The notes under the pieces: model-generated
Database searches by the model: none
Told to the model about the DNA's origin: nothing
What the model saw: the letters and a program-made list of their open reading frames with translations, nothing else
Assembly: GCA_963820415.1 (NCBI GenBank)
Contig: CAWFZT010000004.1
Coordinates: 261,344-325,343 of the forward strand
DNA length: 64,000 nucleotides
Direction of reading: 5' to 3'
From: an uncultured Chloroflexia bacterium
GTDB taxonomy: Bacteria; Chloroflexota; Anaerolineae; Anaerolineales; Anaerolineaceae
In this document: one piece after another, positions 1-64,000 of the stretch
How positions within the stretch are numbered: the first letter of the stretch is position 1
Layout: every line of letters starts with the position of its first letter
Made by a program: the position numbers and the translations under genes

Positions 1-263
1 TTGGCATAACTGACGCGCGGCTTTCCGGGCAGGGCGATGTCCATGAGCGGTTCCAGGTAACAGGGACCGATGCATCCGACCTGGACAATCCTGGCTAACA
101 AATGGTATTTATACAGCGCCGACTGGATGGCCTGCAGGACTTCCAGCGCGCCCGCAGCTCTGCCGCAGGAAGCTGCGCCGAGATAGATGACTGGAACGCC
201 TCCGTTGACCAGTTCTTCCCACTTTAGTTTAGCTGCGAGGCGGAGATCTTCAAAGTTCTTCAT
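1..263 (-). CDS. NuoF/HydB-type flavoprotein subunit, N-terminal thioredoxin-like [2Fe-2S] domain only (gene continues past left edge)
   Basis: Not in the ORF track because it is open at the window edge. My translation from the ATG at 263 is MKNFEDLRLAAKLKWEELVNGGVPVIYLGAASCGRAAGALEVLQAIQSALYKYHLLARIVQVGCIGPCYLEPLMDIALPGKPRVSYAN. The CG.AAGA...GCIGPC..EP pattern is typical of the N-domain of NuoF-type subunits. The start overlaps the stop of the upstream NuoE-like gene by 14 nt. Confidence 0.5.
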   Translation of the reverse strand, partial: MKNFEDLRLAAKLKWEELVNGGVPVIYLGAASCGRAAGALEVLQAIQSALYKYHLLARIVQVGCIGPCYLEPLMDIALPGKPRVSYA

Positions 264-720
264 GCAAAACCTTCCGCAGCTCTTCGGGAGTCATTTTTCC
301 ATAAATCCTGCCGTCTATTTCTACCACTGGGGCCTGGGCGCAGCAGCCCAGGCAAGCAATTTCCTGGAAGTCGAAGCGAGAATCGGAAGTAGTCTGGCCC
401 GATTTGATACCCATTTGTTTTTGAACTTCCTGGGAAAGCTGCTCTCCGCCCTGGACGTGACAGGCCGTGCCCATGCACACTCGAATTAGTTTCTCGCCGG
501 GTTTCCGGAAGCGGAATTGCGCATAAAAAGAAGCCACGGCGTAGATGTACGTCTCAGAAACTTTTATAAAAAGGGCAATTTGCCTGACGTCCTCTTCTGA
601 GATGTAGCCATGTCGATTTTGACAGAGCTGCAGCATGGCAATCAGCTCGTCCGGCTTTCCGGAAAAGTCCTCCAGCGATAAAGATTGTTCATCTACTAGC
701 AGTAATGTGTCGTCACCCAT
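250..720 (-). CDS. NuoE/HoxE-family thioredoxin-like [2Fe-2S] ferredoxin subunit (NADH dehydrogenase/hydrogenase diaphorase module)
   Basis: 156-aa ORF. It has the four-Cys pattern CMGTACHVQG...CLGCCAQAP and NuoE-like sequence throughout. Confidence 0.8.
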   Translation of the reverse strand: MGDDTLLLVDEQSLSLEDFSGKPDELIAMLQLCQNRHGYISEEDVRQIALFIKVSETYIYAVASFYAQFRFRKPGEKLIRVCMGTACHVQGGEQLSQEVQKQMGIKSGQTTSDSRFDFQEIACLGCCAQAPVVEIDGRIYGKMTPEELRKVLHEEL

Positions 721-859
721 AAAATTCCCAGTGTATGACTCTTATAGAATTAAAAGTATACAACACCAGTATTACCTTGATAGTGACATGCTTCCCTATC
801 ATTTATCCCGATTGAATGGGTTATAAAAAGACAGAAATCACCTGCACCCAGGTGGTGTG

Positions 860-974
860 ATCATTCTACCACGCCCTGAAAACCTGGATGAATGGTATTT
901 CCTCTTTTCCGTGTCACCATACCGGCGGAACAAGTGCAGGGTTTGACCGGATCGTTGTAATAACCGCAAGGGCA
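860..974 (-). pseudogene. comM-like 3' fragment (old target half-site), decays after about 115 bp
   Basis: The minus-strand translation from 974 is CPCGYYNDPVKPCTCSAGMVT. The intact comM at 6286-7805 reads CPCGYFNDPVKACTCSAGTVT. Nucleotide similarity to 6640-6757 ends abruptly at the GGGCA core (970-974). Confidence 0.75.
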
Positions 975-2088
975 GGCATTCCTCATATTACAACCTAAAA
1001 CGCTCGCCATAAAGGCGGTTTAACAGCTTATGGACGGATTGGCGTGATGCAATGCACCTGAGATGCGAGCGACCGATCCGCTATCCGCTGGAGCCGGTGT
1101 TGGGCCCCAGCCTTTCGAATGACTTCAACGATAACACCTTCTTCTGGGCTATAACCATACTATCTTTATGAATACCTGAACTGATTCCTCAATGGACGAA
1201 AAATCTGAAGATAGACGAACCTTCCGAGCTGTCCAAACTTGACCCTCTTGTAATTCTCCTAGTATGGCCCAACCATCAGAACAGCTGTAGTTAACGCGTT
1301 TCCCTTCGAAAGTGGCTGTTGCACCACCCATGAAGATACAATTTGTGCCATCTGCCAGCTCAAATGCCCACGCAGACTTTACGGGTGATACAGTCCCACG
1401 CCCAGGTAATGATTCTGTGAGATTTAGTTTGAAACCAGTGCTGTCACTCAGTGGGCTTGTATCGCATATTACCGCTTGACTATTTCCTGGAATACTAAAG
1501 CAAGGGTCGTAAATAGAGTTGTCTGTCATGCACCGCCATGCGTCAACTCGGTTGAGCACATTTGATGTTGACCAGCAAGAGCCAGTGCGTTCTTGAGTGG
1601 GCACACCCTCGGGGTGAAATACAATGACTTGTGTAGATTCTGATGTTGGGTTTGGTGTGAATGTGGGCGTATACGTTGGCGTAGACGTAACAGCAATTGT
1701 CATAATTATAGTTGTTGCCAGTGTTGAGGATGGCTTTGGTGTCATGGTAGTTTGAGATGGCACTTTTTCTCCTTCCGTTATGGTGCAACCGAAGGTAAAT
1801 AGTAAACAACAGCCTATGAGAAGCCATATCAGATACTTGCTAGGCAGTGAACGCTTGAAAGTGAACTGATGGTTACTTGGTGTCATTGTATTCTCTCCTG
1901 ACAAGCTAGATAGCCACTTTGGTGTAGTGGTATAGCTATAAACACCAACTCATTAGTCCTGGCGCTGGGCCTAACACGCGTATAAGCGGATCGTATAACT
2001 GCTTATAGACGATCCCTATAAAATCCCAATTGGCCGCAACTATCTTTTGGTTATCTCTAGCGTGTTTGGATTGTTATCTGCACGGGCA
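975..2088 (-). mobile_element. att-bounded single-gene module 1 (~1.1 kb), no recombinase gene
   Basis: The left end GGCATTCCTCATATTACAAC plus hairpin (976-1040) is about 75% identical to 2089-2150. The right end (2026-2083, ...TTGGTTATCTCTAGCGTGTTTGGATTGTTATCTGCAC) matches 2986-3042. The module is bounded by GGGCA cores at 970-974 and 2084-2088. Confidence 0.6.
1149..1886 (-). CDS. secreted lipoprotein with Thr/Pro-rich linker and Cys-rich C-terminal domain, function unknown (cargo of module 1)
   Basis: ORF 1149-1904. The likely start is the ATG at 1886, preceded by AGGAGAG. It has a signal peptide with lipobox-like LLFTFGC and the linker TPTYTPTFTPNPT. I recognised no family for the C-terminal domain. 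Confidence 0.6.
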   Translation of the reverse strand: MTPSNHQFTFKRSLPSKYLIWLLIGCCLLFTFGCTITEGEKVPSQTTMTPKPSSTLATTIIMTIAVTSTPTYTPTFTPNPTSESTQVIVFHPEGVPTQERTGSCWSTSNVLNRVDAWRCMTDNSIYDPCFSIPGNSQAVICDTSPLSDSTGFKLNLTESLPGRGTVSPVKSAWAFELADGTNCIFMGGATATFEGKRVNYSCSDGWAILGELQEGQVWTARKVRLSSDFSSIEESVQVFIKIVWL

Positions 2089-2321
2089 GGAATACCTCAT
2101 ATTACAACGTAGAGCGCTCACCTTATTGGTGGCTCAACGGCTTATGGGTAGATGGGCGGGAGGGACGACGGTATCAGCATTGGTGGACGGTCGTAGTCCT
2201 TCGTTGGGACTCTACGCACCACTCGAACACGGGTGGCACCTGCGGCAGTAGTGTCCGACCTGACGAATCGAAGGCCAGCCCCTCGTAGGACGAGAAGAGA
2301 CTCTTTCGAGTTACTGGGTCA

Positions 2322-2663
2322 TCAGGCTTCGATTTTCTTGATCGTGGTGTCCGCAATCACCGTTTTGATGGCGACCTTCACAGCATCTTCCATGGGATCT
2401 TTGAAGGGCACCTCGATTCGGAGCAGGCCGTTCTCGTAGATCGCTTCGGCTTTGTCAGGTTTCACTGGCCAAGCTAGAGCCAGTGATGAAACATACTCGA
2501 TGTCCCTTGCTGGTGCTGTCAGGTGGATGCTGTCTTCCAGGATCTTCAGATCGATGGTATCCGTTGGCGCTCCTGGGATGGCGAACTCCACTACTAGCTT
2601 CAGGTTCTCATCGTCAGCATACGCTACTGTATTGGGCGCAACCCTAATCCGATTTTGCGGCAT
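2322..2663 (-). CDS. Hsp20/alpha-crystallin family small heat-shock protein (cargo of module 2)
   Basis: 113-aa ORF with an alpha-crystallin domain signature (...AEAIYENGLLRIEVPFK). AAGGAGG lies 7 nt upstream of the ATG. Confidence 0.85.
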   Translation of the reverse strand: MPQNRIRVAPNTVAYADDENLKLVVEFAIPGAPTDTIDLKILEDSIHLTAPARDIEYVSSLALAWPVKPDKAEAIYENGLLRIEVPFKDPMEDAVKVAIKTVIADTTIKKIEA

Positions 2664-2707
2664 ACTGGCAACCTCCTTGTGGTTGGGAACAGCTCAACCT
2701 CGTTAAT

Positions 2708-2736
2708 ACTATAGCATTGTTGATTTTGCAGGTCAA
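2708..2736 (-). promoter_or_regulatory. near-consensus sigma70-type promoter for hsp20
   Basis: On the minus strand the element reads TTGACC (2736-2731), a 17-nt spacer, then TATAGT (2713-2708). It lies about 45 nt upstream of the hsp20 ATG. Confidence 0.6.
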
Positions 2737-3177
2737 GTACGACGGCCAGGGCCGCCTAACTAGGTGTTCAGCCGCCGTTTGGTGGCTCAACAGCTTATAG
2801 GCCGTTGCGGTCTAATCACCGAAATTAATATAGGCATTAGGCGGTCATAGGTTAAATTCTGAAATATGCTGTTTAAAGTATAACACGGCAGTCAATACCC
2901 CGGAGACAAAATGAACGAACAATTTGCATTATCACCGCACCATTGGACGACCCTTATGACCACCCCGTCTATCTACCAAACTCACGCAATGGGTGCAACC
3001 ATTTCTTGGTTATCTCAAGCGCGTTTGGATTGTTATCTGCACGAGCATGGGTTCATGGCAGCCACAAGAATGTAGTGGTCATAAATGGCACCAAGAAATG
3101 GCTTTTCACTTGGAAGTTGATTTACAGGCTTACAGAGGGCGTCTACCAGACAGTTCGCTGCATCCGGCAGGTGGAAG

Positions 3178-3908
3178 TTAAAAAGAGCGCCTGGTTTCTA
3201 CTATCAACCTGGCGCGAGCGATGATATCAAGCGGCAGTTCACTACCGGGAGGAGTATAGCCAACCGAAGTGATGTGTGTGCCTGGAGAGATCCAGGTGAT
3301 CTCAATCACTGGTGAGATTGAGGTTGTACACAGGCAGATAACATCTGCGCTTTGCACTGCCTCTTCGAAAGACTCCACTGCGTGCGCTTTGGGATTCGAC
3401 TGAGCCAGCTTCTGGTCATCTTCAAAGTAATAGGACGCGATCCTGATCTCTTCAAAGTCTCTAAGCCGAGAACAGATCTTCAAAAGGGAGGCGCCTTGAA
3501 CGCCTGCGTCGATAATGGTCAAAAAAAGCGCATCTTTACGAGACAGGTGCCTGACTGAAAGCGCCGCACAATCTGCGGTTCACATGGCAGTGATATAAGT
3601 GCCATCCATCAAAGCAACCGGTTTCCCCGTGTTCGAGTCGAAGGCGCAGATCAAAGCCTGGTGACCTGGCAAGCCTGATTTGGGATTCTCTGTAAAAACC
3701 GTGATGAGTTTCACAGTGATGACGGCTCCAGGCTGCCAGGTAGGCATGGACATCAGGTATCCCGCATTGGGAATAGTCACCAATTGCGGTTTGGAGCGAT
3801 TGCCTCACCTTTGCTGAGAGCCATAAACCCATCGGCCAGCGAATTTAACAGATCATCCTGATCCAACAGTTCCTGGACTTCTTTCTGATTGAGAAAAAGC
3901 AGTTCCAT
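3178..3908 (-). pseudogene. ornithine cyclodeaminase/mu-crystallin family gene, disrupted and 3'-truncated
   Basis: The N-terminal piece (MELLFLNQKEVQELL...APNRNW) stops at 3777. The frame shifts into ORF 3580-3783. An in-frame TGA at 3580-3582 lies inside the conserved ITA(x)RTAA motif (ITAM*TA), where CGA Arg is expected. The same frame continues as ORF 3178-3522. The C-terminal part of the family is missing. Confidence 0.75.
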
Positions 3909-4103
3909 TTTGTTATCCTGTTGTAAGCAATCTATGGAAATGCGTGCTTGCCTCCCAATTTTAACATTTTAATTCACTAGAACCAATTGAATTATCATGT
4001 GCTATACTGTTTAAGGAAATTTGATCAAGTTGAATTACTTTATAAGGTTTATCTTGTATTTCATTTTCCTATACATGAAAGTCTTCCTTCAGGGGGGTGA
4101 AAT

Positions 4104-5198
4104 ATGTTACAAAACTTTTCAGTCAGACGTTTTTTCAAGTTGGTTCGCCGGCAAGGGGCAGAACGTTACCTCTTGGAGGTTCTATTAAGTTTTGCGCTCT
4201 CGGTGAGTTTGACTCGTTTTTACCTTTCTGTGACGGGTTATCCTCAACTTGGTGGGGGTGAAATGCATATTGCACACGCGTTATGGGGTGGATTACTGCT
4301 CTTTATTGCTGCACTTTTACCCCTACTTTTATCTAATCGCAGAGTATATGGTACAAGTGCGATCATCGCTGGGATTGGCGTAGGTCTCTTTATTGATGAA
4401 GTGGGAAAATTTATAACAAAAACCAACAATTACTTCTATCCTGCTGCTGCTCCTATTGTTTACACATTTTTCATCCTGGCGATCCTGATCTTTTTACGAT
4501 ACAAGCGACCACCGCATATCGATGATCATGCTGAACTCTGCCGGGCGTTGGAAGATGTTCAGGAATTCCTACACCATCCTTTTGGTACTAATTATAGAGA
4601 GGCTATAGAGAAAAGGTTGGCTTATATTGCGCAAAACCTGGAATCAGGAGCACATGCCAGGTTAGCCTTACAAATGCTCGATTTTGTTCGAGCTGACGAG
4701 CGTCCGGTTCCTATTGTAAGATTAACCTGGCACCAGAGAGTTTTGAATCGCATTTCCCATTGGATGACGGCTGAGCGGGAAAAAGTTTTTCTGATCATGG
4801 GTTTAGCATTATTAGGAATAGTTGCCTTTAAAAACCCAGCGAAGATATTGCTTGCTCGATGGATCAGCCCTTCAAACATAATTGAAAAGGTATTAAGTAT
4901 TACGTTTGGGAGACATATTGAAATTACAGCGTCATTGGAAATGTCGAATGTCAGGGTGATCCTCGAGTTGATGGTGGGAACAATTTTCCTGGTTTCCGTT
5001 ATACTCTTACTTCTGCGGCAGAATAAGACTGGAGTTCTCCTGGCATTTACTGGCTTGTTTATATACTTTACAAGCGCGAATATACTCGTCTTCTACTTCG
5101 AACAATTTTCGACGATTATCATGGTAGCCATTCAATTTGCAGTGTTACTTGGTTTACTCGATTATCAACGTCGAATTTCACGAATCAGATCCACCTGA
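4104..5198 (+). CDS. polytopic membrane protein, unknown function
   Basis: 364-aa ORF with multiple hydrophobic segments. GGGGGTG lies upstream of the ATG. The region is visibly AT-richer than its flanks. Confidence 0.6.
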   Translation: MLQNFSVRRFFKLVRRQGAERYLLEVLLSFALSVSLTRFYLSVTGYPQLGGGEMHIAHALWGGLLLFIAALLPLLLSNRRVYGTSAIIAGIGVGLFIDEVGKFITKTNNYFYPAAAPIVYTFFILAILIFLRYKRPPHIDDHAELCRALEDVQEFLHHPFGTNYREAIEKRLAYIAQNLESGAHARLALQMLDFVRADERPVPIVRLTWHQRVLNRISHWMTAEREKVFLIMGLALLGIVAFKNPAKILLARWISPSNIIEKVLSITFGRHIEITASLEMSNVRVILELMVGTIFLVSVILLLLRQNKTGVLLAFTGLFIYFTSANILVFYFEQFSTIIMVAIQFAVLLGLLDYQRRISRIRST

Positions 5199-5215
5199 TC
5201 ACATTAATTTCTTTC

Positions 5216-5292
5216 CCCAGGCGATTGCCGATCAGCTTATAATATTCGACCCGCGGTACCTGGACGTGGATGTCGATACGATCTGGCAATGA
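5216..5292 (-). pseudogene. short comM-like fragment (encodes ...DRIDIHVQVPRVEY...)
   Basis: A segment of about 77 bp aligns to comM 6596-6672 (ccccaggcg..tcag.t..t.atattcgac.cg.gg.acctgga.gtggatgtcgat). There is no homology on either side. Confidence 0.6.
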
Positions 5293-5340
5293 ATAGTCGA
5301 TGATGACTGATTCCTCTTGGTCAAGCTAGCGATACGCGGT

Positions 5341-6255
5341 TCAGTTTACGTCGAGTTGGCGAAACCCCGCCCGTGGTCCATCCAGGGGCGGCAGGCCCAG
5401 GGCCTGTACTGCCCAGGGTAGAGCCGAAAGAAGCTGTTCGAGCTGGACCTTACGAACCAAGGGCGCCTCTGGAATGATTGGCAGCCCGGCGTGGGCGGCG
5501 AGATATCAACTCAAAAGAGCCGCGAACGGACCGCCTTCCGGTAGAATGGTGTCCGGTGCGGGACCGCCCTCTGCCTCCAGGCTGGGAAGCCAGAACGGCA
5601 GGTCGGCTGAGGGGTTCCCCTGGCAGGTCCAGTTCCAGTCAACTAAGACTACTCTATCCCCCAGAAAGCACAGGTTGTCGCTCCGCACGTCTGTATGGGT
5701 CAGAGCTTCACCGTGCAGGACTTGCTTTCCATCGACTGCCAGCAAGGTGGGTAAGGCGCACTCCAGCCAACCCCGGCTGATAAGCTCCAATCCAAGAAAC
5801 GCTTCTGGCTCATCGGCAACTTCCTTCCAGCCATCTGTAATTGAGAATTGATCTTCCAGGGGTAAGAGACCAGGCAGGGAGAAGGAGGCCAGCCGGACGA
5901 GCATATCCCGAACCAGCCCAATTTGGCGGCTAGTCCAAGGCGGGGGCCAGGCCGCTTCCGAGAGGTCTTCCAGAACGAGGAAGGGAAACTCACCTTTGTC
6001 CTCCCATGCGATCAGGCGGCATAAAAATGGTGCTTCTAGGTTGGTATAGACGGTGTACTCTTTACGCAGCCATTCAGCGGTAAGGTCGGTAGTGGCACAT
6101 TTGATAAATACTGTGTTTCCATCCTGCAAGCGGGCACGCAGACGCAAGGCGGATGTATACCCGCGCCGGATCACGTTAAGGATAGTCAATGGCTGGCTCA
6201 AGGCTCGTTCAAAACGGGCGAATAGGGCGGTAGTAATACGGTTGTCTTGCGACAT
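5341..6255 (-). pseudogene. APH/choline-kinase-type phosphotransferase with an in-frame TGA
   Basis: ORF 5506-6255 carries the kinase motif HTDVRSDNLCF...LVDWNW. After the TGA at 5506-5508 the same frame stays open for 54 more plausible codons (YLAAHAGLPIIPEAPLVRKVQLEQLLSALPWAVQALGLPP...) up to the TGA at 5341-5343. Confidence 0.6.
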
Positions 6256-6285
6256 CTGCAGAAATTTTCTTATGGCAATTCGGGA

Positions 6286-7805
6286 TTATACATCCATCCT
6301 CGGCCGGTATTGCAGCGCCTCCGCCAGGTGCGCCGGAGCTGATCTTCTCGCTGCCGGCCAGGTCGGCGATGGTGCGCGCCAGCTTGAGCACGCGGTGATA
6401 TGCGCGCGCTGAAAGCTGCAACCGCTGCATGGCAGTTTTCATCAGGCTGCGGCAGATATCATCCAGGGCGCAGTACTGGCGCACTTCGGCCGGGTGCATG
6501 TCCGCATTACAGGCAATCCCGGTACCGGTGAAGCGCTGGCGTTGGATCTGGCGGGCTGTTTCGACGCGCTGCTGCACCACGCTGGATTTTTCTCCCAGGC
6601 GGCTGTCGCTCAGTTTCTCATATTCGACGCGTGGCACCTGGATGTGGATGTCGATGCGGTCGAGCAGCGGTCCGGATATGCGCTTTTGATATTTGGTGAC
6701 CGTACCGGCCGAGCAGGTGCAGGCTTTGACCGGGTCGTTAAAATAACCGCAAGGGCACGGGTTCATGGCAGCCACAAGTTGAAAATTAGCCGGAAAAGTC
6801 AGCGACCCCTGGGCGCGGCTGATCGTAACGATCTTATCCTCGATTGGCTGGCGCATCACTTCCAGGACGCGCGGGCCAAATTCGGGCAGCTCATCCAGAA
6901 AGAGCACGCCGCGGTGCGCCAGGGATATTTCGCCGGGATGGGGCCAATTGCCCCCGCCGACCAGCCCGGCGTGAGAAATCGTGTGGTGCGGAGCGCGGAA
7001 GGGGCGCGTCCGCACCAGCGGTACATCCGGCGGTAGCTGGTCTGCCACCGAATAAATGCGGGTAACATCCAGGGCCTCATCGATCGACATGCGCGGCAGG
7101 ATCGCCGGTAGAGCACGAGCAAGTAGAGTTTTACCAGCGCCCGGCGCCCCGACCATAAGACAATTATGCCCGCCGGCTGCTGCCACTTCCAGAGCTCGTT
7201 TTACATGTTCTTGCCCTTTTATATCGCAAAAGTCGGTCTGGACTGACGGGTCAATTTCATCGATCGGGACAGGTAATTGCGGTTTCAAGCGGTGAAACCC
7301 GGTAAGATGGGCGTGCAGTTCAGCCAGGTTGGCGACTGGTATGACCTCCAGTCCGGGCACCAGGGCAGCCTCGGGCGCGTCGGTTGCGGGCACGATCAGG
7401 CATTTGAAGCCTTCCTGTCGCGCCAGGGCTGCCATAGGCAGGACGCCGCCGCGTATGGCGCACCGCCCCGTCCAGGGATAGCTCGCCGACAACCAATGTG
7501 CTGGTCACCTGTTCGGGTTCAAGGTCGCCGGTCAGCAGCATCACCCCCAGGGCAATGGGCAGGTCGTAGGCTGGGCCTTCCTTGCGGATTGAGGCTGGCG
7601 CCAGGTTGACCACCAGCCGTTTGCGCGGAATGGTCAGGCCGGCATTTTTGATGGCCGCCTGGACGCGGTTGCGCGACTCCTGCACGGCTTTGTCCGGCAG
7701 GCCGACAATGTCCATGCCGGGCAGGCCTGGACAGGTATCCACTTCGACCTCGACGACCACGCCGTCCAGACCGATAACCGCACAGGAATAGACACGCGAA
7801 AGCAT
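6286..7805 (-). pseudogene. comM: comM (YifB/Mg-chelatase-like AAA+ protein), full length but with two frame disruptions
   Basis: ORFs 7320-7805 and 6209-7492 overlap in different frames. The junction ...GELSLDGAVR/IRGGVLPMAALA lies near 7452-7462. It has a Walker A motif (GAPGAGKT) and the MNPCPCG motif. Near 6331-6337 a second shift replaces the expected C-terminus ISSAHLAEALQYRPRMDV* (stop at 6286-6288), which is readable in the adjacent frame. Confidence 0.8.
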
Positions 7806-7876
7806 GGGTTAAGTGTAGATGAGGGCCCTTGAAATGTCAAATTACAGCGCAGTCTGACTCTGCCGGGCTGGTTTAC

Positions 7877-9010
7877 TCAAGCCTCATCTACTGCCGCTGC
7901 AACCAGGTCCATGAAAATCGGATAATCGCGAAGATAAACGAAACCAGGCGGGTCGCCCACCCGGTTGCGAATCATGATTGCCACGATGCCCAGGGCGGGC
8001 ATGATTACCAGTACGCTGTGCGCCGCCCCGCCATGGCAGTAGGTTCCATAGGGCACGATGTGGCCCAGCTCGGGTGAATCGGGGGTGGCCTTGATCCACC
8101 AAAACAGGCCGCGGTGCAGATAATTGGCTCGCCCCGGCATAGGATACTGACAGGTGGTCATCATCCTCACCGTCAACGGGGCGATGATGCGTTTACCATC
8201 CAGTTCACCTTCGTGGAGGAGCATGTTCCCGACCACTGCCAGGTCGCGGGCATTGCTGATCAACCCGCCTGCCACCGAGCCAGTCTGCCTGGCCTCTTTG
8301 GTGCCGTGCCGCCCGCCCATCCAGGAATCGTTGACGATGCTGGCGATGTCTTTGGCAGTTTCGTCGTCAAAATCCCAACCAATCCGCTTGAGGTTCAGCG
8401 GATCAAAAACCCGCTGCTGGATCATCTCCGGCACCCTTTCGCCGCCGGCGCGGTAAAGGACTTCTCCGAGGATGGTGACCGCGATGTCGGAATAAACGTG
8501 CCAGGTGCCGGGCTCGAACACCACCCCGCGCGCCGTCCGGTACATGGCATGGCGGAAGTAGGTTTCCGGCAAGGATTCGCCCGGACGCTGGTCGCGCCAG
8601 CAGCCCCCGAAAGCTTCATCGGCGCCCGGCAGTCCGCTGGAATGGGTCGCCAGGTGCCGTACGGTGATTTTCGCCATGTCGCCTTCTTTGAATTCCGGGA
8701 TATACTGGGAGACTTTTTCGTCCAGCCACATCGTGCCATCCTGTATCAATAGTGCCAGGGCTGTGGCAGTGAGACCCTTGGTGATCGACATCAGCGGGGT
8801 CATTGTGTCGGCATCGTAGGGCGGAGCCTCCGGCGATGAACTGCGCCTGCCCCAATACCATTCCCCGACAATCTTATCATGGCGCATCACCAGTACTGCT
8901 CCACCACTGCTTTCGATCTGGTTCCCCACACGTTGGGCATAGTCTCGTGATTTCAACAGGCGCGCCGAAGACATACCGACTTCTTCGGGTGATACAGGCT
9001 CAAGTTTCAT
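7877..9010 (-). CDS. beta-lactamase-family serine hydrolase
   Basis: ORF 7877-9067. It has the S-x-x-K motif (SITK). The likely start is the ATG at 9010, preceded by GGAGGAGG. Confidence 0.75.
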   Translation of the reverse strand: MKLEPVSPEEVGMSSARLLKSRDYAQRVGNQIESSGGAVLVMRHDKIVGEWYWGRRSSSPEAPPYDADTMTPLMSITKGLTATALALLIQDGTMWLDEKVSQYIPEFKEGDMAKITVRHLATHSSGLPGADEAFGGCWRDQRPGESLPETYFRHAMYRTARGVVFEPGTWHVYSDIAVTILGEVLYRAGGERVPEMIQQRVFDPLNLKRIGWDFDDETAKDIASIVNDSWMGGRHGTKEARQTGSVAGGLISNARDLAVVGNMLLHEGELDGKRIIAPLTVRMMTTCQYPMPGRANYLHRGLFWWIKATPDSPELGHIVPYGTYCHGGAAHSVLVIMPALGIVAIMIRNRVGDPPGFVYLRDYPIFMDLVAAAVDEA

Positions 9011-9155
9011 CGGATCCTCCTCCAGAAAACCGGTGGATAGAAACAGCAATATATCCAAAAAAGCCATTCATTCTATAATGCAACCAACCTGTTTTAATTG
9101 TACAATAATAATAATGGGATTGGGGTAAATTCTGGGTTAAAGGAGGGAGGGTTTC

Positions 9156-10361
9156 ATGTCGAATATTTTCATTTCAGAAATGTGCCAGCCTCCTATGGAA
9201 AAACAACAGGTCGAGCTGGTCGAACGCAAAGGCATTGGCCATCCGGATACCATGTGCGATGCCATTATGGAACAGGTATCCATTGACCTTTGCAAGGAAT
9301 ATAAGGCAGTTTTCAACCGCGTCCTCCACCATAATATCGACAAAGGCATGTTGATCGCCGGCAGATCAGAACCCTTTCCGGGAGGCGGCCGGGTGCTGGA
9401 AATGATGCGCATCTTGTTTGGCGACCGGGCTACTTCCAGGTTTGATGGAAAACGTGTCGATGTTGGTGGGATCGCTGAAGAAGCCGCCAAGAAATGGATC
9501 CGCCACAATTTGCGGTTCGTCAATCCGGGACATCACATTATTTTCCAGAATGAACTAAAGGAAGGTTCACTGGAGCTTACCAGCATTTTCGAACGGCAGA
9601 TTGTTGTAGCCAGTGACACGGTTGCTGCAGTGGGTTATGCCCCATTGACCGAGACTGAACGCTTGGTGCTGGCGGCCGAACGCTACCTGAATTCCCCCGA
9701 AGTCAAAGAGAAATTCCCTGAATCCGGGGAAGACGTAAAAGTGATGGCTTACCGGCACGACCGTGTGTTGTTGCTGACCGTTTCATTGGCCTTTGTGGCT
9801 CGTTTTGTTCCGGATGTCAAATTTTATTTTGAGCGCAAGGAAGAAATTCGCCAGGCCCTGGAAGCTCACCTTTCCAGCCAGCCGCACAGCATGGATTCGA
9901 TCCAGGTAATGATCAACACGTTGGACGATCCGGAGCGCGGTAATCGCGGCATGTACCTGACCGTGCTGGGTACTTCAGCCGAGGGAGCCGACGGCGGCCA
10001 GGTCGGACGCGGCAATAAAGTCAACCGGCTGATTGCTTACAACCGGCCTTCCAGCTCTGAGGCGGTGGCTGGCAAGAATCCGGTCAGTCACGTCGGAAAA
10101 ATATATTCGGTGTTGTCATATAAGATCGCTGAGGATATTTGCGAACACGTCCCCGGGGTGAACGAGGCAAACGTGTGGCTGGTTTCTCAAATAGGTCAGA
10201 CGATTGATAAACCCTTGCATGCCTCTGCACAACTTTCCCTGCAGCAAGGTGTCACTTTAAACGATGTCCAGCCGCAAATCGAGGCAATGTTCAACGACCG
10301 CCTGTCCCACATCTACGAATTCACCCAAGATCTAAGTGACGGAAAAATTTCTGTCTGGTAG
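9156..10361 (+). CDS. archaeal-type S-adenosylmethionine synthetase (methionine adenosyltransferase)
   Basis: 401 aa. It is collinear with the archaeal MAT family: VERKGIGHPDTMCDAI, GTSAEGADGGQVGRGNKVNRLI, SSEAVAGKNPVSHVGKIY. A strong SD (AAAGGAGGGAGGG) lies upstream. Confidence 0.85.
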   Translation: MSNIFISEMCQPPMEKQQVELVERKGIGHPDTMCDAIMEQVSIDLCKEYKAVFNRVLHHNIDKGMLIAGRSEPFPGGGRVLEMMRILFGDRATSRFDGKRVDVGGIAEEAAKKWIRHNLRFVNPGHHIIFQNELKEGSLELTSIFERQIVVASDTVAAVGYAPLTETERLVLAAERYLNSPEVKEKFPESGEDVKVMAYRHDRVLLLTVSLAFVARFVPDVKFYFERKEEIRQALEAHLSSQPHSMDSIQVMINTLDDPERGNRGMYLTVLGTSAEGADGGQVGRGNKVNRLIAYNRPSSSEAVAGKNPVSHVGKIYSVLSYKIAEDICEHVPGVNEANVWLVSQIGQTIDKPLHASAQLSLQQGVTLNDVQPQIEAMFNDRLSHIYEFTQDLSDGKISVW

Positions 10362-10368
10362 CGGTGAA

Positions 10369-10839
10369 ATGGTGTCCATTGCCTACTTGGCCGAATATCC
10401 ACAGTATCTTCCTACTGTAGCCAGTTGGGTATATACCGAGTGGGGTCATCACAATCCTCTCCTGACCTTGCAGGATTTCGAAGAGACTTTTCGTACCCAT
10501 CTCGTGCGGGAAGCCATCCCGTTGACCGTGATTGCGTTATGGGACGATCTGCCGGCAGGCACGGCCAGCCTCTATGTCCAGGATATGAGTATTCACCCCG
10601 ATTTGTCTCCCTGGCTGGCTGCGGTGTACGTTCCCACCGATCATCGTAACAAAGGGATTGGGTCAAAGCTGGTCGGCGCAATCGAAAATGTCGCCAGGTC
10701 TCTGCGTATCGGCAGGCTGTATCTTTGGACGCCAGACAAAGAACATTTTTACAGCCAGTTAGGCTGGTCAGTCATTGAAAGACCGGTTCACCTGCACCAA
10801 AAAGTGGTGTTGATGGCCAAAACGATTTTACCAGGTTGA
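10369..10839 (+). CDS. GNAT family N-acetyltransferase
   Basis: ORF 10336-10839. The ATG at 10369 follows the MAT stop. It has the acetyl-CoA motif HRNKGIGSKLV. Confidence 0.7.
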   Translation: MVSIAYLAEYPQYLPTVASWVYTEWGHHNPLLTLQDFEETFRTHLVREAIPLTVIALWDDLPAGTASLYVQDMSIHPDLSPWLAAVYVPTDHRNKGIGSKLVGAIENVARSLRIGRLYLWTPDKEHFYSQLGWSVIERPVHLHQKVVLMAKTILPG

Positions 10840-10926
10840 TGGTTATATAATTCGATATCGACCTGGACTCGGGAGCAACCACCCGATCCTTCCAATATAC
10901 TTTCAATCATCATTGCGGAGGGCATA

Positions 10927-11961
10927 ATGATCAGAATTGGCGTCGTCGGAGCCGGGATTTGGGGAACCATGCACGCCCGCGCTTATGCGCAAAACCCCCT
11001 GGTGGAGCTGGTGGGAATATGCGACTTGAACGAAGAACGGGCGGGCAACGTTGCCGCACAATATGGCATACCAAAGATCTTTAGCCAGGTCGAAGGTTTG
11101 CTGGATGAAGGATTGGATGGCATTTCAGTTGCCACCCCGGACGATGCCCATACCGCTATCGTTCTGAAAGCCGCTGCCAAAAGGGTCCATATCCTGGTTG
11201 AAAAGCCGCTTGCCACCACCCTGGAAGAATGCCGATTGATGGTCGATGCCGCCGAAAAAGCTGGAGTTTTCCTCATGGTAGACTGGCATAACCGTTGGAA
11301 TCCACCTTATTATTACGCCTGGAAAACCATTCGTGAGGGGGAATTAGGGGATGTACTTTACATCTATTATCGCTTAAGCGACACAGTCTATGTCCCTACC
11401 CGAATGCTGCCCTGGGCGAATAAATCGACTGTCATGTGGTTCCTGGGCAGCCATTCTTTGGATACTACCTGCTGGCTGATGGGCAAGAAGCCCGTGAGAA
11501 TTTACTGCCAGAAAAGGCAGGGTTTGTTGGCGAGTATGGGTGTGGATACCCCTGACCTGTACGTGACCATGCTTGAATTCGAGGGCGGCGCCCTGGCTAC
11601 TATCGAAAACACCTGGATCTTACCTCAACAATCGCCCACCTTGATCGACCACAAGTGTGAAATCCTCGGCACGAAAGGAGCTATCTATCTCGATCCAACC
11701 CATAACCGCAGTTATGCCCAGTATTCTCCCAAAACTACATTGGGCTACCCTTTTCTTTCCTACCCTGATTTAATCATCAGCCCGGAGATTTACGATAAGC
11801 AAAAGGGTTTCGCTGTCGAGAGCATGCACCATTTTATCGACTGCATCCGCAATTCCATCCAACCGCTGGCCACCGGAATGGATGGCTTATTGAATACCAG
11901 CTTGATCCTGGCGGCCGAGCAGTCGGCTTTGACGGGTCTCCCGGTTGATCTTCAAGGGTAA
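10927..11961 (+). CDS. Gfo/Idh/MocA family oxidoreductase
   Basis: 344 aa. It has an N-terminal Rossmann motif IRIGVVGAGIWG and the EKPLA motif. Confidence 0.8.
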   Translation: MIRIGVVGAGIWGTMHARAYAQNPLVELVGICDLNEERAGNVAAQYGIPKIFSQVEGLLDEGLDGISVATPDDAHTAIVLKAAAKRVHILVEKPLATTLEECRLMVDAAEKAGVFLMVDWHNRWNPPYYYAWKTIREGELGDVLYIYYRLSDTVYVPTRMLPWANKSTVMWFLGSHSLDTTCWLMGKKPVRIYCQKRQGLLASMGVDTPDLYVTMLEFEGGALATIENTWILPQQSPTLIDHKCEILGTKGAIYLDPTHNRSYAQYSPKTTLGYPFLSYPDLIISPEIYDKQKGFAVESMHHFIDCIRNSIQPLATGMDGLLNTSLILAAEQSALTGLPVDLQG

Positions 11962-12106
11962 TCTAAAACCTGTCTTTAAGCTGCAAAATCAGGTATCTTC
12001 TCGCTCCCGTTGATGTTTCATTTAAGGTTTTATCCACGGTTACCCAAATCGAATATCCCCTGCTTCTTCTTATTAAAACCCGAGCAAGGGGTCCGGTGAG
12101 GTATCG

Positions 12107-14377
12107 ATGCCCAAAAATTATGAGCTGATGATCAAGGAATTGATCGATTGGCTGGACAATTGGCCTAGGATGGGAGAAGCCCCTGAAAAGGCGCACATGA
12201 GCAGTGATCTCTACCCCTATACCCATTTGTTTTCACCCATCCAGGTCAATCAATTGCGCCTTAAGAACCGCCTTGTAATGGGGCCGATGGGCAACATTTC
12301 CCTGGCAGAGGAGATGGGCCGGCCTTCTCAGAAAATGATCGATTATTTTAGCGAGCGCGCCGCAGGCGGAGTGGGCCTGATTACATCGGGATTGATCCCG
12401 GTCAGCCAGAAAGTCGATCCCACGGTTACCGAACCTGGCGACCGCAGCATTTTTCCTCGCATCGATGGCTCCCGTACGGTCTTTTCCGGCTGGCGGATCA
12501 TAGCCGAAGCTGTGCATGCCTTTGGAGCGCGCTTTTTCATCCAGCTCACTCCTGGGTTAGGTCGGGTCGGTTCGCCGGAATGTTTGCTCAAGAAACACAC
12601 CCTGCCTGTTTCTGCCTCTTGGAATCCCAATTTTTACCTGCCGGCCTTACCCTGCCGTCCTCTCACTGATGGCGAATGCTGGAAGATCATCCACGCAGCC
12701 GGGCAGGCGGCGGCGGATGCTAAGGCTCTCTTGATTGATGGTGTCTACCTGCACGGGCATGAGGGCTACCTGCTTGAACAGCTAACTAATCCAGCTTTCA
12801 ACCGGCGCAAGATCGGGCGTTTTGCGGGCTGGCAGGTTTTTGGTATTGAGACAGTAAAAGAAATCCGCCGGCGCACCGGACCGGATTACCCGTTGATGTA
12901 CCGGATTGACCTGAGCCTGGCGTTGAATGCAACCTATGGCGAAAAGATGCAGACCGTCAGCCCACTCAAACATTTCAGAAACGAGCGCACGGTGGATATG
13001 ACGCTGGATTATATGGGCAGCCTGGTTAAAGCCGGAGTGGATCTTTTTGACGTGGACCTGGGCTGCTATGACAACTGGTGGCTTCCGCATCCCCCCAGCT
13101 CAATCCCTTCCGGGTGCTTTCTGCAGGTGTCCGAGATCGTCAAAGAGTTTTTCAAACAGGAAAATGTCCTTTCGAACGCCGGCCTGCCGGTGCCCGTAGT
13201 AGGGGTGGGCAAACTGGGTTATCCGGACCTGGCCGAGCAGGCTTTGCGGGATGGGAAGTGCGATATGGTGATACTGGCGCGCCCGCTCCTGGCTGATCCA
13301 AATTGGGCCAACAAGGCTTACGCTGGCAAAACGCGCGAAATCCGCCCCTGTATTGGCGACCAGGATGCCTGCCTGAACGAATTTATCGAAGGCGGGCACC
13401 CGCAGTGTTCGGTAAATCCCCGCACCGGCTTTGAGGATGTAATCGAGCGTGATCTGCAACCAGCTCAAAAGCCGCTTAAGGTAGCGGTGGTCGGGGCAGG
13501 ACCGGCGGGGGTAAAATGCGCCGTAACGGCCGCATTGCGTGGCCACCAGGTGGTCCTTTACGAAAAGAACGCTCATATTGGCGGGATGCTGCTGCCGGCC
13601 GCACGGCCGAGGATCAAGTACGAGATTGCCAACTACCTGGATTATTTGTGCAATCTGGTCGAGCGTACGGCTGAGAACCATGCCCTGACTTTAAAACTGG
13701 ACACCCAGGTTACTTTCAGCTTGCTGGAAAACGCTGGCTTTGACGTGATCGTGATTTGCAGCGGTGGGAAATTCGTTCTTCCACCCATCCCAGGCGTGGA
13801 AAGTCCGCAGGTGCTAAACGCTGCTGAGGTATTGATAGGAGCGGAAAAAGCTGCCCAAGCGCAAAATATCGTGGTTGTGGGTGGTGGGGTGATCGGCTGC
13901 GAAAGCGCGCATTTTCTGGCGGTCGAAATGGGCAAGCGGGTAACCGTCATCGAGATGCTGCCAGAGATCATGAAGGGGGTGTGCACTGCCAACCGTGGTC
14001 ACCTGATTCGCATGTTGGAAAAGGCTGGTGTGAAACTGTTGAACTGCTCTCGCCTGGTGGAAATCCAGCCTGGAAAGGTATTGGTAGAGCGCAATGTGTC
14101 CGGGACAGTCCCCGACCCATATAATACCTGGTCGCCGCTCCTACCGGAAAATATCAGCAACCCGTTGGCGCGCCCGTTGCACACAGAAATCCGGGTATTT
14201 ACCATTGACGCCGACCTGGTCGTCCTGGCCAGCAGCCTGCAGCCGGATCAAGAGCTGTATAATACCTGTCTTCAGGGCAGAAGCGCCGCGCAAATTTATC
14301 AAATTGGCGATGCGTTTGAAATCAAGGGGGTATTCGAAGCAGTGAAAGCCGGGTTTGCGGTTGGCCGGTTAATTTGA
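12107..14377 (+). CDS. two-domain flavoenzyme: OYE-like NADH:flavin oxidoreductase fused to an FAD/NAD(P)-binding domain (2,4-dienoyl-CoA/enoate reductase-like)
   Basis: 756 aa. The N-terminal part is an OYE-type TIM barrel (LKNRLVMGPM, HGHEGYLLEQ). The C-terminal half has VAVVGAGPAGV and VVVGGGVIGCE dinucleotide-binding motifs. Confidence 0.8.
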   Translation: MPKNYELMIKELIDWLDNWPRMGEAPEKAHMSSDLYPYTHLFSPIQVNQLRLKNRLVMGPMGNISLAEEMGRPSQKMIDYFSERAAGGVGLITSGLIPVSQKVDPTVTEPGDRSIFPRIDGSRTVFSGWRIIAEAVHAFGARFFIQLTPGLGRVGSPECLLKKHTLPVSASWNPNFYLPALPCRPLTDGECWKIIHAAGQAAADAKALLIDGVYLHGHEGYLLEQLTNPAFNRRKIGRFAGWQVFGIETVKEIRRRTGPDYPLMYRIDLSLALNATYGEKMQTVSPLKHFRNERTVDMTLDYMGSLVKAGVDLFDVDLGCYDNWWLPHPPSSIPSGCFLQVSEIVKEFFKQENVLSNAGLPVPVVGVGKLGYPDLAEQALRDGKCDMVILARPLLADPNWANKAYAGKTREIRPCIGDQDACLNEFIEGGHPQCSVNPRTGFEDVIERDLQPAQKPLKVAVVGAGPAGVKCAVTAALRGHQVVLYEKNAHIGGMLLPAARPRIKYEIANYLDYLCNLVERTAENHALTLKLDTQVTFSLLENAGFDVIVICSGGKFVLPPIPGVESPQVLNAAEVLIGAEKAAQAQNIVVVGGGVIGCESAHFLAVEMGKRVTVIEMLPEIMKGVCTANRGHLIRMLEKAGVKLLNCSRLVEIQPGKVLVERNVSGTVPDPYNTWSPLLPENISNPLARPLHTEIRVFTIDADLVVLASSLQPDQELYNTCLQGRSAAQIYQIGDAFEIKGVFEAVKAGFAVGRLI

Positions 14378-14392
14378 TCTCCAGGAGGTAGT

Positions 14393-15703
14393 ATGCAATC
14401 AGTTCAAATGTTTCTAAATGATGAAGAAAAAGCCATTCTGGAGGGAAAACAGGGCGCTACCCTTCAGAAAGTGATGCATTCCGTTGTCCTGTATGGAGAG
14501 GCCTTTAACGCCGGGCGCCTGGTGCAGGTGGAAGGCGCGCCCCATTTTGTCACTTCTTTCGGGGCGAGCATGATCAAGCCCTATTTCGCCATGATGGACG
14601 AGTTGATCGTGGCAGGGTTGAAATCACAACGTCCCTTCACGGTTGACCCGCGCCCGGTCGATTTTGATAGTATCAACCCTGGTTTGCTGCCCGGCCTGGT
14701 TTCGCGGTTGATCTATGGTAAGCAAGCTTTTTACGAGGATCAGCTCCGCAAGGTCGGGCTGAAAAACGATAATGCTTTCTCATGCGCCTGCTACCTGCCC
14801 GAAGTAGGGAATATCCCCGCGTATGGTGCCCTGCTGGCCTGGTCAGAGTCCTCAGCGGTGGTGTATGCCAATTCAGTTCTGGGGGCGCGCACCAATCGCA
14901 ATTCGGCCGGCATCGATTTGATGTGTAATATCCTGGGAAAAGCGCCATTATTTGGCTTGCTGACCGATGAAGGCCGGCGAGCTACCTGGCTGGTGGAAGT
15001 CAAAACCAGTCGCAAACCCAACCTGCAATTATTGGGCAGCGCCATTGGAATAAAGGTGGTCGAGGATGTGCCTATGATCGTCGGGCTGGATAATTTCCTT
15101 GGAAATTCTTTGGACGAGACTGCCAGTGCTTATCTTAAGGATATGGGCGCAGCCAGCGCCTCCAACGGCGCAGTCGGCCTGTATCATGTAGAGAACCTGA
15201 CCCCCGAAGTGAAGCAGGCTGGCCGAGCGATCCTGGCTGAAGGGTACCAGTCTTACCTGGTAGACGATGCTGAACTGGAGCGGGTCAGATTGGCCTACCC
15301 GGTGCTGTGGAAAAATATCAATGCACGCCCTAGGCTGGCCTTTATCGGCTGCCCACACCTCAGCCGGGGGCAGGTGGTGGAATGGGCGACTCGCTTTGAG
15401 GATGCGCTGGCACGTAAAGGCAAGGAACGGCTCAATTTGCCGGTCTATATGTGCTCGGCGCCAGACGTGATCGATGCAGTTAAAAAAATCCCCGCGCTGA
15501 GTGGCAAGCTGAGGAAGTTGGGCGCCAGGTTGACGCCTATATGCCCGCTGATGTACATGAACAATCCACTTTGCGCCAGGCAACCTATCGTGACCAATTC
15601 TAATAAGCTGCGTACCTATTCAAGCGCTCGTTTCTTCCTGGATGAGGATCTACTGGAAATCGCCGTCAATGGGTTTATGTCACAAGGAGCTAGCCATGGG
15701 TAA
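14393..15703 (+). CDS. aconitase X catalytic subunit (DUF521 family)
   Basis: 436 aa. The N-terminus LNDEEKAILEGKQGATLQKVMHSVVLYGEAFNA and the overall pattern are typical of AcnX large subunits. Confidence 0.75.
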   Translation: MQSVQMFLNDEEKAILEGKQGATLQKVMHSVVLYGEAFNAGRLVQVEGAPHFVTSFGASMIKPYFAMMDELIVAGLKSQRPFTVDPRPVDFDSINPGLLPGLVSRLIYGKQAFYEDQLRKVGLKNDNAFSCACYLPEVGNIPAYGALLAWSESSAVVYANSVLGARTNRNSAGIDLMCNILGKAPLFGLLTDEGRRATWLVEVKTSRKPNLQLLGSAIGIKVVEDVPMIVGLDNFLGNSLDETASAYLKDMGAASASNGAVGLYHVENLTPEVKQAGRAILAEGYQSYLVDDAELERVRLAYPVLWKNINARPRLAFIGCPHLSRGQVVEWATRFEDALARKGKERLNLPVYMCSAPDVIDAVKKIPALSGKLRKLGARLTPICPLMYMNNPLCARQPIVTNSNKLRTYSSARFFLDEDLLEIAVNGFMSQGASHG

Positions 15704-16151
15704 AACTTTTCAGGGTCGCCCGGTTCTCGCCGGACACTGCACGGGAAAGGCGCTGGTTTCCCATTCGGGGCTGAACACATTGGCCTCTTTCCAGCAAAGT
15801 ATTATCCTGAAAGCAAGGAAAGCAGTCTGCGCTGATCAGAATAATCCTGACCTGTTTAAGAAAGTAATGACCGGCGCCATCTTATGTCTGCCGGTGACGA
15901 TTGGCTCCACCACCGGCGGGCTGGCCCTGGAGACTGCTGCCCAAATGGGGATAGCTCCTTCGGCTATGTTGTTCTCCGATCACATCAATTCTCTGGCAGC
16001 CGCGGGTGTGATCCTGGCGGACGTATGGGTAGGCAAACGTATCATCGTGGTCGACCAGTTGGGTAAAGAGTTTCTCTCCTCCGTAGAACAAGGCCAGAGG
16101 ATTGAAGTATTTGAGGATGGGCGCGTAGAAATCCAAATTGAAGGTAAGTAA
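15696..16151 (+). CDS. aconitase X swivel-domain subunit (DUF126 family)
   Basis: ORF 15642-16151. The ATG at 15696 overlaps the large-subunit stop by 8 nt. The protein begins MGKTFQGRPVLAGHCTGKALVS. Confidence 0.7.
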   Translation: MGKTFQGRPVLAGHCTGKALVSHSGLNTLASFQQSIILKARKAVCADQNNPDLFKKVMTGAILCLPVTIGSTTGGLALETAAQMGIAPSAMLFSDHINSLAAAGVILADVWVGKRIIVVDQLGKEFLSSVEQGQRIEVFEDGRVEIQIEGK

Positions 16152-16186
16152 TCTCTGGTTTTGTTTTTAGGTTTACAATTACCTCT

Positions 16187-17065
16187 ATGGCTGGGAAACG
16201 CAGGGTATTTTTGATTATCCTGGGTATTACGATCCTGGGGATGCTGGGCTTGTCAATTGGGCTAACCGGTCTGCCATTTCAACCTGGCAATATGCTTCCA
16301 TTAAGTGGAACTTTGCCATACGGCAATTACCAGGGATTTGACCTTCCTGGCGGGCCGATGCTGCTCCAGGCTCTCCGCATTATCTATATCATCGCCTTGC
16401 TGGTACTGCCAGTTGTGATGATCTACCTGATCATATCGCCAGTTGCCAGGCGGCGGTTGATAAAATTCTTAGTGCGCATCCTCCCATTTGTTGTGGGACT
16501 TTACCTTTTTATACTGTTTCTTAAAAGGCTGCAAGACACCAATCCACAGAGTACCCCATTAATCCTTGGAGGATCAGGCACTCAACCCGCTCCGTCTGTT
16601 TTACCCACTCCGGCGCCAATCCCTGGGCCATCCGAGACAGCTATCGTATGGATCAGCGCCGGAATATCTCTAGTCACGGTGTCTGCCCTTGCATGGGCGC
16701 TGTGGCTGCTATGGCGAAGGCGTAAGCTTGATTTATCTCCAAACCGGCTTATCGCCCGGCAGGCGCAATCTGCCCTGGATGCCCTGCAGGCTGGCGGTAA
16801 TTTGAAGAACACGATTGTGCGGTGTTATTACCAGATGAGCGCAGTCATCAATAAACAGCGCGGAATACTGCGCAGCCAGGCAATGACTCCCCACGAATTT
16901 GAGGAATACTTGACCACACACGGCTTACCTGGCGAACCGATCCACCAACTTACCCACCTTTTTGAAGAAGTTCGTTACGGTGATCTGGAGGCTGGCGCGG
17001 CCGAAGAACAGGTGGCTCTGAACTGCCTGAAAGCGATTGTCGACGCTTGCGGGAGAACAGGTTGA
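16187..17065 (+). CDS. membrane protein with C-terminal DUF4129-like domain
   Basis: 292 aa with TM segments. The C-terminus TPHEFEEYLTTHGLP...LTHLFEEVRYGD matches the DUF4129 signature. Confidence 0.65.
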   Translation: MAGKRRVFLIILGITILGMLGLSIGLTGLPFQPGNMLPLSGTLPYGNYQGFDLPGGPMLLQALRIIYIIALLVLPVVMIYLIISPVARRRLIKFLVRILPFVVGLYLFILFLKRLQDTNPQSTPLILGGSGTQPAPSVLPTPAPIPGPSETAIVWISAGISLVTVSALAWALWLLWRRRKLDLSPNRLIARQAQSALDALQAGGNLKNTIVRCYYQMSAVINKQRGILRSQAMTPHEFEEYLTTHGLPGEPIHQLTHLFEEVRYGDLEAGAAEEQVALNCLKAIVDACGRTG

Positions 17066-17745
17066 AGAATAAATTATCGTCCGGCAAGATCATCCTGCTG
17101 GCCATTCTGGGAATTTTGCTGGTGGCTGCCCTGACACTGGCCCTGACTGATCTGGTTCGCAACGTTTTAGCCGTACCCATAACCCACATATTTTATTTCC
17201 TCGGGTTGTTGGTGAAAAGTACCCCTCAGGTGATTTTTTGGGGGCTGCTGCTGCTTTTCTTGCTGGTTGTGGCTGGTAAGAGCGTGCAGGAAAACCGCCG
17301 CCATGAACTTCCGGAATTTGTTGCTACGCTGCGGTCTCCCAAACATGAGCGGATCGCCTTCTGGGCCAACCATATCAATATGGCCTTGCGAGGTGACCAT
17401 TATTCGCGCACCCGCCTGGCGGAATTCCTGGCCGGTATGGTTATAGAACTGTTTGCTCAGGAAGAGCGTGTTTCCACAGTTGAGGTCCGCCAGCAGCTCG
17501 AACATGGAGAACTGGACCTGCCGCCTGAAATCGAAAATTACCTGAAAGCTCGCTTTACACAAGGTACCATTACCAGGCCGAGTTTTTGGCAAAGGGTCGA
17601 AGATAAACTAGCCCGTTTTTGGAATTCCTTCCCTGGAAAAAACAACCTCGACCCAGGGGTTCTGCCTGACCATCTTACCCGGCAGGAATTAGAGAGAATA
17701 ATCCAATATCTGGAAGATCGATTGGAGGTTGAACATGTCGGTTGA
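17047..17745 (+). CDS. membrane protein, unknown function (operon partner of MoxR/DUF58)
   Basis: 232-aa ORF with two N-terminal TM segments. It overlaps the neighbouring genes at both ends. Confidence 0.55.
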   Translation: MRENRLKNKLSSGKIILLAILGILLVAALTLALTDLVRNVLAVPITHIFYFLGLLVKSTPQVIFWGLLLLFLLVVAGKSVQENRRHELPEFVATLRSPKHERIAFWANHINMALRGDHYSRTRLAEFLAGMVIELFAQEERVSTVEVRQQLEHGELDLPPEIENYLKARFTQGTITRPSFWQRVEDKLARFWNSFPGKNNLDPGVLPDHLTRQELERIIQYLEDRLEVEHVG

Positions 17746-18703
17746 CGTTGCACAGGTGGCAGCCCTTTCTGACCTGGTAGTAGCGCAGGTCGAAAAAGCC
17801 GTAGTTGGGAAGCAAGCCGTGCTCAAGATGATCATGGCGGCCATTCTATCAAGCGGCGGGCACGTGCTACTCGAAGATTATCCAGGTCTGGCCAAGACGC
17901 TGATCGCCAACAGCTTTGCTACGGCGTTGGGGCTGTCTTTCAAACGCATCCAGTTTACCCCCGACCTGCTCCCCGGGGATATCACCGGCGGATACGTATA
18001 CGACCGGTCGCAAAATCAATTCCTTTTGCGCAAAGGGCCCATCTTTGCCAACATTATCCTGGCTGATGAAATTAACCGCGCCTCTCCACGTACCCAGTCA
18101 GCCTTGCTCGAAGCTATGCAGGAATACCAGGTAACACTGGAAGGCGATACCATGCGGCTGCCTGAGCCTTTCATCACCCTCGCCACACAAAACCCAATTG
18201 AATATGAAGGGACCTTCCCTTTACCTGAAGCACAGCTTGACCGTTTCATCATGAAACTGTCGGTGGGATACCCCGCAGTAGAAGATGAACGCCTCATTCT
18301 CCAACGCCGGCGCGACCGCCGGCGCGATGAATTTTCTTTACAGCCAGTAGCTGATACGAAACGCCTGCTTGAAATCCGCCAGGCGGTTGAGGAAGTCCAC
18401 CTCGACTCTGATATTGAGGATTATATCGTCCAGGTTGTCACTAAGACGCGCCAGCATCGCAAGGTGGTGGTGGGGGCTAGCCCGCGCGCTACCCTGGCCT
18501 TACTGAAATTGACCCGCGCCTGGGCTGCCATGCATGGACGCAGCTACGTACTGCCGGATGACGTGAAACTGTTCGCCAGGCCGGTCTTGATCCATCGTTT
18601 GATCCTGGAGCCCGACCTGTGGACCCAGAGAAATGCTGCTGAGGATGTTGTAGCGGACATTTTACGCACTGTACCTGTACCGGTCATCAAGGAAGTTGAA
18701 TGA
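17735..18703 (+). CDS. MoxR-family AAA+ ATPase
   Basis: It has LLEDYPGLAKT (Walker A variant), ADEINRASPRTQSALLEAM and LATQNPIEYEGTFPLPEAQLDRF. The ATG at 17735 lies 6 nt after GGAGG. Confidence 0.85.
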   Translation: MSVDVAQVAALSDLVVAQVEKAVVGKQAVLKMIMAAILSSGGHVLLEDYPGLAKTLIANSFATALGLSFKRIQFTPDLLPGDITGGYVYDRSQNQFLLRKGPIFANIILADEINRASPRTQSALLEAMQEYQVTLEGDTMRLPEPFITLATQNPIEYEGTFPLPEAQLDRFIMKLSVGYPAVEDERLILQRRRDRRRDEFSLQPVADTKRLLEIRQAVEEVHLDSDIEDYIVQVVTKTRQHRKVVVGASPRATLALLKLTRAWAAMHGRSYVLPDDVKLFARPVLIHRLILEPDLWTQRNAAEDVVADILRTVPVPVIKEVE

Positions 18704-19989
18704 CCCAGCGGTTCCTGCTGCTGATCTTCTTCCTTTATTCCTTGCTGTTCCTAGGTTTAGCCAGCCGGACAGGTGCAGTTATTGCCCTGGCGATCCCTTT
18801 TGCAGTATACCTGGGCGCCGCGCTTATTTTTATCCCCGATAAGCCGGAATTGAGCGCCCGGCGGACACTCAGCACGCAGCATGTCACACAGGGAGTAACC
18901 GTAACCGTCAGGGTTGAAATTACCAATCTTGGTGAAAAGGTTGAAGAGCTGCTTGTGCGGGATGTTCTGCCCGCCGAGGTCGAGCTGGTCCAGGGAAAGA
19001 CCAGGGCGGTGGCGACCCTGTCTCCTGGAAAAACGGTTGACCTGGAATACGAAGTAAAAGCCAAACGAGGACGCTATACTTTCAATTATGCTCAGGCCAC
19101 AGCTACCGATTATCTGGAATTATTTGAAAGGAGGGTCACCCTGGAAGCGGCAGCAGATCTGCTGATCCTCCCGCAAGTGCAGAAACTGCACTCCATTCCC
19201 ATCCGGCCTTTACGCACGCATGGGTTTTCAGGCCCGATTCCCTCCCGTAAAGTAGGGTCAGGGGTCAATTTCCTTAACATCCGGGGATACCAGGCTGGCG
19301 ATCCTTTGCGCTGGATTAATTGGCGGGTCAGCGCTCGCCATACTGATGAGTTATTTTCAAACGAATTTGAGCTGGAGCGCATTGCCGATATCGGGATAAT
19401 CCTGGATGCTCGCCAGCAGAGCGATGTAGAAGCGCAGGATGGCAACCTTTTTGAATATGCGGTTCATGCGACCGCCTCCCTGGCAGATGCTTTCCTGGGG
19501 GATGGAAACCGGGTAGGCCTGCTGATTTATGGTAGGGGAATGGAATCGACCTTTCCTGGTTATGGTAAAAAACAACGGCAGCGTATATTACAGTCGCTTG
19601 GACGCGCCAGGACGGGCAACAGCTATGCCTTTAAAAGCCTGGAAAATTTACCCACTCGTTTCTTCCCTTCCGGATCTCAAATTGTATTGGTCAGTCCTCT
19701 TGACCGTGAGGATATTCCCGTCTTGATTCAATTGCGCGCCCTGGGTTACGAGTTGATGGTGGTCAGTCCAAATTCGCTCTCTTTCGAAGCCAGGCATTAT
19801 AAAGAAGAAAAAACCGCAGGCCTTGCCAGTCGCATAGCCAATTTGGAACGAGCCATGATGATTCACAGTCTGAGACGAGTTGGCATCCCGGTGGTAAATT
19901 GGCAGGTAGAAAGCTCTCTGGATAATGCTCTGCACCGCACGGTCAGTTTAATGGTGAAAAAACAGCATATTTTAAAGGTGTCCAAATGA
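18700..19989 (+). CDS. DUF58 domain protein (vWA-like, MoxR partner)
   Basis: 429 aa with two N-terminal TM helices. It has the DUF58 signature (GYQAGDPLRWINWRVSARH) and an ATGA overlap with moxR. Confidence 0.8.
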   Translation: MTQRFLLLIFFLYSLLFLGLASRTGAVIALAIPFAVYLGAALIFIPDKPELSARRTLSTQHVTQGVTVTVRVEITNLGEKVEELLVRDVLPAEVELVQGKTRAVATLSPGKTVDLEYEVKAKRGRYTFNYAQATATDYLELFERRVTLEAAADLLILPQVQKLHSIPIRPLRTHGFSGPIPSRKVGSGVNFLNIRGYQAGDPLRWINWRVSARHTDELFSNEFELERIADIGIILDARQQSDVEAQDGNLFEYAVHATASLADAFLGDGNRVGLLIYGRGMESTFPGYGKKQRQRILQSLGRARTGNSYAFKSLENLPTRFFPSGSQIVLVSPLDREDIPVLIQLRALGYELMVVSPNSLSFEARHYKEEKTAGLASRIANLERAMMIHSLRRVGIPVVNWQVESSLDNALHRTVSLMVKKQHILKVSK

Positions 19990-20486
19990 AGCTGATCAGG
20001 CGCATTCTCATTATCAGTATTGTTTTTGCCGCTTTTTCGGTGGCAATCGGCTATGGGATGGGGAGTTTGTGGTTGATCGCCCCGGTTTTTTTGATTGTTG
20101 GTGGGGGATGGGTTTATTTTGAATGGCGCGGCTGGGATTGGCCTGCTTCTATATTTTTGATCGGTTTTGTCGCTGCCTGTGTTTTTGGCATGCTGCTCGT
20201 GCTTTCCCCATTAATCATGCTGTTGGGTGTCCTGGCAGCTCTGCTTGCCTGGGACCTTGACCACATATCCAGGCGCTTGAAAGGCGTTCACGAGGAATAT
20301 ATGGCAGAGAGCATGGCTAAAGAGCATCTTCTGCGGTTGATACTGGTTAATGGCTGCGGTCTGGTGCTGGCGAGCGCCTCTTTGCTGATCCAGACGCAGA
20401 TCAGTTTTATGGGAGCGATTGTCCTGTCTGTGTTGGTTATCCTGGGGGTTGGTTTTACCGTCGGCTACCTGCGCAGGATAGCCTGA
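19986..20486 (+). CDS. small polytopic membrane protein
   Basis: 166-aa hydrophobic ORF with an ATGA overlap with the DUF58 gene. Confidence 0.6.
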   Translation: MKLIRRILIISIVFAAFSVAIGYGMGSLWLIAPVFLIVGGGWVYFEWRGWDWPASIFLIGFVAACVFGMLLVLSPLIMLLGVLAALLAWDLDHISRRLKGVHEEYMAESMAKEHLLRLILVNGCGLVLASASLLIQTQISFMGAIVLSVLVILGVGFTVGYLRRIA

Positions 20487-20495
20487 TTGCCCTTC

Positions 20496-21245
20496 TTATT
20501 TGAGTAGTTCAATCAAAGCTAAAGCATTCGCCGGAGCGTAACCTTCGTAGTCATTGTTGAAGAAGATATAGACACGTTCCGCCCCATCGGTTTTCATTTG
20601 GCGGGCTTTCGAGGCGATTTCCCGCAATTCATCGTTAGAATAATTGTATGAGTACCAGTGGTGGCGTCCGTGCAGCCGCATGTAGCCGGTAGAAGACGTC
20701 ACCCAGCCGGTAAATTGGAAGCGCGGGGATTCGGCGTCGCAGAAAACCGCGCCTGCTTCTTGCAACAGCGTCCGGATTTCATTGTTGTACCAATCCTCTC
20801 TGCGAAATTCCACCGCTACCTGGCGCGGGTTCCCGAACGTCTGGATGGCGCGCCTGAGGCGCGCTGGATCGTAAGGCATGTCAGGGGCGATCTGCAGCAG
20901 AACCAGGCCAAGTTTTTCACCCAGCAGGCTGGCTGAATTCCAGAACTGGTGGATGTTCTCTTCTGCATCCAGCAGATATTTCCGGTGTGTGATCAGTTTG
21001 GGCGCTTTCAGCACGAATTTGAAACCAGTGCCAACCCGATCCCGCCAGTTGAGGTAGGTCTGGTCATTGAAGAATCGGTAAAAAGTAGCATTAATTTCGA
21101 CCGCTGGAAAAAGGTTCACGTAATAATCGAACCAGCGGTTCTTCGGCAGCCCGGCAGGGTAAAAACATCCTTTCCAGTGATCGTAAGTCCAACCGGAGGT
21201 TCCGACGAGAAAAGAAGCCCGATCCATTTCCATAAGATGTGACAA
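20496..21245 (-). CDS. DUF72 (UPF0759) family protein
   Basis: 249 aa. It has GTSGWTYDHWKGCFYP and FYRFF motifs. Confidence 0.75.
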   Translation of the reverse strand: MSHLMEMDRASFLVGTSGWTYDHWKGCFYPAGLPKNRWFDYYVNLFPAVEINATFYRFFNDQTYLNWRDRVGTGFKFVLKAPKLITHRKYLLDAEENIHQFWNSASLLGEKLGLVLLQIAPDMPYDPARLRRAIQTFGNPRQVAVEFRREDWYNNEIRTLLQEAGAVFCDAESPRFQFTGWVTSSTGYMRLHGRHHWYSYNYSNDELREIASKARQMKTDGAERVYIFFNNDYEGYAPANALALIELLK

Positions 21246-21270
21246 ACTCGTAGGCTAGGTCCGCTTGCAT

Positions 21271-22683
21271 TTACCGGGTGGCAGCCAATTTCTTGCGACG
21301 TTCCAGTTCGGCGCGCATTTCAGCATGCTTCTGGCGCGAAATCGGATACTTATAGACCGCCACGAAAGAGAGCAGCAAGATAACCGCCGGCGCCAGGCTG
21401 ACGAAGATGCGTAAAGCCATCAATACTGCCGGGGGTTGCACCGGCAGGGCGCCTCCAGGCACCTGATTGATATAGCCGGTCAAGGCAAAGACGTAGTTCG
21501 ACATGGCCAGTCCGAGTGAAATGCCCAACTTTTGCAGAAATACGAAGAACCCATAGAATATGCCTTCACGACGCTGCCCGGTTTCAAGCTCATCCATCTC
21601 GACTACGTCCGGGATCATGCTCCAGGGCACCAGATAACCGATGCTCACGCCTGCCCCCGCCAGGATTGCCATGATGAAAAGAAAAGTGATTTGGCCTGGT
21701 TGGATGAAGAACAGGATGATCTCGACCACGACCCAAAAAGACATCCCCATGTAATAGATATTTTGCTTACCGATTTTGCTTGAGATCTTGGCCCAAATCA
21801 TCAGGAAAATAAAGGCGGAGAACTGCACAGCCAACACCAGGAACCCAAATGAGGATTCCGCCCCGATCCAATATTTGACATACAACAACAGGTTGTTCTG
21901 GACGAACTGGATTGCCAGCCAGGAGAGTAAATAGATGACGGTCACGCTGACAAAAGCTTTGTTTTGGAACGCAATGCGCAGCCCTTCGAAGAAACCTGGC
22001 CCTTTGTCGTCCGGATTTTCAGTCTGAGCCTTCACCAGTTCCTCATAATGTTTTTCGCGGGTAAAGAAAAATGTGATCCAGTTGGCGCCCACAATCAAGA
22101 TTGCCCAGCAAGCCGCGGCAACTGCATTTCCGGTATAAGGGTTGCCGACTGCGCTGACGATCTGTGTATGAAAGAAGACCGCCAGCACCCCTCCCATTAT
22201 GGAAAAACTCAAGCGGTAGGAGGAAAGACTGGTCCTTTCGTCGTAGTCGTGGGTCAGCTCTGGCGTCATTGCTGAATAAGGCACGTTGGCTGCTGTGTAG
22301 GCACCATCCAGCAGGAAAGCTACCGCCAAGTAATACCAGAATTTAGCGGTTTCGCTCCATTGTGGCACCAGCCATTGTGCAAAGAAAAGCAGTCCAAAAG
22401 GCACCGCTGCAAAAAGCAGCCACGGGCGCCGGCGTCCCCAATGCGATTTCGTGCGATCGGTCAGTGCGCCCACGATCGGATCGTTGACTGCATCCCAAAT
22501 TTTTGTTACCAGGAAGATCGTCCCAACCAGGGCAGGATGCAGGCCGACCACATCCAATAAGAAGGCGTTCAGCAAGAAACCATTTACTCCGGAAACAATC
22601 GCTGGCGCCAGGTCTCCAACCCCATAAGCCAGCTTGGCGCCAACGCTCATCTTCTCCGAATCAGGCTTCGACGACAGCGACAT
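21271..22683 (-). CDS. MFS transporter, glycoside-pentoside-hexuronide (GPH) type
   Basis: 470 aa. It has KLAYGVGDL...DAVNDPIVGALTDRT.SHWGRRRPW, the GPH signature. Confidence 0.8.
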   Translation of the reverse strand: MSLSSKPDSEKMSVGAKLAYGVGDLAPAIVSGVNGFLLNAFLLDVVGLHPALVGTIFLVTKIWDAVNDPIVGALTDRTKSHWGRRRPWLLFAAVPFGLLFFAQWLVPQWSETAKFWYYLAVAFLLDGAYTAANVPYSAMTPELTHDYDERTSLSSYRLSFSIMGGVLAVFFHTQIVSAVGNPYTGNAVAAACWAILIVGANWITFFFTREKHYEELVKAQTENPDDKGPGFFEGLRIAFQNKAFVSVTVIYLLSWLAIQFVQNNLLLYVKYWIGAESSFGFLVLAVQFSAFIFLMIWAKISSKIGKQNIYYMGMSFWVVVEIILFFIQPGQITFLFIMAILAGAGVSIGYLVPWSMIPDVVEMDELETGQRREGIFYGFFVFLQKLGISLGLAMSNYVFALTGYINQVPGGALPVQPPAVLMALRIFVSLAPAVILLLSFVAVYKYPISRQKHAEMRAELERRKKLAATR

Positions 22684-22750
22684 GGTAAACTCCTAACGGG
22701 GGAAATGAATTATTATACAAATGAACCTTAGTTATTCCCCTCTACCTACA

Positions 22751-22845
22751 GGGCTCATTAGGATTTACCTTGGAAGGTCCCCAGATTTTGGGGTGTCATG
22801 ACACACCAAAATCTGGGAGTTCACCACAGCTATTCCCAGAGAACC
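22751..22845 (+). repeat. long-hairpin palindromic intergenic repeat, copy 1 (complete)
   Basis: The copy reads GGGCTCATTAGGATTTACCTTGGAAGGTCCCCAGATTTTGGGGTGTCATGACACACCAAAATCTGGGAGTTCACCACAGCTATTCCCAGAGAACC. Confidence 0.9.
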
Positions 22846-22847
22846 AC

Positions 22848-23825
22848 CTACGGGCCAGTACATTTCAGGGTGATATTGACTTTAGGAAACGCCTGGTGGT
22901 TAGGATCGTCAATGTAGATCCTTTCCCAATCGTGGTAGGTGTTGGGTTTAGCGCCGTAATTCCAGGTGGTCGTAACTGTTTTTGTTCCTGCCCCTGAAAA
23001 TGTTAGAGTTTCTGATGAGCTTGAAGAACTATCGCTGCGATCCCAATGGTAGGTAACGGTGCCGGCTTTGTTCACCTTTATTTTCGCTGTCCAGGTGAAC
23101 TCGTGTGGACAATCGCCGGTAAAACTACTGTCGTCTACCGTGGTGGTAATAGAAGTAACCGCAAAAGTAGTTTCGGTAGGGGAACCAACAGTGATCTTGA
23201 CCCAGAAAGCCTGGTTGGCATTGCTGCCCCACCCAAAGATTGCCCCGCCGGGGTTGCGCATTTTATAAAAGCCGGTATAGCTCTTAGGAGTGGTGGGTGA
23301 TGTCAGGCTTACTGAGACATTGACAGTCCCATTCGGAGCTACACTGGTCGTGATCGGAATCTGCGCTGGTGAGCTCATAGCATCCCCATTGAAAAAGACC
23401 ACCGAATACCCCGGGCCCCAGGTCGTGGTGCCGGCATTGGTAAGCTGCCAGGTCTTCGTGAAAGTCGTACCCGGATCGACCACTGTGTCATCCGGGTAAG
23501 TAATATCTTTGACATTCCCTAGTTTATCCAACGGGCCAATGGTGGAGGTTGGCGGGACCTGTGTCCAGGTAGCCACCGGCCTAGAAGTATCCGATGGCTC
23601 TGGGGTGTCGGCTGAAGCAGACGGCGCCAGTGTGTTGGTGGGCTTTTGAGGCGGTTTGGCAGTCTCTGCCATTTGTGTGCTCAACGCCTGGACAGTTAGC
23701 GCGGCAGCAGTACCGACCACATCTTGAACTGGGGTGGAGGATGGCGTTCCCATAGGCAGGTTGCATGAGCTAATCAATAATGAGAAGCAAATAACCAAAG
23801 ATAGGCTTGGAACCAGTTTCTTCAT
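22848..23825 (-). CDS. lipoprotein with NBR1-type Ig-like domain
   Basis: The start is the ATG at 23825 after AAGGAGGAG. It has a lipobox (LLISSC), a Thr/Pro-rich linker and ITYPDDTVVDPGTTFTKTWQLTNAGTTTW. Confidence 0.7.
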   Translation of the reverse strand: MKKLVPSLSLVICFSLLISSCNLPMGTPSSTPVQDVVGTAAALTVQALSTQMAETAKPPQKPTNTLAPSASADTPEPSDTSRPVATWTQVPPTSTIGPLDKLGNVKDITYPDDTVVDPGTTFTKTWQLTNAGTTTWGPGYSVVFFNGDAMSSPAQIPITTSVAPNGTVNVSVSLTSPTTPKSYTGFYKMRNPGGAIFGWGSNANQAFWVKITVGSPTETTFAVTSITTTVDDSSFTGDCPHEFTWTAKIKVNKAGTVTYHWDRSDSSSSSSETLTFSGAGTKTVTTTWNYGAKPNTYHDWERIYIDDPNHQAFPKVNITLKCTGP

Positions 23826-23884
23826 TTCTCCTCCTTGGTGCGTCAATGAAAATAGTGCTATATATATTCTATACCAGATTAAAA

Positions 23885-23908
23885 AAGATATTTCCCAGGA
23901 TATATCTT
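23885..23908 (-). terminator. weak AT-rich hairpin plus T-run downstream of 23949-25541
   Basis: The minus strand reads AAGATAT-ATCCTGGGAA-ATATCTT followed by TTTTT. Confidence 0.35.
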
Positions 23909-23948
23909 CTTATTATTAAACGTTCAACCCCTCAAAAAGTTCCCCTGG

Positions 23949-25541
23949 TTATCCAGTCCTGGAACGGTCCTGCCAGTTACGCAGTGTGGTCATCACCCGT
24001 TTCCAAAATTCTTGCAGCAGGTTGGCTTTTTCTCCATCAATCTCGTGCTTGCTGTAACGGGCTTCAACGAAAGAATCAGTGAGCGCATCAATTTCATTTT
24101 CAACTTCTGGCAGCGAAGTGCGCAAGGTCTGCTCGAATTGGAGTGGGGTTTGATGGAGCTTGCGCGGCAGCCCGTGCTGACCGCTGCGGCGGATCAGGGT
24201 CAGGTAATAGAAAATGACTTTCTGGCGTGGAGGAAGGCGGCGCGGGTTGGAGTACTCGGAGTTCTCAGCATTTGTCTTCGCTGAAAGAGCCGACCGGCCT
24301 CTCTGAAATGTAGCTGCCAGTGTATCCGAGATCTGTTGATTCACCCCCCGCAGCCAGGACCAAATGGATTTCAGTCCGGCGATGAACCAGGCAATAAAGG
24401 AGAGGCGTCCAAGAGAAGAAATTAGAACTTTATTCTGGATCACATACGTCTTGATTGCATAAAACAGGACTGCTGCGAATATCACCCAGAAAACCACCGC
24501 TCGTACCGTTTCCAGCCAGGGCAGCGGCGCAGGCGGGGGCGTGGTCTGTACCGGGCCAAATTGAGGAGTTCCCGGAGTTTGCGGCTGTTCCTGATTATTG
24601 CCTTTGAAGAACAATGAAAAAAACCAGGTGAAGAAAAAAGCAATTAAGGCAATGATAAATAAGAATATTTGGATGATATAAAAGAAGATGATTTGCAGGG
24701 CATATAGCAGTTGCAATGAATAATGGGTTGGTAAAAGGAGAATCAGGAAACCCAGAAGGACAAAAAATGCCAGCGTGTAGATAATCCAGTTCCTCGATAG
24801 AGCTGGGCTGACGGGGGTCCGTTGCCACAACCACCTGCCGTGAAGCAAGGCGAATTGGCTCTGGCTCAATAAAATGAGCGCCAGAACGAAATAGATGACC
24901 ACGTTGAGGACAGGCGCCTGCCAGGCATCCGGGATGCCCATCTGGGCCGGGAGGTTTGTCCGGGTAAGGGCCGTGAAAAATACGATGACCAGGCCGGTGC
25001 CTAATACAATTTCCAGCAACCGCTGGTGGGTGAACAGGCGATCTTTCTCCAGGAATCCGATATTTTCGTTAAAAACATCTTCTTCGTCGCTCTGTAACGT
25101 CTCAAAATCGGCCAGCAGGCGCCCACAGAGCAGACGGGTACTAAAGATCAGTATGACATCCAGAAAATATTCGAGAGAGAAAAAGGTGGACAGGTCCGTC
25201 TGCCATTGTTGGACATCGACCAGAATCTGGCTAAAACCGTGCAGGAAATACAAAAGGATTTTTACCAGGATGGCGATAAAAACAAACTCGGACGCCAGGA
25301 AGATTATTTTATCCCGCCCGGTCAGGGAACGAGTGATGTTTCGGGAAAGAATCGTTTCCAGGCTAACCGCCAGGAAAAACCAGGCCAGATAGGACCCATT
25401 CCAGCCGGGCGACATGCGCTCGCCAAAATTGACGAAGGTGATTCCGATACAGGCCATCATAATGCAAATAATGAATTGACCGGCGATGAAGGACAATTTC
25501 CGGTTCACCAAGAAATTCTTCTGCAAATTCTTGATGTTCAC
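23949..25541 (-). CDS. large polytopic membrane protein with C-terminal DUF4129-like domain
   Basis: 530 aa with many TM segments. The C-terminus TPLQFEQTLRTSLPEV...FVEARYSKHE is DUF4129-like. It has a 4-nt overlap with the DUF58 gene. Confidence 0.65.
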   Translation of the reverse strand: MNIKNLQKNFLVNRKLSFIAGQFIICIMMACIGITFVNFGERMSPGWNGSYLAWFFLAVSLETILSRNITRSLTGRDKIIFLASEFVFIAILVKILLYFLHGFSQILVDVQQWQTDLSTFFSLEYFLDVILIFSTRLLCGRLLADFETLQSDEEDVFNENIGFLEKDRLFTHQRLLEIVLGTGLVIVFFTALTRTNLPAQMGIPDAWQAPVLNVVIYFVLALILLSQSQFALLHGRWLWQRTPVSPALSRNWIIYTLAFFVLLGFLILLLPTHYSLQLLYALQIIFFYIIQIFLFIIALIAFFFTWFFSLFFKGNNQEQPQTPGTPQFGPVQTTPPPAPLPWLETVRAVVFWVIFAAVLFYAIKTYVIQNKVLISSLGRLSFIAWFIAGLKSIWSWLRGVNQQISDTLAATFQRGRSALSAKTNAENSEYSNPRRLPPRQKVIFYYLTLIRRSGQHGLPRKLHQTPLQFEQTLRTSLPEVENEIDALTDSFVEARYSKHEIDGEKANLLQEFWKRVMTTLRNWQDRSRTG

Positions 25542-26731
25542 GCCCGGTTTCTCCAGATTTCAAGATCCCGTTCAAACCACACCGGATAAACGGGAATATT
25601 GAACTGCCTGGCCTGTTGGCGGATTTCAGCCAGACCGGTGATGTTTCCACACAAAACCAGCACCACATCCAATCCTGCGCGCTGAGCGCGGTAAAATTCT
25701 TCAAACAATGTTTTATCCGCTTGCCCGGTAATTGCCACTAACGTTGATCCCCAGGAAAGGTGCACTCGCTGCTGGCGAATCAGCTCATTGACTGAGGTCG
25801 TATCGACCGTTTTCACTCGGGCAAGGGTTTCCAGAATTCGGATTAAATGACCGCGGCCCTTGTGCGGAGGCAACGGCTGAGTAATTTTGTCTTCGCACAG
25901 GGGATCCATTCCATTCGTTGCCAGCCCCACCGACTGTTTATGGGCGACTGCCCAGTTGGCGATAGAGGCGGCGGCGGTGATGGCGGTTTCAGTAGCGTCG
26001 AAGCGCGTTTTGTATTGATATTCTTCGTTGTTAAGGTTCAAGAAAATGGCGATCTCCAACTCGATGGAGGGTTCGAACTGCTTGACCTGCAGCCGTCCGA
26101 CCGACGCCGAGGCTTTCCAATCGATGCGGCGCAAGGAATCGCCGGTTATATAATCCCTTTTTCCGGTTGGCCTGTTAGGATCTTCGAATATGGGTTGTTT
26201 GTAGCGCAGCGTGCCAATCGGCGCGTGAGAAGGCAGGTTCAACTCGATAATCGGCACCACTCTGGGATAAACGATAATGTAATCGGATTTTCCTTCAAAC
26301 CGTTTTTCTTTTGTTAAACCCAGCACGTCTCCGGAGGAAAGTTGAAGCGGTCCAATGTTGTAATAGCCTCTTTTACGGCCGAACAACTGGTAGGATAAAC
26401 GCACACGTTGGCGGGGCGCCAGGGTTAGCACGCGTTGGAAAGTTGGCGATGTGCGAATCTCGACCGGCACTGATTCTTGCAGCTTCACCCATACCGCTGG
26501 CAGTCTGCCTTGATTGGTTACCTCGATTTCCAGAGTGATGATCTCACCCAGAAAGATCCTTTTTGAAAAAGTACGCCTGAAGGTAATTGATGCCAGGGCG
26601 CGTTCACTCCACCAGCGGCCTAGTAAGAATGCCCCCAACAGCAAGTAAAGCAGGGTAAAGACGAAGTTATCCTGGGTGGCAATAGCCATAGCAAGTAACA
26701 GAATGACATAGATTAAAATGGGTGCGTCCAC
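25538..26731 (-). CDS. DUF58 domain protein (MoxR partner)
   Basis: 397 aa with N-terminal TM helices and the motif DYITGDSLRRIDWKASAS. Confidence 0.8.
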   Translation of the reverse strand: MDAPILIYVILLLAMAIATQDNFVFTLLYLLLGAFLLGRWWSERALASITFRRTFSKRIFLGEIITLEIEVTNQGRLPAVWVKLQESVPVEIRTSPTFQRVLTLAPRQRVRLSYQLFGRKRGYYNIGPLQLSSGDVLGLTKEKRFEGKSDYIIVYPRVVPIIELNLPSHAPIGTLRYKQPIFEDPNRPTGKRDYITGDSLRRIDWKASASVGRLQVKQFEPSIELEIAIFLNLNNEEYQYKTRFDATETAITAAASIANWAVAHKQSVGLATNGMDPLCEDKITQPLPPHKGRGHLIRILETLARVKTVDTTSVNELIRQQRVHLSWGSTLVAITGQADKTLFEEFYRAQRAGLDVVLVLCGNITGLAEIRQQARQFNIPVYPVWFERDLEIWRNRA

Positions 26732-26776
26732 GAATCCTCGTTACGCAAAACCTGGCTGTTGGCATGCACAGCCATC

Positions 26777-27724
26777 TTACTTGAGATTGCCGATTTCTAA
26801 AGGTACCTGGGTCAATATGTCTTGAAGAATTGAGGCAGTGACGCGGCCGCGCAGCTCGGCTTCAGGTGATAGGACCAGGCGGTGGGTCAGTACTGCGGGA
26901 GCCAGGTATTGTATATCGTCCGGTATTACATGATCGCGACCTTTCATGGCTGCATACGCCTGTGCTGCGCGAAACAGGGCCAGGCTGGCCCGCGGGCTGG
27001 CGCCCAGGGAAAGGTCAGGATGGTGGCGGGTCGCATCAGATAGTTTCACAATATAATCATGCAGTGTGTCATCCACGTGGATATCCCACACCTGGTGCTG
27101 TAATTCGACCAGCCTCGTACCTTCTTCAACGCTGTGCAGGTGTAAGATGGGGTGTTCATACTGGAGGTGGGTCAAGAGCAGTTTCTCGTCCACCTGAGAA
27201 GGATATCCCATCGAGAGGCGCATTAAGAAGCGGTCGAGCTGAGCTTCGGGCAGCGGGAATGTGCCTTCGTATTCGATGGGATTTTCCGTCGCCAACACCA
27301 GAAAGGGTCGAGGTAGAGAGTAAGTGATGCCATCTACCGTGACCTGCTGCTCCTGCATGGCCTCAAGCAGGGCAGACTGGGTGCGCGGGGTGGCGCGGTT
27401 GATTTCATCTACCAGCATAATATTGACGAAAATCGGTCCCGGATGGAACTCAAATGAGCTGGTTTTCTGGTTGTACACCGACACACCGGTCACGTCGTTT
27501 GGCAGCAGGTCGGGTGTGCATTGGATCCGTTTGAATTTTCCGCCCAGGCTGGTAGCCATGGAACGCGCCAGCATGGTTTTTCCTACTCCAGGGACATCTT
27601 CCAGTAATACGTGCCCCTCACACAATAAGGCTACCATCAATAATTCGATTACCGGGCGTTTTCCGACAATCACATTTTCGACATTTTCAGTGACATGCGT
27701 CACAAATTCCTGAATGGTAGTCAT
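26777..27724 (-). CDS. MoxR-family AAA+ ATPase
   Basis: 315 aa. It has LLEDVPGVGKT, VDEINRATPRTQSALLEAM and LATENPIEYEGTFPLPEAQLDRF. Confidence 0.85.
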   Translation of the reverse strand: MTTIQEFVTHVTENVENVIVGKRPVIELLMVALLCEGHVLLEDVPGVGKTMLARSMATSLGGKFKRIQCTPDLLPNDVTGVSVYNQKTSSFEFHPGPIFVNIMLVDEINRATPRTQSALLEAMQEQQVTVDGITYSLPRPFLVLATENPIEYEGTFPLPEAQLDRFLMRLSMGYPSQVDEKLLLTHLQYEHPILHLHSVEEGTRLVELQHQVWDIHVDDTLHDYIVKLSDATRHHPDLSLGASPRASLALFRAAQAYAAMKGRDHVIPDDIQYLAPAVLTHRLVLSPEAELRGRVTASILQDILTQVPLEIGNLK

Positions 27725-27856
27725 CTTTACTCCGTCTTTGGATGGAAACTTTGATGGTTTGTTATCCTTTTATACCATTAACCTAGAAGGAAGAGTTAAG
27801 GCTCATTGGGAATTTCCCTCCTAGGTTCTTCCATGCGAAAACCCAAAGATCCAGAA

Positions 27857-28123
27857 TTACTCCTGCTGAGCGCCTGGCTGGCCGATCTGGCGTATTTCAA
27901 CTTTGACCCCTTCGATTTCAATTGGTATGCGCTCCTCAGGGAGGAGTGGGTGAGAAACCATTTTCTTTACCAACACTACCAGGACGAATTCATCCCCGCT
28001 TTTACCGACGCCCACCCCAACCACGTTAGGAGTGGCCATTAACCTGGGTTCGTAAACTTTTTTTACTTTGAGGACCTTCTGGTAAGAAGCTTGTGATTCA
28101 TCCGGTTGAGCGGGTTGGTTCAT
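27857..28123 (-). CDS. small protein homologous to the N-terminal pro-domain-like region of the adjacent S1 protease
   Basis: 88 aa. VLKVKKVYEPRLMATPNVVGVGVGKS...VLVVLVKK...IPIEIEGVKVEIRQIG aligns to VLKIKEQHKDKLLGKPNVVGVGTGYK...VIALVSRK...IPGELDGVVTDVVEIG of the protease. It has an ATGA overlap with the protease stop. Confidence 0.65.
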   Translation of the reverse strand: MNQPAQPDESQASYQKVLKVKKVYEPRLMATPNVVGVGVGKSGDEFVLVVLVKKMVSHPLLPEERIPIEIEGVKVEIRQIGQPGAQQE

Positions 28124-29127
28124 AAAGTAACCTTGAGTGTGTCCAGGACGGTCTGGATTGGGTTGAATATGGTGGACTGGTCGGAGCCGGCAAACAGCAG
28201 CCCGACTGCCACGAGCGCATCACCGGCAACCACCAATGATCCGGAATCGCCTCCTTGTGACATGGGTGTGGTGACGATCTGGTCTTCGAAGCGGGCCGTT
28301 CGCCCTTCATCGTAATTGATACTCATGGTGGCATTCATTACTGAAACCGTTCCGGTAGTCAGACCGGTGGTACGCCCGGATTTACGTACGGACATGCCGA
28401 AGGTGACCAGCTTCACCCCGTTGACCACACCAATTTCGAGAATCTCATCCAGCACCAGGCTGTCATCCACCGGCCGGGCAGCGGCTGCGTCCACCCAGTT
28501 GGCTGCCTGGACATCCTGTTTGATCGCCTCAAGGCGATGGTTGGAGCCGAGAAGCCCGGCCAGACCATTTAAAACACTTGCCACTCCCTTGGCAATGTTA
28601 CACGTAGCCGGTTCGGTGCCAAAATTGATTGGAGCATAGCGTTCCAGGTGAGCGATGGTACATGAACTGGCGTCGCCGCCATCGATTGGCCCTTGTTGCA
28701 GGATGGCATCCCCCAATTGGGCGTTATTCACATTGGCAAGTACGTGATTATTGGATAAGATCAAGCGTTGCTTGGTGGTTTGATCACGCACGATACAGCC
28801 CAACGTCCCGGCCGTGATCTGGTAATGACCGATGCTGACGCCCGCCGGGGCGGGGCGCCATTTTTCCGTGCGTGTCTGTAAGGCGTGTGGGAACCCGATT
28901 TCAACCACATCGGTGACAACTCCATCCAGTTCACCTGGTATCAGAGCTTCTGGCGATAAAGCGGCCAGCGGTTTCTTACGCGACACCAGGGCAATTACAC
29001 ATAACTCAGTAGTTTCCTTACCAGCCGTTTTTTTATAGCCTGTGCCGACGCCAACCACGTTAGGTTTGCCCAATAGTTTGTCTTTATGTTGCTCTTTGAT
29101 TTTTAGAACGTCTTCTTCCGCGCTCAT
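28120..29127 (-). CDS. chymotrypsin-fold (S1 family) serine protease with N-terminal pro-domain-like region
   Basis: 335 aa. The putative catalytic residues are His in SNNHVLAN and Ser in QGGDSGSLV. Confidence 0.75.
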   Translation of the reverse strand: MSAEEDVLKIKEQHKDKLLGKPNVVGVGTGYKKTAGKETTELCVIALVSRKKPLAALSPEALIPGELDGVVTDVVEIGFPHALQTRTEKWRPAPAGVSIGHYQITAGTLGCIVRDQTTKQRLILSNNHVLANVNNAQLGDAILQQGPIDGGDASSCTIAHLERYAPINFGTEPATCNIAKGVASVLNGLAGLLGSNHRLEAIKQDVQAANWVDAAAARPVDDSLVLDEILEIGVVNGVKLVTFGMSVRKSGRTTGLTTGTVSVMNATMSINYDEGRTARFEDQIVTTPMSQGGDSGSLVVAGDALVAVGLLFAGSDQSTIFNPIQTVLDTLKVTL

Positions 29128-29156
29128 GCTTCCTTCTCCTTATCCCTGTCTTGAAC

Positions 29157-29246
29157 CTGTTGGGAATTGCTTTGCTGGATCACCAGATTTTTGGGCGCCT
29201 AGGCGCCCAAAAATCTGAGTTCTTCTACGGAAAATCACAAAGAACC
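29157..29246 (-). repeat. palindromic intergenic repeat, copy 2 (diverged, different centre)
   Basis: The copy reads ...GGGAATTGCTTTGCTGGATCACCAGATTTTTGGGCGCCTAGGCGCCCAAAAATCTGAGTTCTTCTACGG... Confidence 0.7.
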
Positions 29247-29289
29247 ATTAATAATAGTGTAATCTGGAAGCCTGAAAAGTCAAACAGTA

Positions 29290-30234
29290 TCAGGCAATTA
29301 AATCTAGAATTTGCTGAATAGTCTGCTGGTCGGCATGCATCATCCCCGCCGGCGGAAGGCGTTGTAGCAGCCTGGCCCAATTGGGATTGGCGGTAAACAG
29401 CTTTTTGAAGATGGGCAAGGCTTCTTCCAGCCGGCCCATATCGGCCAGGGTGACGGCATGCCAGAAGGGGATTTCTCCCATTTCCGGGGCCAGCTTGGCC
29501 GCGCCTGCATAGGCTTCGAGAGCTTTTTCGGTTTCCTCTTTGCCCAGGTATTCATCCCCCAGGTTCATCAACTGATAAGCGTGGTGGATTTGGACCAGGC
29601 GGCGCAGCTCCTGGATCGGTGCGGGGTGGTCTTCGACGCGCAGTTCCATGCGCGTATCTATCCAGGGGCGACCTGTAGAGGTCGCAGCCACGATCAGGAT
29701 AGCGGCGCTTTGCTGGCCGCGAATATCCCCTCCAGCAGCCTGTCCAGCCTCCAGGGCGGATACCAGGCGCTCAGCGAAATCTCCTTTGGCCTGGCGGTAA
29801 GCGCCTGCCATTGCCGGCCATACTTCTGGAGAAGCCATCATATTTGCCTGTACAGAATAACTCTCCCCAACCTCATGGCCGGCGTCGGCCATACAGTGCG
29901 CCCCGGTATGCGTCGCCACCCGGCCTTGTGCATCTACCATGGCTACCTGGCGCAGTTCCCTGCGCTCGTCGGTGGAGAGCAGGGTTTGCAGCGCATCCGC
30001 CGCCGGCTTGCCGGCCTTCATCAATGCCAATCCCAGGGGACCATAGCTTACTTCAGCAAGCGCCTGGGTAGCGACTGCTCCAACTCCGGCTTCTGCCCAC
30101 GTCACCGTCGGTCCGACCGAAAACCAGTGTGACTGCACCGCAACCCCCAGGCAGCCTGTCTCTGGATCACGCGCCACGATTGAAAAAGTATATGCCAGGG
30201 GAAAACGGGGAAGAACGGGTGAAAATGTCTTCAT
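29290..30234 (-). CDS. DUF1028 (Ntn-hydrolase-like) protein with C-terminal helical repeat region
   Basis: 314 aa. The N-terminus is TFSIVARDPETGCLGVAVQSHWFSVG and the C-terminal part is TPR-like. Confidence 0.75.
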   Translation of the reverse strand: MKTFSPVLPRFPLAYTFSIVARDPETGCLGVAVQSHWFSVGPTVTWAEAGVGAVATQALAEVSYGPLGLALMKAGKPAADALQTLLSTDERRELRQVAMVDAQGRVATHTGAHCMADAGHEVGESYSVQANMMASPEVWPAMAGAYRQAKGDFAERLVSALEAGQAAGGDIRGQQSAAILIVAATSTGRPWIDTRMELRVEDHPAPIQELRRLVQIHHAYQLMNLGDEYLGKEETEKALEAYAGAAKLAPEMGEIPFWHAVTLADMGRLEEALPIFKKLFTANPNWARLLQRLPPAGMMHADQQTIQQILDLIA

Positions 30235-31373
30235 TTGAGATCCTTCTGGTAGATGCGATAGCGACGATATATTTTGAAACCCAAATTCTCCTGCATAGTC
30301 GTACTTTTTTCATTTTCCTCACCGGTCAAGGACATATCCACTTCCCGGTAGCCTTTTTTCCAGATAGCCTGTCCGATTTTCAAGGTCAACAAGCCCTCGA
30401 TCCCACGGCGCTGATAATCCGGAATCAAGATTAAAATCTTGAAGGATACTCTTTTTATTTTACGGCTGTACCACCATAATTTGGCCAAGCTTGGCAGATT
30501 CAGCCGTCCATCGACATGCAGCAGGGCTTCGTTGACGTCCGGTAAGGCAATGGCGAAACCTACCGGCCTGGAACCAACTTCAGCAATCAGCGCCATCTCC
30601 GGGTCGATGATTGGTTTGAAAGAATTAGCGAAAACCATGAATTCTTCATCGGAAAGCGGGATAAAATCGGGCAGGGGTGTCAGGGCTTCGTTATACATCC
30701 GGCAGGCCAGGCGCAGCTCGTTATCCCAGTCTTTCATATTCACCTTGCGCAGGACCAGATCGGGGCGCTGGCTGACGCGCTCGCCGACCCGGCGCATTTT
30801 TTCCGGAAAGCTGTGCTCAAAATCGACTTTATCTGGCTCGATCAAGACCAGGCGTGCCACCGTGTCGTTATATTTGGAGAAGCCGGCCTTTTCGAACAAG
30901 CTGGGATAATAAGGCGGGGTATGCGCCTCGAGGATAGCCGGGCGGGTTTCGAAGCCTTCTACCAGGATGCCGACTTCATCCGTTCCGCTGGGGTTGAAAG
31001 GCCCACGCATAACTGCCATGCCTTTTTGCTGTAGAGAACTGCCGGCTGTGGTAAAAAGGCGATCGGCAACCGCCTGGTCCTGTACACATTCGAAAAATCC
31101 GAAACAGCCGACTGCCTGCTTCATCACCTGGTTCAAGCGCTGGTCGATAATCGCTGCAATGGTTCCCACGGCTTGTTTCCCTTTCCAGGCGATCCAAATA
31201 TCTCTCTCGGCAGTTCGCCAGAATGGGTTTTTCTGCAAATCTATGCGTGAATAACGGTCTTCCAGTAGCGGAGGTACCCAGTTAGGGTCTCCTTTGTAGA
31301 TTTGCCATGGAAATCTGACAAAAACATCCAGGTCAGAACGGTCTTGAACCAGGCGTACGTTGATCTCCATCAA
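30231..31373 (-). CDS. GNAT-fold-like protein, function unknown
   Basis: 380-aa ORF with a 4-nt overlap with the downstream gene. The family assignment is from general resemblance only. Confidence 0.5.
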   Translation of the reverse strand: MMEINVRLVQDRSDLDVFVRFPWQIYKGDPNWVPPLLEDRYSRIDLQKNPFWRTAERDIWIAWKGKQAVGTIAAIIDQRLNQVMKQAVGCFGFFECVQDQAVADRLFTTAGSSLQQKGMAVMRGPFNPSGTDEVGILVEGFETRPAILEAHTPPYYPSLFEKAGFSKYNDTVARLVLIEPDKVDFEHSFPEKMRRVGERVSQRPDLVLRKVNMKDWDNELRLACRMYNEALTPLPDFIPLSDEEFMVFANSFKPIIDPEMALIAEVGSRPVGFAIALPDVNEALLHVDGRLNLPSLAKLWWYSRKIKRVSFKILILIPDYQRRGIEGLLTLKIGQAIWKKGYREVDMSLTGEENEKSTTMQENLGFKIYRRYRIYQKDLK

Positions 31374-31412
31374 ACTCTCCCAAGAAACTGGATTATTTAC
31401 TGCCTGTAATGG

Positions 31413-32261
31413 TTATTGATCGTGATTTTCAGGCGATTGGCTGGTTTTACCTTTCCCTAATTCTTGAGACCGTTCATAAGCGGCCCAGACGGCGCGGGAG
31501 ATGGCCGTTCGTACGCCGGCTTTCTCGAGATAATAAATCGCCGCGGCAGAGGTTCCCCCGGGAGAAGTCACCTCGTTGCGCAGCGTGGCAGGATGGACTT
31601 TGCGACGTTGGTAATATTCTACGGAACCCAAGATGGTTTGTGTGACCAGTTGTTCAGCGATGCGGCGTGGGAAACCCAGATGCACACCGGCGTCGATCAT
31701 AGCTTCCATGAACAGGAAAACGTACGCAGGACCGGTGCCAGACAGCGCAGTGGCCATGTCCAGATAGTATTCCTCCTCCATGTAGACTTCCTGCCCTAAG
31801 GCATGTAATATCTGTTGTGCTAGTTCAACCTGGTCCGGAGAAACCATCGCGGAGGTCGTCCAGACGGTGATTCCTTCCCCGATCTGAGCCGGGGTGTTAG
31901 GCATGGCTCGTACGATTATTGTATGGTTCAACTGTTGGCTGATCTGCTCGATCGAAGCCCCGGCGACGATTGAGAGTACCAGCGCACTGGCTGGTATCTG
32001 ATTACGCAGGCTGCTAAGCACCCGATCCAACCGTTGTGGTTTAACTGCTAAGATGACCACCTCAGCATTCCGTACTGCCGCTGGATTGTCTGCAGCGGGT
32101 ATGATTCCATATTTGGCCTGTAATTCAATGCGCCGGTCCTGTAGAGGATCTGAAGCGCGAATTTGGCCTGGAACAGTCAATTTTTTATTGAGCAGGCCGG
32201 AAATGATCGCTTCGCCCATCACACCGGCGCCGATAATTGCCACCGCAGGTTGGTTTTCCAT
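31413..32261 (-). CDS. proC: pyrroline-5-carboxylate reductase
   Basis: 282 aa. It has IIGAGVMGEAI, AVKPQ, RAMPNTPA and SPGGTSAAAI motifs. Confidence 0.9.
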   Translation of the reverse strand: MENQPAVAIIGAGVMGEAIISGLLNKKLTVPGQIRASDPLQDRRIELQAKYGIIPAADNPAAVRNAEVVILAVKPQRLDRVLSSLRNQIPASALVLSIVAGASIEQISQQLNHTIIVRAMPNTPAQIGEGITVWTTSAMVSPDQVELAQQILHALGQEVYMEEEYYLDMATALSGTGPAYVFLFMEAMIDAGVHLGFPRRIAEQLVTQTILGSVEYYQRRKVHPATLRNEVTSPGGTSAAAIYYLEKAGVRTAISRAVWAAYERSQELGKGKTSQSPENHDQ

Positions 32262-32302
32262 TCATCCTCCTACAAACTTGAAAAAATTTCTGGCGTTCTT
32301 TG

Positions 32303-33217
32303 CTATGTTTCACCCGACCAGCGAGCAAAGATGGCCATGGAAAGCGCCCTCTTGAAGCTGCTTTCAACCAGGACAACTTCTCCTGCTTCTACCTGGCCTT
32401 TCCACTGGGTCATCATCTCGTTCATAGAATAATAAAGGGTCACAGCGGATGCTTTGACGGCATAGGCCGTTAAAACCACAAATTTTGCTTGAGGGCTCAT
32501 GATCCCACGGCAGGCTTCAAGTAAAGCCGGGATCAGCTTATAAAATTCCCACACTTCACCTTTTGGACCACGCCCGAATTTAGGGGGGTCGAGGATCAGT
32601 CCATCGTATTTCAGGTTACGTCGCGCTTCTCGCTGTACGAATTTCAAGGCGTCATCAACAATCCAGCAAATCGGCCGATCGAACAGCCCGGAAAGCTGCT
32701 GGTTTTCGGAAGCCCAGGTAATTACCTTTCGTGAGGCGTCCAGGTGTGTAACTGTCGCCCCGGCGCGAGCCGCCGCCAGGGAGGCCAGGCCAGTGTATCC
32801 GAACAGGTTGAGCACTTTGAGTGGTCGCCTGGAAGTTGTCACCTGTGAGCCGATCCAATCCCATTGGCAGGCTTGTTCGGGGAAGACTCCCAGGTGGCGT
32901 GAAGCAGTTGTTCTCACCCAAAATTTCAGGCCCTGGTACTCCATGCTCCATCGCTCGGGCAATCGTTTCAGATAATCCCAGTGACCCCCGTTTTCTTCAG
33001 CCGAGGTTTGAAAAACTGCGTGCGCTGCGCCCCATTCCTTTTCTGGTAAGCCTGGTTGCCAGATTGCTTCTGGCTCCGGCCTGATTAAGATAAACGAGCC
33101 ATAACGCTCTAATTTACTTCCATTGCCGCTGTCCAGCAACTCATAATCTTTCCAGCCGGGCGAAGAAAACAGGGACAAATGAGGGAGCGGTTGAGAATTA
33201 GCGAGCATCGCATCCAT
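32303..33217 (-). CDS. class I SAM-dependent (rRNA-type) methyltransferase
   Basis: ORF 32303-33313. The first ~30 codons run through a palindromic-repeat fragment, so the start is more likely the ATG at 33217 or 33208. It has VLNLFGYTGLASLAAA and LILDPPKFG motifs. Confidence 0.7.
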   Translation of the reverse strand: MDAMLANSQPLPHLSLFSSPGWKDYELLDSGNGSKLERYGSFILIRPEPEAIWQPGLPEKEWGAAHAVFQTSAEENGGHWDYLKRLPERWSMEYQGLKFWVRTTASRHLGVFPEQACQWDWIGSQVTTSRRPLKVLNLFGYTGLASLAAARAGATVTHLDASRKVITWASENQQLSGLFDRPICWIVDDALKFVQREARRNLKYDGLILDPPKFGRGPKGEVWEFYKLIPALLEACRGIMSPQAKFVVLTAYAVKASAVTLYYSMNEMMTQWKGQVEAGEVVLVESSFKRALSMAIFARWSGET

Positions 33218-33264
33218 TCGTACGATAAAGATTGTAAAAGTATACCAGTTTTTCAAAATGAGTT

Positions 33265-33330
33265 GGCTGGGAACCGGATAAATTATCACACCCCAAAACT
33301 GGGGACCTTCCACGGTAAATCCCGATGAGC
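33265..33330 (-). repeat. palindromic repeat, partial copy 3 (one hairpin arm missing)
   Basis: The copy reads ...CACACCCCAAAACTGGGGACCTTCCACGGTAAATCCCGATGAGC. Confidence 0.7.
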
Positions 33331-33416
33331 TTTATAATTGGTAGGCCAAATAAAGTTGACATCCTTCAGTAATATTAGTAAACTATGGATAGTTGCGCAC
33401 CACAAAGGAGGAAATT

Positions 33417-34079
33417 ATGATGTCAAGTTTTCGTTTAGTTTTACGAGCCGGACCGACTCCGGGAAAAGTCTTTCCTCTCGAAAAAGATGAAATGTTCATT
33501 GGCCGTGAGGCAAATAATGATATCGTGATTAATGATCCTGAAGTCTCGCGCAAACATGCTCGTTTGTACGTTCAGGGCGGGAATATGATCCTGGAGGATC
33601 TGGGCTCAACCAATGGAACATCGGTCAACGGGCAGCGGTTAACCGGACCTTACGTATTACGGGCCGGCGAGATCATCACCTTCGGAGAAAAAATCACCTT
33701 GCTGTTTAAATCGTTGGCAGCCGATGCCAACGCGACGATGGCTTCTTCTCGTATCCCTTCAGAGCCCCAATTTACCGCCCAACCGCCCCTCCCGCCAGCC
33801 TTCCAGGCTCCACCAGCCCAACCTCCGGTTTACGCGCCTCCGCCTCCCCCACGCTATCAGGCGCCGCCGCCTCCGCCGGCATTTTCGGGGCAGGTCCCTG
33901 TCAACCCGCATCAAGTTAAACCGCCCGCTAAGAAAAGCAACACGGTGTGGATTATCGTGGCCGTGGTGGTCCTGTTGTTCCTTATCTGTGCCTGCGCTGG
34001 AATTATCTATTACATCGACGCTAACCAATTATGGTGCAGCCTGCCAGTGCCAAGATCCATTTTCCAGGGCTGTCCATAG
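33417..34079 (+). CDS. FHA-domain protein with Pro-rich linker and C-terminal TM anchor
   Basis: The ATG at 33417 follows AAAGGAGG. It has an FHA signature (IGREANNDIVINDPEVSRKHARL...GSTNGTSVNG), the linker PPPPPRYQAPPPPP and the TM segment WIIVAVVVLLFLICACAGIIYYI. Confidence 0.8.
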   Translation: MMSSFRLVLRAGPTPGKVFPLEKDEMFIGREANNDIVINDPEVSRKHARLYVQGGNMILEDLGSTNGTSVNGQRLTGPYVLRAGEIITFGEKITLLFKSLAADANATMASSRIPSEPQFTAQPPLPPAFQAPPAQPPVYAPPPPPRYQAPPPPPAFSGQVPVNPHQVKPPAKKSNTVWIIVAVVVLLFLICACAGIIYYIDANQLWCSLPVPRSIFQGCP

Positions 34080-35642
34080 GCTTACAGCATTCGTAAATTT
34101 GCTTATCCGGACTGGTACCGGCCGGATATTTTCTACAGCGACCTTGCCTGGGTGTGCTGCCATGACAAGGTCGCTGGTGTTCAGTAAGAGAGTGACCGTG
34201 TTTTTGAGCGGGCAGCCTGGTTTTGGCAATCTTAGCAGGCGCTGTTGAATAGTGAATAAATTGCCTTCTATGGAATTATATTGCCCTGCCCTTAGCGACT
34301 GGCTGGTAACCGCCAGAAGGTTCTCGATCTCCTGGTTGATCTGGCTGTCTGGATGACGCAGGTAGTCGCTAACGATTTGCCTGTCGCGAGCGTCCTTTCC
34401 GCTAGGGGTCCAGAGCTGGCGATAGTAAGCCGATGGGTCAAGTTCCTGTTGATAAAGGCGCAGTGTATCATAAAGCTCAATGGTATAACGAACATCTTTC
34501 ACCAGGTCAGGGTTTACCGGCAGGCTTTCGAGCATAACAGTATAGCGGTCTTCAAGCTGTTTGAAGTTGATGGAAAAATGGCGCTGGAGGGCGTCATCAA
34601 TCGCCTTGGAATCTCCTCCATTCGACGGTTGAATATCCCGGTAAAAGCTGGAAAAAGCATGCCATCCCCAGGTATCGACCATGTAGGCAATGACCGTTGA
34701 GGCTTCCAGGTAACCAATTTCGTGCTGTGAAGGATAAAAATTATCTGCCAGGTAGCTCAAGGGGATATACCATCCTAACTGGTACAGGGCGGCTGCCCGG
34801 CCAACCAGCGGCTCTTTTTTATAATGACCTCCGGTAGCAAATACTGCCAGGCCTTCGACAAAAAAGATCGGGCGGTATTTCCCTCCCAGGACGGCATCCA
34901 GCCAGTGGATCATTTCGTGTTCTAATATCTGTGAAAAATCTGCGTCAGTAAACGGATGGTCGGGATATGAGACAAAAATCTCATCCGTGGTAAACCCGCC
35001 ATGCCCCAGATTGCGTGGAATAAGGTTGATAACGATTTTTTGGATTGGCAGGGTGGTGTGCAGCGCCTCGGCAGCCTGCTCGGCCCGCTCCTGGATGGTG
35101 GGTAAGAGTTGGGCAAGATCCCGTTCAGCCGCGGTGTGGGAGATATAGTTGATCTCGCAGCAGTCTGTCTGAACCGTTTTCCACTGGTATGAATTTGAAT
35201 CGGCCAAAGGGTCGTGTAGGGTCACCGTCTGTGTCCAGACGATACCTGCCGGCAGGATCGAAAAAGTCAGTGGGTAATTTCCCGGCTGCAGCCCTTTGGT
35301 ATCCCAGGCCCATTGCAAAGCTGAATGAAAACTTCCATCTCCGGCTTTTCCAAAACCTGCTGTCCCGATTTCCTGCATTTTTACCGCCACAACCAGTTTT
35401 TGTTTAGTGAAGTCGATCCCCTGGCGGGTAGCCGATACCTCGAAGCTGACCAGGTCTCCCTCGCGCAACTCATCGTCCGGATGAAGGCGGACTGTAAAAC
35501 CGGTTGGAATGCTGCAGGCATCTTGCTCGATGGCCGTGACTGCTGGAAAACCGCTCCAATTTTGCAAGAGAAAGACCAGGCACAACAGCCAGTTCAGGAT
35601 GCGCATGTTTCGATTATAGCCTGTGTAGGAATTCTTTTTCAA
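34029..35642 (-). CDS. secreted protein with HExxH zinc-metallopeptidase motif
   Basis: 537 aa with an N-terminal signal/TM segment and the motif ILEHEMIHW. The start could alternatively be the ATG at 35606. Confidence 0.6.
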   Translation of the reverse strand: MKKNSYTGYNRNMRILNWLLCLVFLLQNWSGFPAVTAIEQDACSIPTGFTVRLHPDDELREGDLVSFEVSATRQGIDFTKQKLVVAVKMQEIGTAGFGKAGDGSFHSALQWAWDTKGLQPGNYPLTFSILPAGIVWTQTVTLHDPLADSNSYQWKTVQTDCCEINYISHTAAERDLAQLLPTIQERAEQAAEALHTTLPIQKIVINLIPRNLGHGGFTTDEIFVSYPDHPFTDADFSQILEHEMIHWLDAVLGGKYRPIFFVEGLAVFATGGHYKKEPLVGRAAALYQLGWYIPLSYLADNFYPSQHEIGYLEASTVIAYMVDTWGWHAFSSFYRDIQPSNGGDSKAIDDALQRHFSINFKQLEDRYTVMLESLPVNPDLVKDVRYTIELYDTLRLYQQELDPSAYYRQLWTPSGKDARDRQIVSDYLRHPDSQINQEIENLLAVTSQSLRAGQYNSIEGNLFTIQQRLLRLPKPGCPLKNTVTLLLNTSDLVMAAHPGKVAVENIRPVPVRISKFTNAVSLWTALENGSWHWQAAP

Positions 35643-35725
35643 CTATGTGGTCAGAGTTCCCAAATAACGAATTGGACTCCTAACCGGTTGTATATTTCTC
35701 AGCTTAAGGCTAGAATAAATAGGGT

Positions 35726-35779
35726 CCCTTGGGAATCCCCGTGGTGAACTCGACCTTCCACGGCAAATCCCAATGAACC
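35726..35779 (-). repeat. palindromic repeat, copy 4, lacking the central hairpin
   Basis: CCCTTGGGAATCCCCGTGGTGAACTC|GACCTTCCACGGCAAATCCCAATGAACC. The two outer arms are joined directly. Confidence 0.7.
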
Positions 35780-35950
35780 GTAAATAGAATTATTGTGAGG
35801 AATTTCGGTAAGAAAGGTCTATCGCCCGAATCCTGGAATTGGAAATAGTACAGCAGGTCAGGCAAGGAATTATTATGGCTGAGCAGTTACCTACAAATTC
35901 TTCGCCGCGTTGGAGTAGTACTACCAAACTGGTGGTCGCGCTCGACTCTT

Positions 35951-37090
35951 GTGGGAGTGTTATCGTTTTTGGTTATCAGTTTTCGCTCAATCCTCGGCCC
36001 ACTTCTTTTAGGTTTCATCTTTTCCTATCTGTTATACCCGGTGCTGGATTGGCTCAGGCGCAAACTCAAGCTGCCCTGGCGTATCGCGGTCGCCCTCTTT
36101 TTTCTGGTTGTTTTGATCATTGTTCTGGGGTTGCTGACCTGGGGTGGGATTGCCCTGGTGGAGCAGATCCAGATTCTGGTGCAGTTCGTCCAGGTGACCA
36201 TCGCTAGCATACCAACCTACATAAACAGTTTATCCAATATTGTTTATCAAATCGGACCGTTTACACTTGATTTCAGCCATCTTGACTTAGTCGCGGCCAG
36301 CAACCAGGTTTTGAGCTTTGTCCAGCCCCTCCTTTCTCAGCTTGGGACGATCTTAGGAAGTGTGGCGGCAAAAGCCGCCAGCCTGGTGGGTTGGTCATTG
36401 TTTGTACTTTTGGTTTCGTTTTTCATTCTATCTGAGACTGAGGGAAAACCGGAGCGCCTGATCGATATTCATATCCCGGGCTACGGGGAAGATTTCAGCA
36501 GGTTGGGCCGTGAATTGGGTCGGATTTGGAATGCTTTTCTACGTGGCCAGCTCACCGTCATTGCCATGTGGATCTGTGTCGATTCTTTTTTATTTGGAGT
36601 TCTGGGAGTTCATTACTTCTTCGGCCTGGCAATCCTGGCCGGTATGGCGCGCTTTTTCCCTTATATCGGGCCAGGGATTGCATATACCACCATAGGTCTT
36701 GTGGCGTATTTCCAGGGGACGACCCTCTTTGGCCTTTCACCTCTCATATACGTCGTGGTGATCATCGGAGTTTCCTTAATTTTCGATAACACTATGGACA
36801 GTCTGATTACCACCCGCCTGATGTCGGATGCGTTGAAGGTCCACCCGGCAGCCGTGTTGGTCGCTGCGCTGGTTGCAGCCAACTTATTGGGAATTATCGG
36901 TATTATGCTGGCTGCGCCTGTGCTGGCTTCCCTCAAGTTGTTCTTGAACTATACCATATACAAAATGATCGACCAGGATCCCTGGCTGCAGATCAATACG
37001 GACAATCTTCCTGTCCACCCCGTGCCTCTGGTCATGATTCGCCTGCGGCTGTACTGGAATCGTTTCAAAGGAGCAATGCAAAAAAAGTGA
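35951..37090 (+). CDS. AI-2E family (PerM/UPF0118) transporter
   Basis: 379 aa starting from the GTG at 35951. A plausible N-terminal extension (MAEQLPTNSSPRWSSTTKLVVAL from the ATG at 35875) sits in another frame, so an indel near 35945 is possible. Confidence 0.75.
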   Translation: MGVLSFLVISFRSILGPLLLGFIFSYLLYPVLDWLRRKLKLPWRIAVALFFLVVLIIVLGLLTWGGIALVEQIQILVQFVQVTIASIPTYINSLSNIVYQIGPFTLDFSHLDLVAASNQVLSFVQPLLSQLGTILGSVAAKAASLVGWSLFVLLVSFFILSETEGKPERLIDIHIPGYGEDFSRLGRELGRIWNAFLRGQLTVIAMWICVDSFLFGVLGVHYFFGLAILAGMARFFPYIGPGIAYTTIGLVAYFQGTTLFGLSPLIYVVVIIGVSLIFDNTMDSLITTRLMSDALKVHPAAVLVAALVAANLLGIIGIMLAAPVLASLKLFLNYTIYKMIDQDPWLQINTDNLPVHPVPLVMIRLRLYWNRFKGAMQKK

Positions 37091-37109
37091 TTGTGGCCAT
37101 TAATATTGT

Positions 37110-37139
37110 GAGTTCTTCCACGGGGAATCCCAAAGGGTC
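37110..37139 (+). repeat. palindromic repeat, short fragment (copy 5)
   Basis: GAGTTCTTCCACGGGGAATCCCAAAGGGTC resembles one outer arm. Confidence 0.4.
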
Positions 37140-37212
37140 TTTTTTCTAGCAGGAGAAATCAACCTGTGGGATAATTGAATTAGAAATTATCTATCAGAAA
37201 AGGAGATGAAGA

Positions 37213-37413
37213 ATGGCGAATCCCCAAGAACCTAAAACCGATACCCTGTCTGAGACTGAAAATTACCTGGCCTGGCAAGCTGAAGAGCCCGACGGTGAGA
37301 CTACTTATCACCTGGAATTGAATAACGTTACCTTGCACTTTTTCACCGAAGAATGGCAGGAATTCCTGGACCTGGTTAAGGCTCTTACCAAATCTGCGGA
37401 AACCCACAAGTAG
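37213..37413 (+). CDS. small acidic protein, unknown function
   Basis: 66-aa ORF with AAGGAG 8 nt upstream. A strong terminator hairpin follows it. Confidence 0.55.
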   Translation: MANPQEPKTDTLSETENYLAWQAEEPDGETTYHLELNNVTLHFFTEEWQEFLDLVKALTKSAETHK

Positions 37414-37475
37414 TCCGATCCCACATTCACTCCTTTTTCTACCAGGGCTGAAAAGTAACCTCAAAGTAGTATTCA

Positions 37476-37510
37476 GGCCTTGCGAAAACAGACGTTTTCG
37501 CAAGGCTTTC
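37476..37510 (+). terminator. intrinsic terminator-like hairpin
   Basis: A perfect 13-bp stem GCCTTGCGAAAAC/GTTTTCGCAAGGC with loop AGAC, followed by TTTCC. Confidence 0.55.
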
Positions 37511-37573
37511 CTTGTATAATTATAGATAATTATACGCACACTTGTCATCCAGGCTGGCGGTAAATCGCGGCGA

Positions 37574-38131
37574 ATGGGACAGATTAAAGCTCTGATGCCA
37601 TTTTGTGGAGAACCGCTGATTGACAGAGTGCTGCGGCGCACCAGTGGCCTGGCTGATGAAATATTCATCACAACCGATCTGCTGGGAAAGCTCGATTACC
37701 TGGGTTTACCCTTGATAACGGACATACTGCCCGGTAAGGGAGCCCTGGGAAGCTTGGATACCGCCCTGGCGACTGCTGCCAATTCTGAAATGATCGTGGC
37801 AGCTTGTGACATGCCATTTGTTAATGCCTGGTTGTTATTAGCCGAATGTGATTTGCTGTCCCTTACTCAGACTGATGCTGTCATCCCGGTTTCACCCTTT
37901 GGTAACGAACCTTTCCATGCCGTATACCGGCGAGAAAACTGCCTCACGGCGGTGCAAAGAGCGTTGGACGCTGACCAGTTACGCCTGTCATCCTGGCTTT
38001 CAGATGTCCAGGTACGCAAGATGACCCTCGATGAAGTGGCCATGTATGATCCGGATTTCCACGCTTTTATAAATGTCAATACTCCCTTAGAATATAAAAG
38101 AGCTGAAAGTCTGGCCCGGCAAATCGGGTAG
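37574..38131 (+). CDS. mobA: molybdenum cofactor guanylyltransferase
   Basis: ORF from the ATG at 37574. The conserved N-terminal nucleotide-binding motif (LVIQAGGKSRRMG) is encoded in frame upstream of this ATG, back to the stop at 37523. The true start is therefore probably non-canonical, within 37526-37534. The motif ACDMPF is present. Confidence 0.75.
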   Translation: MGQIKALMPFCGEPLIDRVLRRTSGLADEIFITTDLLGKLDYLGLPLITDILPGKGALGSLDTALATAANSEMIVAACDMPFVNAWLLLAECDLLSLTQTDAVIPVSPFGNEPFHAVYRRENCLTAVQRALDADQLRLSSWLSDVQVRKMTLDEVAMYDPDFHAFINVNTPLEYKRAESLARQIG

Positions 38132-38200
38132 CTTCCATACCCACCTGTCCGCCATGCGATATTTTGCAGTAGAATCAGTCTATTCACGGCCATTGAGAAA

Positions 38201-39268
38201 ATGATTAAACAACTGGTCTTTTGTATGGCCATCTTCTCGGTTTGCAGCCTGTTATCCTGTAATCTGCCGGGCGGCCAACCTCAAACACCTGCTCCGAGCG
38301 TCAACGACGTTTATGCGACAGTCGCCGCCAACCTGACTGCCGAGGCTCTTGCTACGACCACCAGGCATGCTTCAGAAACCCCACAGTTACCCACGGCCAC
38401 GCCAACCCCCCCAGCCAGGAAGACAGAGACGCAAGCGCTTGCTCTTTTTACTTTGACTCCACGTCCACGGGGTACCGCTTTACCTTGCGACCAGGCATCC
38501 GCCGGGCATCCCATCGACATCACTATTCCAGATGATACCCAGATGAAGCCGGGACAGAGTTTTTCAAAAACCTGGCGTCTGGTCAATGTTGGTTCCTGCG
38601 CCTGGACTAATGCCTATGCCGTGGTCTGGTTCTCTGGGGAAGATATTGGCGTAACCAGGGAACAACTCTTCGTCAGCCAGGTAGACCCAGGCCAATCTAT
38701 TGATGTCACCGTGGATATGGTGGCGCCGTCTGAGGCAGGTGCTTACCAGAGCAACTGGAAACTTAGGAATGAAAAGGGTGACCTGTTTGGCATCGGTCCT
38801 AATGGGAGATCTCCTTTCTGGGCGAAAATCGAAGTAATAGAAGAAAGCACCCAGACACCCACTTTGCCTCCTTTGCCTACTTTGCCTCCTTCAGATACAC
38901 CTACCGCCGCCGCGCTGGTGAGCAATGTCGTCTCGATGGAACTTAATGATGGGGTGGATCTGGATACGGGGGAAATGAATACTGGCAGTAACGATGATAT
39001 TAAATTTGCACTCCTTTCAGAAAACCAGCCCCAGATTCAGCCGGTCAATGGGGCAAAGCTGGCTTTCATCGGGGCGCGAGAACCGTCTGAAACCACCTGC
39101 GAAACTTCTGACCTATCTGAGGCTGCGGGTAACCTTGCAGGAATGAAGGAAGGCAGTTATTTTTGTTACTACACCGGGCAAGGACTGCCCGGATACTTGA
39201 GGCTAACCCTGACCAGTCTGTCTGAAAATATCCTGACCCTGGATTTTTCAACCTGGGCTGTCCCATGA
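38201..39268 (+). CDS. lipoprotein with NBR1-type Ig-like domain
   Basis: It has a lipobox (SLLSC), a Thr/Pro-rich linker and ITIPDDTQMKPGQSFSKTWRLVNVGSCAW. It is a paralogue of 22848-23825. Confidence 0.7.
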   Translation: MIKQLVFCMAIFSVCSLLSCNLPGGQPQTPAPSVNDVYATVAANLTAEALATTTRHASETPQLPTATPTPPARKTETQALALFTLTPRPRGTALPCDQASAGHPIDITIPDDTQMKPGQSFSKTWRLVNVGSCAWTNAYAVVWFSGEDIGVTREQLFVSQVDPGQSIDVTVDMVAPSEAGAYQSNWKLRNEKGDLFGIGPNGRSPFWAKIEVIEESTQTPTLPPLPTLPPSDTPTAAALVSNVVSMELNDGVDLDTGEMNTGSNDDIKFALLSENQPQIQPVNGAKLAFIGAREPSETTCETSDLSEAAGNLAGMKEGSYFCYYTGQGLPGYLRLTLTSLSENILTLDFSTWAVP

Positions 39269-39280
39269 TTATCTTTTGGT

Positions 39281-39363
39281 GGTTTGGGATTTGCCGTGGA
39301 AGGCCCCGGATTTGGGGATGTGAGTGTGCGTACGCACACTCACATCCCCAAATCCGGAAGTCC
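39281..39363 (+). repeat. palindromic intergenic repeat, copy 6 (right outer arm truncated)
   Basis: The copy reads GGTTTGGGATTTGCCGTGGAAGGCCCCGGATTTGGGGATGTGAGTGTGCGTACGCACACTCACATCCCCAAATCCGGAAGTCC. Confidence 0.85.
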
Positions 39364-39409
39364 ATCATGGCGATTCAAAATGAACCAATCTTTTCTTAAG
39401 GAGTGCAGC

Positions 39410-40477
39410 ATGAACCTGGATGACCTGTCGCAGTTTCGGAAAATAGACGTACAAGATATGCTGAGTCAGATAAACGGGCTGCCTGACCAGTTGCAGACTG
39501 CCTGGAATCTCGGCGCCAGCCTGCCCCTGCCCGTACCGCAAGGTATGCAAGGGGTGCAGAGTGTGGTAATTTCCGGCATGGGCGGATCTGCCATAGGGGC
39601 TGACTTGCTTTCCGCTTATATCGCCCCGCTTTGCCCGGTGCCTGTGATCGTTCATCGCGATTATGGATTGCCCGGTTGGGTGAAAGACGCCCGCACCTTA
39701 TTGATTGCCTCTTCGCATTCCGGTGATACCGAAGAGACCCTGTCTTCCTTCGAGGCCGCCAGGCAGCGCGGCTGCAAGATTCTCACCATCAGTACCGGGG
39801 GGAAGTTGGCCGATGAGGCCCATAAAGCCGGGGCGCCTGCCTGGGAGTTCAAACACCACGGTATGCCGCGCGCCGCGGTTGGCTTTTCTTTCGGTTTGCT
39901 CTTGGCCGCATTTGTCCGCCTGGGGTTGGTTCCGGATGCCTCGCAAGACATGCAGGAAGCCATTTCGGTCATGCGCCAGCTCCAACCCGAAATAAAGCCC
40001 GAATCCCCTGTGGCCAAAAACCTTGCCAAACGGCTTTCCGGGCAGTTGGTTGGCCGGTGGGTCAATATTTTCGGGGCGGGTTACCTGGCGCCGGTCGCTC
40101 GACGCTGGAAAGGCCAGGTGAATGAGCTGGCCAAGGGCTGGGCTCAGTTTGAATTCTTACCCGAGGCAGACCACAATACCCTCGCCGGCCTGGTCAACCC
40201 ACCCGACATGGTCCAAAAGATGATGTCGCTGTTCCTGCGCGCCCCTTCCGATCACCCGCGCAACCGCCTGCGCTCGGACCTGACCCGGCAGGCGTGTATG
40301 CAAGAAGGTATGAATACTGATTACGTCGATGCGCTTGGCAAAGGCCCCCTGGCTCACATCTGGTCTTTGTTGCTGTATGGCGATTATGTGGGCTATTACC
40401 TTTCGATGGCTTACGCTACCGACCCTACCCCGATTGACGCTTTATTCGCCTTCAAAGATGCCATGAATAAGGGGTAA
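39410..40477 (+). CDS. bifunctional phosphoglucose/phosphomannose isomerase (SIS-domain PGI/PMI family)
   Basis: ORF 39284-40477. The upstream part is repeat-derived. The ATG at 39410 lies 6 nt after AAGGAG. It has ISGMGGSAIGADL and SHSGDTEET motifs. Confidence 0.75.
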   Translation: MNLDDLSQFRKIDVQDMLSQINGLPDQLQTAWNLGASLPLPVPQGMQGVQSVVISGMGGSAIGADLLSAYIAPLCPVPVIVHRDYGLPGWVKDARTLLIASSHSGDTEETLSSFEAARQRGCKILTISTGGKLADEAHKAGAPAWEFKHHGMPRAAVGFSFGLLLAAFVRLGLVPDASQDMQEAISVMRQLQPEIKPESPVAKNLAKRLSGQLVGRWVNIFGAGYLAPVARRWKGQVNELAKGWAQFEFLPEADHNTLAGLVNPPDMVQKMMSLFLRAPSDHPRNRLRSDLTRQACMQEGMNTDYVDALGKGPLAHIWSLLLYGDYVGYYLSMAYATDPTPIDALFAFKDAMNKG

Positions 40478-40488
40478 CAAAAAATCTA

Positions 40489-40517
40489 TTGACCTGGTTC
40501 GCCCAAGTATGTAAACT
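40489..40517 (+). promoter_or_regulatory. sigma70-type promoter placing the transcription start at or next to the dinB ATG (leaderless)
   Basis: TTGACC (40489-40494), a 17-nt spacer, then TAAACT (40512-40517). The ATG at 40524 lies 6 nt downstream and there is no SD. Confidence 0.5.
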
Positions 40518-40523
40518 GAATGT

Positions 40524-41732
40524 ATGGGCGAGCGTAAAATCCTGCATCTTGATCTGGATGCGTTCTTCTGTGCGGTCGAGGAGCGGCGCAGGCCGGATTT
40601 GCGCGGCAAGCCCTTCGCGGTAGGCGGCCGGCCGAACGAACGCGGGGTGATCTCTTCCTGTTCTTACCCGGCCCGCCAGTATGGCGTACATTCGGCCATG
40701 CCTACCGCCCGGGCGCTAAAATTGTGCCCTGACCTTATTCTGGTGACGCCGGAGCACCATGCCTACCATGCGGCTTCGGTGCAGGTGATGGAAATTATCA
40801 ACCAGTTGACCCCGCTGGTCGAACAGATTTCAATTGACGAAGCCTTCATTGATGTGTCAGATCTTCCCCAATCAGGCCTGGAGCTGGCTAAGAACCTGCA
40901 ATCCAGTATCTCCGAGAAGACCGGCTTACCCTGTTCGATAGGGGTGGCTACCAACAAGCTGGTGGCTAAGATTGCCACCAACATCGGCAAGTCCACTCAC
41001 CGCGCACCCTCTCCGCCGCGGGCGATCCTGGTCGTTCCACCCGGAGGAGAGGCCGCTTTTTTGGCCCCGCTGCCGGCCCGTGAGCTGTGGGGAGTAGGGC
41101 CGAAGATGTCCGCCCATCTGGTTGAACTGGGGATCACTACCATAGGCGAATTGGCAAAGATGCCTGAAACCTGGATGGTCAAGCAGTTCGGCAAGTGGGG
41201 ACACGAGATATCACTTCATGCGCGCGGCATTGATGACCGTCCGATTGAGCTGCTGCGTGAGGCAAAATCGATCAGCCAGGAAGTGACCTTTGATCGCGAT
41301 GTCGCCGAGCAGAAACGCCTGGAAGATACTCTGCAGGACCTTTCCACCCAGGTTGGCTACCGCCTGCGCAAAGAAGGGTTGAACGGCAGCACTGTGCGCA
41401 TCAAGTTGCGCTGGCCTGATTTTAGCACCCACACCCGCCAGCTTACCTTGCAGCAGTCTACTGACCAGGATGGGATCATTTTCAACGTTGCCCGCCAGCT
41501 TTTCCACAGCCTCTGGCAGCCAGGCAGGGCCGTGCGTTTGCTGGGTGTAGGGGTTTCCGGGCTGTCAAACCAGTTCTACCAGATGTCCTTATGGGACGGA
41601 TCAAATGAGAAAGAACGGCGTCTTCTGGCGGCGCTGGACGCGCTGCGCCAACGCTATGGCGAAGAAGCCGTGCAGCGCGGCCGGACTGTCAGGCGTAAAA
41701 ACCCCAACCTGCCCACCAAACCAGGCCGGTAA
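40524..41732 (+). CDS. dinB: DNA polymerase IV (Y-family)
   Basis: 402 aa. It has ILHLDLDAFFCAVEE and ISIDEAFIDV motifs. Confidence 0.9.
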   Translation: MGERKILHLDLDAFFCAVEERRRPDLRGKPFAVGGRPNERGVISSCSYPARQYGVHSAMPTARALKLCPDLILVTPEHHAYHAASVQVMEIINQLTPLVEQISIDEAFIDVSDLPQSGLELAKNLQSSISEKTGLPCSIGVATNKLVAKIATNIGKSTHRAPSPPRAILVVPPGGEAAFLAPLPARELWGVGPKMSAHLVELGITTIGELAKMPETWMVKQFGKWGHEISLHARGIDDRPIELLREAKSISQEVTFDRDVAEQKRLEDTLQDLSTQVGYRLRKEGLNGSTVRIKLRWPDFSTHTRQLTLQQSTDQDGIIFNVARQLFHSLWQPGRAVRLLGVGVSGLSNQFYQMSLWDGSNEKERRLLAALDALRQRYGEEAVQRGRTVRRKNPNLPTKPGR

Positions 41733-41743
41733 GCTAATTTTTT

Positions 41744-41851
41744 GGCTCATTGGGATTTACCGTGGAAGGTCCCCAGATTTTGGGGTATGAGCGTGCGTAG
41801 CACGCTCATACCCCAAAATCTGAGAGTTCACCACGGCTATTCCCAGAGAAC
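41744..41851 (+). repeat. palindromic intergenic repeat, copy 7 (complete, ~24-bp central stem)
   Basis: The copy reads GGCTCATTGGGATTTACCGTGGAAGGTCCCCAGATTTTGGGGTATGAGCGTGCGTAGCACGCTCATACCCCAAAATCTGAGAGTTCACCACGGCTATTCCCAGAGAAC. Confidence 0.9.
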
Positions 41852-43100
41852 TAACTTTTTTCGGAAAGGGCTTTTTCGTAAACTTCGATGACGCGGCTGG
41901 TGATCTTTTCCCAGGCGTAATTCTGCGCTTCGGCGCAGGCCTGCTCGCCCATCTGGCGCTGTATTTCTGGCTGGGAAATGAGGATTGAAAGGCGCTGGCT
42001 CAGGGTTTCGATATCCTCGTCCGGCACCACGTAACCGGTCACCCCGTCTTTGACAAGAAAAGGCAGCCCGCCGACCTGTGATGCAATCACCGGCGTCCCG
42101 CAGGCCATGGCTTCGAGCGCCACCATGCCGAAGGATTTGTAGTGCGATGGGATGATCAGCGCGTCGGCAGAGGAATAATAATAAGGCAGCGTGTCCTGTC
42201 CACGCTTTCCAAGGAACACCACCAGATCGTCCAGGTTCAGGGCGCGGCACAGGGCCTGCAGCCGGGCCATTTCGGCCGTCAAATTGTCGTCAGTCGCCTC
42301 AGGGTCGCCGCCAATGATCGCCAGGCAATGGGGATGCTGATCCAGGGTGCCGTTATTGCGCAGGATTGCCAGGGCGCGCAGGAGCGCATCCACCCCTTTC
42401 AGCGCTTCGATGCGGCCCACGAACAGCAGCATACGGCTTTCACAGGGAATGCCAATCACGCTCCTGGCTTCGTCGAGCGAGATTGGGTAGAAATGGTGTG
42501 TATCCACCCCGGGCGGGATGACGGTCAGTTTGGAAGAAGGGGCGTGGTAAAGGAATTCGAGCTGAGCTTGTTCGGCTTGCGTGGCGACAATCACCTGACG
42601 GGCCGCCCGCAGCACCTGCTGCTCTCCCTCGATGCGATATTCACCCTCTTTTCGGATTCGTCCCTGGCTACCCGGTTTTTCATCATTCCGAGGGTGTGGA
42701 ACATGTGCACGAAGGGAACCTTCCAGGTGCGCCCCAGTTCCATGGCGGCCATCCCGGACATCCAATAATGGCTGTGGATAATATCGTAGTGCAGACCTTT
42801 TTGGCCTGTAAATTTCAGAATGCTCTCAGAAAATTCGGGCAGGTAATCGATGAGCTGGTCTTTAGGCAGGTAAACCTCGGGGCCGGCAGGGATGTGGACG
42901 ACGCGGTTTCCATAGCCAAGCTCATGCAGCACGTGTGGAACGTGCTCATCCTGTGAGCGGGTGAATACGTCCACGTGCACGCCGGCCTGGCCCAGGTAAC
43001 GGGTCAGCTCGCGGACGTAAACATTCATCCCGCCGGTATCCTTGCCTCCCAGGATCGCCAGTGGGCAGGTGTGGTAAGACAGCATCGCCACGTTCAGCAT
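41851..43100 (-). pseudogene. GT4 glycosyltransferase (MshA-like), one frame disruption (or assembly indel)
   Basis: ORFs 42591-43148 and 41851-42765 are consecutive parts in different frames. The join lies near 42640-42700 (...HTLGMMKNRVARDES / RIRKEGEYRIEGEQQVLRAA...). The true start is the ATG at 43100 (MLNVAMLSYHTCPLAILGGKDTGGMNVYV). The ORF-track extension upstream of it overlaps the tRNA. Confidence 0.75.
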
Positions 43101-43104
43101 ACTC

Positions 43105-43134
43105 TTGTCTATTCTAACTTGCTCCTGGTATAAT
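43105..43134 (+). promoter_or_regulatory. promoter of tRNA-Thr
   Basis: TTGTCT, an 18-nt spacer, then TATAAT (43129-43134). The tRNA 5' end lies 10 nt downstream. TATAAT is retained in the second copy. Confidence 0.5.
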
Positions 43135-43143
43135 TTGCAAGCC

Positions 43144-43216
43144 GCCACCGTAGCTCAGTTGGTAGAGCAGACGATTCGTAATCGTCCGGTCAAGGGTTCG
43201 ACTCCCTTCGGTGGCT
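43144..43216 (+). tRNA. tRNA-Thr (anticodon CGU)
   Basis: 73 nt, folded by hand: acceptor GCCACCG/CGGTGGC, D arm GCTC-AGTTGGTA-GAGC, anticodon arm GACGA-TTCGTAA-TCGTC, T arm AAGGG-TTCGACT-CCCTT, discriminator T. No CCA is encoded. Confidence 0.9.
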
Positions 43217-43377
43217 TTTTTCATAATGAACTGGTGGGATTTAAACGGTAAACTCTTTAATTTAGCGAATGACTATGAAACATACCTAATTGCAGGGAGC
43301 AACAAAACCAGATGGATAAAAATCCATCTCGTTTTATGGCAGTTGGATTTTACCTAATGGGGTTGGGATTTCTTTTA

Positions 43378-45399
43378 TTAGTTCTTCAACTTATATATTT
43401 TCCAATGATCTTTACCTATTTCCCCGGCAATATCGTAATTCATACAAATGTAATTTAATACTTCAAACATGTCATCAGGTAGGGGTTTTTCTGGCATGAT
43501 GCACTGGCCGCTGTGATTAATTTCGATAAATGGCGTCGATGGTAAATAAGTATTTATTATGATTTTAGGGGGTTTAGTTTTAAGATCATTGAGCATCTCT
43601 TGAGACAGCTCTGGGCTTGCATAACCAATACGGTATAACGGCTTTTGATGCACAAATCGAGTTGGGGCATCCCGGCCTGACATAAAATTAATGACGGTTT
43701 GAGATCCCCAAAGTAAAACATAATCCCCCTGTTTAGTTGTAGATTTAATATATTGAACAACTTTGGTAACAGCTATTTCAGGGGGCTGCTGGTACTCTTT
43801 AATAAGTTGGATGATGGGTTTATACACAATCATAATCAAGGCGATCATATAAATAATAAACTTCAAAGAATGGTTTGATATGGGTTTATGAGCATATTCC
43901 CATCCATAACCAATCAAAATAGCGAAACATGGTAACAAGGTAAAAAAGTAATGATGATAGTTCTTACCAGACAGGCTGATAAGAATAATTTCAATCGGGA
44001 AATCAACCAAAGCCACAAGCAAAATCACAGGCAATTTTCTGACATAATCTATGCCCCGTCTGACAAAAGCAGCCCAAATCACCAGGCCAAAATAATAAAA
44101 CCAGGATGCTGTTAGAAACACCCGGAATATACTCCCAACTGCTTCAATTCTGTCTTGTGTTGTAATATCCGAATACAGGAAATTAAAACGATAAGCGACA
44201 TCCCAGAATTCCCAAAGTGAGTGATTGATATAGAAATAGAGGATGCAAGCACCTTGCACCAACACCAGCCCGCCCAAAAACCAGAAGAAATCGGCCAAGT
44301 GGATTGTTCTATCTTTGGTTAAGAATTTATAAGCAGAGATAATCAATAATGCGGCCCAAATCCCGATCAGGGTTTGTTTGAGCATTAAAGCCATTCCCAT
44401 CGCCCCGCCAATTAAAAACCACCTCCATGGTTTTTTCTTATCCATCACCATGAAATGACAGAATAAGAACAGGGCAATGCACTGGAATGGTATGCCAAAC
44501 TCTTCGGTGAAGTTACCACCTTCATTTGGGAAAACAATATTGGTTATTAACCCGACCAAAGCTAATAATAAAGCTGGCATGGAAACATTTTTCCGAAAAA
44601 CTCCATATAACAGTAAAACTGAGGCAAACAATGACATCACTTCTAATGCCCACACCCCCCATATTGAACGATTTGATATGAATAGCCCCAGCGCATCAAT
44701 ATAAAAAATTAACGGCGGTTTGTGATCCCAAAGATTCTTATAGGGGATATCTCCCTTAAGAATACGTGAGCCAAAATAGAGAAAAATACCCGAATCATTT
44801 TGAGGCATCTGCCCAGAAAAAACGGGGGAAATAGCCAAATAAACGCCAATAGTGAGAAAAGCTGCCAGGGGAATAAACCAAAACAAGGGATGGATTGTTT
44901 TTATGAAATTATTCACTTCTTTAAAAGCAACATCCCAGTTCTCGCTGGTAAGAATAAGATCTTTAAAATACAACCTGATTATGATTAATAATTGAAGACC
45001 TAAAATTAACAACCATGCAATAAAGAAAACCCCTCTTTGGAGGAAAAAGCCTATAGAACCTAAGAACATCATATCTGATAGGGCTGCAATAATGAGCGCA
45101 AATATGGCTAACAGAACAAAACACAGGCATAGTGTCGTTATATAGATTATCCGATGAGCCGATTGTAGGAAGCGGTAAAATTTTTCAAGCCATGCCGGTC
45201 TTGTGGCAAATACTATGAGGGCTGTTATATACACAAACACACAAAAAATAATACAAAAAAGCATTAACAATCTGGGCAGAGAAAATCCATAGATAATGGC
45301 ATTTTTCTCCATGGAAGTGGATGAAGAAATGAGATAAACAATGATTGAACTAACAATAATAAATATACTGGTCAGAATTTGAGTAAATTTATTCTTCAT
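43378..45399 (-). CDS. GT-C fold membrane glycosyltransferase (ArnT/PMT-like)
   Basis: 673 aa with more than 10 TM segments and a soluble C-terminal domain. It is AT-rich. The family call rests on architecture and general resemblance. Confidence 0.6.
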   Translation of the reverse strand: MKNKFTQILTSIFIIVSSIIVYLISSSTSMEKNAIIYGFSLPRLLMLFCIIFCVFVYITALIVFATRPAWLEKFYRFLQSAHRIIYITTLCLCFVLLAIFALIIAALSDMMFLGSIGFFLQRGVFFIAWLLILGLQLLIIIRLYFKDLILTSENWDVAFKEVNNFIKTIHPLFWFIPLAAFLTIGVYLAISPVFSGQMPQNDSGIFLYFGSRILKGDIPYKNLWDHKPPLIFYIDALGLFISNRSIWGVWALEVMSLFASVLLLYGVFRKNVSMPALLLALVGLITNIVFPNEGGNFTEEFGIPFQCIALFLFCHFMVMDKKKPWRWFLIGGAMGMALMLKQTLIGIWAALLIISAYKFLTKDRTIHLADFFWFLGGLVLVQGACILYFYINHSLWEFWDVAYRFNFLYSDITTQDRIEAVGSIFRVFLTASWFYYFGLVIWAAFVRRGIDYVRKLPVILLVALVDFPIEIILISLSGKNYHHYFFTLLPCFAILIGYGWEYAHKPISNHSLKFIIYMIALIMIVYKPIIQLIKEYQQPPEIAVTKVVQYIKSTTKQGDYVLLWGSQTVINFMSGRDAPTRFVHQKPLYRIGYASPELSQEMLNDLKTKPPKIIINTYLPSTPFIEINHSGQCIMPEKPLPDDMFEVLNYICMNYDIAGEIGKDHWKIYKLKN

Positions 45400-45404
45400 G
45401 TCTT

Positions 45405-46976
45405 TTAGTTACCGGTCATCTTATAAACCGTCAAGATATCAGCATCGCCGACCTTTATAGAATAAACAGCCTTCCCTGCAATATGTCTGTTTATAGAGTA
45501 GTAATAAGTAGTTATGGTGTAATCTGGCGGTTGGTCTTCAGAGATGATCAATCTCTGACGATCTGATAATGGCAACAGCATCTTCCCATTTGGGAAATCT
45601 AAAACTCGCACAATTATTTTTTGACCGGGGTCTGTTCTGGCGATATACTTCAAGCCATCCAAGGTCGACACTCCCCACACATCCAGGCCAAACCGCTCTT
45701 TGATGATTGACATTTTGGAACCGGCCAGAAAATTGAAGTAAGTATATTGGTAGGGATGATAGCGGATCATAAAATAGACCGGATAAGCCAGCCCAATGAT
45801 TAAAATTAAGGTTGTCCAAAGCCGCCAGGATTGGGTTTTTTGGCGCATTTTATCAGTGAGAGACTTGAAGCCATATAACGAGATCAACAACAAGGCAGGA
45901 TAGACGAAGTACATCTGGCGATTATCGGTATAGATGACCGATTTCATCACGATCACGGCGACAATGGGGAGAATGCCACAGGCTGCGACCAGGTACAGGT
46001 TGCGCATGGACAGGAAATGTTCTCTTAACCTGGACTTTAAAGTATGGACGGCGAGGGTTATGCTACCTAGAAGAAACAGCGCCAGGTAGAACACAGGCGA
46101 GCTGATCGAGAACCAGACGATAGAATAATGCCAGGGAATGTTGTTTCGGATATCATGTCCCATGTATAACTGAAAATCATTCCACGGGTACTGTTTCATA
46201 AGTTTAAAGGCCTGGACATAATTTTCAATGGTGTGCGTATACAATGTTGGGGTAAACCAATTCACCAATCCTGCAGCCACAAACAAAGACGTAAGCAAGA
46301 AGATGCCGGCTTTTAGATAACTCCTCCATTTGTCTCTAGACAAAAACAGATCGAAGAAATAGAAAAAGAGGGTAATCGGAATGATGATCAACCCTGGCGT
46401 GCGGATGCTGCATACTACCCCAATCGCAATGCCGTGCAAGATGGCTGTGAAAATATTTTTCTTTTCCAGGAGCAGCAGCAAGGTATAAATAGAAATGACA
46501 TACGCGCTCAGGAAAGGAATGTCTTTGGGATTGTAGAAGGAATGGGCGAAAATCCTGGGGCTGATAATGAGGAACAGCGAGCCTAACAAGCCGATCTTCC
46601 AATCCTTGAAGATCTTCTTCCCGATCAGGAAAAAGATAAACACGGAAAATACAAAAAAGGCAAAGGTTACTTGATGCCGTCGCCAATAGATCGCCTGTGT
46701 ATCTCCGCTCGGAGCGAACCAATATAGAACCATGCTGAAAAGTGGAGGATAATAGCAAACGTTTTCCCACCCGGTACATGCCTTCACAAACTCGCTTTGG
46801 AGGCCTCCGATAAAGCGTTCGTAATTGACCCTTCCCCTGAGAAAATCAATTTTTTCATCTACAGATATTCCGTAATCTTTATAAATTAAGAAACCTGTTA
46901 AACTGTACGTACAAAAAAAACAAAATACGAAGAGTGCCGGAAGTATTTTTCTTTGGCCAAATTTTATTCCCTTCAT
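45405..46976 (-). CDS. GT-C fold membrane glycosyltransferase (ArnT/dolichyl-phosphate-mannose mannosyltransferase-like)
   Basis: 523 aa. The N-terminal YKDYGISVDE and PPLF loop motifs resemble the GT39/GT83 first periplasmic loop. It is polytopic and AT-rich. Confidence 0.65.
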   Translation of the reverse strand: MKGIKFGQRKILPALFVFCFFCTYSLTGFLIYKDYGISVDEKIDFLRGRVNYERFIGGLQSEFVKACTGWENVCYYPPLFSMVLYWFAPSGDTQAIYWRRHQVTFAFFVFSVFIFFLIGKKIFKDWKIGLLGSLFLIISPRIFAHSFYNPKDIPFLSAYVISIYTLLLLLEKKNIFTAILHGIAIGVVCSIRTPGLIIIPITLFFYFFDLFLSRDKWRSYLKAGIFLLTSLFVAAGLVNWFTPTLYTHTIENYVQAFKLMKQYPWNDFQLYMGHDIRNNIPWHYSIVWFSISSPVFYLALFLLGSITLAVHTLKSRLREHFLSMRNLYLVAACGILPIVAVIVMKSVIYTDNRQMYFVYPALLLISLYGFKSLTDKMRQKTQSWRLWTTLILIIGLAYPVYFMIRYHPYQYTYFNFLAGSKMSIIKERFGLDVWGVSTLDGLKYIARTDPGQKIIVRVLDFPNGKMLLPLSDRQRLIISEDQPPDYTITTYYYSINRHIAGKAVYSIKVGDADILTVYKMTGN

Positions 46977-47283
46977 ATTCCATAATTTCCTTTCACTTCT
47001 GTTTCCGCTAAAAGCAGAACTCTAAACAGCCGGAAAAGAATTCCGGAGTTATCTAAACTTAACAATTGAACCTGTTATCTGTACAACGATTTCAACGGTT
47101 GCGTCAAAACGCTCCTTTTCAAATGCAATGCCAGGATTCTGTTAGGTAAATAGATGGTGACCAAAGCCTTTTTGCGTAGTTGTTCTGGTAAAGGGTAACT
47201 TTGCGGAAAGGATTTACTCGTCAAGATGTTGTGGAAGTGCCCAGGCGTACGTTTCTGGTGGCGATCCCACAAATATGTGGGTG

Positions 47284-47379
47284 CAACTCGCGCACGTAAA
47301 CGTTCATCCCGCCGGTATCCTTGCCTCCCAGGATTGCCAGCGGGCAGGTGTGGTAAGATAGCATCGCCACGTTAAGCAT
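47284..47379 (-). pseudogene. 5' fragment (32 codons) of a second GT4 (MshA-like) gene
   Basis: The encoded MLNVAMLSYHTCPLAILGGKDTGGMNVYVREL is identical to the intact gene despite 7 nucleotide differences. Homology ends at codon 33. Confidence 0.85.
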
Positions 47380-47422
47380 ACTCTTGTCTATTCTAACTTG
47401 CTCCTGGTATAATCTGCAAGCC

Positions 47423-47495
47423 GCCACCGTAGCTCAGTTGGTAGAGCAGACGATTTGTAATCGTCCGGTCAAGGGTTCGACTCCATTCGGTGGCT
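47423..47495 (+). tRNA. tRNA-Thr (anticodon UGU), with one T-stem mismatch
   Basis: It is identical to 43144-43216 except for anticodon loop TTTGTAA (C34 to T) and T-stem 3' strand CCATT, which gives a G:A mismatch. Confidence 0.8.
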
Positions 47496-47564
47496 TTTTT
47501 ATTTTAATTTCCAGTAACTGCTCAGGCACTGGGGTGGTAAACATTCTTTAGAAACGAAAAGAGG

Positions 47565-47705
47565 TCACTGTAAGGTGAACTCCTTTCTTAAGGTTGAGTA
47601 TAGCATTGCCTGATCATTCACAGTATAGACTTGAGAAGGCGTCTGGTAGTCGAGGGCCTGGTGAGGGCGCCCGAAGTTGAAGAAGTGGAAGTAGTCTTTG
47701 AAAAG
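47565..47705 (-). mobile_element. C-terminal relic of an rve (DDE integrase-core) transposase, IS3/IS481-like
   Basis: The minus-strand translation is LFKDYFHFFNFGRPHQALDYQTPSQVYTVNDQAMLYSTLRKEFTLQ*. It carries the typical Y/FN..RPHQAL.Y.TP..VY tail. No upstream part is present. Confidence 0.7.
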
Positions 47706-47714
47706 GACAATAAA

Positions 47715-47951
47715 TTATTGTTGTATTTTTATTGTCTTCCAAAGAGGATTTAGGTAATCTATGCTTTCACCGGAAAATCTAGCGTGATCTTGATGATGTA
47801 TACACTCTGGGTTATTACAAAGAAAATTGTCACACAGAATTGATGAAGGCATATCCTTTTTATATTTTAATTCCCTTAAATCCACAATTTTCATTATATT
47901 GGATGCATAGCAAAATTTAGACATAGGTGTTTCACTATAAGCCTTTGCCAT
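47715..47951 (-). CDS. small Cys/His-containing hypothetical protein in AT-rich DNA
   Basis: 78-aa ORF only. No family recognised and no clear SD. Confidence 0.3.
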   Translation of the reverse strand: MAKAYSETPMSKFCYASNIMKIVDLRELKYKKDMPSSILCDNFLCNNPECIHHQDHARFSGESIDYLNPLWKTIKIQQ

Positions 47952-48026
47952 TTCTGTACCCTCCCTTTATGAATTGTGAAAACAATTCATAATAATTATA
48001 TACCTTTAATCTTAACTGTCTGCCGT

Positions 48027-48662
48027 CTAAATGGCATCCTCCGTCCTTTTCTTGCTGGCCAATTTCTGCGCGGGGCGGCTGAAAACCCAGGTAATTCCCA
48101 CAAAAATACCTATGGCTGCCATAGCTGCCCCGCCGGCCAGGTCCAGCACGTAATGCTGTTTGGTAAAAAGGGTTGCGCCAATCACCAGCATCACCATCCC
48201 AAGCATAGGGATAAGCAGCTTGGGTTTCCAGCGCGTTCCGAAATAAGCCACCAGCACGGCAAAATACATGTGCCCGCTGGGAAATGCGTTATTAGGCCGG
48301 TCGTTAGCGTACAAAAAACGCAGCAGGTTGGAAGCCCAATCCTGGCCGGTGATCTCTGGGCGCTGTACATAGGTCGGCCAGAAGATGAAAATCAACATAC
48401 TGGGTAAGATAGTGACCAGCGAGGCCAGGATGTACGCCTTGAACAGGCGCTCCTCCATCTTGAAAACTGCCCACAGGTCGAACAGCACCCATACCCCTAG
48501 CATCAAGAAGTATGGGACAGTCCAAATGGGCCAGAGCGGGATGAGGCGATCCAGGGGAGTGTCCAGGAGCACTCCCCCATGCATGACCCGGTTGGTCAGA
48601 GTGTAGACGCATTGGGCCAAAACGACGATCACTGCCAGGGCGAGGCGTTTGGTAAGGCGCAT
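48027..48662 (-). CDS. PAP2-superfamily membrane phosphatase/phosphotransferase
   Basis: 211 aa and polytopic, with FPSGHM and TKQHYVLD motifs. Confidence 0.7.
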   Translation of the reverse strand: MRLTKRLALAVIVVLAQCVYTLTNRVMHGGVLLDTPLDRLIPLWPIWTVPYFLMLGVWVLFDLWAVFKMEERLFKAYILASLVTILPSMLIFIFWPTYVQRPEITGQDWASNLLRFLYANDRPNNAFPSGHMYFAVLVAYFGTRWKPKLLIPMLGMVMLVIGATLFTKQHYVLDLAGGAAMAAIGIFVGITWVFSRPAQKLASKKRTEDAI

Positions 48663-48716
48663 GCTAGCCTGAATTATATAACACCTGGCAGGGATAGTCC
48701 TGTTTTTACTTTCGAA

Positions 48717-49694
48717 TTAATCGTCGAAGACCCGCGGCCGGTTTCCCAGGATGCCTTCTATGCGTTCCATCACGTCTGGGGTAAGCTTTTCAGCTACCTC
48801 GGACGCTTTCATGTTTTCGACCACCTGCTCGGGACGGCTGGCGCCAGTGATGACTGTGCTGACGTGGGGATTTTTCAGCGCCCAGGCCAGGGCAAGCTGC
48901 GCCAGGCTGGCGCCCAGGTCGCTGGCAACCGGCAGGAGGTTCTTGATTACCTGCGCTTTCTCAGGCGCCAGAGCATAATCCCTGAGCCATCCCATATCTG
49001 GCAAGTCCATGCGGCTGCCTTTGGGAATGCCATTCAGATATTTGCCCGACAGGAGGCCCGAAGCCAGCGGGCTGTATATGGTCGTGCCATAGCCCAGGTC
49101 CCGGAATAGCGGCGCATATTCAACTTCGAAGCGCTGGCGGTTGAGCATGTTGTACTGCGGCTGTTCCATGCTGGGCGGGGTCAATCCGTATTGGCGGGCG
49201 ATCCCATCCGCCCGCATGATATCGGCGGCAGACCATTCCGAAGTGCCCCAATAAAAAGCTTTACCCTGGCGGATGACCAGGTCGAAGGCGCGCACCGTCT
49301 CTTCAATCGGAGTATTGGAGTCAGGCCGGTGGGCGAAAACCAGGTCCACGTAATCGAGTTGGAAGCGGTGTAAGGAATTATTGACCCCTTCGATGATGTG
49401 TTTATGGGATAACCCGGTGTCATTCGGCCCGTCTCCGCCCCAAAAAATCTTTGTTGAGACGACGTAGCTCGACCGGCGCCAGCCCATTTTCTTCAAGACG
49501 TTCCCCATCACCATTTCAGCATTTCCGTGGGCATAGGCTTCGGCGTTATCGAAAAAGTTCACCCCATTTTCATAAGCGGCTTTCATACAGGCTGCCGCGG
49601 TGTCTTCGCCTATCTGTTCGCCAAATGTGACCCAAGACCCCAAGGATAATTCACTCAATTTCAGCCCGGCTTTCCCTAAACGACGGTAGTTCAT
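48717..49694 (-). CDS. aldo/keto reductase (Kv-beta/Tas-like)
   Basis: 325 aa. The N-terminus is [21 protein letters not shown], and FFDNAEAY and [11 protein letters not shown] are present. Confidence 0.85.
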
Positions 49695-49834
49695 CTTTCC
49701 TCCTGAAATATTAACGTTTTAAGACCTATTATATACTAATTGAGGAAAAAGTCTGCATAATGGAACAGCTTTTGTAAAATCATTACGCCAGTTACCCCAT
49801 TTCCCCATCAGTTTCGTTTATAATTAAGTTAATC

Positions 49835-49927
49835 GTTCTCTGGGAATAGCCGTGGTGAACTCCCAGATTTTAGCTTGTCATGACATCCCAAAATCTGGGG
49901 ACTTTCTATGGTAAATTCCAATGAGCC
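49835..49927 (-). repeat. palindromic intergenic repeat, copy 8 (complete, inverted orientation)
   Basis: The copy reads GTTCTCTGGGAATAGCCGTGGTGAACTCCCAGATTTTAGCTTGTCATGACATCCCAAAATCTGGGGACTTTCTATGGTAAATTCCAATGAGCC. Confidence 0.9.
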
Positions 49928-50023
49928 AAGTTAATTGTGAAGCGCCGATAGTTTTTGTTGAATAGGGGTCAGGTGGATTTTTTTTGCTTCTACCCGCCAT
50001 ACTAATATCCGGCTTTGGTGATC

Positions 50024-50686
50024 ATGGACAAATGGATTGAATTATTGAAAACATTCTGGGTTCTGCTCCAACAGGGGCAACTGCCAGAAGTCGGACGTTG
50101 GAATTATCTCCTGTTAGCCATCCTGGTTGCGCTCGAAGGGCCGATTGCCACGCTGTTGGGCGCCGCAGCTGCCTCGGCGGGTCTGATGCGCATCTGGGCC
50201 GTCTTTGTCGCCGCAGCGGCCGGCAACCTGACTGCCGACACGCTGTGGTACCTGTTGGGGTATTACGGGAAGGTTGATACGGCTCTCAGGCTGGGGCGGT
50301 GGGCCGGTTTGAAACGCAAACATCTGGACCGCCTCACCGTTGCCATGCAGAAGCATGCGCTTAGAATTCTCTTTTTCGCCAAGCTGACCGCAGGTTTCAT
50401 GATCCCCTCTTTGATTGCTACCGGCCTGGCGCGTATTCCGTGGAAGCGCTGGTTCCCGGTAGTTTTTCTGGGGGAAATGATCTGGACTGGATCGCTCTTG
50501 TTGATTGGTTTTTATACGACCGAAGCGATCAAAGCAGTCGCACAGGGCATCGCCCTGATTGTGGTTGGGGCGTCAATCTTGTTCCTTTTCGTAATTATCT
50601 GGCAGGGGCGCCGCATCTTGATGAGCACCAAAGAATTTAACGATGCCATGTATGGCGAAAACGGTGACAACCATAACAAATCATAG
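50024..50686 (+). CDS. DedA/VTT-domain membrane protein
   Basis: ORF 50015-50686, with the first ATG at 50024. It has LEGPIATLLGAAAASAG...GNLTADTLWYLLGYYG. Confidence 0.7.
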   Translation: MDKWIELLKTFWVLLQQGQLPEVGRWNYLLLAILVALEGPIATLLGAAAASAGLMRIWAVFVAAAAGNLTADTLWYLLGYYGKVDTALRLGRWAGLKRKHLDRLTVAMQKHALRILFFAKLTAGFMIPSLIATGLARIPWKRWFPVVFLGEMIWTGSLLLIGFYTTEAIKAVAQGIALIVVGASILFLFVIIWQGRRILMSTKEFNDAMYGENGDNHNKS

Positions 50687-50759
50687 GTGATTGCGGTGAG
50701 GTCAAGCGGCATTGACCGGCGGCATCTTCACATCATCTTATTCAGAACTGGAGTTCAGG

Positions 50760-51935
50760 ATGCGGATTTTGATCACAGGTTCAACCTATGCCCCTGCCTT
50801 CAACGGGCAGTCTATGTTTACAACCAATCTCGCTGAAGGGTTGGCGCGGCGCGGGCATGAGGTGTGGGTCTTGCTCCCCTCAGATAAGGGTAAGCCATAC
50901 AGCCTGGAGCGCAATGGAGTCCACATCCGTACGGTAAGCGCAACAGAAATAACCTTTCTTCACTCCGAAGCGTACGCCTCTGCATTTCCCGGGTCTGAAG
51001 TAAACCGTTTTCTAAAGGATTTTAAAGCGGACGTTATCCACCTGCAAGACCATTATCCGATCAGTGTAAGTGTATTGTTCCAGTCCAGGCGCTCAAAAAT
51101 AAAGGTGGTTGGCACGAACCATTTTATGCCTGAAAATTTGCTGCCATATATCCCTCTGTCGCCGGTTTTGAAACCGGTCTTGAACCGCATCATGTGGGAA
51201 TGGATGAAGTTTACCTATAATCGGCTGGATATGGTGGTTGCCCCTTCCAGGACGGCAGCCGAAATTATCCGCAAACAGAAGCTGCGCGTGCCTGTACAGG
51301 CCATTTCTTGCGGAGTAAGCCTGCAGCGTTTCCATCCAGATGAGACGGTTGACCGGAGGGCTCTCAGGTTGCGCTATGGCCTTGACCCGCAACGAACTAC
51401 TTTTTTGTTCGTTGGCAGGGTGGATGGTGAAAAGCGGGTAGACGTCTTGATCCGAGCCATCAAATCCTTGGGACGGCATGATATCCAATTGGCGGTTACC
51501 GGGAAAGGGGCTGCCTTACCTGGCCTGAAGGGCCTGGCGCGGGATTTAAAAGTAGATGATTTGGTGCGCTTTACAGGTTTTGTGCCGGATACAGACCTGC
51601 CAGCCCTGCTCAACAGCATCGATGTCTTTGCCATGCCCAGCGAAGCAGAACTGCTCAGTATCGCCAGCCTGGAAGCTATGGCGACCGCCCGGCCTGTCCT
51701 GGCGGCAAATTCTCAAGCTCTGCCAGAACTGGTCGCCAATGATGTGAATGGATACCTGTTCAAGCCCGGCAGCGTTTCCGATATCACGCGCTGTATGGCG
51801 TTGCTGGTGGACCATCCAGAGCGCTGGTCAGCCATGGGCGCAGCCAGCCTGGAAAAAGTGCAGGTGCACAGCCTGGAGAATATGTTGACAAGCTATGAAC
51901 GGCTTTACCTGCAGCTCCTTGAAAAAGCGGATTAA
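50760..51935 (+). CDS. GT4 family glycosyltransferase
   Basis: The ATG at 50760 gives MRILITGSTYAP. It has the E-x7-E region SEAELLSIASLEAMA. Confidence 0.8.
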   Translation: MRILITGSTYAPAFNGQSMFTTNLAEGLARRGHEVWVLLPSDKGKPYSLERNGVHIRTVSATEITFLHSEAYASAFPGSEVNRFLKDFKADVIHLQDHYPISVSVLFQSRRSKIKVVGTNHFMPENLLPYIPLSPVLKPVLNRIMWEWMKFTYNRLDMVVAPSRTAAEIIRKQKLRVPVQAISCGVSLQRFHPDETVDRRALRLRYGLDPQRTTFLFVGRVDGEKRVDVLIRAIKSLGRHDIQLAVTGKGAALPGLKGLARDLKVDDLVRFTGFVPDTDLPALLNSIDVFAMPSEAELLSIASLEAMATARPVLAANSQALPELVANDVNGYLFKPGSVSDITRCMALLVDHPERWSAMGAASLEKVQVHSLENMLTSYERLYLQLLEKAD

Positions 51936-52756
51936 AATTGCCGTTTCAGGCTACGGGATTGGATATCCGCTGAAGCCAGGTGAACTGCATCTACAGGCGG
52001 TAATACCGGGACAGTGATCTGGCCTTCTTCCGGGTCCCCTAAACGGGTGATGTTTTGCGGTTGGTTAATGGATAGCCAACTCACGTAAGCCATTGCCAGG
52101 GCGTTCAGCTCTGGAGGCGAGAAGATTTTTTCCGTCGGGATAATGCTATGTAAAAGACGGAACCGGGTGACCTCTTCAAAGAAGGTCATTGGATCAGATA
52201 CAGGAAGCTCGCGATCGTACAGGACAAGCTGGCGTTGAATTCTTCCTTCGAGTGAGTTGGCCTCAAAGGGGATGGCGCCCAACAGCGCATAAAAAAAGGT
52301 CTCAGATTGGCTTTCCTCCCATTGGCGGGTTGAGTTATCCGAAGGGAAGCAGTTGTAATCAAGGTTGCTGAGGCTTCCGTATAGGTTAAAGCCAGACCGT
52401 ATCCAGCCGGGACTGTCTTCAACGGAAGCCGGGGTGCGAGGGACGCTCACCCCGCGCAGGCGCGCTTCGTACTCCGCCACGCGCATATTGATGCGTCGCC
52501 CGGTATGAGGAGGCGTGTTCATTTTTTGACGGAATTCGGGATCGTTCATCAAGCCGGTATTAGGGCGCTGTGGGGCGTTGATTGTGACCAGCACGCTGCT
52601 CAAGCCGGCGCAGAATCCCAGCACTTCCAGTTCCTCGCCCCGGCTTAGCGCCAGCAGGTGAAAGTCCGCATCCATCGCTGCCAGGGTGTATGGCCTGCGA
52701 CCACCAGAAATATTAATCCCCATATAGGCTAAAGGTTTGAAAACCATGCTAAGCAC
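51932..52756 (-). CDS. hypothetical protein (weak DUF429/RNase H-fold-like resemblance)
   Basis: 274-aa ORF. The N-terminal GINISGG...VLVTINAPQ pattern is the only support for the family. The start could be the ATG at 52723. Confidence 0.45.
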   Translation of the reverse strand: MLSMVFKPLAYMGINISGGRRPYTLAAMDADFHLLALSRGEELEVLGFCAGLSSVLVTINAPQRPNTGLMNDPEFRQKMNTPPHTGRRINMRVAEYEARLRGVSVPRTPASVEDSPGWIRSGFNLYGSLSNLDYNCFPSDNSTRQWEESQSETFFYALLGAIPFEANSLEGRIQRQLVLYDRELPVSDPMTFFEEVTRFRLLHSIIPTEKIFSPPELNALAMAYVSWLSINQPQNITRLGDPEEGQITVPVLPPVDAVHLASADIQSRSLKRQF

Positions 52757-52874
52757 CAGTTTAGCGTAAAATCAGACAGCCCGCAACTGAAATAGAGCCC
52801 CATTTTTTACCGGGCTTCGGCGTGAATGATTTGACACTTCCGTTTGAAAAATTTCTGGACTATACTTATTATTG

Positions 52875-52978
52875 TCCATTGGGATTTTCTGTGAAAGGTC
52901 CCCAGATTTTGGGGGGTGAGCGTGCGTAGCACGTTCACCCCCCAAAATCTGGGAGTTCACCACGGTTATTCCCAGAGG
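52875..52978 (+). repeat. palindromic intergenic repeat, copy 9 (complete)
   Basis: The copy reads TCCATTGGGATTTTCTGTGAAAGGTCCCCAGATTTTGGGGGGTGAGCGTGCGTAGCACGTTCACCCCCCAAAATCTGGGAGTTCACCACGGTTATTCCCAGAGG. Confidence 0.9.
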
Positions 52979-53017
52979 CCCCTTATTCTACCTGATCGGA
53001 AAAGGAGTTACCTGCTT

Positions 53018-54604
53018 ATGACAGCCGAAATGCCCTTTAAACTTACTTATGCGACCATGTTTAACCCACCTGAAGAGCTGCATACCCGGTTTGAAGAAGC
53101 GTTGGTAAAAATCAAACCTGGTTTGGGAAAAGAAAATGCCATGTTGATCGACGGCAAAGAACACTTTACTGCCGAAAAATTCGAAGACCGCTGCCCTGCC
53201 AATACCGATTTGCTCCTGGGTGTTTTCCAAAAAGGGGATGCACAGGATGCCCAGGCAGCCATCGCTGCCGCTAAAAAAGCTTTCCCGTTGTGGAGTCATA
53301 TGAAATGGCAGGAACGGGCAGCTTTAATTTGTAAAGCCGCTGACCTGATGGAAGCACGCATTTTTGAAATGGGTGTCATTGTAGCCATGGAGGTTGGTAA
53401 AAACCGTATGGAAGCCCTGGGGGATGTGGCCGAGACGGTCGAATTATTCCGCTACGCCTGTGAAAGGATGGAAGCCAGCCACGGATTTGAAGTCCAGATG
53501 GGGCGTGATCCCTTGGTAGGGTTTGAATCGACCAATCTTTCGGTTTTACGACCCTATGGCGTCTGGGTGGTGATCAGTCCCTTCAACTTTCCTGCCGCCT
53601 TGACCGGGGGGCCGACAGCCGCAGCCCTTGTCACCGGCAACACGGTTGTGATCAAGCCAGCGACTGACACACCCTGGACATCGCGCCTGATGGCTGAGTG
53701 CCTGCGTGACGCCGGTATTCCGGACGGGGTGTTTAATTTCGTAACCGGCCCTGGCAGCACGCTTGGGCAGGCTTTGATCGAGGCGCCGGAAGTGGCTGGG
53801 ATCACTTTTACCGGTTCCTATGACGTGGGCATGCGCATTTTCCGCGATTATGGCCGAGGACGTTGGATTCGCCCGACCATTCTTGAGTTAGGCGGAAAAA
53901 ATCCTGCTGTGGTGACCAGGCACGCCGACCTCGAAGCTGCCGCGGTTGGCATTATACGCTCTGCTTTTGGCCTCCAGGGACAAAAATGTTCGGCTTGTTC
54001 GCGGGTTTTCATCGAAGAACCGGTTTATGAAAAACTGGTATCCAGGTTGGTCGAATTGACCAACCAACTGGTGATCGGCGATCCCATCGAAAGGTCTACG
54101 AATCTGGGCCCGGTAATCAACCGCGGCTCTTATCGTGATTACCAGGAGTTCAGTGAAGAGCTTGGCCAGTCTGGCGAGATCCTGACCGGTGGGAAGATCC
54201 TGACCGGAAAGAATTATGCCAGGGGATATTTCTGTTTACCTACTCTGGTGGCTGACCTGCCTGAAGATCACCATTTGTGGCAGGACGAAATGTTCGTCCC
54301 TATTACAACCATCGCCCGCGTCAAGAATTTTGACGAGGCCATGCAGCGCGCCAACAACGTACAATATGGCCTGACGGCGGGGTTCTATGGATCTCAGGAT
54401 GAAGCGCAGGCTTTCTACGACCAGGTCCAGGCCGGGGTGACCTACGCCAACCGCTCCCAGGGAGCGACCACCGGCGCCTGGCCCGGTTTCCAACCTTTTG
54501 GCGGATGGAAAGGCTCCGGTTCTACCGGGAAAAATGCTGGAGGTTTGTATTATTTGCCGCTTTACATGCACGAACAAATCCGCAACCTGGTGCGAAAAAC
54601 CTAG
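53018..54604 (+). CDS. aldehyde dehydrogenase family, L-glutamate gamma-semialdehyde (P5C) dehydrogenase-like
   Basis: ORF 52916-54604. The ATG at 53018 follows AAAGGAG, and the upstream part is repeat DNA. It has ELGGKNP and FGLQGQKCSACSR motifs. Confidence 0.75.
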   Translation: MTAEMPFKLTYATMFNPPEELHTRFEEALVKIKPGLGKENAMLIDGKEHFTAEKFEDRCPANTDLLLGVFQKGDAQDAQAAIAAAKKAFPLWSHMKWQERAALICKAADLMEARIFEMGVIVAMEVGKNRMEALGDVAETVELFRYACERMEASHGFEVQMGRDPLVGFESTNLSVLRPYGVWVVISPFNFPAALTGGPTAAALVTGNTVVIKPATDTPWTSRLMAECLRDAGIPDGVFNFVTGPGSTLGQALIEAPEVAGITFTGSYDVGMRIFRDYGRGRWIRPTILELGGKNPAVVTRHADLEAAAVGIIRSAFGLQGQKCSACSRVFIEEPVYEKLVSRLVELTNQLVIGDPIERSTNLGPVINRGSYRDYQEFSEELGQSGEILTGGKILTGKNYARGYFCLPTLVADLPEDHHLWQDEMFVPITTIARVKNFDEAMQRANNVQYGLTAGFYGSQDEAQAFYDQVQAGVTYANRSQGATTGAWPGFQPFGGWKGSGSTGKNAGGLYYLPLYMHEQIRNLVRKT

Positions 54605-54639
54605 ATGGGTAGTCTGATGTCCGCAGGGGTAAAAGGCGC

Positions 54640-54879
54640 ATGCTGAACAAGCTCGGATCGTTTCTTCTCGTGGTGGGGGGAACTTTCTTGGTATTGTTTG
54701 TCCTCTCCATAACTGCGAAATCCCCGGAATATAACCTGCTCGTTCTGGGTGGTCTCATCTTTTTGTTTGGTTCGTTCTTGCACTGGATCAGCCCTCGCCA
54801 GCCATCCCCTCCGAGCGACCGCTTCCACAGTTTCAAGAAATTACGAGCCCGGCCAGGCCAGAAGAATAAAAAGAGTTGA
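54640..54879 (+). CDS. small membrane protein
   Basis: 79 aa with two hydrophobic helices and a basic tail. Confidence 0.45.
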   Translation: MLNKLGSFLLVVGGTFLVLFVLSITAKSPEYNLLVLGGLIFLFGSFLHWISPRQPSPPSDRFHSFKKLRARPGQKNKKS

Positions 54880-54914
54880 CACCGATGGTTGGACAAAAAC
54901 TGCGCTGAGGAATT

Positions 54915-55817
54915 ATGACCAAGCTTTGCTCACTTTCTGAAGCAATCCAAAACTTCGTGCACGATGGAGACACTGTCTATGCGGCCGGTTTTACTCACCT
55001 GATCCCGTTTGCCGCCGGGCATGAAATTATCCGTCAGGGGCGCAAAAACCTGGTGCTGGCCCGCACCACACCCGACTTGATTTATGATCAGATGGTGGCC
55101 GCCGGCTGCGCCAGCAAGGTCATTTTTTCCTACGCAGGTAATCCTGGGGTTGGCTCGCTGCGTATACTCCGGGCAGAGATTGAGGCCGGGCGGCTGGCCT
55201 GGGAAGAGTATTCCCATTTCAGCATGCTATCCCGCTTGCAGGCCGGCGCGTCAGGGCTTCCGTTTATCCCGATGAACCAGACTGCCGCTGAAGACCTCGA
55301 GAAGGTCAACCCGAATTTTCGCCGGGTGATCGATCCTTATAGCGGGTGCGAGGTGGTGGTCGTCCCGCCGCTCAAGCCCTCGGTGGCGATCATTCACGTG
55401 CAGCGAGCGGATGCTGCCGGCAATGCCCAGATTTGGGGGATTATTGGTGAACAGAAGGAGGCTGCTTTTGCCGCCGAACGGGTGATTCTGACCGCCGAAG
55501 AAATCGTAGAGGACGAGATTATTCGCTCGGATCCTAACCGCACGCTCATTCCTGGTTTCATCGTCAATGCTGTCTGTCGCGTATCTTTTTGCTCCCACCC
55601 TTCCTACACCCAGGGGTATTACGACCGGGATAACGCTTTTTACATCAACTGGGATAAAATCAGTCAATCTCGTCAGGCTGTCCAACAGTACCTGGATGAA
55701 TGGGTATTTGGGGTGAAGAACAGGGACGAATATTGGGAAAAACTTGGCCCCGAAGTGCATGCGCGCCTGAAAATCAAGAGCCGTCTTTCAACGCCGGTAG
55801 ATTATGGAGATTATTAA
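54915..55817 (+). CDS. CoA-transferase subunit A (glutaconate/3-oxoacid CoA-transferase family)
   Basis: 300 aa. The N-terminus is KLCSLSEAIQNFVHDGDTVYAAGF. Confidence 0.8.
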   Translation: MTKLCSLSEAIQNFVHDGDTVYAAGFTHLIPFAAGHEIIRQGRKNLVLARTTPDLIYDQMVAAGCASKVIFSYAGNPGVGSLRILRAEIEAGRLAWEEYSHFSMLSRLQAGASGLPFIPMNQTAAEDLEKVNPNFRRVIDPYSGCEVVVVPPLKPSVAIIHVQRADAAGNAQIWGIIGEQKEAAFAAERVILTAEEIVEDEIIRSDPNRTLIPGFIVNAVCRVSFCSHPSYTQGYYDRDNAFYINWDKISQSRQAVQQYLDEWVFGVKNRDEYWEKLGPEVHARLKIKSRLSTPVDYGDY

Positions 55818-55818
55818 G

Positions 55819-56580
55819 ATGCCTTACACCGCACCCGAGTTGATGACTGTCAATGCTGCACGGCTCCTTTGCAACAGCGACAAGGTCTTTGTGGGAGTAG
55901 GGCTGCCTAACCTGGCCTGCAACCTGGCGCGCCGTACGCATGCCCCTGATCTACTGATGATCTATGAAGCCGGGGTGATTGGAGCGCGGCCAAAGCGCCT
56001 TCCGCTCTCGATTGGGGACCCGACCTTGGTCAGTGGAGCGACTGCGGTATGCAGCATGTATGATATTTTCACCCTTTACTTGCAGCGCGGCAACGTAGAT
56101 GTCGGCGTTCTGGGCGGCGCTCAAATCGACCGGTTCGGTAATATTAACGCTACCGTCATTGGAGAATATTCGCATCCTATAACCCGGCTGCCGGGGTCTG
56201 GTGGATCGATGGAAATCGCTGCCTGGGCAAGCCGCTTCTATATAATCACTCCACACCAGAAAAGGCGATTTCCAGAAAGGGTCGATTTCCGCACCTCGGC
56301 TGGTTTTCTGGATGGGCGAGCTGAACGGGAAGCCAAATGCTTACGCGGCAATGGCCCACAGGCGGTAGTCACTGACCTGGGTATCCTGGAGCCGGATGAA
56401 AATGGCGAATTGGTTCTTACCGCGCTTCACCCCGGCATTTCAGTCGAACAGGTGCGGGCCAACACTGGCTGGGAGCTTAAAATCTCAAACTATATCCGCG
56501 TCACCTCGCCACCCGGTGAAGAAGAACTGCAAATCCTCCGTGAAGAACTCGACCCACAAGGCATTTACTTGAAGGGATAA
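55819..56580 (+). CDS. CoA-transferase subunit B
   Basis: ORF 55804-56580. The ATG at 55819 immediately follows the subunit A stop. It has MPYTAPELMTVNAARLL and the GSGGSMEI region. Confidence 0.8.
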   Translation: MPYTAPELMTVNAARLLCNSDKVFVGVGLPNLACNLARRTHAPDLLMIYEAGVIGARPKRLPLSIGDPTLVSGATAVCSMYDIFTLYLQRGNVDVGVLGGAQIDRFGNINATVIGEYSHPITRLPGSGGSMEIAAWASRFYIITPHQKRRFPERVDFRTSAGFLDGRAEREAKCLRGNGPQAVVTDLGILEPDENGELVLTALHPGISVEQVRANTGWELKISNYIRVTSPPGEEELQILREELDPQGIYLKG

Positions 56581-56581
56581 A

Positions 56582-57604
56582 ATGACGCCTACCCAAATTG
56601 AAGTCCTGGTAACTATCCCTTTCGACGAACCATTGATCGACCAGCTCAAGGAAATTTCCCCTCGTGTAAAGGTCATTGCCCAACCGGCGCGCCGGGTGGA
56701 AGAAATCCCCAATGAGGTGTGGAACCACATCGAGGTATTGTATACCGACCGGGTTCTGCCCGATCCGGCGCTGGTGCCTGCCCTGCGTTGGCTGCAGTTC
56801 CATTTTGCAGGGATCGATTTTGCGGTTGAATCCCCCTTGTTGAATAACCGCAATATTGTGGTGACCACGCTCAGCGGCGCGGCTGCACCCCAGATGGCTG
56901 AATATGCGGTGATGATGATGCTTACGCTGGGTCACCGTATGGTTGATTTATTCAACAGCCAGAACCGGGCGGAATGGCCGCATGATCGTTGGGAACGGTT
57001 TGGTCCATTAGAATTACGTGGCAGTACGGTTGGAATTGTTGGATATGGCAGCATCGGGCGCGAGATTGCCCGCTTGCTCCAACCGTTTGGGACGACCATT
57101 TTGGCGACCAAGCGAGACGTCCGGCACCCTCAGGACGCCGGTTATATCCCGGAGGGATTGGGTGATCCCGAAGGGGATTATTTCACTCGCCTGTACCCGA
57201 TCCAGGCGTTGAAATCAATGATTAAAGAGTGCGATTTTGTAGTCGTATGTGTTCCGTTGACGGTCGAGACACGTAATCTAATCAGCGAGGCTGAACTGGC
57301 AGTCATGAAGCCGACTGCCCACCTAATCAACATCGGCCGGGGAGGCGTGGTCGACCAGGCTGCCCTGTTCACTGCCTTGCAGGAACGCCACCTGGCCGGG
57401 GTGGCCATGGACGTGTTTGCTGAGGAACCTTTACCTCCTGGCAGCCCATTCTGGCGTATGCCGAACGTGGTCGTAACCCCTCATATTGGAGGGATCAGCG
57501 CCGTTTATCAGAACCGGGCGATAAATATGTTCGCGGAAAATCTTAGGCGTTACCTGGAAGGAGTCACTTTACTAAACCGTTTTGACATCATGAAAGGCTA
57601 TTAG
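56582..57604 (+). CDS. D-isomer-specific 2-hydroxyacid dehydrogenase family protein
   Basis: 340 aa. It has GIVGYGSIGREIA, NIGRGGVVD and TPHIGG motifs. Confidence 0.85.
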   Translation: MTPTQIEVLVTIPFDEPLIDQLKEISPRVKVIAQPARRVEEIPNEVWNHIEVLYTDRVLPDPALVPALRWLQFHFAGIDFAVESPLLNNRNIVVTTLSGAAAPQMAEYAVMMMLTLGHRMVDLFNSQNRAEWPHDRWERFGPLELRGSTVGIVGYGSIGREIARLLQPFGTTILATKRDVRHPQDAGYIPEGLGDPEGDYFTRLYPIQALKSMIKECDFVVVCVPLTVETRNLISEAELAVMKPTAHLINIGRGGVVDQAALFTALQERHLAGVAMDVFAEEPLPPGSPFWRMPNVVVTPHIGGISAVYQNRAINMFAENLRRYLEGVTLLNRFDIMKGY

Positions 57605-57607
57605 TCC

Positions 57608-58363
57608 ATGCTGAAAGTCGTTTTGTTTGATCTGGGAAATACGCTGATTTATTTCGATTCAACTTGGCCAGAAGTGACTGCTCAATCAGACCAGGCTTTG
57701 TATACTTACCTTCTTCAGTTAGGATATAAACTTGATGAAGCTTTCCCGCGCATCTACAACCTGCGCATGAACCGCTACTACCAGGAAAGGGAAACTGAAT
57801 TTATTGAGTACACAGCAGAGCTATTCTTACTTGATCTGATGAAAGAATACGGGTATGGCCAGGTTTCTGGCGAAATCTTGAAGAAAGCTGTCGCGACGCA
57901 GTTTGCAGTTTCTCAGGCTCACTGGTTGCCGGAGGAAGACGCCCGACCGCTCTTGGAGCTTTTGAAAAGGGAGGGTTACCGGCTGGGGTTGATCTCGAAT
58001 GCCATTGACTCTCAGGATGTACGCACTTTAATCGACAAGGGTAATTTCGCCCCATATTTCGAGGTTACCCTTATTTCAGCCGAAGTTGGGCTGCGGAAGC
58101 CTCATCCCAAAATATTCCAGATCGCGCTGGATCATTTTAATGTCTGCCCTGACGAAGTCGTAATGGTTGGAGATACTCTGGGGGCCGACATTCTTGGGGC
58201 TAATAATCTGGGGATTGCCAGCGTGTGGATAAACCGGCGCGCGGATATGAGACCTGATAATCTTGCCCATGACGATACGATCCAGCCAAAGGCAACTATC
58301 GCCGCCTTGAGTGAATTGCCGGGTTTACTACAGGCCTGGAAAAACCAATCTGGTCTTCTTTAA
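57608..58363 (+). CDS. HAD-superfamily hydrolase
   Basis: 251 aa. It has VLFDLGNTL, LGLISN and VGDTLGADILGA motifs. Confidence 0.8.
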   Translation: MLKVVLFDLGNTLIYFDSTWPEVTAQSDQALYTYLLQLGYKLDEAFPRIYNLRMNRYYQERETEFIEYTAELFLLDLMKEYGYGQVSGEILKKAVATQFAVSQAHWLPEEDARPLLELLKREGYRLGLISNAIDSQDVRTLIDKGNFAPYFEVTLISAEVGLRKPHPKIFQIALDHFNVCPDEVVMVGDTLGADILGANNLGIASVWINRRADMRPDNLAHDDTIQPKATIAALSELPGLLQAWKNQSGLL

Positions 58364-59234
58364 TGTTATTCTTCCGCAAATATAGCCCTTACTTTGCGTT
58401 GGGATCTGGCATTTTGGCGTTAAGTCTTTCCTCCTTATTTATCCGTTGGGCCAATGCGCCCGGGACAGTAACCTCTTTTTTCCGCATGACCCTGGCAGCC
58501 ATCGTACTGACCCCCTTTGTCTGCGCCGGAAAAAAGAATCGATAAAGCTGGATTGGAAAATCCTTTTACTGCCTTTGCTGGCCGGATTGTTCACCGCTTT
58601 AGATCATGCCGTGTGGAGCACGTCGATTCAGATGACCAAAGTGGCCAATGCCACCTTGATGAATAATCTGGCCCCGGTGTGGGTTTCTCTGATCGCAGCG
58701 GCCTTCTGGCACGAGAAACTGGATTGGCGGTTTTGGTTGGGCCTAGTCCTAACCATGGTGGGCGCCGGGGTGGTCCTGGGAAACGACCTGATCGCTAACC
58801 CTCACCTTAGCGCGGGAGATATGCTGGGCATCCTATCCAGCCTGTTTTATGCTGGTTATTTTCTGGTGACGCAGCGCGGCCGCAAAGTGTTTGACACGCT
58901 GACTTACATTTGGGCAGTGGCGATTATCTGCGCTGCATTCCTGTTATTGATCAACCTGGGTTTAGGCCGGCCGTTAAGCGGATACTCATTGTCAACCTAT
59001 CTGGTTTTTCTGGCAGCCGCCCTGGTGTCTCAAATCGTTGGCTATTTCTCGGTAACCTATGCGTTAGGTCATCTTCCTGCAGCCGTGGTTTCCCCGACGA
59101 TGATTGCCCAGCCCGTACTAACCGCCTTGCTGGCAATCCCCTTCCTGGGTGAGGAGTTGCAGCCCGGGCAGTGTTTGGGCGGCCTGACGGTGTTGGCCGG
59201 CATCTACCTGGTCAACCGCAGTCACCAGGCCTGA
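58363..59234 (+). pseudogene. EamA/DMT family transporter with a frame break in an A6 run (or assembly indel)
   Basis: ORFs 58363-58545 and 58446-59234 are consecutive halves. Inserting one A into AAAAAA at 58530-58535 gives a continuous ...PFVCAGKKESIKLDWKILLLP... Confidence 0.7.
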
Positions 59235-59335
59235 TCGTTTTCGCCAGATGGCTTTATGGTAGAATGGACCAGGAAATACTCTGGTTCATCGCTTTTAAAC
59301 TCAGGGAGTCAATACCTGGGAAAGTTTGGTATCAA

Positions 59336-60697
59336 ATGGATCTGTTTGATCAGGCCATGCAGGAGAGAATGTCTCAGGAAGCTCCTCTGGCAGCGCGCAT
59401 GCGTCCGCGCACTTTTGAAGAGTTTCTTGGGCAGGACCACATCATCGGCCCTGGTAAACTGCTGCGCAGGGCGATTGAGGCTGACCGGTTGTTTTCTTCG
59501 ATTATTTTGTGTGGCCCTCCCGGTACAGGAAAAACTACTCTGGCGCGGATAATCGCTGCACATACCAAGGCGAAGTTCGAAAGTATTTCGGCTGTCCTGG
59601 CAGGGGTAGCCGAGTTGCGCCGCCTGATCGATGCGGCGACTGAACGCCGCCGTCTCTACCGGCAGCGTACCATCCTTTTCATAGATGAAGTCCACCGCTG
59701 GAATAAAGCTCAGCAGGATGCCTTGTTGCCGCAAGTTGAAAGCGGTATGCTGACTTTGATCGGCGCCACGACCGAGAACCCATATTTCGACGTTATACCT
59801 GCCCTGGTTTCCCGCTCGCGGATTTTTTTGCTTGAACCTCTTACCGAAGAACAATTGGCGATCATCCTCGATCAGGCCCTGACGGATAAAGAAAGGGGAT
59901 ATGGTGACCGACCAATTCAATTGGATGAGGAAGCGCGCCTGCACTTGATCCGCCTGGCAGGGGGGGATGCACGTAACTTACTGAATGCCCTGGAGTTGGC
60001 GGTTGAAAGCACCCAGCAAGACCTGGTTGGTCATGTACATATCACCCTGGAGGTGGCCCAGGAATCCATCCAGAAAAGGGCGGTCGCTTATGGTCGCAAT
60101 GGAGATCCCCATTACGATACAATTTCGGCTTTCATAAAGTCTGTGCGCGGCTCGGATCCGGACGCAGCGCTGTACTGGTTAGCCAAGATGCTGACCGCCG
60201 GGGAAGATCCGCGCTTCATCTTACGGCGGCTAATTGTTTTGGCCGGGGAAGATATTGGCCTGGCAGACCCACACGGGCTACAAGTAGCGGTTTCCGCCGC
60301 CTACGCTTTCGAATATATTGGTTTACCAGAAGGGGTTTTTCCCATTGTAGAAGCTACGCTTTACCTGGCGACTGCTCCAAAATCCAATTCGGCCACCCAA
60401 TTTTTCAAAGTGCGCGAACTGATCGAAAAAGAAGGTATCGGTCCGGTGCCGATCCATTTGATGGACGCCAGCCGGGATGCCAAAGGTTTAGGACACGGTG
60501 CCGGTTACCAGTATCCGCACCTTTTTCCCGGCCATTTCATCCCGCAGCAGTACCTGCCAGATGCTTTGCTGGGATCCATCTTTTATGAGCCATCCGATCA
60601 GGGATATGAAGCGATGGTCGCCGAGCGACTGGAGCGGTGGCGTAAAGCCCAAACTGCTGGTCTGGGCTCATCTGGTGACGAAACGACGAAGGAGTAA
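59336..60697 (+). CDS. rarA: replication-associated recombination protein A (MgsA/RarA AAA+ ATPase)
   Basis: The ATG at 59336 gives MDLFDQ...[17 protein letters not shown]. It has [26 protein letters not shown] and a MgsA C-terminal domain. Confidence 0.9.
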
Positions 60698-60698
60698 C

Positions 60699-61376
60699 AT
60701 GGCGAGCATTCTGCTGATCCGCCACGGCGAGAATGATTTTGTTGGAAAACGCCTGGCTGGTCACCTGCCGGGGGTTCATCTCAATGAAAAAGGTCGTAAG
60801 CAGGCCGAGTTAATCGCTGATACTTTACAGAACGCGCCGATAAAAGCGATCTATTCCAGCCCGCTGGAAAGGGCCGTTGAGACTGCCCAGTCATTGGCAA
60901 CTGCTCTAAACCTGCCAATAAACTTTCTACCCGGCCTGGCCGAGATAAATTATGGCACCTGGCAGGGAAAAACCACCAGGCAGTTGCATCATATGAAGGC
61001 TTGGAAGACGGTTATGGAAAAGGCGTCGGAAATGCGCTTTCCGCAGGGTAAATTTTTTGTCGAGGCGCAAGAGCGGCTGGTGAATGCTGTCGAAGAGATC
61101 AAACACGCCAGTGAAAAGAACGATCTGGTGGCTTGTTTTTCCCATTGCGATTCAATCCGCCTACTGCTTGCGCATTACCTGGACATACCCTTGGATGAAT
61201 TCCACCGGCTCAATATCGACACGGCTTCGATCAGCCTCCTGCATCTTGGGGAGGGCCGGCCGGCCCTGCAATTTATGAACTTCTTGATCGGCCTGGAATG
61301 GAAATTCCCCCAACCGGCCAAAAAACCAAGAATGAAGACCAACCCATCCAGAATTAACCGGGAGGACGGCCAATGA
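60699..61376 (+). CDS. histidine phosphatase (phosphoglycerate-mutase-like) family protein
   Basis: The ATG at 60699 lies 1 nt after the rarA stop. The N-terminus ILLIRHGEND carries the RHG motif. Confidence 0.8.
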   Translation: MASILLIRHGENDFVGKRLAGHLPGVHLNEKGRKQAELIADTLQNAPIKAIYSSPLERAVETAQSLATALNLPINFLPGLAEINYGTWQGKTTRQLHHMKAWKTVMEKASEMRFPQGKFFVEAQERLVNAVEEIKHASEKNDLVACFSHCDSIRLLLAHYLDIPLDEFHRLNIDTASISLLHLGEGRPALQFMNFLIGLEWKFPQPAKKPRMKTNPSRINREDGQ

Positions 61377-61714
61377 ATGAAAAAGAATCTATCGACCGGC
61401 TGGTGATTGCAGTGGTTTCCAGTGAGGATGTGGGAAACCTGGCGCAGGAGTTGATTCGCAATGGTTTTTATTTTACCAGGGTGACCAGCCAGGGTGGCTT
61501 GCTTTCAGGTGAGCTCGTTAGCTTGTTGGTCGGTATCAACAATTCACGCCACGCCGCTTTGCTGGATTTAATCGGTCGCTGCTGCCATACCCGCGTCAAA
61601 TATATACCGGCTATCGACAATTCGGCCTTCCAGGGACAACCTGTGATGATTGAAGCCGAAGTGGGAGGGGCGCTTATCTACACCTGTGAGGTTGAAAAGT
61701 TCGTGCAATATTGA
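61373..61714 (+). CDS. PII-like cyclic-di-AMP receptor family protein (DarA/PstA, DUF970)
   Basis: 113 aa. LVIAVVSSEDVGNLAQELIRNGFYFTRVTSQGGLL...VGGALIY...VEKFVQY is collinear with DarA-type proteins. Confidence 0.65.
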   Translation: MNEKESIDRLVIAVVSSEDVGNLAQELIRNGFYFTRVTSQGGLLSGELVSLLVGINNSRHAALLDLIGRCCHTRVKYIPAIDNSAFQGQPVMIEAEVGGALIYTCEVEKFVQY

Positions 61715-61726
61715 GGGTCAATATTC

Positions 61727-61852
61727 ATGAAAATAATCCTGGCGGTTATCAAGGATAGCAACGAGGCACGCGTGGTTGCACAACTAGTCAATCGTGATGT
61801 ACACGTCACGCGCATGGCAAGCACGGGTGGTTTTATTTGTTCTCAATGCTGT
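61727..61852 (+). pseudogene. truncated second DarA/DUF970-like copy
   Basis: My translation is MKIILAVIKDSNEARVVAQLVNRDVHVTRMASTGGFICSQCC*. It matches the family N-terminus up to STGGF and then terminates. It is under 60 aa and so is absent from the ORF track. Confidence 0.55.
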
Positions 61853-61911
61853 TGATTTCCACAAAGTTTGACCATTTTTGTCTGTTTTGTAAAAGGTAAT
61901 TATTTCTTTTT

Positions 61912-63210
61912 ATGGCTCAATATCGTTCACTGCGCTCCATGGGGGCGCTTGTCTGGCAGAATATTGTTGATACTACAGCCGGCGGCAAGTGGTCACGCCA
62001 GTTGGAGGGCCAGACCCGGCGCAATTTACGCTGGTTTTTTTCAGATGGCTCTTTTTCTGCGGCTAGTGATTCGATCACCGGCACTTATCTGACCCTGTAC
62101 CTACTGGCGCTGGGCGCCTCGGGGGCCCAGATCGGCTGGTTGACCGCCTTGATCAGCCTGGCAGCCGTGATGGTATTGCTCCCCGGAGCAATGCTTGCTG
62201 AACAAGCAAAAAGTCGCAAGAAAGTAGTGCTGTATTCTGGTGGCGTCGTCAGCCGTTTGGTCTTGCTTTTATTTGCCCTGGTGCCTTTTGTTCTTGGCGG
62301 ACAGGCGGCGGTCATCGTTGTGATGGTCTTGAAAATTTGTGGGGACTCTTGCGCCAACCTGGGTTTTCCAGCCTGGGCTTCGTTAGCCGCTGATCTTGTG
62401 CCTTTAGCCTGGCGAGGGCGATATTTCGGGTCGCGCAACATCATCATGGGTATCATCGGCATGGTTGTCACCTATGCCATTGGCCAAATGATTACGGGCG
62501 TGGGCGCCCCAATTGGTTATCAGGTCGCTTTTGGCATTTCTTTTCTCTTTGGATCGGTCTCCACCTTTTCCTATGCACATTTGCAGGAACCACCCACTGT
62601 TCCCCTACAGGTTACCCCTAAAGACTACACGCCTGCTGCAATTCTGGACACTTTGCGCTCCGATCGTAACTTCCTGGCTTATTGTATTTACGTTATGATC
62701 TGGAATTTTGGCCTCAATATTGCTAGCCCTTTTTTTACTGTCTACCAGGTGCAGGTTTTGAAAGCTTCGGCGGTGATGGTCGGTTTCATCAGCATTGCTT
62801 CGACCCTGTCCAGCCTGCCGGCGCAGCGCTACTTCGGTCACCTGGCGGATCGCTGGGGTGCACGGCGGGTGCTTCTCTTCACTGGCTTTCTTATTCCGAT
62901 ATTACCTGTGTTGTGGGCCTTTACCACGGCATCCTGGCAGCCGATTTTTATCAATATTTACTCTGGAGTCATTTGGGCTGGGTATAACCTGGCCGCCTTT
63001 AATTATCTTTTGACTATCACCAAAGCCGAGAACCGGGCGCGCTATATCGCCATGGCCCAGATTGCCGTTGCCCTTTCCACCGCCATGGGAGCTGCTCTAG
63101 GCGGAGAAATTGTTACCCGTTGGGGATTCATCGCTATTTTCATCGGTTCAGGGGTTATCAGGGCAATTGCCAGCCTGATCTTTGCACGCTTCGTGAAAGA
63201 CACTCATTGA
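61912..63210 (+). CDS. MFS transporter
   Basis: 432 aa with about 12 hydrophobic segments. Confidence 0.75.
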   Translation: MAQYRSLRSMGALVWQNIVDTTAGGKWSRQLEGQTRRNLRWFFSDGSFSAASDSITGTYLTLYLLALGASGAQIGWLTALISLAAVMVLLPGAMLAEQAKSRKKVVLYSGGVVSRLVLLLFALVPFVLGGQAAVIVVMVLKICGDSCANLGFPAWASLAADLVPLAWRGRYFGSRNIIMGIIGMVVTYAIGQMITGVGAPIGYQVAFGISFLFGSVSTFSYAHLQEPPTVPLQVTPKDYTPAAILDTLRSDRNFLAYCIYVMIWNFGLNIASPFFTVYQVQVLKASAVMVGFISIASTLSSLPAQRYFGHLADRWGARRVLLFTGFLIPILPVLWAFTTASWQPIFINIYSGVIWAGYNLAAFNYLLTITKAENRARYIAMAQIAVALSTAMGAALGGEIVTRWGFIAIFIGSGVIRAIASLIFARFVKDTH

Positions 63211-63314
63211 AATATTGTTCATTCAACAATTTCTTCATTCTTGAAATCCATGGGCTTTTTGTCGGTGATTTCAAAGCGCAAAAACCGCTGGGTAGTTCGT
63301 TGGTCTGAACCGGG

Positions 63315-64000
63315 CTATCTGGCTGTTCCCAGGGTGATAAAGCAGTCTTTCAGCCTGCCGTAAAGCTGGGAAAATATTGAAAACTGGCGCTGGTAGACTT
63401 CAGCATGGGCCGGGTTGGGGAACGTATCCAGCGTCGGTTCGAGCCAGGCCGTAAGGCCTGTAAAATCCTTCTGAATACCCGATCCCACCGCCGCTAAGTA
63501 AGCTGTCCCCAGCATAGTTCCACCGCTGTTCGGGCGCCAACGGATTGGCACGCCTAGAACATCGGCGAATATCTGGCGCCAGAGCGGGCTGCGCGCCCCA
63601 CCATTGATGGCGATAATTTCGGCGAGTGGGTTGTTCCGTTCGACCAGGATCTCCAGCATTTGCCGGTAACCAAAAGCCACGCCTTCCAATACGGCGCGGA
63701 ATAAATGTCCGCGTGAATGGGTATTTGCCAACCCTAAGAACACACCGCGTGCCTGGCTGTCCCAGATTGGCGTGCGTTCACCCATTAAATAAGGCAAAAA
63801 AACCAAGCTTTCTGCCCCGGCTGGGGTGGCGGCTGCTTCTTTGTCAAGCATCGAAAACAACCCTTCGCGCTGGATGCCAAGCATATCTCCGAACCACTGC
63901 ACTGAGCCGCCGGCATACACCGCCCCCAGGCTGAGCCCTTCCCCAGAAAGGTGGACGGTGTTGATCAGGCGCGGGTCGGTGTTTTGCATATCGGGGACCA
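63315..64000 (-). CDS. FGGY-family carbohydrate kinase, C-terminal part (gene continues past right edge)
   Basis: It has FLPYLMGERTPIWDSQARGVFLGL...RAVLEGVAFG and INGGARSPLWRQIFADVLG motifs. The frame remains open to the window end. Confidence 0.8.
   Translation of the reverse strand, partial: VPDMQNTDPRLINTVHLSGEGLSLGAVYAGGSVQWFGDMLGIQREGLFSMLDKEAAATPAGAESLVFLPYLMGERTPIWDSQARGVFLGLANTHSRGHLFRAVLEGVAFGYRQMLEILVERNNPLAEIIAINGGARSPLWRQIFADVLGVPIRWRPNSGGTMLGTAYLAAVGSGIQKDFTGLTAWLEPTLDTFPNPAHAEVYQRQFSIFSQLYGRLKDCFITLGTAR

Follow-up and report, generated by a model that had tools for sequence, protein, structure and literature searches.

Putative non-autonomous gene cassettes in tandem at a codon-precise comM attachment site in Anaerolineae

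Several described systems resemble the locus reported here in part. The SCC and pseudo-SCC elements at rlmH (orfX) in staphylococci form tandem cassettes at the attB of one conserved gene with a core repeat at each boundary, and many pseudo-SCC units lack a recombinase and rely on large serine recombinases of neighboring or related elements (often a CcrA/CcrB pair). CIMEs, such as those of the ICESt1/ICESt3 type in Streptococcus thermophilus, are likewise bounded by att sites, devoid of integration genes and accreted in tandem by site-specific recombination. Integron cassettes are short, mostly co-oriented, recombinase-less single-gene units with diverse cargo and a conserved recombination sequence between them. 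The comM gene itself is a dedicated target of the Tn6022/AbaR elements and of Tsy, which passes through a circular intermediate and divides comM into a 5' and a 3' part (PMC10293859). The A118-like prophage in Listeria comK, the skin element with SpoIVCA in sigK and the fdxN element with XisF are large serine recombinase elements that split a conserved gene whose integrity can be restored by precise excision, and comK is also a competence gene. Within the Chloroflexota, the Dehalococcoides ssrA islands occur as tandem arrays at one site with target-end repeats and a serine recombinase (PMC3146451).

We have analyzed a 64,000-nucleotide stretch of DNA from an uncultured Anaerolineaceae bacterium (hereafter the window) in which two small modules lie in tandem between comM-like half-sites. 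Unlike SCC elements, which use the 3' end of rlmH in a different phylum, the comM target lies within coding sequence (NPC|PCG), the much longer arms bear no relation to those of SCC, many of the units comprise a single gene in ~1 kb and some units carry a replacement comM 3' half; mobilization in trans is proposed here by analogy. The CIMEs described so far derive by deletion from tyrosine-integrase ICEs and sit at gene 3' ends, whereas the comM units look like purpose-built small cassettes and the recombinases seen at their site are all serine enzymes. In contrast to integrons, the comM arrays have no IntI or attI, their platform is a housekeeping gene and the crossover is at TGCCC instead of G|TT. 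Tn6022/AbaR and Tsy encode their own machinery (TnsABC, or YRec+HTH+TnsF) and use the Walker B codons of comM (PMC10293859), while the cassette site lies ~48 codons downstream of the Walker B DE and Tsy genes are absent. The A118, skin and fdxN elements are single and autonomous as opposed to arrays of non-autonomous cassettes, some of which restore the gene upon entry by means of a new 3' half. The Dehalococcoides islands differ in targeting the tmRNA gene and in that each island is reported to have, typically, its own recombinase (PMC3146451).

The comM-like sites and core copies of the window are as follows.

6744-6780, minus strand: empty attB, TAACCGCAA-GGGCA-CGGGTTCATGGCAGCCACAAG, inside the full-length comM (6209-7805) at codons AAMNPC|PCG
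970-974, minus strand: core copy C (junction C, 961-994), GGGCA on the plus strand and TGCCC in the comM sense
2084-2088, minus strand: core copy A (junction A, 2074-2108), an arm-core-arm (attP-type) junction between modules 1 and 2
3044-3048, minus strand: core copy B (junction B, 3034-3068), GAGCA on the plus strand and TGCTC in the comM sense, one mismatch
880-969, minus strand: comM 3'-side remnant (B' half of the occupied site), encoding ...CPCGYYNDPVKPCTCSAGMVT, by blastn and tblastn
3049-3070, minus strand: comM 5'-side-like half-site (B half, ...LVAAMNP), by sequence comparison and blastn
5212-5283, minus strand: third comM-like fragment (ComM aa 272-307), by repeat finding, blastn and tblastn

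The original prediction had aligned four sites, namely the intact comM copy and junctions C, A and B, and all four re-read identically. When compared with the comM attB, junctions B, A and C fit an element bounded by attL and attR, as hybrids of an element attP and the host attB around a common core. Because the core of junction B carries a mismatch (TGCTC), the window copy may be a fossil. The attP and attB sequences have five identical bases in common plus a conserved TGC one base beyond. The attP also contains a pentamer dyad, GTTGT-N15-TGCCC-N9-ACAAT, and the comM-like copy assembled from junctions B and C contains the related CTTGT-N16-TGCCC-N11-ACAAC; both are centered at or beside the TG/CC of the core, and the motif is not kept in all comM species.

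The comM 3'-side fragment at 913-974 matches comM 6696-6757 with 85% identity (blastn, E 3e-14), and tblastn aligns 909-980 with ComM aa 244-267, a weaker likeness as far as ~880 being visible by eye only. The ~115 bp of comM initially proposed to survive on the left is therefore solid over only ~60-90 bp (~880/909-969). On the other side the 5'-side fragment (3039-3068) is 90% identical, and the 22-bp B half-site (3049-3070) together with its adjoining TGACCAC flank is also found at another locus (L001). A full-length comM had been described 3.2 kb away, and it is indeed present at 6209-7805, but with two apparent frameshifts. The fragment at 5212-5283 probably represents what is left of a further displaced comM 3' end; neither this fragment nor the permuted order of the comM fragments is accounted for by a simple cassette model. 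A decayed second comM gene as such is probably not what served as target in the window; more likely it was the attB-like end of an island that had arrived before with a comM 3' end of its own.

Each module is bounded by a left (P) and a right (P') arm, with one further hairpin inside module 2.

975-1074, minus strand: left arm (P arm) of module 1, by alignment and nhmmer (970-1074, E 7e-27)
1986-2083, minus strand: right arm (P' arm) of module 1, by nhmmer (1986-2088, E 9e-22)
2089-2191, minus strand: left arm (P arm) of module 2, by alignment and nhmmer (2084-2191, E 1e-24)
2860-3043, minus strand: right arm (P' arm) plus shared leader of module 2, by nhmmer (2945-3047, E 1e-27)
2750-2801, minus strand: internal hairpin element ending in GTTAGGC, its 5' half equal to the 5' half of the left-arm hairpin

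The claim that the arms resemble each other beyond chance was borne out by repeat finding, in-window blastn and profiles, all of which place the similarity far above chance. The first two methods align the left arms (974-1047 with 2088-2161) at 76% identity (E 3e-10) and the right arms (2036-2084 with 2995-3043) at ~90% (E 1e-13), the latter falling to 86% over the extended pair 2031-2088 and 2990-3047. Additionally, arm profiles built from copies at other loci match the window arms with E values of 1e-22 to 1e-27. Conservation had been put at ~60-70 bp per side, an estimate exceeded by the right-arm family (~100 bp) and by module 2, which shares a leader of ~190 bp: its right arm and leader are homologous to modules at L018 (blastn 2860-3068, E 2e-54) and L009 (2863-3050, E 9e-59). 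With arms that diverge by 10-24%, the two window modules are not the products of a recent duplication. The window arms are imperfect inverted repeats with the dyad centered at or beside the core, and the modules terminate in GTGCAG... and ...ATGCC. The left arm of module 1 consists of a hairpin, CCGCC/GGCGAG, followed by GTTGTAATATGAGGAATGCC; the only structure in the left arm is a terminator-like hairpin of 4-6 bp. A partial left-arm-like hairpin at ~1960-2016 overlaps the inner end of the module 1 right arm.

Outside the window, Chloroflexota MAGs and metagenome contigs have other cargo genes between the same right arm (~100 bp) and left arm (~80 bp), of which more than 20 and more than 10 copies, respectively, were found. 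Their usual setting is an arm-TGCCC-arm junction between tandem modules, and arm-GGGCA-arm junctions of the junction A type recur in metagenome contigs L007-L013. An arm is always joined at the 5-bp core, either to a comM 5' half, a comM 3' half, the other arm or a secondary site. Real comM 5' halves adjoin arms at L010/L012 and L018, and real 3' halves at L023, L025, L036 and L037. For example, L010 is an array of at least five modules ending at a genuine comM 5' half (L012 is the same locus, with ComM aa 147-248 at 80% identity), and L018 consists of a comM 5' half followed by three modules; in these two independent loci comM is broken exactly at AAMNPC|PCG. At L037 a single clean 4.8-kb recombinase-less module with TGCCC at each end separates two comM halves. 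Hybrid junctions with genuine comM halves are present at L010, L018 and L037. Other arrangements include a full-length comM followed by a 5.5-kb island and a displaced comM 3' half (L023) and three comM 3' halves in series (L025). ComM homologues that stop at this codon number in the dozens in Anaerolineae; many homologues are 351-356 aa long and finish with ...AAMNPCP or NPCPCR, and many separate ComM C-terminal halves of 160-210 aa begin at the same NPC|PCG point.

Occupancy of the site is polymorphic, with comM unoccupied in the window copy, in L019 (where it is frameshifted) and in L023, and split in L010, L018, L030 and L037. Cargo also differs between strains, as in L015 and L016, two strains of one species that have different cargo past an identical junction; a search for a module boundary that would explain an extra 2.7 kb in L016 revealed no core or arm. 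Cargo across the arrays includes secreted proteins, stress proteins, methyltransferases, restriction-modification and Abi defense genes, and no recombinase gene is present in the ~15 modules examined. Together these observations point to a widespread gene-capture hotspot in Anaerolineae that is apparently undescribed, as no description of a comM cassette system was found in the searched literature.

On balance we favor, at slightly better than even probability, the interpretation that two non-autonomous cassettes integrated at the comM attB by conservative site-specific recombination and that the enzyme supplied in trans was most likely a large serine recombinase. Positions 970-3043 would then represent two independent integrative cassettes of 1114 and 960 bp, each reading in the comM sense as TGCCC, right arm (P', ~100 bp), one cargo gene, left arm (P, ~80 bp, a small hairpin followed by GTTGTAATATGAGGAATGCC) and TGCCC. 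A circle formed from either cassette would have an attP of ~190 bp (left arm-TGCCC-right arm), and the cassettes may have entered sequentially by crossover inside TGCCC, the target attB being the AAMNPC|PCG coding stretch of comM. Junction B would be the product B-core-P', junction A would be P-core-P' and junction C would be P-core-B'. As occupied attB the window would have a short comM-like remnant. The most likely origin of this remnant is the distal end of an island that had entered before with a comM 3' end of its own, whereby the comM at 6209-7805 stayed full-length. Tandem integration of attP circles at MNPC|PCG had been proposed from the outset, and the recurring arms, the shared breakpoint and the occupancy polymorphism all support it, every refuting check proposed with it having come out in its favor. 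Lacking a recombinase gene, the cassettes must depend on an enzyme provided in trans, which would presumably be a large serine recombinase, single or paired, from autonomous elements at the same comM site in related Anaerolineae, much as pseudo-SCC elements relate to ccrAB-carrying SCCmec.

A Pfam scan of the window ORFs over ~1-42 kb recovered housekeeping genes only and no recombinase, and searches of all 64 kb by tblastn with two large serine recombinase queries, by tblastn with IS110 queries and by a box II motif regex plus tblastn with a tyrosine integrase were all negative. At the identical comM position in L030-L035, the junction reads ATGAATCCC|TGCCC|TTAGGG... and is followed directly by two tandem large serine recombinases of 607 and 567 aa that are 55% identical to each other, have weak similarity to CcrB/CcrC and XisF and are accompanied by an excisionase-family HTH protein. 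The P arm of the recombinase-less islands L023/L025 (ACATTGTGTGTATCCC|TGCCC) is an inverted copy of the L030-type P' arm (TGCCC|TTAGGGTTACACACAAT) that lies beside these recombinase genes, with 10 consecutive identical bases and 13/16 overall. The L030 element would be linked to the modules by the shared comM site and by this match to the L023/L025 family, not by the window arms: its P' arm has no homology to the window right arm beyond a short ACAAT motif, and arrays that include a module with window-type arms showed no large serine recombinase. A different serine-recombinase element, L020, resides in the Walker A codons of comM. In viral contigs, searches with either window arm, with the L030 arm and its inverted partner and with relatives of the L030 recombinases returned chance matches or none.

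The strongest competing interpretation retains the same cassettes and assigns their movement to a tyrosine recombinase in trans, either a lambda-type integrase of an ICE, IME or prophage or a host Xer-like enzyme, which would make the modules classical CIMEs or IMEX-like hitchhikers. The attP is long (~190 bp), and its arms are each conserved over 80-100 bp, which exceeds the 40-50 bp that a large serine recombinase requires and is more typical of tyrosine-integrase attP arms. It also has direct repeats (two AGATAAC repeats in the right arm, 22 bp apart in module 1, and two CCGCCAAT repeats in the left arm) as well as inverted repeats reminiscent of arm-type sites, and the five bases plus TGC common to attP and attB would fit an overlap region of 6-8 bp. 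A comM-targeting tyrosine-recombinase family, Tsy, is moreover known (PMC10293859). However, the Tsy site is in the Walker B region, ~140 bp upstream of NPC|PCG (PMC10293859), and serine recombinases are the only ones found exactly at the latter. No tyrosine recombinase occurs in the arrays examined, the window is free of a box II motif, and the sole tyrosine integrase seen (L014) lies 4 kb from a junction and beside a tRNA-like fragment. We therefore regard a tyrosine enzyme as rather unlikely.

Transposition offers another way to obtain n modules with n+1 copies of a 5-bp sequence. According to this explanation the modules would be non-autonomous transposons, Tn7/Tn6022-like or of another 5-bp-duplicating type, directed to comM by a target selector, and TGCCC would be a target-site duplication made anew by every insertion. 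Elements of the Tn6022 type do target comM with 5-bp duplications (PMC10293859, PMC11014353), and the subterminal inverted repeats and 22-bp-spaced repeats of the arms are reminiscent of TnsB sites. On the other hand, the 5 bp beside the right arm at non-comM sites stay TGCCC-like (TGCCC in three cases, CGCCC and TGAGC), which duplication of an arbitrary target would not produce. All secondary sites retain a TGCCC-like core and a comM-resembling half-site, which fits a sequence-reading recombinase better than target duplication. Furthermore, the termini are neither TGT...ACA nor inverted repeats, tnsABC/tniQ are absent from all arrays and the site differs from the Walker B site of TnsF (PMC10293859), which makes transposition very improbable.

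A derivation of the modules from IS110/IS1111 elements, as cargo carriers whose conserved arm would encode a bridge or seek RNA guiding an IS110-family recombinase, was suggested by genes for IS110-family transposases near right arms in L002, L004 and L005. Subterminal inverted repeats, a shared core and site-specific insertion are also features of IS1111-type elements, and a right-arm motif, G.GCCC-N1-2-TGCGG, is similar to the comM target. Against this, the right arm has no conserved RNA fold (RNAalifold, -2 kcal/mol), and Rfam gave no meaningful family match, the single sub-threshold snoRNA match being outside the feature. The IS110 copy common to L002 and L004 stops before the arm, the L004 IS is an insertion beside the junction as IS110 elements make at repeats, and neither the window nor most arrays have an IS110 gene. 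The IS copies in L002, L004 and L005 were consequently taken as separate insertions and the bridge-RNA idea was rejected as very improbable.

The one-gene, mostly co-oriented and recombinase-less units with a conserved repeat of ~130-190 bp between them recall integron gene cassettes or a CALIN in which IntI acts at attC sites, and GCCTAAC/GTTAGGC hairpins are present at 1960-2016 and 2750-2801. We considered and rejected an attC reading of these and the ATAAGCNGTTRRRC hairpins: judged by the array ends, the crossover is at TGCCC, and the hairpins lie within the modules instead of at their boundaries. The crossover thus falls in the middle of a conserved unit, with both sides of the junction conserved, and not at a G|TTRRRY edge. 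No intI gene was seen, and no tyrosine recombinase lies in the window or beside any array start, where the gene is always the comM 5' half. An integron origin is hence extremely unlikely, and the integron-like comparison drawn originally is valid for the architecture only. Equally hard to credit is the absence of any mobile element, with local duplication, rearrangement, misassembly or homologous-recombination exchange through flanking comM suggested by the apparent frameshifts of the assembly and the permuted comM fragments, since the same arms and breakpoint recur with unrelated cargo in independent assemblies from different projects and species.

Returning to cassettes moved by a large serine recombinase, a broader and more tentative proposal, possible in our judgment but not probable, is that the system constitutes an Anaerolineae serine-recombinase counterpart of the integron. 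The capture site would be comM NPC|PCG, a large pool of recombinase-less cassettes would be inserted, stacked and exchanged there by large serine recombinases acting in trans, and the competence helicase ComM would be switched on and off reversibly; each cassette would contribute an attP of ~190 bp, many having a single gene and some bringing a replacement comM 3' half. If true, one codon-precise spot in a near-universal gene would be a docking site for recombinase-less cassettes across a bacterial class, in a cassette-array system with an enzyme and a platform distinct from those of integrons. This would account for the many comM genes of Anaerolineae that carry an annotation as truncated, and would couple the movement of cassettes to the state of a gene for natural transformation. 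For genome engineering, candidate landing pads would be available in the recombinases and in the short comM attB with its conservation across bacteria.

The modules of the window each have one minus-strand ORF, as had been predicted, and neither ORF contains a recombinase domain.

1149-1904, minus strand: cargo 1, an ORF of 251 aa with a signal-peptide-like N-terminus and a Cys, no family match
2322-2663, minus strand: cargo 2, a 113-aa alpha-crystallin/Hsp20-like protein, matches weak and below family cut-offs
2708-2736, minus strand: sigma-70-like promoter TTGACC-17-TATAGT of cargo 2, followed by an AAGGAGG ribosome-binding site, from reading of the sequence

Exact-product look-ups for both cargo proteins and for the window ComM gave no match. 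Cargo 1, labeled a lipoprotein earlier, gave no family match. Similarly, the naming of cargo 2 as hsp20 is backed by a weak alpha-crystallin-type match only (Pfam HSP20, E 0.0026; PDB small heat-shock proteins, E 0.05; NCBIfam archaeal Hsp20, E 7.6e-12, which is below the cut-off of that family). The promoter assigned to cargo 2 is present as described, running from 2736 to 2708.

The original prediction held that two one-gene modules had integrated in tandem at comM, and this reading is supported, as the junctions are real and both the arms and the breakpoint recur in independent genomes. It is highly probable that the modules (970-3043) are tandem, recombinase-less cassettes integrated site-specifically at the comM NPC/PCG site; to the fuller statement, in which a large serine recombinase acts on them in trans, we lean slightly. 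Read directly in the sequence, the four sites are exactly as first described.

Attachment site and junctions in the window (plus strand)
6744-6780, unoccupied comM attB, TAACCGCAA-GGGCA-CGGGTTCATGGCAGCCACAAG
961-994, junction C, comM left side joined to an element arm
2074-2108, junction A, element arm joined to element arm
3034-3068, junction B, element arm joined to comM right side, core GAGCA

Repeat finding and in-window blastn aligned the left arms (P; 974-1047 with 2088-2161) at 76% identity (E 3e-10) and the right arms (P'; 2036-2084 with 2995-3043) at ~90% (E 1e-13), or 86% when the right-arm pair is extended to 2031-2088 and 2990-3047. In-window blastn found no arm copies in the 64 kb beyond these. 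The comM side of junction C (913-974) matches comM at 6696-6757 with 85% identity (E 3e-14); the similarity predicted to its left is present, but is firm for ~60-90 bp and not for the 115 bp claimed. The comM side of junction B (3039-3068) is 90% identical to comM.

Searches of other genomes indicate that the arms are shared while what lies between them is not. Six loci in Chloroflexota MAGs were matched by a 20-base segment from the right arm, and all six contain ~55-100 bp of arm and a GGGCA-like core followed by sequence that differs in each. The left-arm pattern matched eight metagenome contigs, most of them with the arm-GGGCA-arm arrangement of junction A. Profiles made from the arm copies recovered >20 right arms and >10 left arms, including those of the window, with E values of 1e-20 to 1e-30. 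When the modules were compared with all fetched loci by blastn, matches were confined to the arms (E as low as 1e-59), with none in the cargo; the arms thus recur in related genomes and metagenomes as predicted, with the break always at the core. For example, L010 is an array of 11 kb with five or more modules, and it ends in a right arm that adjoins a genuine comM 5' half, and L012, the same locus, covers ComM residues 147-248 at 80% identity. At L018 a comM 5' half is followed by TGCCC, the right arm and three modules. The same arms therefore occupy the same comM codons in independent genomes.

Alignment of the sites in comM sense locates the exchange. The base 5' of the core matches the left partner and the base 3' of it matches the right partner, which places the exchange within TGCCC.

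Sites in comM sense (B and B', comM halves)
attB, ...ATGAACCCG TGCCC TTGCGGTTAT...
B-P', ...ATGAAYCCA TGCCC GTGCAGATAACAATCC...
P-P', ...GTTGTAATATGAGGAATGCC TGCCC GTGCAGATAAC...
P-B', ...GAGGAATGCC TGCCC TTGCGGTTATTAC...

Where modules lie outside comM, the five bases remain TGCCC-like (TGCCC three times, CGCCC and TGAGC) and the adjoining flank is similar to the comM half-site, a pattern that favours sequence-specific recombination over target-site duplication. Two AGATAAC repeats 22 bp apart lie in the right arm, and the left arm contains an inverted imperfect copy (CATATTACAAC...AAAACGC), so that the joined arms form a long imperfect dyad centred at or beside the core. A short hairpin in the left arm (GCCGCC/GGCGAGC) precedes TTTT and has a single compensatory change (CCACC/GGTG versus CCGCC/GGCG); it looks like a terminator. 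No conserved RNA fold was found in either arm.

Each module carries one minus-strand ORF, as predicted. In module 1 the cargo is a protein of 251 aa that begins with a signal-peptide-like segment and matches no family. The 113-aa module 2 cargo, predicted to be an Hsp20, does have alpha-crystallin/Hsp20 similarity, although this is weak; the proposed TTGACC-17-TATAGT promoter was found ahead of its gene. Upstream of cargo genes within modules we also observed a hairpin element, CATAAGCNGTTGAGCC...GGCTGA.CACCTA (window 2750-2801 and 1960-2016; L018:5407), whose 5' half is identical to that of the left-arm hairpin. The window copies terminate in GTTAGGC, the integron core sequence.

Use of this site extends well beyond the window. 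When the N-terminal part of the window ComM was used as a protein query, many homologues of 351-356 aa were recovered that stop exactly at ...AAMNPCP, ...NPCPCR or similar, and the C-terminal part matched many separate proteins of 160-210 aa. The C-terminal halves inspected, which were those on longer contigs, start at ...CPCGYY... with unrelated residues before it. The comM NPC/PCG site is an attachment site in wide use in Anaerolineae. In L037/L038 the two comM halves are intact and flank a single 4.8-kb recombinase-less module that has TGCCC at each end; the distal half of the window right arm recurs in its inner arm. In L023/L024 comM is whole, and after it come a 5.5-kb island (AbiEii, helicases) and a displaced second comM 3' half starting at the core; this island introduced a replacement comM 3' half. 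L025 contains three comM 3' halves in series. The expected polymorphism was also present, as L015 and L017 are identical to L016 in the comM 5' half and upstream genes and differ in cargo after the same junction. The islands after comM in L015 and L016, strains of one species (11.1-18.2 kb), include a type III restriction-modification system. One of these strains has an additional 2.7 kb that includes a DprA-like gene and a gene for a HAD hydrolase; neither core nor arm was present at its boundary.

No recombinase gene is present across the ~15 modules. In the window none was found either, with Pfam run on the ORFs between ~1 and 42 kb and both tblastn and regex searches run on all 64 kb. The partner recombinase sought beside a similar site was thus not seen in the window by these searches, but a candidate, a serine recombinase pair, does occur at the comM site in L030-L035. 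In these loci ComM stops at AAMNPCP, the junction reads ATGAATCCC-TGCCC-TTAGGGTTACACACAATTG, and recombinase genes follow directly.

Genes after the comM junction in L030-L035 (opposite strand, reading into comM)
two large serine recombinases, 607 and 567 aa, each with Resolvase, Recombinase and Zn_ribbon_recom domains, 55% mutual identity
excisionase-family HTH protein, 96 aa
ParA homologue
protein with a DnaA_N domain

Both recombinases have weak matches to XisF, CcrB and CcrC (NCBIfam). In the recombinase-less L023/L025 islands the outer arm, ACATTGTGTGTATCCC-TGCCC, repeats the L030-L035 inner arm in inverted orientation, with 10 consecutive bases in common and 13/16 overall. A serine-recombinase attP is expected to show such an inverted-arm dyad, and this ties at least one recombinase-less module family to a serine-recombinase-type site. 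The arm family of the window itself would be linked to these recombinases only by the common site and a similar dyad layout. The main rival leaves the cassette model unchanged and supplies a tyrosine recombinase in trans instead; we regard it as less likely. In L030 (10983-11056) the first serine recombinase ORF extends past the attachment junction into antisense comM, so its C-terminal 25-30 residues would differ between integrated and circular forms. In L004 (2888-4042) a frameshifted IS110-family transposase gene lies immediately after the right-arm/core junction, a position that fits the tendency of IS110 elements to insert into repeated sequences.

On the minus strand of the window the order is comM (7805-6209, attB at 6744-6780 unoccupied), a kinase-like gene, a comM-like fragment (5283-5212) absent from the original prediction, a membrane-protein gene, a broken cyclodeaminase gene, a 22-bp comM 5'-like half-site (3070-3049), TGCTC, module 2, TGCCC, module 1, TGCCC and a comM 3'-like remnant (969-~880). 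The second comM (6209-7805) is present, but is full-length as described only if two apparent frameshifts are allowed; it reads as two ORFs that overlap, and the C-terminus is shifted, with the canonical ...HLAEALQYRPRMDV end in the other frame. The ornithine cyclodeaminase-family gene (3178-3908) is split into three ORFs, and the breaks in both genes may reflect either indel errors from long reads or genuine pseudogenes. The half-site, with further common flank, also adjoins the right arm in L001, which supports its being an element end and not a random remnant.

The simplest account of the window would be patterned on L023 and L025. Earlier islands with their own comM 3' halves would have entered comM and displaced older 3' halves downstream; a distal island end and an old 3' half would then have resembled an attB, and two small cassettes would have entered this spot, leaving the working comM undisturbed. 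The fragments at 5212-5283 (ComM residues 272-307) and ~880-969 (residues 244-267) are direct neighbours in comM coordinates; in the window they are separated by 4.3 kb and their order is permuted, which the island model leaves unexplained. Both have CTGG(C)AATGAAT(A)G at their outer borders, which could be a second recombination site or coincidence. The window also has two paralogous MoxR(AAA_3)-DUF58-DUF4129 clusters on opposite strands (16187-19989 and 23949-27724), and a similar cluster lies inside the L025 comM array.

Among known systems, the staphylococcal SCC/pseudo-SCC composite island is closest in mechanism and layout, and CIME accretion more generally. The proposed likeness to cis-mobilisable elements or integron-like cassettes stands for accretion layout and architecture, but not for integron identity, as neither attC with G/TT boundaries nor IntI was found. 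In the literature searched, comM arrays in Chloroflexota were not described. Tn6022 and Tsy, which are known to target comM, do so at the Walker B codons and encode their own machinery (PMC10293859), whereas the site described here is ~140 bp downstream of those codons and its modules are without any machinery. In L020 (742-10576), comM is split at the Walker A (GPPGAGKT) codons by a further element of 8.6 kb, which encodes one large serine recombinase; both the element and its site differ from those described above, and comM thus attracts several element families in this clade.

Follow-up and report, generated by a model that had tools for sequence, protein, structure and literature searches.

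The repeats in the window (the whole 64-kb stretch of DNA analysed) are most probably MITEs built from two ends of an ISL3-family IS that have recently spread through intergenic DNA of an Anaerolineae (Chloroflexota) bacterium. The probability of this reading is put at roughly 0.88. The elements have a length of 50–130 bp (prokaryotic MITEs are shorter than ~500 bp) and are non-coding, the ORFs that enter them being false extensions. They have inverted termini, a fixed-length target duplication, dispersed copies, precise empty sites and ends shared with an IS. The ISL3 derivation is indicated by the 8-bp duplication, by imperfect inverted repeats starting with GG and by elements with the same inverted repeats that encode DDE_Tnp_ISL3; the first two are family traits described for Microcystis ISL3 elements (PMC11448079). 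An earlier note on this DNA had read the repeats as polar, possibly mobile elements of the REP/BIME/MITE type, and the duplications, empty sites and ISL3-matching ends support that reading.

Copies of the repeat in the window

An nhmmer profile was made from the window copies and used to rescan the window. Ten copies were identified, all of them intergenic and located between 22.7 and 53 kb, namely, six full copies (93–109 bp), two short forms, one internally deleted copy and one solo end. As had been noted earlier for the first 22 kb, the profile found no credible copy in the regions 1–22.7 kb and 53–64 kb, and the best other matches had E > 1. Every site listed in the earlier note was recovered by the profile, and its consensus was accurate. 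In addition, the 15-mer CCCCAGATTTTGGGG occurs nine times in the window with two or fewer mismatches, versus 0.32 expected occurrences.

The 94-bp subtype was recognised by nhmmer at 22752–22845 (plus strand, E 3e-27, core TGTCATGACA) and at 49834–49927 (minus strand). The first of these copies has a 7/8 duplication, ACCTACAG (22744–22751) and ACCTACGG (22846–22853), and is flanked by two minus-strand genes encoding an MFS transporter and an N_BRCA1_IG-domain protein (Pfam). The second has a perfect duplication (AAGTTAAT / AAGTTAAT) and separates divergent aldo/keto reductase and VTT-domain genes. The 109-bp subtype, also found by nhmmer, is represented by three plus-strand copies. The copy at 39278–39386 (duplication TATCTTTT / AATCTTTT) lies between plus-strand genes, with the PGI start codon (39410) 24 nt further downstream; the copy at 41744–41852 (core TATGAGCGTGCGTAGCACGCTCATA, duplication AATTTTTT / AACTTTTT) separates the convergent dinB and GT4 genes; the third is located at 52873–52981 (duplication CTTATTAT / CTTATTCT). 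The remaining full copy, 29154–29246 (plus strand, 93 bp, core GCGCCTAGGCGC, nhmmer E 1e-18), is diverged and shows no recognisable target duplication (best match 4/8), and is therefore presumably an old insertion.

The sites previously listed as partial copies are real, but the one at 35723–35779 (minus strand) is a complete short form of 57 bp, in which 28-nt left and right termini abut without the inner hairpin; it has its own 7/8 duplication, on the plus strand ATAAATAG / GTAAATAG. The trace reported at 27799–27848 is also a real site, more exactly a degenerate 53-bp short form (27800–27852, plus strand) consisting of two termini only, with the flanks AGAGTTAA / AGAATTAC (6/8). The partial copies placed at 33265 and 37110 correspond to the internally deleted copy and the solo end, respectively. 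The former (33262–33331, minus strand) contains a complete left arm and the right terminus (TTCCCAGCCAAC); its nhmmer match (E 1.5e-8) covers model positions 3–48, and the remainder was read from the sequence. The latter (37112–37139, minus strand, terminus GACCCTTTGGGATTCCCCGTGGAAGAAC) was recognised by nhmmer together with the sequence as a copy remnant, and lies directly downstream of an AI-2E transporter gene. Thus, as stated earlier, both orientations are present (plus and minus copies in the nhmmer results), and the gene contexts are convergent, divergent and tandem.

Three ORFs, starting at 52916, 39284 and 33313, begin within repeat copies, and the earlier description of these starts as false N-terminal extensions was correct. 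The copy at 52873–52981 creates a false GTG start at 52916 for the aldehyde dehydrogenase ORF. Its true ATG is at 53018, a start supported by orthologues, the protein having 528 aa in relatives. For PGI, orthologues likewise support the start at 39410 and not that at 39284. For the methyltransferase ORF, the false start is a GTG at 33313 supplied by the internally deleted copy (33262–33331).

Structure of the elements

The terminal inverted repeats comprise a 22-nt core, GGYTCWYTGGGAWTWRCCGTGG, present at both ends in inverted orientation. Each end of ~45 nt consists of this terminal core, a 6–7-nt spacer, whose sequence is not the same on the left as on the right, and an inner CCCAGAT(n)GGGGT motif. 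A short palindromic core takes the place of the transposase gene and joins the ends head-to-head. Being inverted repeats, the ends make the complete element an imperfect long hairpin; being non-identical, they make it polar. Within the same copy, the outer 28 nt of the left end and of the reverse-complemented right end are 63% identical, versus 75% (left–left) and 74% (right–right) across copies. The arms are distinct left-end and right-end types, each conserved family-wide, and the conserved arm asymmetry described earlier is real.

The size classes seen are about 50, 57, 69, 94, 109 and 120–130 bp. The 94-bp core recurs at 22752, 49834 and the metagenome loci L038, L047, L075 and L127, and the 109-bp cores recur at 41744, 52873 and L084. 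The inner arms are 88% identical when taken from one copy and 63% identical when taken from different copies, i.e., the inner palindrome co-evolves within each copy. This arm-versus-arm analysis was used in place of an RNAalifold consensus, which was poor for a MAFFT alignment of 34 copies because indels were placed non-symmetrically.

Target-site duplications and empty sites

At a fixed offset, 8-bp flanking repeats matching at 7/8 positions or better were found for 6/7 window copies. Among 73 MITE-sized elements from the window and metagenome loci, 30 match at 8/8 and 15 at 7/8 positions (45/73), and in a control offset by 20 nt none of the 73 elements reached 7/8. The duplicated targets are 77% A+T.

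Comparison with metagenomic relatives showed that the copies are not fixed. In the 21-kb syntenic loci of L145 and L146, relatives with DinB in a ~88%-identity cluster, no profile match was found at E ≤ 0.1, whereas the window has five copies there. When the copy at 52873–52981 and one of its duplicates are removed, the window aligns without gaps to both relatives, in which the target, CTTACCCT or CTTACCTT, occurs once and the site is precisely empty. The copy at 39278–39386 is absent in L126, L128, L145 and L146. The site of 41744–41852 is empty in L126, L145 and L146; in L126, dinB and the GT4 gene overlap without a MITE between them. The copy at 49834–49927 is absent in L145 and L146 but present in L149, which is 97.8% identical to the window over 8.1 kb and has two copies in common with it (49834–49927 and 52873–52981). 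Judging from these comparisons, the family appears to have expanded recently in an Anaerolineae lineage, since a 98%-identical relative has copies in common with the window and the syntenic DNA of the ~88% DinB cluster has none. The same comparisons support mobility and transposition of the copies.

In L127 (DinB 94% identical), the site of 41744–41852 is filled by a copy of the 94-bp subtype; after dinB, this locus and the window have different cores with the same flanks and the same duplication mismatch. The copies also cluster regionally. Simple transposition does not account for this clustering, nor for the core difference between L127 and the window. A rather doubtful idea, although a less remote one than the rival explanations weighed below, is that the inner core is not passive filler, and would be either exchanged and maintained between copies or selected for transposition or for a host RNA/DNA role. 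The basis for it is the near-perfect palindrome in each copy, with a sequence that varies by subfamily, and the core difference between L127 and the window. Exchange might proceed by template-switch "palindrome correction" and ectopic gene conversion. In either case, the family would be a MITE of modular build, its core evolving fast and behaving like a cassette.

Probable ISL3 parent elements

The MITE termini (GGCTCATTGGGA..CCGTGG, then CCCAGAT..GGGG) match over ~45 nt the inverted repeats of metagenomic elements of 1.36–1.40 kb. Three of these (L115, L074 and L122; 1355–1399 bp) have the same core at their boundaries and encode proteins of 415–442 aa with the Pfam domains DDE_Tnp_ISL3 (PF01610, E 1e-63 to 1e-68) and Zn_ribbon_ISL3 (PF14690); the NCBIfam model NF033550 gives them 284–312 bits against a cutoff of 180. 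Two further elements, L129 (1372 bp) and L138 (1398 bp), are located on longer contigs and have perfect 8-bp duplications, TTTTCCGA and TTGAAATC. All five share ~45 nt at each end with the MITEs. On the left, the IS end GGCTCATTGGGAGTTACCGTGGTGCCCCCCAGATATAGGGGGTA corresponds to the MITE arm GGCTCATTGGGATTTACCGTGGAAGGTCCCCAGATTTTGGGGTA, and the MITE profile aligns to the IS ends at model positions 2–44/50. At the left end, the variant GGGATTT is typical of the MITEs, and GGGAATT or GGGAGTT was seen in the IS ends. Nothing corresponding to the MITE core beyond GGGGT was found in the IS interiors examined.

Several IS copies on short (~1.5-kb) contigs have unrelated flanks and no target duplication, which is probably due to assembly collapses. 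Flanks are swapped among the IS copies L138, L140, L142, L143 and L144, and these may be assembly chimeras or products of recombination between IS copies.

With respect to a mobilising transposase, a family with matching ends was thus found in metagenomes, and it is ISL3, not the RAYT/IS200 type that had been named as one candidate. Both ends would be bound by an ISL3 DDE transposase whose gene lies outside the window, and this enzyme would cut the element out or copy it, and reinsertion would take place at a staggered 8-bp cut, as in the DDE family. Insertion duplicates the AT-rich 8-bp target. A preference for such targets, together with selection against gene disruption, may keep the copies intergenic. 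Effects on neighbouring genes, such as transcript hairpins or displaced promoters, would be by-products and not the reason for the elements.

Alternative explanations

The hairpins could primarily be functional RNA or DNA structures (terminators, stabilisers, sRNAs or protein-binding sites) spread or retained through host use, a view that has been put forward for REP or ERIC elements. The predicted hairpins of the 109-bp forms are indeed very stable (−65 to −73 kcal/mol, z about −10 to −13), the inner arms co-evolve as selection on structure would give, and the copy at 39278–39386 lies in a likely operon close to a start codon. However, the duplications, precise empty sites and IS-matching termini show arrival by transposition, and relatives lack the copies at the same loci. 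The gene contexts are mixed, with both orientations, and no bias in gene orientation supports an RNA role. Some window copies fold better in the minus orientation, but the effect disappears over 65 copies (39 versus 25, mean difference −1 kcal/mol). An intrinsic (Rho-independent) terminator was rejected on shape: on both strands the stem has TTTT before it and AAAA after it, i.e., an A-run and not a T-run 3′ of the stem. None of the long hairpins was picked up by the terminator scan; its single call inside a copy (49886–49900) is a mini-stem of 5 pairs. In the Rfam 15 search of the window, only two tRNAs passed the gathering thresholds and no family covered the repeats; a relaxed search gave only generic miRNA-precursor hairpins, far below threshold and on both strands. 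The terminator, stabiliser or sRNA role suggested earlier thus finds no support in shape, strand or orientation, and a primarily functional origin is improbable.

The remaining alternatives concern the manner of transposition and are less probable still. Duplications of 8 bp are made by several IS families, so that the MITEs might be moved by another such family (e.g., IS256, IS1595 or IS6) and resemble ISL3 ends by coincidence. In agreement with this, tblastn of the ISL3 transposases against the 64-kb window, by which this genome is represented, gave no match, the full-length ISs being metagenome-contig sequences. But a number of distinct ISL3 elements show the ~45-nt match, which comprises 21/22 core positions and the inner CCCAGAT..GGGGT motif, and all full-length elements found with such ends on either side code for an ISL3 transposase, which makes coincidence very improbable. 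It is even harder to regard each copy as what is left in place of an independent full-length IS insertion after loss of its interior, the short elements never having moved. Solo and internally deleted copies do occur (37112–37139 and 33262–33331), as do several size classes from about 50 to 120–130 bp; however, identical junctions and cores of the 94-bp and 109-bp subtypes are found at unrelated loci, which independent deletions would not yield, and these cores are lacking in the IS interiors examined. The least credible possibility is that of REP/BIME-type palindromes spread by a RAYT (IS200/IS605-like Y1) transposase. The copies are intergenic, palindromic and numerous, as REP/BIME elements are, but full copies measure 93–109 bp instead of 20–40 bp, their ends are GGCTC without a GTAG or CGTC tag, the fixed 8-bp duplications are not made by single-strand transposition of the RAYT/IS200 type, and no Y1 transposase was found among the window genes scanned.

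Relation to known elements and occurrence

ISL3-derived MITEs with 8-nt duplications have already been published for Microcystis, and the window family therefore belongs to a known kind. The degree of novelty implied earlier is not supported, the class being well known (PMC11448079). A literature search found nothing relevant on a described Chloroflexi or Anaerolineae MITE. The Microcystis aeruginosa MITE, 187 nt long and of the MaeMITE class (PMC11448079, PMC2779907), carries 8-nt direct repeats and ends of the ISL3 type, GGCTCTTCG (PMC11448079). Both families are non-coding, with imperfect terminal inverted repeats matching an ISL3-family IS (GGCTCT... start), 8-nt target repeats, a stem-loop fold, many copies and probable mobilisation in trans. 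They differ in host (Cyanobacteria versus Chloroflexota/Anaerolineae) and length (187 bp versus 50–130 bp), the sequence relationship shown is limited to the GGCTC start, and the window family, with its nested size classes, is essentially a pair of IS ends around a palindromic core that varies. With the ISL3 ISs themselves (PF01610; NF033550), the window elements share the terminal core, the inner motif and the 8-bp duplication, but they have no transposase gene inside or nearby, carry the GGGATTT left-end variant and have a centre unrelated to the IS interior.

By description, the window family also resembles other dispersed intergenic long hairpins of about 100–150 bp that occur in both orientations, may lie within transcripts and confuse ORF calling. 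Such are ERIC/IRU of enterobacteria, Correia/NEMIS of Neisseria and RUP of Streptococcus pneumoniae, which are IS-derived and non-autonomous. These have other transposases and duplications, e.g., TA for Correia and RUP, whereas the window family has an 8-bp duplication and an ISL3 parent. It thus adds an example of ISL3-derived MITEs beyond cyanobacteria and no new kind of system.

The family is abundant beyond the window: the metagenome scan gave at least 120 loci with matches, and about 60 had MITE-sized copies among the matches listed. In a right-arm scan of GTDB representative genomes, a set that excludes the window's own species, true relatives were found in only one Anaerolineales MAG, and matches in Streptomyces and Limnoglobus were rejected as chance. 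Two matches in viral contigs lie within coding DNA and were also attributed to chance, with no MITE present; the plasmid collection searched gave no match.

Gene calls would be cleaned up by a profile of the family, given the spurious starts and extended ORFs that it produces. Anaerolineae are abundant in metagenomes from peat, sediment and digesters, and the family also breaks up their short-read assemblies. Because copies are shared at 98% identity and absent at ~88% DinB identity, the insertions are useful markers of recent divergence and ISL3 activity in this uncultured lineage. The clean data set of about 70 copies whose duplications are intact can be used to ask how palindromic MITE cores evolve.

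Copies of the repeat family in the window

The intergenic ~93–109-bp long-hairpin repeats of the window, read here as MITEs derived from the ends of ISL3-family insertion sequences (ISs), were searched with an nhmmer profile built from seven copies. Full copies were found at 22752–22845, 29154–29246 (diverged), 39278–39386, 41744–41852 and 52873–52981 on the plus strand and at 49834–49927 on the minus strand, with weaker matches at 33262–33331, 35723–35779, 37112–37139 and 27800–27852. Sequence reading, repeat finding and the profile all reproduced the family and consensus described in the earlier note. No credible match was obtained in 1–22.7 kb, as had been reported for the first 22 kb, or in 53–64 kb. 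The 15-mer CCCCAGATTTTGGGG occurs nine times in the window with up to two mismatches (0.32 expected). Every copy lies between genes, one of them (39278–39386) within a likely N_BRCA1_IG–PGI operon, and the mixture of orientations and of tandem, convergent and divergent contexts is as previously stated. As for the false N-terminal extensions ascribed to the copies, ORFs called at 52916, 39284 and 33313 do begin inside copies, and orthologues give the true start for two of them (53018 for 52916 and 39410 for 39284).

In a full copy, the left terminus is GGCTCATTGGGATTTACCGTGG followed by AAGGTC, and the reverse complement of the right terminus is GGTTCTCTGGGAATAGCCGTGG followed by TGAACT. The inner part, CCCAGATTTTGGGG-core-CCCCAAAATCTGGG, is near-perfectly self-complementary. 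The core is TGTCATGACA in the 94-bp copies, TATGAGCGTGCGTAGCACGCTCATA and its relatives in the 109-bp copies, and GCGCCTAGGCGC in copy 29154. Copy 35723–35779 (57 bp) comprises two abutted 28-nt termini and nothing more; it is therefore a complete short form and not, as previously listed, a partial copy.

Among 34 copies, the outer 28 nt of the left and reverse-complemented right ends are 63% identical within a copy, versus 75% (left–left) and 74% (right–right) between copies, so two end types exist, each conserved throughout the family, and the arm asymmetry noted earlier is borne out. The inner arms show the opposite relation (88% identity within a copy versus 63% between copies), and this co-evolution may reflect either selection for the hairpin or homogenisation of the arms, e.g., by template switching at quasi-palindromes. 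In many 109-bp cores (41786–41810 in the window; metagenome copies such as those of loci L088 and L084), the half-site TGTGAGCG is found approximately 10 nt from its complement CGCTCACA. The pair resembles half-sites of LacI/GalR-type operators; the likeness is probably coincidental, since true operators of this type are spaced differently.

Target-site duplications and the probable ISL3 parent element

Target-site duplications (TSDs), suggested as a check in the earlier note, were sought by setting boundaries on the conserved ends and comparing the 8 nt before the element with the 8 nt after it. Copy 49834 has a perfect duplication (AAGTTAAT/AAGTTAAT), and 7/8 matches were found at copies 22752 (ACCTACAG/ACCTACGG), 35723 (ATAAATAG/GTAAATAG), 39278 (TATCTTTT/AATCTTTT), 41744 (AATTTTTT/AACTTTTT) and 52873 (CTTATTAT/CTTATTCT). 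The diverged copy 29154, which has none, is the sole exception among the copies compared. When the window copies were taken together with the metagenome matches listed, 45 of the 73 MITE-sized elements had TSDs of at least 7/8 (8/8 in 30, 7/8 in 15), versus 0 of 73 when the comparison was moved 20 nt outward. The A+T content of the duplicated sites is 77%.

When metagenome contigs were scanned for the shared terminal core TCWYTGGGAWTWRCCGTGG, at least 120 loci were obtained, and MITE-sized copies occur in ~60 loci among the matches listed. In loci L115, L074 and L122, inverted cores 1.35–1.40 kb apart enclose a single ORF of 415–442 aa. The encoded proteins match Pfam DDE_Tnp_ISL3 (E 1e-63 to 1e-68), Zn_ribbon_ISL3 and NCBIfam NF033550 (284–312 bits, cutoff 180) and are ISL3-family transposases. 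The family with matching ends found in the metagenome is thus ISL3, not RAYT/IS200, which the earlier note had named as one type to look for; no ISL3 transposase partner was found within the 64-kb window. Homologues number in the thousands, mostly on 1.4–1.9-kb contigs, as expected for multi-copy ISs. The ISs in longer contigs have perfect 8-bp TSDs, namely TTTTCCGA in L129 (1372 bp) and TTGAAATC in L138 (1398 bp).

GGCTCATTGGGAGTTACCGTGGTGCCCCCCAGATATAGGGGGTA, the left end of the IS, has its counterpart in the MITE left arm GGCTCATTGGGATTTACCGTGGAAGGTCCCCAGATTTTGGGGTA, and IS ends align with the MITE profile at model positions 2–44/50; the terminal motif expected of matching ISL3 ends is GGCTCATTGGGA..CCGTGG. 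Among the IS ends examined, none showed the GGGATTT variant found at the left end of the MITE. To judge from this end match, the MITE is two ~45-nt IS ends joined by a short core, and the non-identity of these ends would in part account for its polarity.

For several IS copies on short contigs, the two flanks are unrelated; flanks are shared among L138, L140, L142, L143 and L144, a pattern suggestive of chimeric assembly or of recombination among copies. One ISL3 variant, the 1398-bp P0155 type, recurs as an insertion among tyrosine-recombinase (Phage_integrase) gene clusters (L137 2899–7951, L138 269–2809, L139, L143), adjoining IS91-type and IS605 OrfB fragments; such regions of the metagenomic hosts are hotspots for mobile elements.

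Empty and filled sites in relatives

The named homologues of window proteins belong to Chloroflexota, Anaerolineae, Anaerolineaceae or Levilinea (60–76% identity), and true relatives of the repeat were found in one GTDB representative genome only, an Anaerolineales MAG. The metagenome contigs L145 and L146, syntenic over 21 kb and with DinB in a cluster of ~88% identity, give no profile match at E ≤ 0.1 across a stretch that holds five copies in the window. Removal of copy 52873–52981 with one duplicate yields a gap-free alignment to both contigs, which contain a single CTTACCCT or CTTACCTT at this site; the empty site, another check proposed earlier, is precise. In L126 (DinB 88%), dinB and the GT4 glycosyltransferase gene overlap without a MITE. 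L149, which is 97.8% identical in DNA over 8.1 kb, contains orthologues of copies 49834 and 52873 of the same subtypes. Since sites are empty in L145, L146 and L126 and filled in L149, the family spread after the split from relatives with ~88%-identical DinB. Two contigs of other samples, L005 and L150, terminate within copies, the usual effect of repeats on assemblies.

The site after dinB is also filled in L127 (DinB 94%), by a 94-bp subtype versus the 109-bp subtype of the window. The flanks are identical, as is the T/C mismatch between the two duplicates. This shared mismatch favours a single ancestral insertion whose core was later replaced; the simplest idea is gene conversion from another copy.

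The spacer orthologous to that of copy 52873–52981 carries a different repeat in L145 (16733–17491), consisting of ~170-bp tandem units, each with the inverted repeat GGGCGAATGGGACGG...CCGTCCCATTCGCCC; L146 has one unit (~17400–17600), and the window spacer has none. The relatives also contain a formate-dehydrogenase-like cluster (L126 1–5435, L145 1380–7566, L146 1347–7536) encoding a molybdopterin oxidoreductase, an Fe-S protein, a Complex1_51K-type subunit, NTP_transf_3 and FdhD. It lies between AI-2E transporter and N_BRCA1_IG genes in L145 and L146, and L126 begins within it. The window lacks this cluster at ~37.1–38.2 kb and has the solo MITE end 37112–37139 there.

Origin of the elements and alternative readings

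The elements are non-coding, with IS-type ends, AT-rich 8-bp TSDs and precise empty sites, and ISL3 elements have MITE-like ends and the same TSD length. Both ends would be bound by an ISL3 DDE transposase whose gene lies elsewhere in the genome, and the element would be inserted at a staggered cut of 8 bp; a preference for AT-rich targets and selection against gene disruption could confine copies to spacers. On a crude gene map, 10 of the ~19 spacers in the 22.7–53 kb region hold a copy versus 0 of ~15 elsewhere (hypergeometric p ~7e-4), and this clustering could reflect local hopping or regional differences.

A terminator or other RNA role, raised in the earlier note, was also considered. 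With folding energies as low as −73 kcal/mol (z ~ −13), the hairpins are very stable; on either strand, TTTT stands before the stem and AAAA after it. The terminator scan flagged the long hairpin in no copy, its sole call within a copy being a 5-pair mini-stem at 49886–49900. Folding energies of 65 copies show no consistent strand preference (39 versus 25, mean −1 kcal/mol). No Rfam family passed the threshold, relaxed matches being generic miRNA-precursor hairpins on both strands. Given also the mixed contexts of the copies and the relatives without MITEs at the same loci, this reading gains no support, with the terminator role rejected on shape, and any effect of the copies on expression is treated as a by-product. 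The elements behave in outline like ERIC, Correia and RUP elements and differ from REP/BIME in size, end tag and duplication, so membership in the latter was rejected.

In a 187-nt MITE of Microcystis, the ends match those of ISL3 elements (GGCTCTTCG) and the direct repeats are 8 nt long (PMC11448079), and MaeMITE families are listed in PMC2779907. ISL3-derived MITEs are therefore a known kind, which the window family joins; the collection of papers searched gave no account of the family itself or of a comparable MITE from Chloroflexi.

Other features of the window

A 217-nt direct repeat (95% identity) at 43005–43221 and 47284–47500 includes codons 1–27 of the minus-strand GT4 gene, together with a promoter-like stretch and a complete tRNA-Thr (43144–43216, anticodon CGT; 47423–47495, anticodon TGT). 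The 4-kb block between the repeats (43222–47283) has a low GC content of 40–42% and contains two PMT_2-family membrane glycosyltransferase-like genes (43378–45399, 45405–46976). In L145 and L146, the stretch from the GT4 gene towards the aldo/keto reductase gene lacks this block, which therefore seems to have been inserted or duplicated at the tRNA locus. The GT4 gene itself (41866–43085, minus strand), adjoining MITE 41744–41852, has a frameshift near 42648–42651: compared with the 408-aa orthologue of L126, residues 1–146 are in one frame and 146–407 in another, consistent with either a pseudogene or a sequencing error.

Paralogous stretches with 76–86% identity at 900–7000 (961–1047/2075–2161, 5209–5288/6587–6666, 913–981/6696–6764, 2031–2088/2990–3047 and 3034–3068/6744–6778) suggest a small duplicated gene family in this left-end part of the window; a gene for a Mg-chelatase ChlI-like ATPase (6209–7492) lies close by.

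Follow-up and report, generated by a model that had tools for sequence, protein, structure and literature searches.

Long copies of the ends of host genes are carried by some phage elements, such as e14 and phage 21 at icd, and HP1. DDE transposases, for their part, make target duplications of a few bp to about 15 bp. At T6SS and Rhs loci, homology-facilitated illegitimate recombination is the proposed means by which resident gene ends are displaced (PMC5361080; Kirchberger et al., 2017). The T6SS model takes as its anchor a conserved stretch that lies upstream of the effector-immunity module; in Rhs loci it is the constant 5' part, and the 3' ends are displaced as orphans. For tRNA genes, anticodon switching is described in yeast experimental evolution (PMC3868979), and the birth of bacterial tRNA genes by duplication is described as well (PMC7661048).

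The locus described here is an ordinary small genomic islet of an Anaerolineaceae bacterium, bracketed by long direct repeats. Coordinates refer to the window, the whole stretch of 64,000 nt that was analysed, and the features are as follows.

41851-43100, minus strand: GT4 glycosyltransferase gene, MshA-like (Pfam Glyco_transf_4 and Glycos_transf_1)
43005-43221: left repeat copy, with GT4 codons 1-32, the divergent promoter region, tRNA-Thr(CGU) and a 5-nt T-run
43105-43134, plus strand: promoter-like site for the tRNA (TTGTCT, 18-nt spacer, TATAAT, upstream TG), a consensus match only
43144-43216, plus strand: left tRNA-Thr, anticodon CGT (ARAGORN; Rfam, 69.9 bits)
43222-47283: inserted low-GC islet, 4062 nt (about 4.1 kb)
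43310-43329: terminator-like hairpin, bidirectional, between the tRNA and the end of the 673-aa gene
43378-45399, minus strand: 673-aa multi-pass membrane glycosyltransferase with a PMT_2 (GT39/GT83-like, GT-C) domain (Pfam PF13231, 37.4 bits, cut-off 26.1)
45405-46976, minus strand: 523-aa membrane glycosyltransferase with a PMT_2 domain (Pfam PF13231, 28.5 bits, cut-off 26.1)
47268-47283: 6-bp hairpin CCCACA-AATA-TGTGGG, exactly on the junction of islet and right repeat (z = -2.8, modest)
47284-47500: right repeat copy, 217 nt
47284-47379, minus strand: orphan GT4 5' fragment, codons 1-32, its frame continuing into islet DNA to a stop at 47221
47423-47495, plus strand: right tRNA-Thr, anticodon TGT (ARAGORN; Rfam, 63.7 bits, cut-off 29)
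47568-47702, minus strand: C-terminal remnant of an rve-type DDE transposase (FNFGRPHQALDYQTPSQVY), outside the islet (translation; Pfam rve_3, E = 0.0017, below the cut-off)
47715-47951, minus strand: AT-rich 78-aa ORF with no assigned function
48027-48662, minus strand: PAP2 phosphatase gene (Pfam), which natively adjoins the tRNA on the right in a ~92% identical relative

A repeat search of the window found one direct pair, 43005-43221 and 47284-47500, with a spacing of 4279 nt and 95% identity. On alignment, 207 of the 217 positions are identical, and the copies differ by 10 mismatches with no gap inside the repeat. Each copy takes in the first 32 codons of GT4, the divergent promoter region and one tRNA-Thr gene, spanning from 139 nt 5' of the tRNA through 5 nt beyond its 3' end. 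The coding parts (43005-43100 and 47284-47379, minus strand) give the identical translation MLNVAMLSYHTCPLAILGGKDTGGMNVYVREL, and all seven codon differences between them (left/right: CTG/CTT, CTG/CTA, CCA/CCG, GCG/GCA, AAT/AAC, GTC/GTG and CTG/TTG) are synonymous. Of the remaining three mismatches, one is intergenic (43135), one falls on anticodon position 34 (43177) and one is in the T-stem (43206). Repeat search, alignment and codon comparison thus confirm what the initial annotation had read here, namely 217-nt repeats with 10 mismatches, seven of them coding and all of these synonymous. Chance is ruled out as the source of a repeat of 217 nt; the matches expected in shuffles for a piece of even 22 nt numbered 0.00. 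A GGGT is also shared by 43001-43004, just outside the repeat, and 47279-47282, beside a 1-nt offset, but at 4 nt it is compatible with chance.

The GT4 gene has MshA as its best NCBIfam match, at 361 bits and under the cut-off of 462. In the window, a 1-nt deletion within an A-run near 42650-42653, seen as a single gap against L081, splits it into two ORFs, while it is unbroken in all related assemblies (416 aa in L083, L093 and L094; 422 aa as annotated in L091); the deletion is probably a homopolymer error of the window assembly. GT4 and tRNA-Thr(CGT) are neighbours in 57 of 60 Anaerolineaceae species, and the left tRNA-Thr(CGT), whose orthologous position is occupied in these 57 of 60 relatives, is the ancestral GT4-adjacent tRNA. 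The right copy keeps the same promoter-like site (47384-47413; again a consensus match only). Its tRNA scores about 6 bits below the left one and has a non-canonical G51-A63 pair in the T-stem in all strains with a right copy. The TGT anticodon is confined to the window, CGT being present in L082 and L083; this switch, seen in one assembly, may reflect drift as the copy decays, or even an erroneous base call. An independent C34-to-T shift occurs at the orthologous single-copy tRNA locus of another species, L025. The initial annotation named both genes tRNA-Thr without remarking on their anticodons. L037 and L041 have additional tRNA-Thr(TGT) genes, which were considered as similar duplications and rejected: their similarity to the CGT gene is of tRNA length only and their anticodon stem is different. 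They are ordinary UGU isoacceptors.

The islet has a GC content of 0.35-0.46 against 0.55-0.61 in the flanks, and two GT-C genes occupy 3.6 of its 4.06 kb. The best non-self homologue of the 673-aa protein is 54-57% identical, and the named homologues are Anaerolineae GT39 proteins. Homologues of the 523-aa protein (GTC523) are 77-81% identical, carry GT39 annotations and occur as several paralogues per contig; the protein is a member of a large Anaerolineaceae paralogue family. Both genes are under purifying selection, with pN/pS of 0.30-0.55 against other strains for the former and 0.15 for the latter. Neither glycosyltransferase has a sequence match among PDB chains. The duplicated GT4 promoter may drive both genes.

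Since the islet starts 5 nt past the tRNA 3' end, where one repeat boundary also lies, it could be seen as a degenerate tyrosine-integrase element at the 3' end of tRNA-Thr, with a long attP that included the tRNA and the start of GT4 and an integrase that was later lost. The sequence downstream of the tRNA is variable among relatives, in keeping with such an element, and phage elements carrying long host gene ends are known. However, the ORF list and Pfam revealed neither an integrase nor a remnant of one in the islet, whose small ORFs have no family match. No shorter att-like or extra tRNA 3' fragment was found anywhere in the window, and the islet had no match in phage or viral collections; a plasmid search gave a single weak match (29%). 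The 139 nt upstream of the tRNA, which reach into a protein gene, are moreover not needed for integration at a tRNA 3' end. An integrase origin is thus improbable, and the earlier observation that this repeat is unlike a classical att duplication holds, as it includes the whole tRNA and 139 nt upstream and is accompanied by no integrase.

Transposition is a second candidate, in which the 217 bp would be an oversized target-site duplication or the product of an IS-driven rearrangement. The rve-type transposase remnant sits about 70 nt past the right repeat, and an IS1182-like element is present at a neighbouring site in a ~96% identical lineage, where the contigs end within the element. Yet the remnant is outside the islet, and the islet itself contains no transposase and has no inverted repeats at its ends. 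A second IS copy for a composite element is lacking: neither another copy of the rve-type remnant nor a full-length rve element was found within the window. A duplication of 217 bp is also far from the size of DDE target duplications. Taken together, transposition is very improbable as the source of the repeats. In the right-hand flank, the remnant and the 78-aa ORF stand in place of the 100-bp tRNA-PAP2 spacer of L091; both L091 and L084 have the tRNA, 100 bp and then PAP2. Positions 47501-47520 weakly resemble the sequence downstream of the tRNA in L092, a resemblance too weak to mark the junction of right repeat and flank as native.

Comparison with relatives established both the insertion and its inheritance. 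The site is empty in the ~92% relative L091 (GT4, tRNA-Thr(CGT), 100 bp, PAP2) and in L092 (GT4, tRNA, AKR). Foreign-composition DNA at the GT4-tRNA locus, the widespread synteny and these two empty sites bear out the insertion proposed in the initial annotation. Both junctions and both repeat copies are also present in two other ~98% identical assemblies (L081 plus L082, and L083), so that three ~98% strains, counting that of the window, have the complete arrangement. The left junction was found in L093, L094 and L095 too, and the islet in L081/L082, L083, L093 and L094. In the ~96% lineage the left repeat and island are present, and the contigs break before the right repeat; the dating of the duplication before the 96/98 split is accordingly taken from the left junction and island only. 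Divergence of the island between lineages is similar to that of the flanks. A break between L084 and L090 at the repeat was considered as a sign of the duplication in the ~92% MAG, a reading rejected with L091, which has an identical GT4 protein and is contiguous across the empty site. Among 80 species loci, none had GT-C homologues within 10 kb of GT4/tRNA, and no donor molecule, or genome with contiguous tRNA and islet, was found outside the clade.

These assemblies also bear on an assembly artefact or two-strain chimera as the origin of the right copy. The window assembly does contain at least one probable homopolymer error, and related short-read assemblies frequently break near the locus. 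The novel junctions, both copies and the same eight fixed left/right differences nevertheless recur in two assemblies made from different samples, in one case within a single contig, and an artefact is effectively refuted. Of the two outcomes that the initial annotation had named as fatal to its reading, mis-assembly of the right copy did not materialize, as both junctions recur elsewhere; an inherited arrangement in relatives was largely found, as three ~98% strains have both copies.

To polarize the 10 differences, the empty-site relative was used alongside five further left copies and two further right copies, an approximate procedure since the strains recombine and descent is not strictly treelike. 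At five of the seven synonymous sites (43007, 43014, 43023, 43056 and 43062) the right-copy state also occurs in functional left copies elsewhere (L093 and/or L094/L095), and four of the five sites show it in L091 as well. These five differences thus trace to the functional left copy, as changes or polymorphisms. Coding changes private to the right copy are limited to 43080 (T) and 43095 (A), both synonymous, an outcome with a probability of about 0.07-0.10 in the absence of selection; the C corresponding to 43135 is likewise a private right-copy state. Left and right copies are 9-10 differences apart in 217 nt, the same as the 9-10 that separate the left copies of the ~98% and ~96% island-bearing lineages; thus, no additional divergence before insertion is required. 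The right copy shows signs of relaxed constraint, namely the T-stem mismatch in all strains and the anticodon change in this strain only. Further, GT4 is visibly mosaic among strains, which indicates that homologous recombination is active at this locus. With L084 as sole outgroup, three left-derived sites were followed by three or four right-derived sites, suggesting a Campbell crossover between 43062 and 43080. This was dropped because L093 and L094/L095 show that the 'left-derived' states are a recent allele of some strains.

The initial annotation had drawn a different conclusion from the all-synonymous pattern: that one repeat copy arrived together with the islet from another lineage that had diverged beforehand, most differences having accumulated before insertion in a working GT4. 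All seven coding differences, including both changes private to the right copy, are indeed synonymous, the required synteny is widespread, and exchange of GT4 alleles between lineages is demonstrable. Against this, five of the seven are left-copy polymorphisms with the right-copy state in other strains, and the left-right distance is not above that between orthologous left copies. The change that breaks the T-stem would be unexpected in a donor's sole tRNA-Thr(CGU). GT4 also contains no anomalous tract relative to the empty-site relative, being 92.7% identical where its neighbours are 91-92%. Divergence inside the functional gene of another lineage is thus unlikely, although a donor differing by one to three substitutions in the repeat is possible given the small numbers (10 differences, two private coding changes). 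The accompanying judgement that divergence in situ fits less well is not borne out, in view of the equal left-right and left-left distances and the signs of relaxed constraint in the right copy. More generally, when a gene and its truncated duplicate differ only at synonymous positions, this does not in itself show that the duplicate diverged in another lineage, since the functional copy may carry most of the changes.

The locus probably originated in a single recombinational insertion that duplicated a 217-bp anchor, the copies then diverging in place. A low-GC cargo of about 4.1 kb would have been placed directly 3' of the GT4-adjacent tRNA-Thr(CGU) in one event, in the common ancestor of the recombining ~96-98% Anaerolineaceae strains and after the split from the ~92% relative. 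The process was presumably recombinational, without an integrase or a transposase. The 217 bp, made up of the first 32 GT4 codons, the promoter region and the tRNA, would have served as the homologous anchor and been duplicated for that reason. We infer two possible routes: Campbell-type single-crossover integration of a circle bearing anchor and cargo, or homologous recombination on one side coupled to an illegitimate join at GT4 codon 32, known as homology-facilitated illegitimate recombination or 'displacement'. A donor would need the same GT4/tRNA synteny, whereas marked divergence is not required of it; as the GT4/tRNA-Thr(CGT) synteny occurs in 57 of 60 species, any conspecific donor would have the anchor. 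Following insertion, the left copy would have remained the working GT4 start and tRNA, its synonymous alleles still exchanged with other strains. The right copy, a redundant orphan, would have gained two silent and two intergenic changes and the T-stem mismatch and, in this strain only, the C34-to-T change that makes it a tRNA-Thr(UGU).

The locus has little reach beyond its organism. It documents, by an empty site and several independent strains, the entry of a cargo-only envelope-glycosyltransferase islet into an uncultured Anaerolineaceae lineage without a dedicated recombinase. The CGU-to-UGU switch in one strain is a minor natural case of anticodon switching after duplication, and the switch at the orthologous locus of L025 is a second, independent case. 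It is conceivable, though improbable, that the GT4/tRNA-Thr pair is a recurrent anchor for swapping Anaerolineaceae envelope-glycosylation cassettes, each event displacing an orphan anchor copy. If so, the orphan copy would provide a spare promoter for incoming genes and a tRNA free to change its anticodon, a natural path to a new isoacceptor gene (here CGU to UGU).

The islet resembles tyrosine-integrase tRNA islands in its location on the 3' side of a tRNA, its deviant GC content, its tRNA-containing direct repeats and its presence/absence polymorphism. It differs from them in that it is 4 kb long and consists of cargo only, without an integrase, and in that its repeat comprises a complete tRNA, a promoter and 96 nt of a protein gene, whereas theirs hold the 3' part of the tRNA. 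As in Campbell integration of suicide plasmids or of products of aberrant, specialized-transducing-phage-like excision, the order is anchor, insert, anchor, with the whole homologous segment directly duplicated, and the inserted unit of 217 + 4062 = 4279 nt acts like a circularly permuted molecule. Unlike those systems, the islet shows no circular form and no replication or mobilization gene, and the origin of a circle is conjectural. The right tRNA-Thr parallels anticodon switching after duplication, as a redundant copy changes position 34 and becomes an isoacceptor (CGU to UGU); it differs in that no sign of selection for the switch was found here, and the switched copy, seen in one assembly, has a T-stem mismatch. 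Compared with T6SS effector-immunity arrays and Rhs orphan ends, the anchor is a gene 5' end plus a complete tRNA gene. In contrast to T6SS arrays, there is a single displaced unit. The microhomology at the presumed illegitimate joint is only 4 nt, and the route is read from sequence. The islet nevertheless shares with the displacement proposed for T6SS and Rhs loci the presumed joint arrival of a conserved anchor and new cargo, a fragment of a conserved gene left as an orphan direct repeat beside that cargo, the lack of an encoded dedicated recombinase, and a cargo that diversifies a cell-surface or competition trait.

In this Anaerolineaceae (Chloroflexota) genome, repeat search and alignment identified one pair of direct repeats, the sole long one in the GT4/tRNA region of the window. 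The copies are 217 nt in length, spaced at 4279 nt and identical, free of gaps, at 207 of 217 positions. On the plus strand, from left to right, each carries GT4 codons 32 to 1 (as reverse complement), a divergent intergenic region of 43 nt, a tRNA-Thr gene of 73 nt and five T's. On one side the repeat stops at the 3' end of the tRNA, and on the other at an arbitrary position within GT4 codon 32 that adjoins 4 nt of microhomology (GGGT) as well as a small hairpin. The islet between the copies (4062 nt) has a GC content of 0.35-0.46, against 0.55-0.61 in the flanks, and is almost wholly occupied by two minus-strand genes whose products are multi-pass membrane proteins (673 and 523 aa), both assigned a PMT_2 domain (GT39/GT83-like, GT-C) by Pfam.

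Features of the islet and its borders
43005-43221, left repeat copy
43310-43329, bidirectional terminator-like hairpin close to the left edge of the islet, lying between the tRNA and the 673-aa stop codon
43378-45399, minus strand, 673-aa PMT_2 protein (GTC673)
45405-46976, minus strand, 523-aa PMT_2 protein (GTC523)
47284-47500, right repeat copy
47568-47702, minus strand, C-terminal remnant (~45 codons) of an rve-type transposase, just past the right repeat
Just past the right repeat, with the rve remnant, AT-rich 78-aa ORF
Beyond this ORF, PAP2, aldo-keto reductase, DedA/VTT protein and a second GT4 (Pfam)

The GT4 adjoining the left repeat is MshA-like, with a score under the equivalog cut-off, and the region around the islet is an envelope-glycoconjugate neighbourhood.

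The initial annotation had proposed comparing related genomes for the islet and for the tRNA beside GT4. Close relatives were obtained through a metagenome pattern scan and from protein-cluster members. Both repeats, the islet and both novel junctions are present in the ~98% strains L081 plus L082 (JGI Ga0187886) and L083 (ENA ERZ27250059), the last being one 12.6-kb contig that spans both repeats and the islet. An assembly artefact in the right copy, which had been named as a possible refutation, is thus disfavoured. Another ~98% strain, L093, shows the left part only (islet and left junction), while contigs of a ~96% lineage (L094, L095) hold part of GTC523, GTC673, the left repeat and GT4, with an islet divergence resembling that of the flanks. 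The site is empty in the ~92% relative L091, where GT4, promoter, tRNA-Thr(CGT), 100 bp and PAP2 follow one another with a single 217-nt copy, and in L092 (~80-83%), where GT4 and the tRNA are followed by AKR. Because other assemblies carry the structure and these two sites are empty, it is real and an insertion. The insertion post-dates the divergence from the ~92% lineage. Its inheritance covers at least the whole ~98% clade and very probably goes back to the 96/98 ancestor. Among species-level relatives, tRNA-Thr(CGT) divergently adjoins GT4 in 57 of 60, PGI-DinB-GT4 is often kept on the far side of GT4, and conservation does not extend downstream of the tRNA.

In a more distant relative (L033:7137-9958), tRNA-Thr lies directly beside homologues of a 274-aa ORF and an aldehyde dehydrogenase that the window has at 51932-54604, at a distance of 8.7 kb from its left tRNA. 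Across the family, variability therefore extends over the entire 43.2-51.9 kb. In another (L010:3097-5882), ~2.7 kb separate tRNA-Thr(CGT) from the GT4 start, which may represent an insertion on the tRNA's other side. The tRNA-PAP2 gap is a graveyard of mobile DNA whose content differs between lineages: the rve-type remnant and AT-rich 78-aa ORF in the ~98% strains, an IS1182-like (DDE_Tnp_1_6) transposase at the equivalent of window 47991 in the ~96% lineage (L086:10697-11173; L087:8589-9194) and merely a 100-bp spacer in the ~92% relative.

The seven coding differences between the copies are all synonymous, and codon comparison matched exactly those listed in the initial annotation. The remaining three are intergenic (43135), at anticodon position 34 (43177/47456) and in the T-stem (43206/47485). 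It had been concluded that the right copy diverged inside a functional GT4, most simply in another lineage, from which the islet and one flank would then have been transferred. In an alignment of six left copies, three right copies and the L091 empty site, the right-copy state at 43007, 43014, 43023, 43056 and 43062 also occurs in functional left copies of other strains, namely at four of the five sites in L093 and at all five in L094/L095; L091 has it at 4/5. These five differences are polymorphisms of a working GT4, in which synonymous change is expected. The naive probability for seven of seven synonymous (about 1e-4) is inapplicable. Only 43080 and 43095 are coding changes private to the right copy, and both being synonymous has P = 0.07-0.10 without selection. 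Also private are the T-stem mismatch at 43206, in all strains, and the anticodon change, in this window only, while the right-copy state at 43135 recurs in the L093 left copy. Over 217 columns, the left and right copies of the window differ at 10 positions, as do the left copies of the window and L094; the L094 left copy differs from right copies at 9-10, and any copy from L091 at 12-13. The left-right difference is therefore no greater than that between orthologous left copies of two island-bearing lineages. Repeat divergence is that expected if the duplication was made at insertion and changes then accumulated in place, and nothing calls for a diverged donor. The repeats described in the initial annotation are thus confirmed, and their interpretation finds partial support: the insertion itself stands, but its origin in a diverged lineage is neither shown nor needed.

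Alignment of close relatives revealed that GT4 is a recombination mosaic among strains. Over 42717-42876 the window agrees with the ~96% lineage against L081, L083 and L093, and L093 has its own divergent tract over 42903-43135, reaching into the left repeat. Such recombination accounts for the clustered 43023-43062 allele in the window, L081 and L083. In the window only, an A-run 1 nt shorter near 42650-42653 (minus strand) splits GT4 into two ORFs. As GT4 is intact (416 aa) in all related assemblies, the split is probably a homopolymer sequencing error, or possibly a very recent pseudogenization. A palindromic MITE-like intergenic repeat of ~100 nt occurs in at least five copies in the 64-kb window (41742-41854, 52877-52977, 22752-22844, 49835-49929 and 39284-39376; partial at 33286-33330 and 35752-35779). 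The copy between DinB and GT4 (41743-41851) is missing from L083, L093, L094 and L095, which makes it a polymorphic insertion in this group of strains.

Together, the 217 + 4062 nt that were inserted form a circularly permuted anchor-plus-cargo unit. A search of islet ORFs, Pfam domains and repeats returned no integrase, transposase or terminal inverted repeats, and no additional tRNA fragment was found anywhere in the window. The missing integrase and tRNA fragment speak against an integrase island whose att was very long, and the lack of transposase and inverted repeats against an IS-mediated event. A recombinational route is most economical, given that the islet encodes no recombinase and that homologous recombination can be shown to operate at this locus. 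It could have been single-crossover integration of a circle bearing anchor and cargo. Alternatively, a linear fragment from a conspecific donor could have entered by homology-facilitated illegitimate recombination, the mechanism put forward for orphan arrays at T6SS and Rhs loci (PMC5361080), pushing the resident start of GT4 downstream together with its promoter and the tRNA. A search for a donor arrangement found none, with GT-C homologues near GT4/tRNA in 0 of 80 species loci.

The cargo genes have pN/pS of 0.15-0.55 and are under purifying selection. A consensus match points to a putative promoter (TTGTCT-18-TATAAT, with TG before it) in the 43-nt intergenic region of each copy; the putative GT4-promoter -35 hexamer has one match fewer in the right copy. 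Since a consensus scan of the stretch from the right repeat to where the 523-aa gene starts found no sigma-70-like site, the cargo may be read from the duplicated GT4 promoter. GTC523 (45405-46976) shares 100% identity with P0226, an allele from another sample, across the final ~83 residues but only ~85% upstream, a shift that indicates recombination within the islet gene. In Anaerolineaceae, single genomes encode many paralogues of the family to which the 523-aa protein belongs.

The initial annotation did not mention that the anticodons differ, the left tRNA-Thr having CGT and the right TGT. A further feature of the right tRNA is the mismatched pair G51-A63, and its score is 63.7 bits, against 69.9 for the left; it is redundant and shows relaxed constraint. 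TGT (47456) occurs in this window only, L082 and L083 having CGT there, and the switched tRNA retains the anticodon-stem sequence of a CGU-type tRNA. An independent C34-to-T shift, again with a CGT-type anticodon stem, is found in another species (L025, 9818-9890) at the orthologous single-copy tRNA adjacent to GT4, while true UGU isoacceptors (L037, L041) have a different anticodon stem. Position 34 is not known to be an identity element for ThrRS, and charging with threonine is therefore predicted to persist in the switched tRNA. The right tRNA offers a small, naturally occurring example of an anticodon switch that followed duplication, though drift while the copy decays, or a miscalled base, could also account for the change.

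Overall, the locus is a small islet that carries cargo only and adjoins a tRNA gene, probably made by recombination that duplicated its anchor, and is of a kind already known. Its CGU-to-UGU change, seen in one assembly only, is comparable to anticodon switching after duplication as treated in PMC3868979 and PMC7661048.
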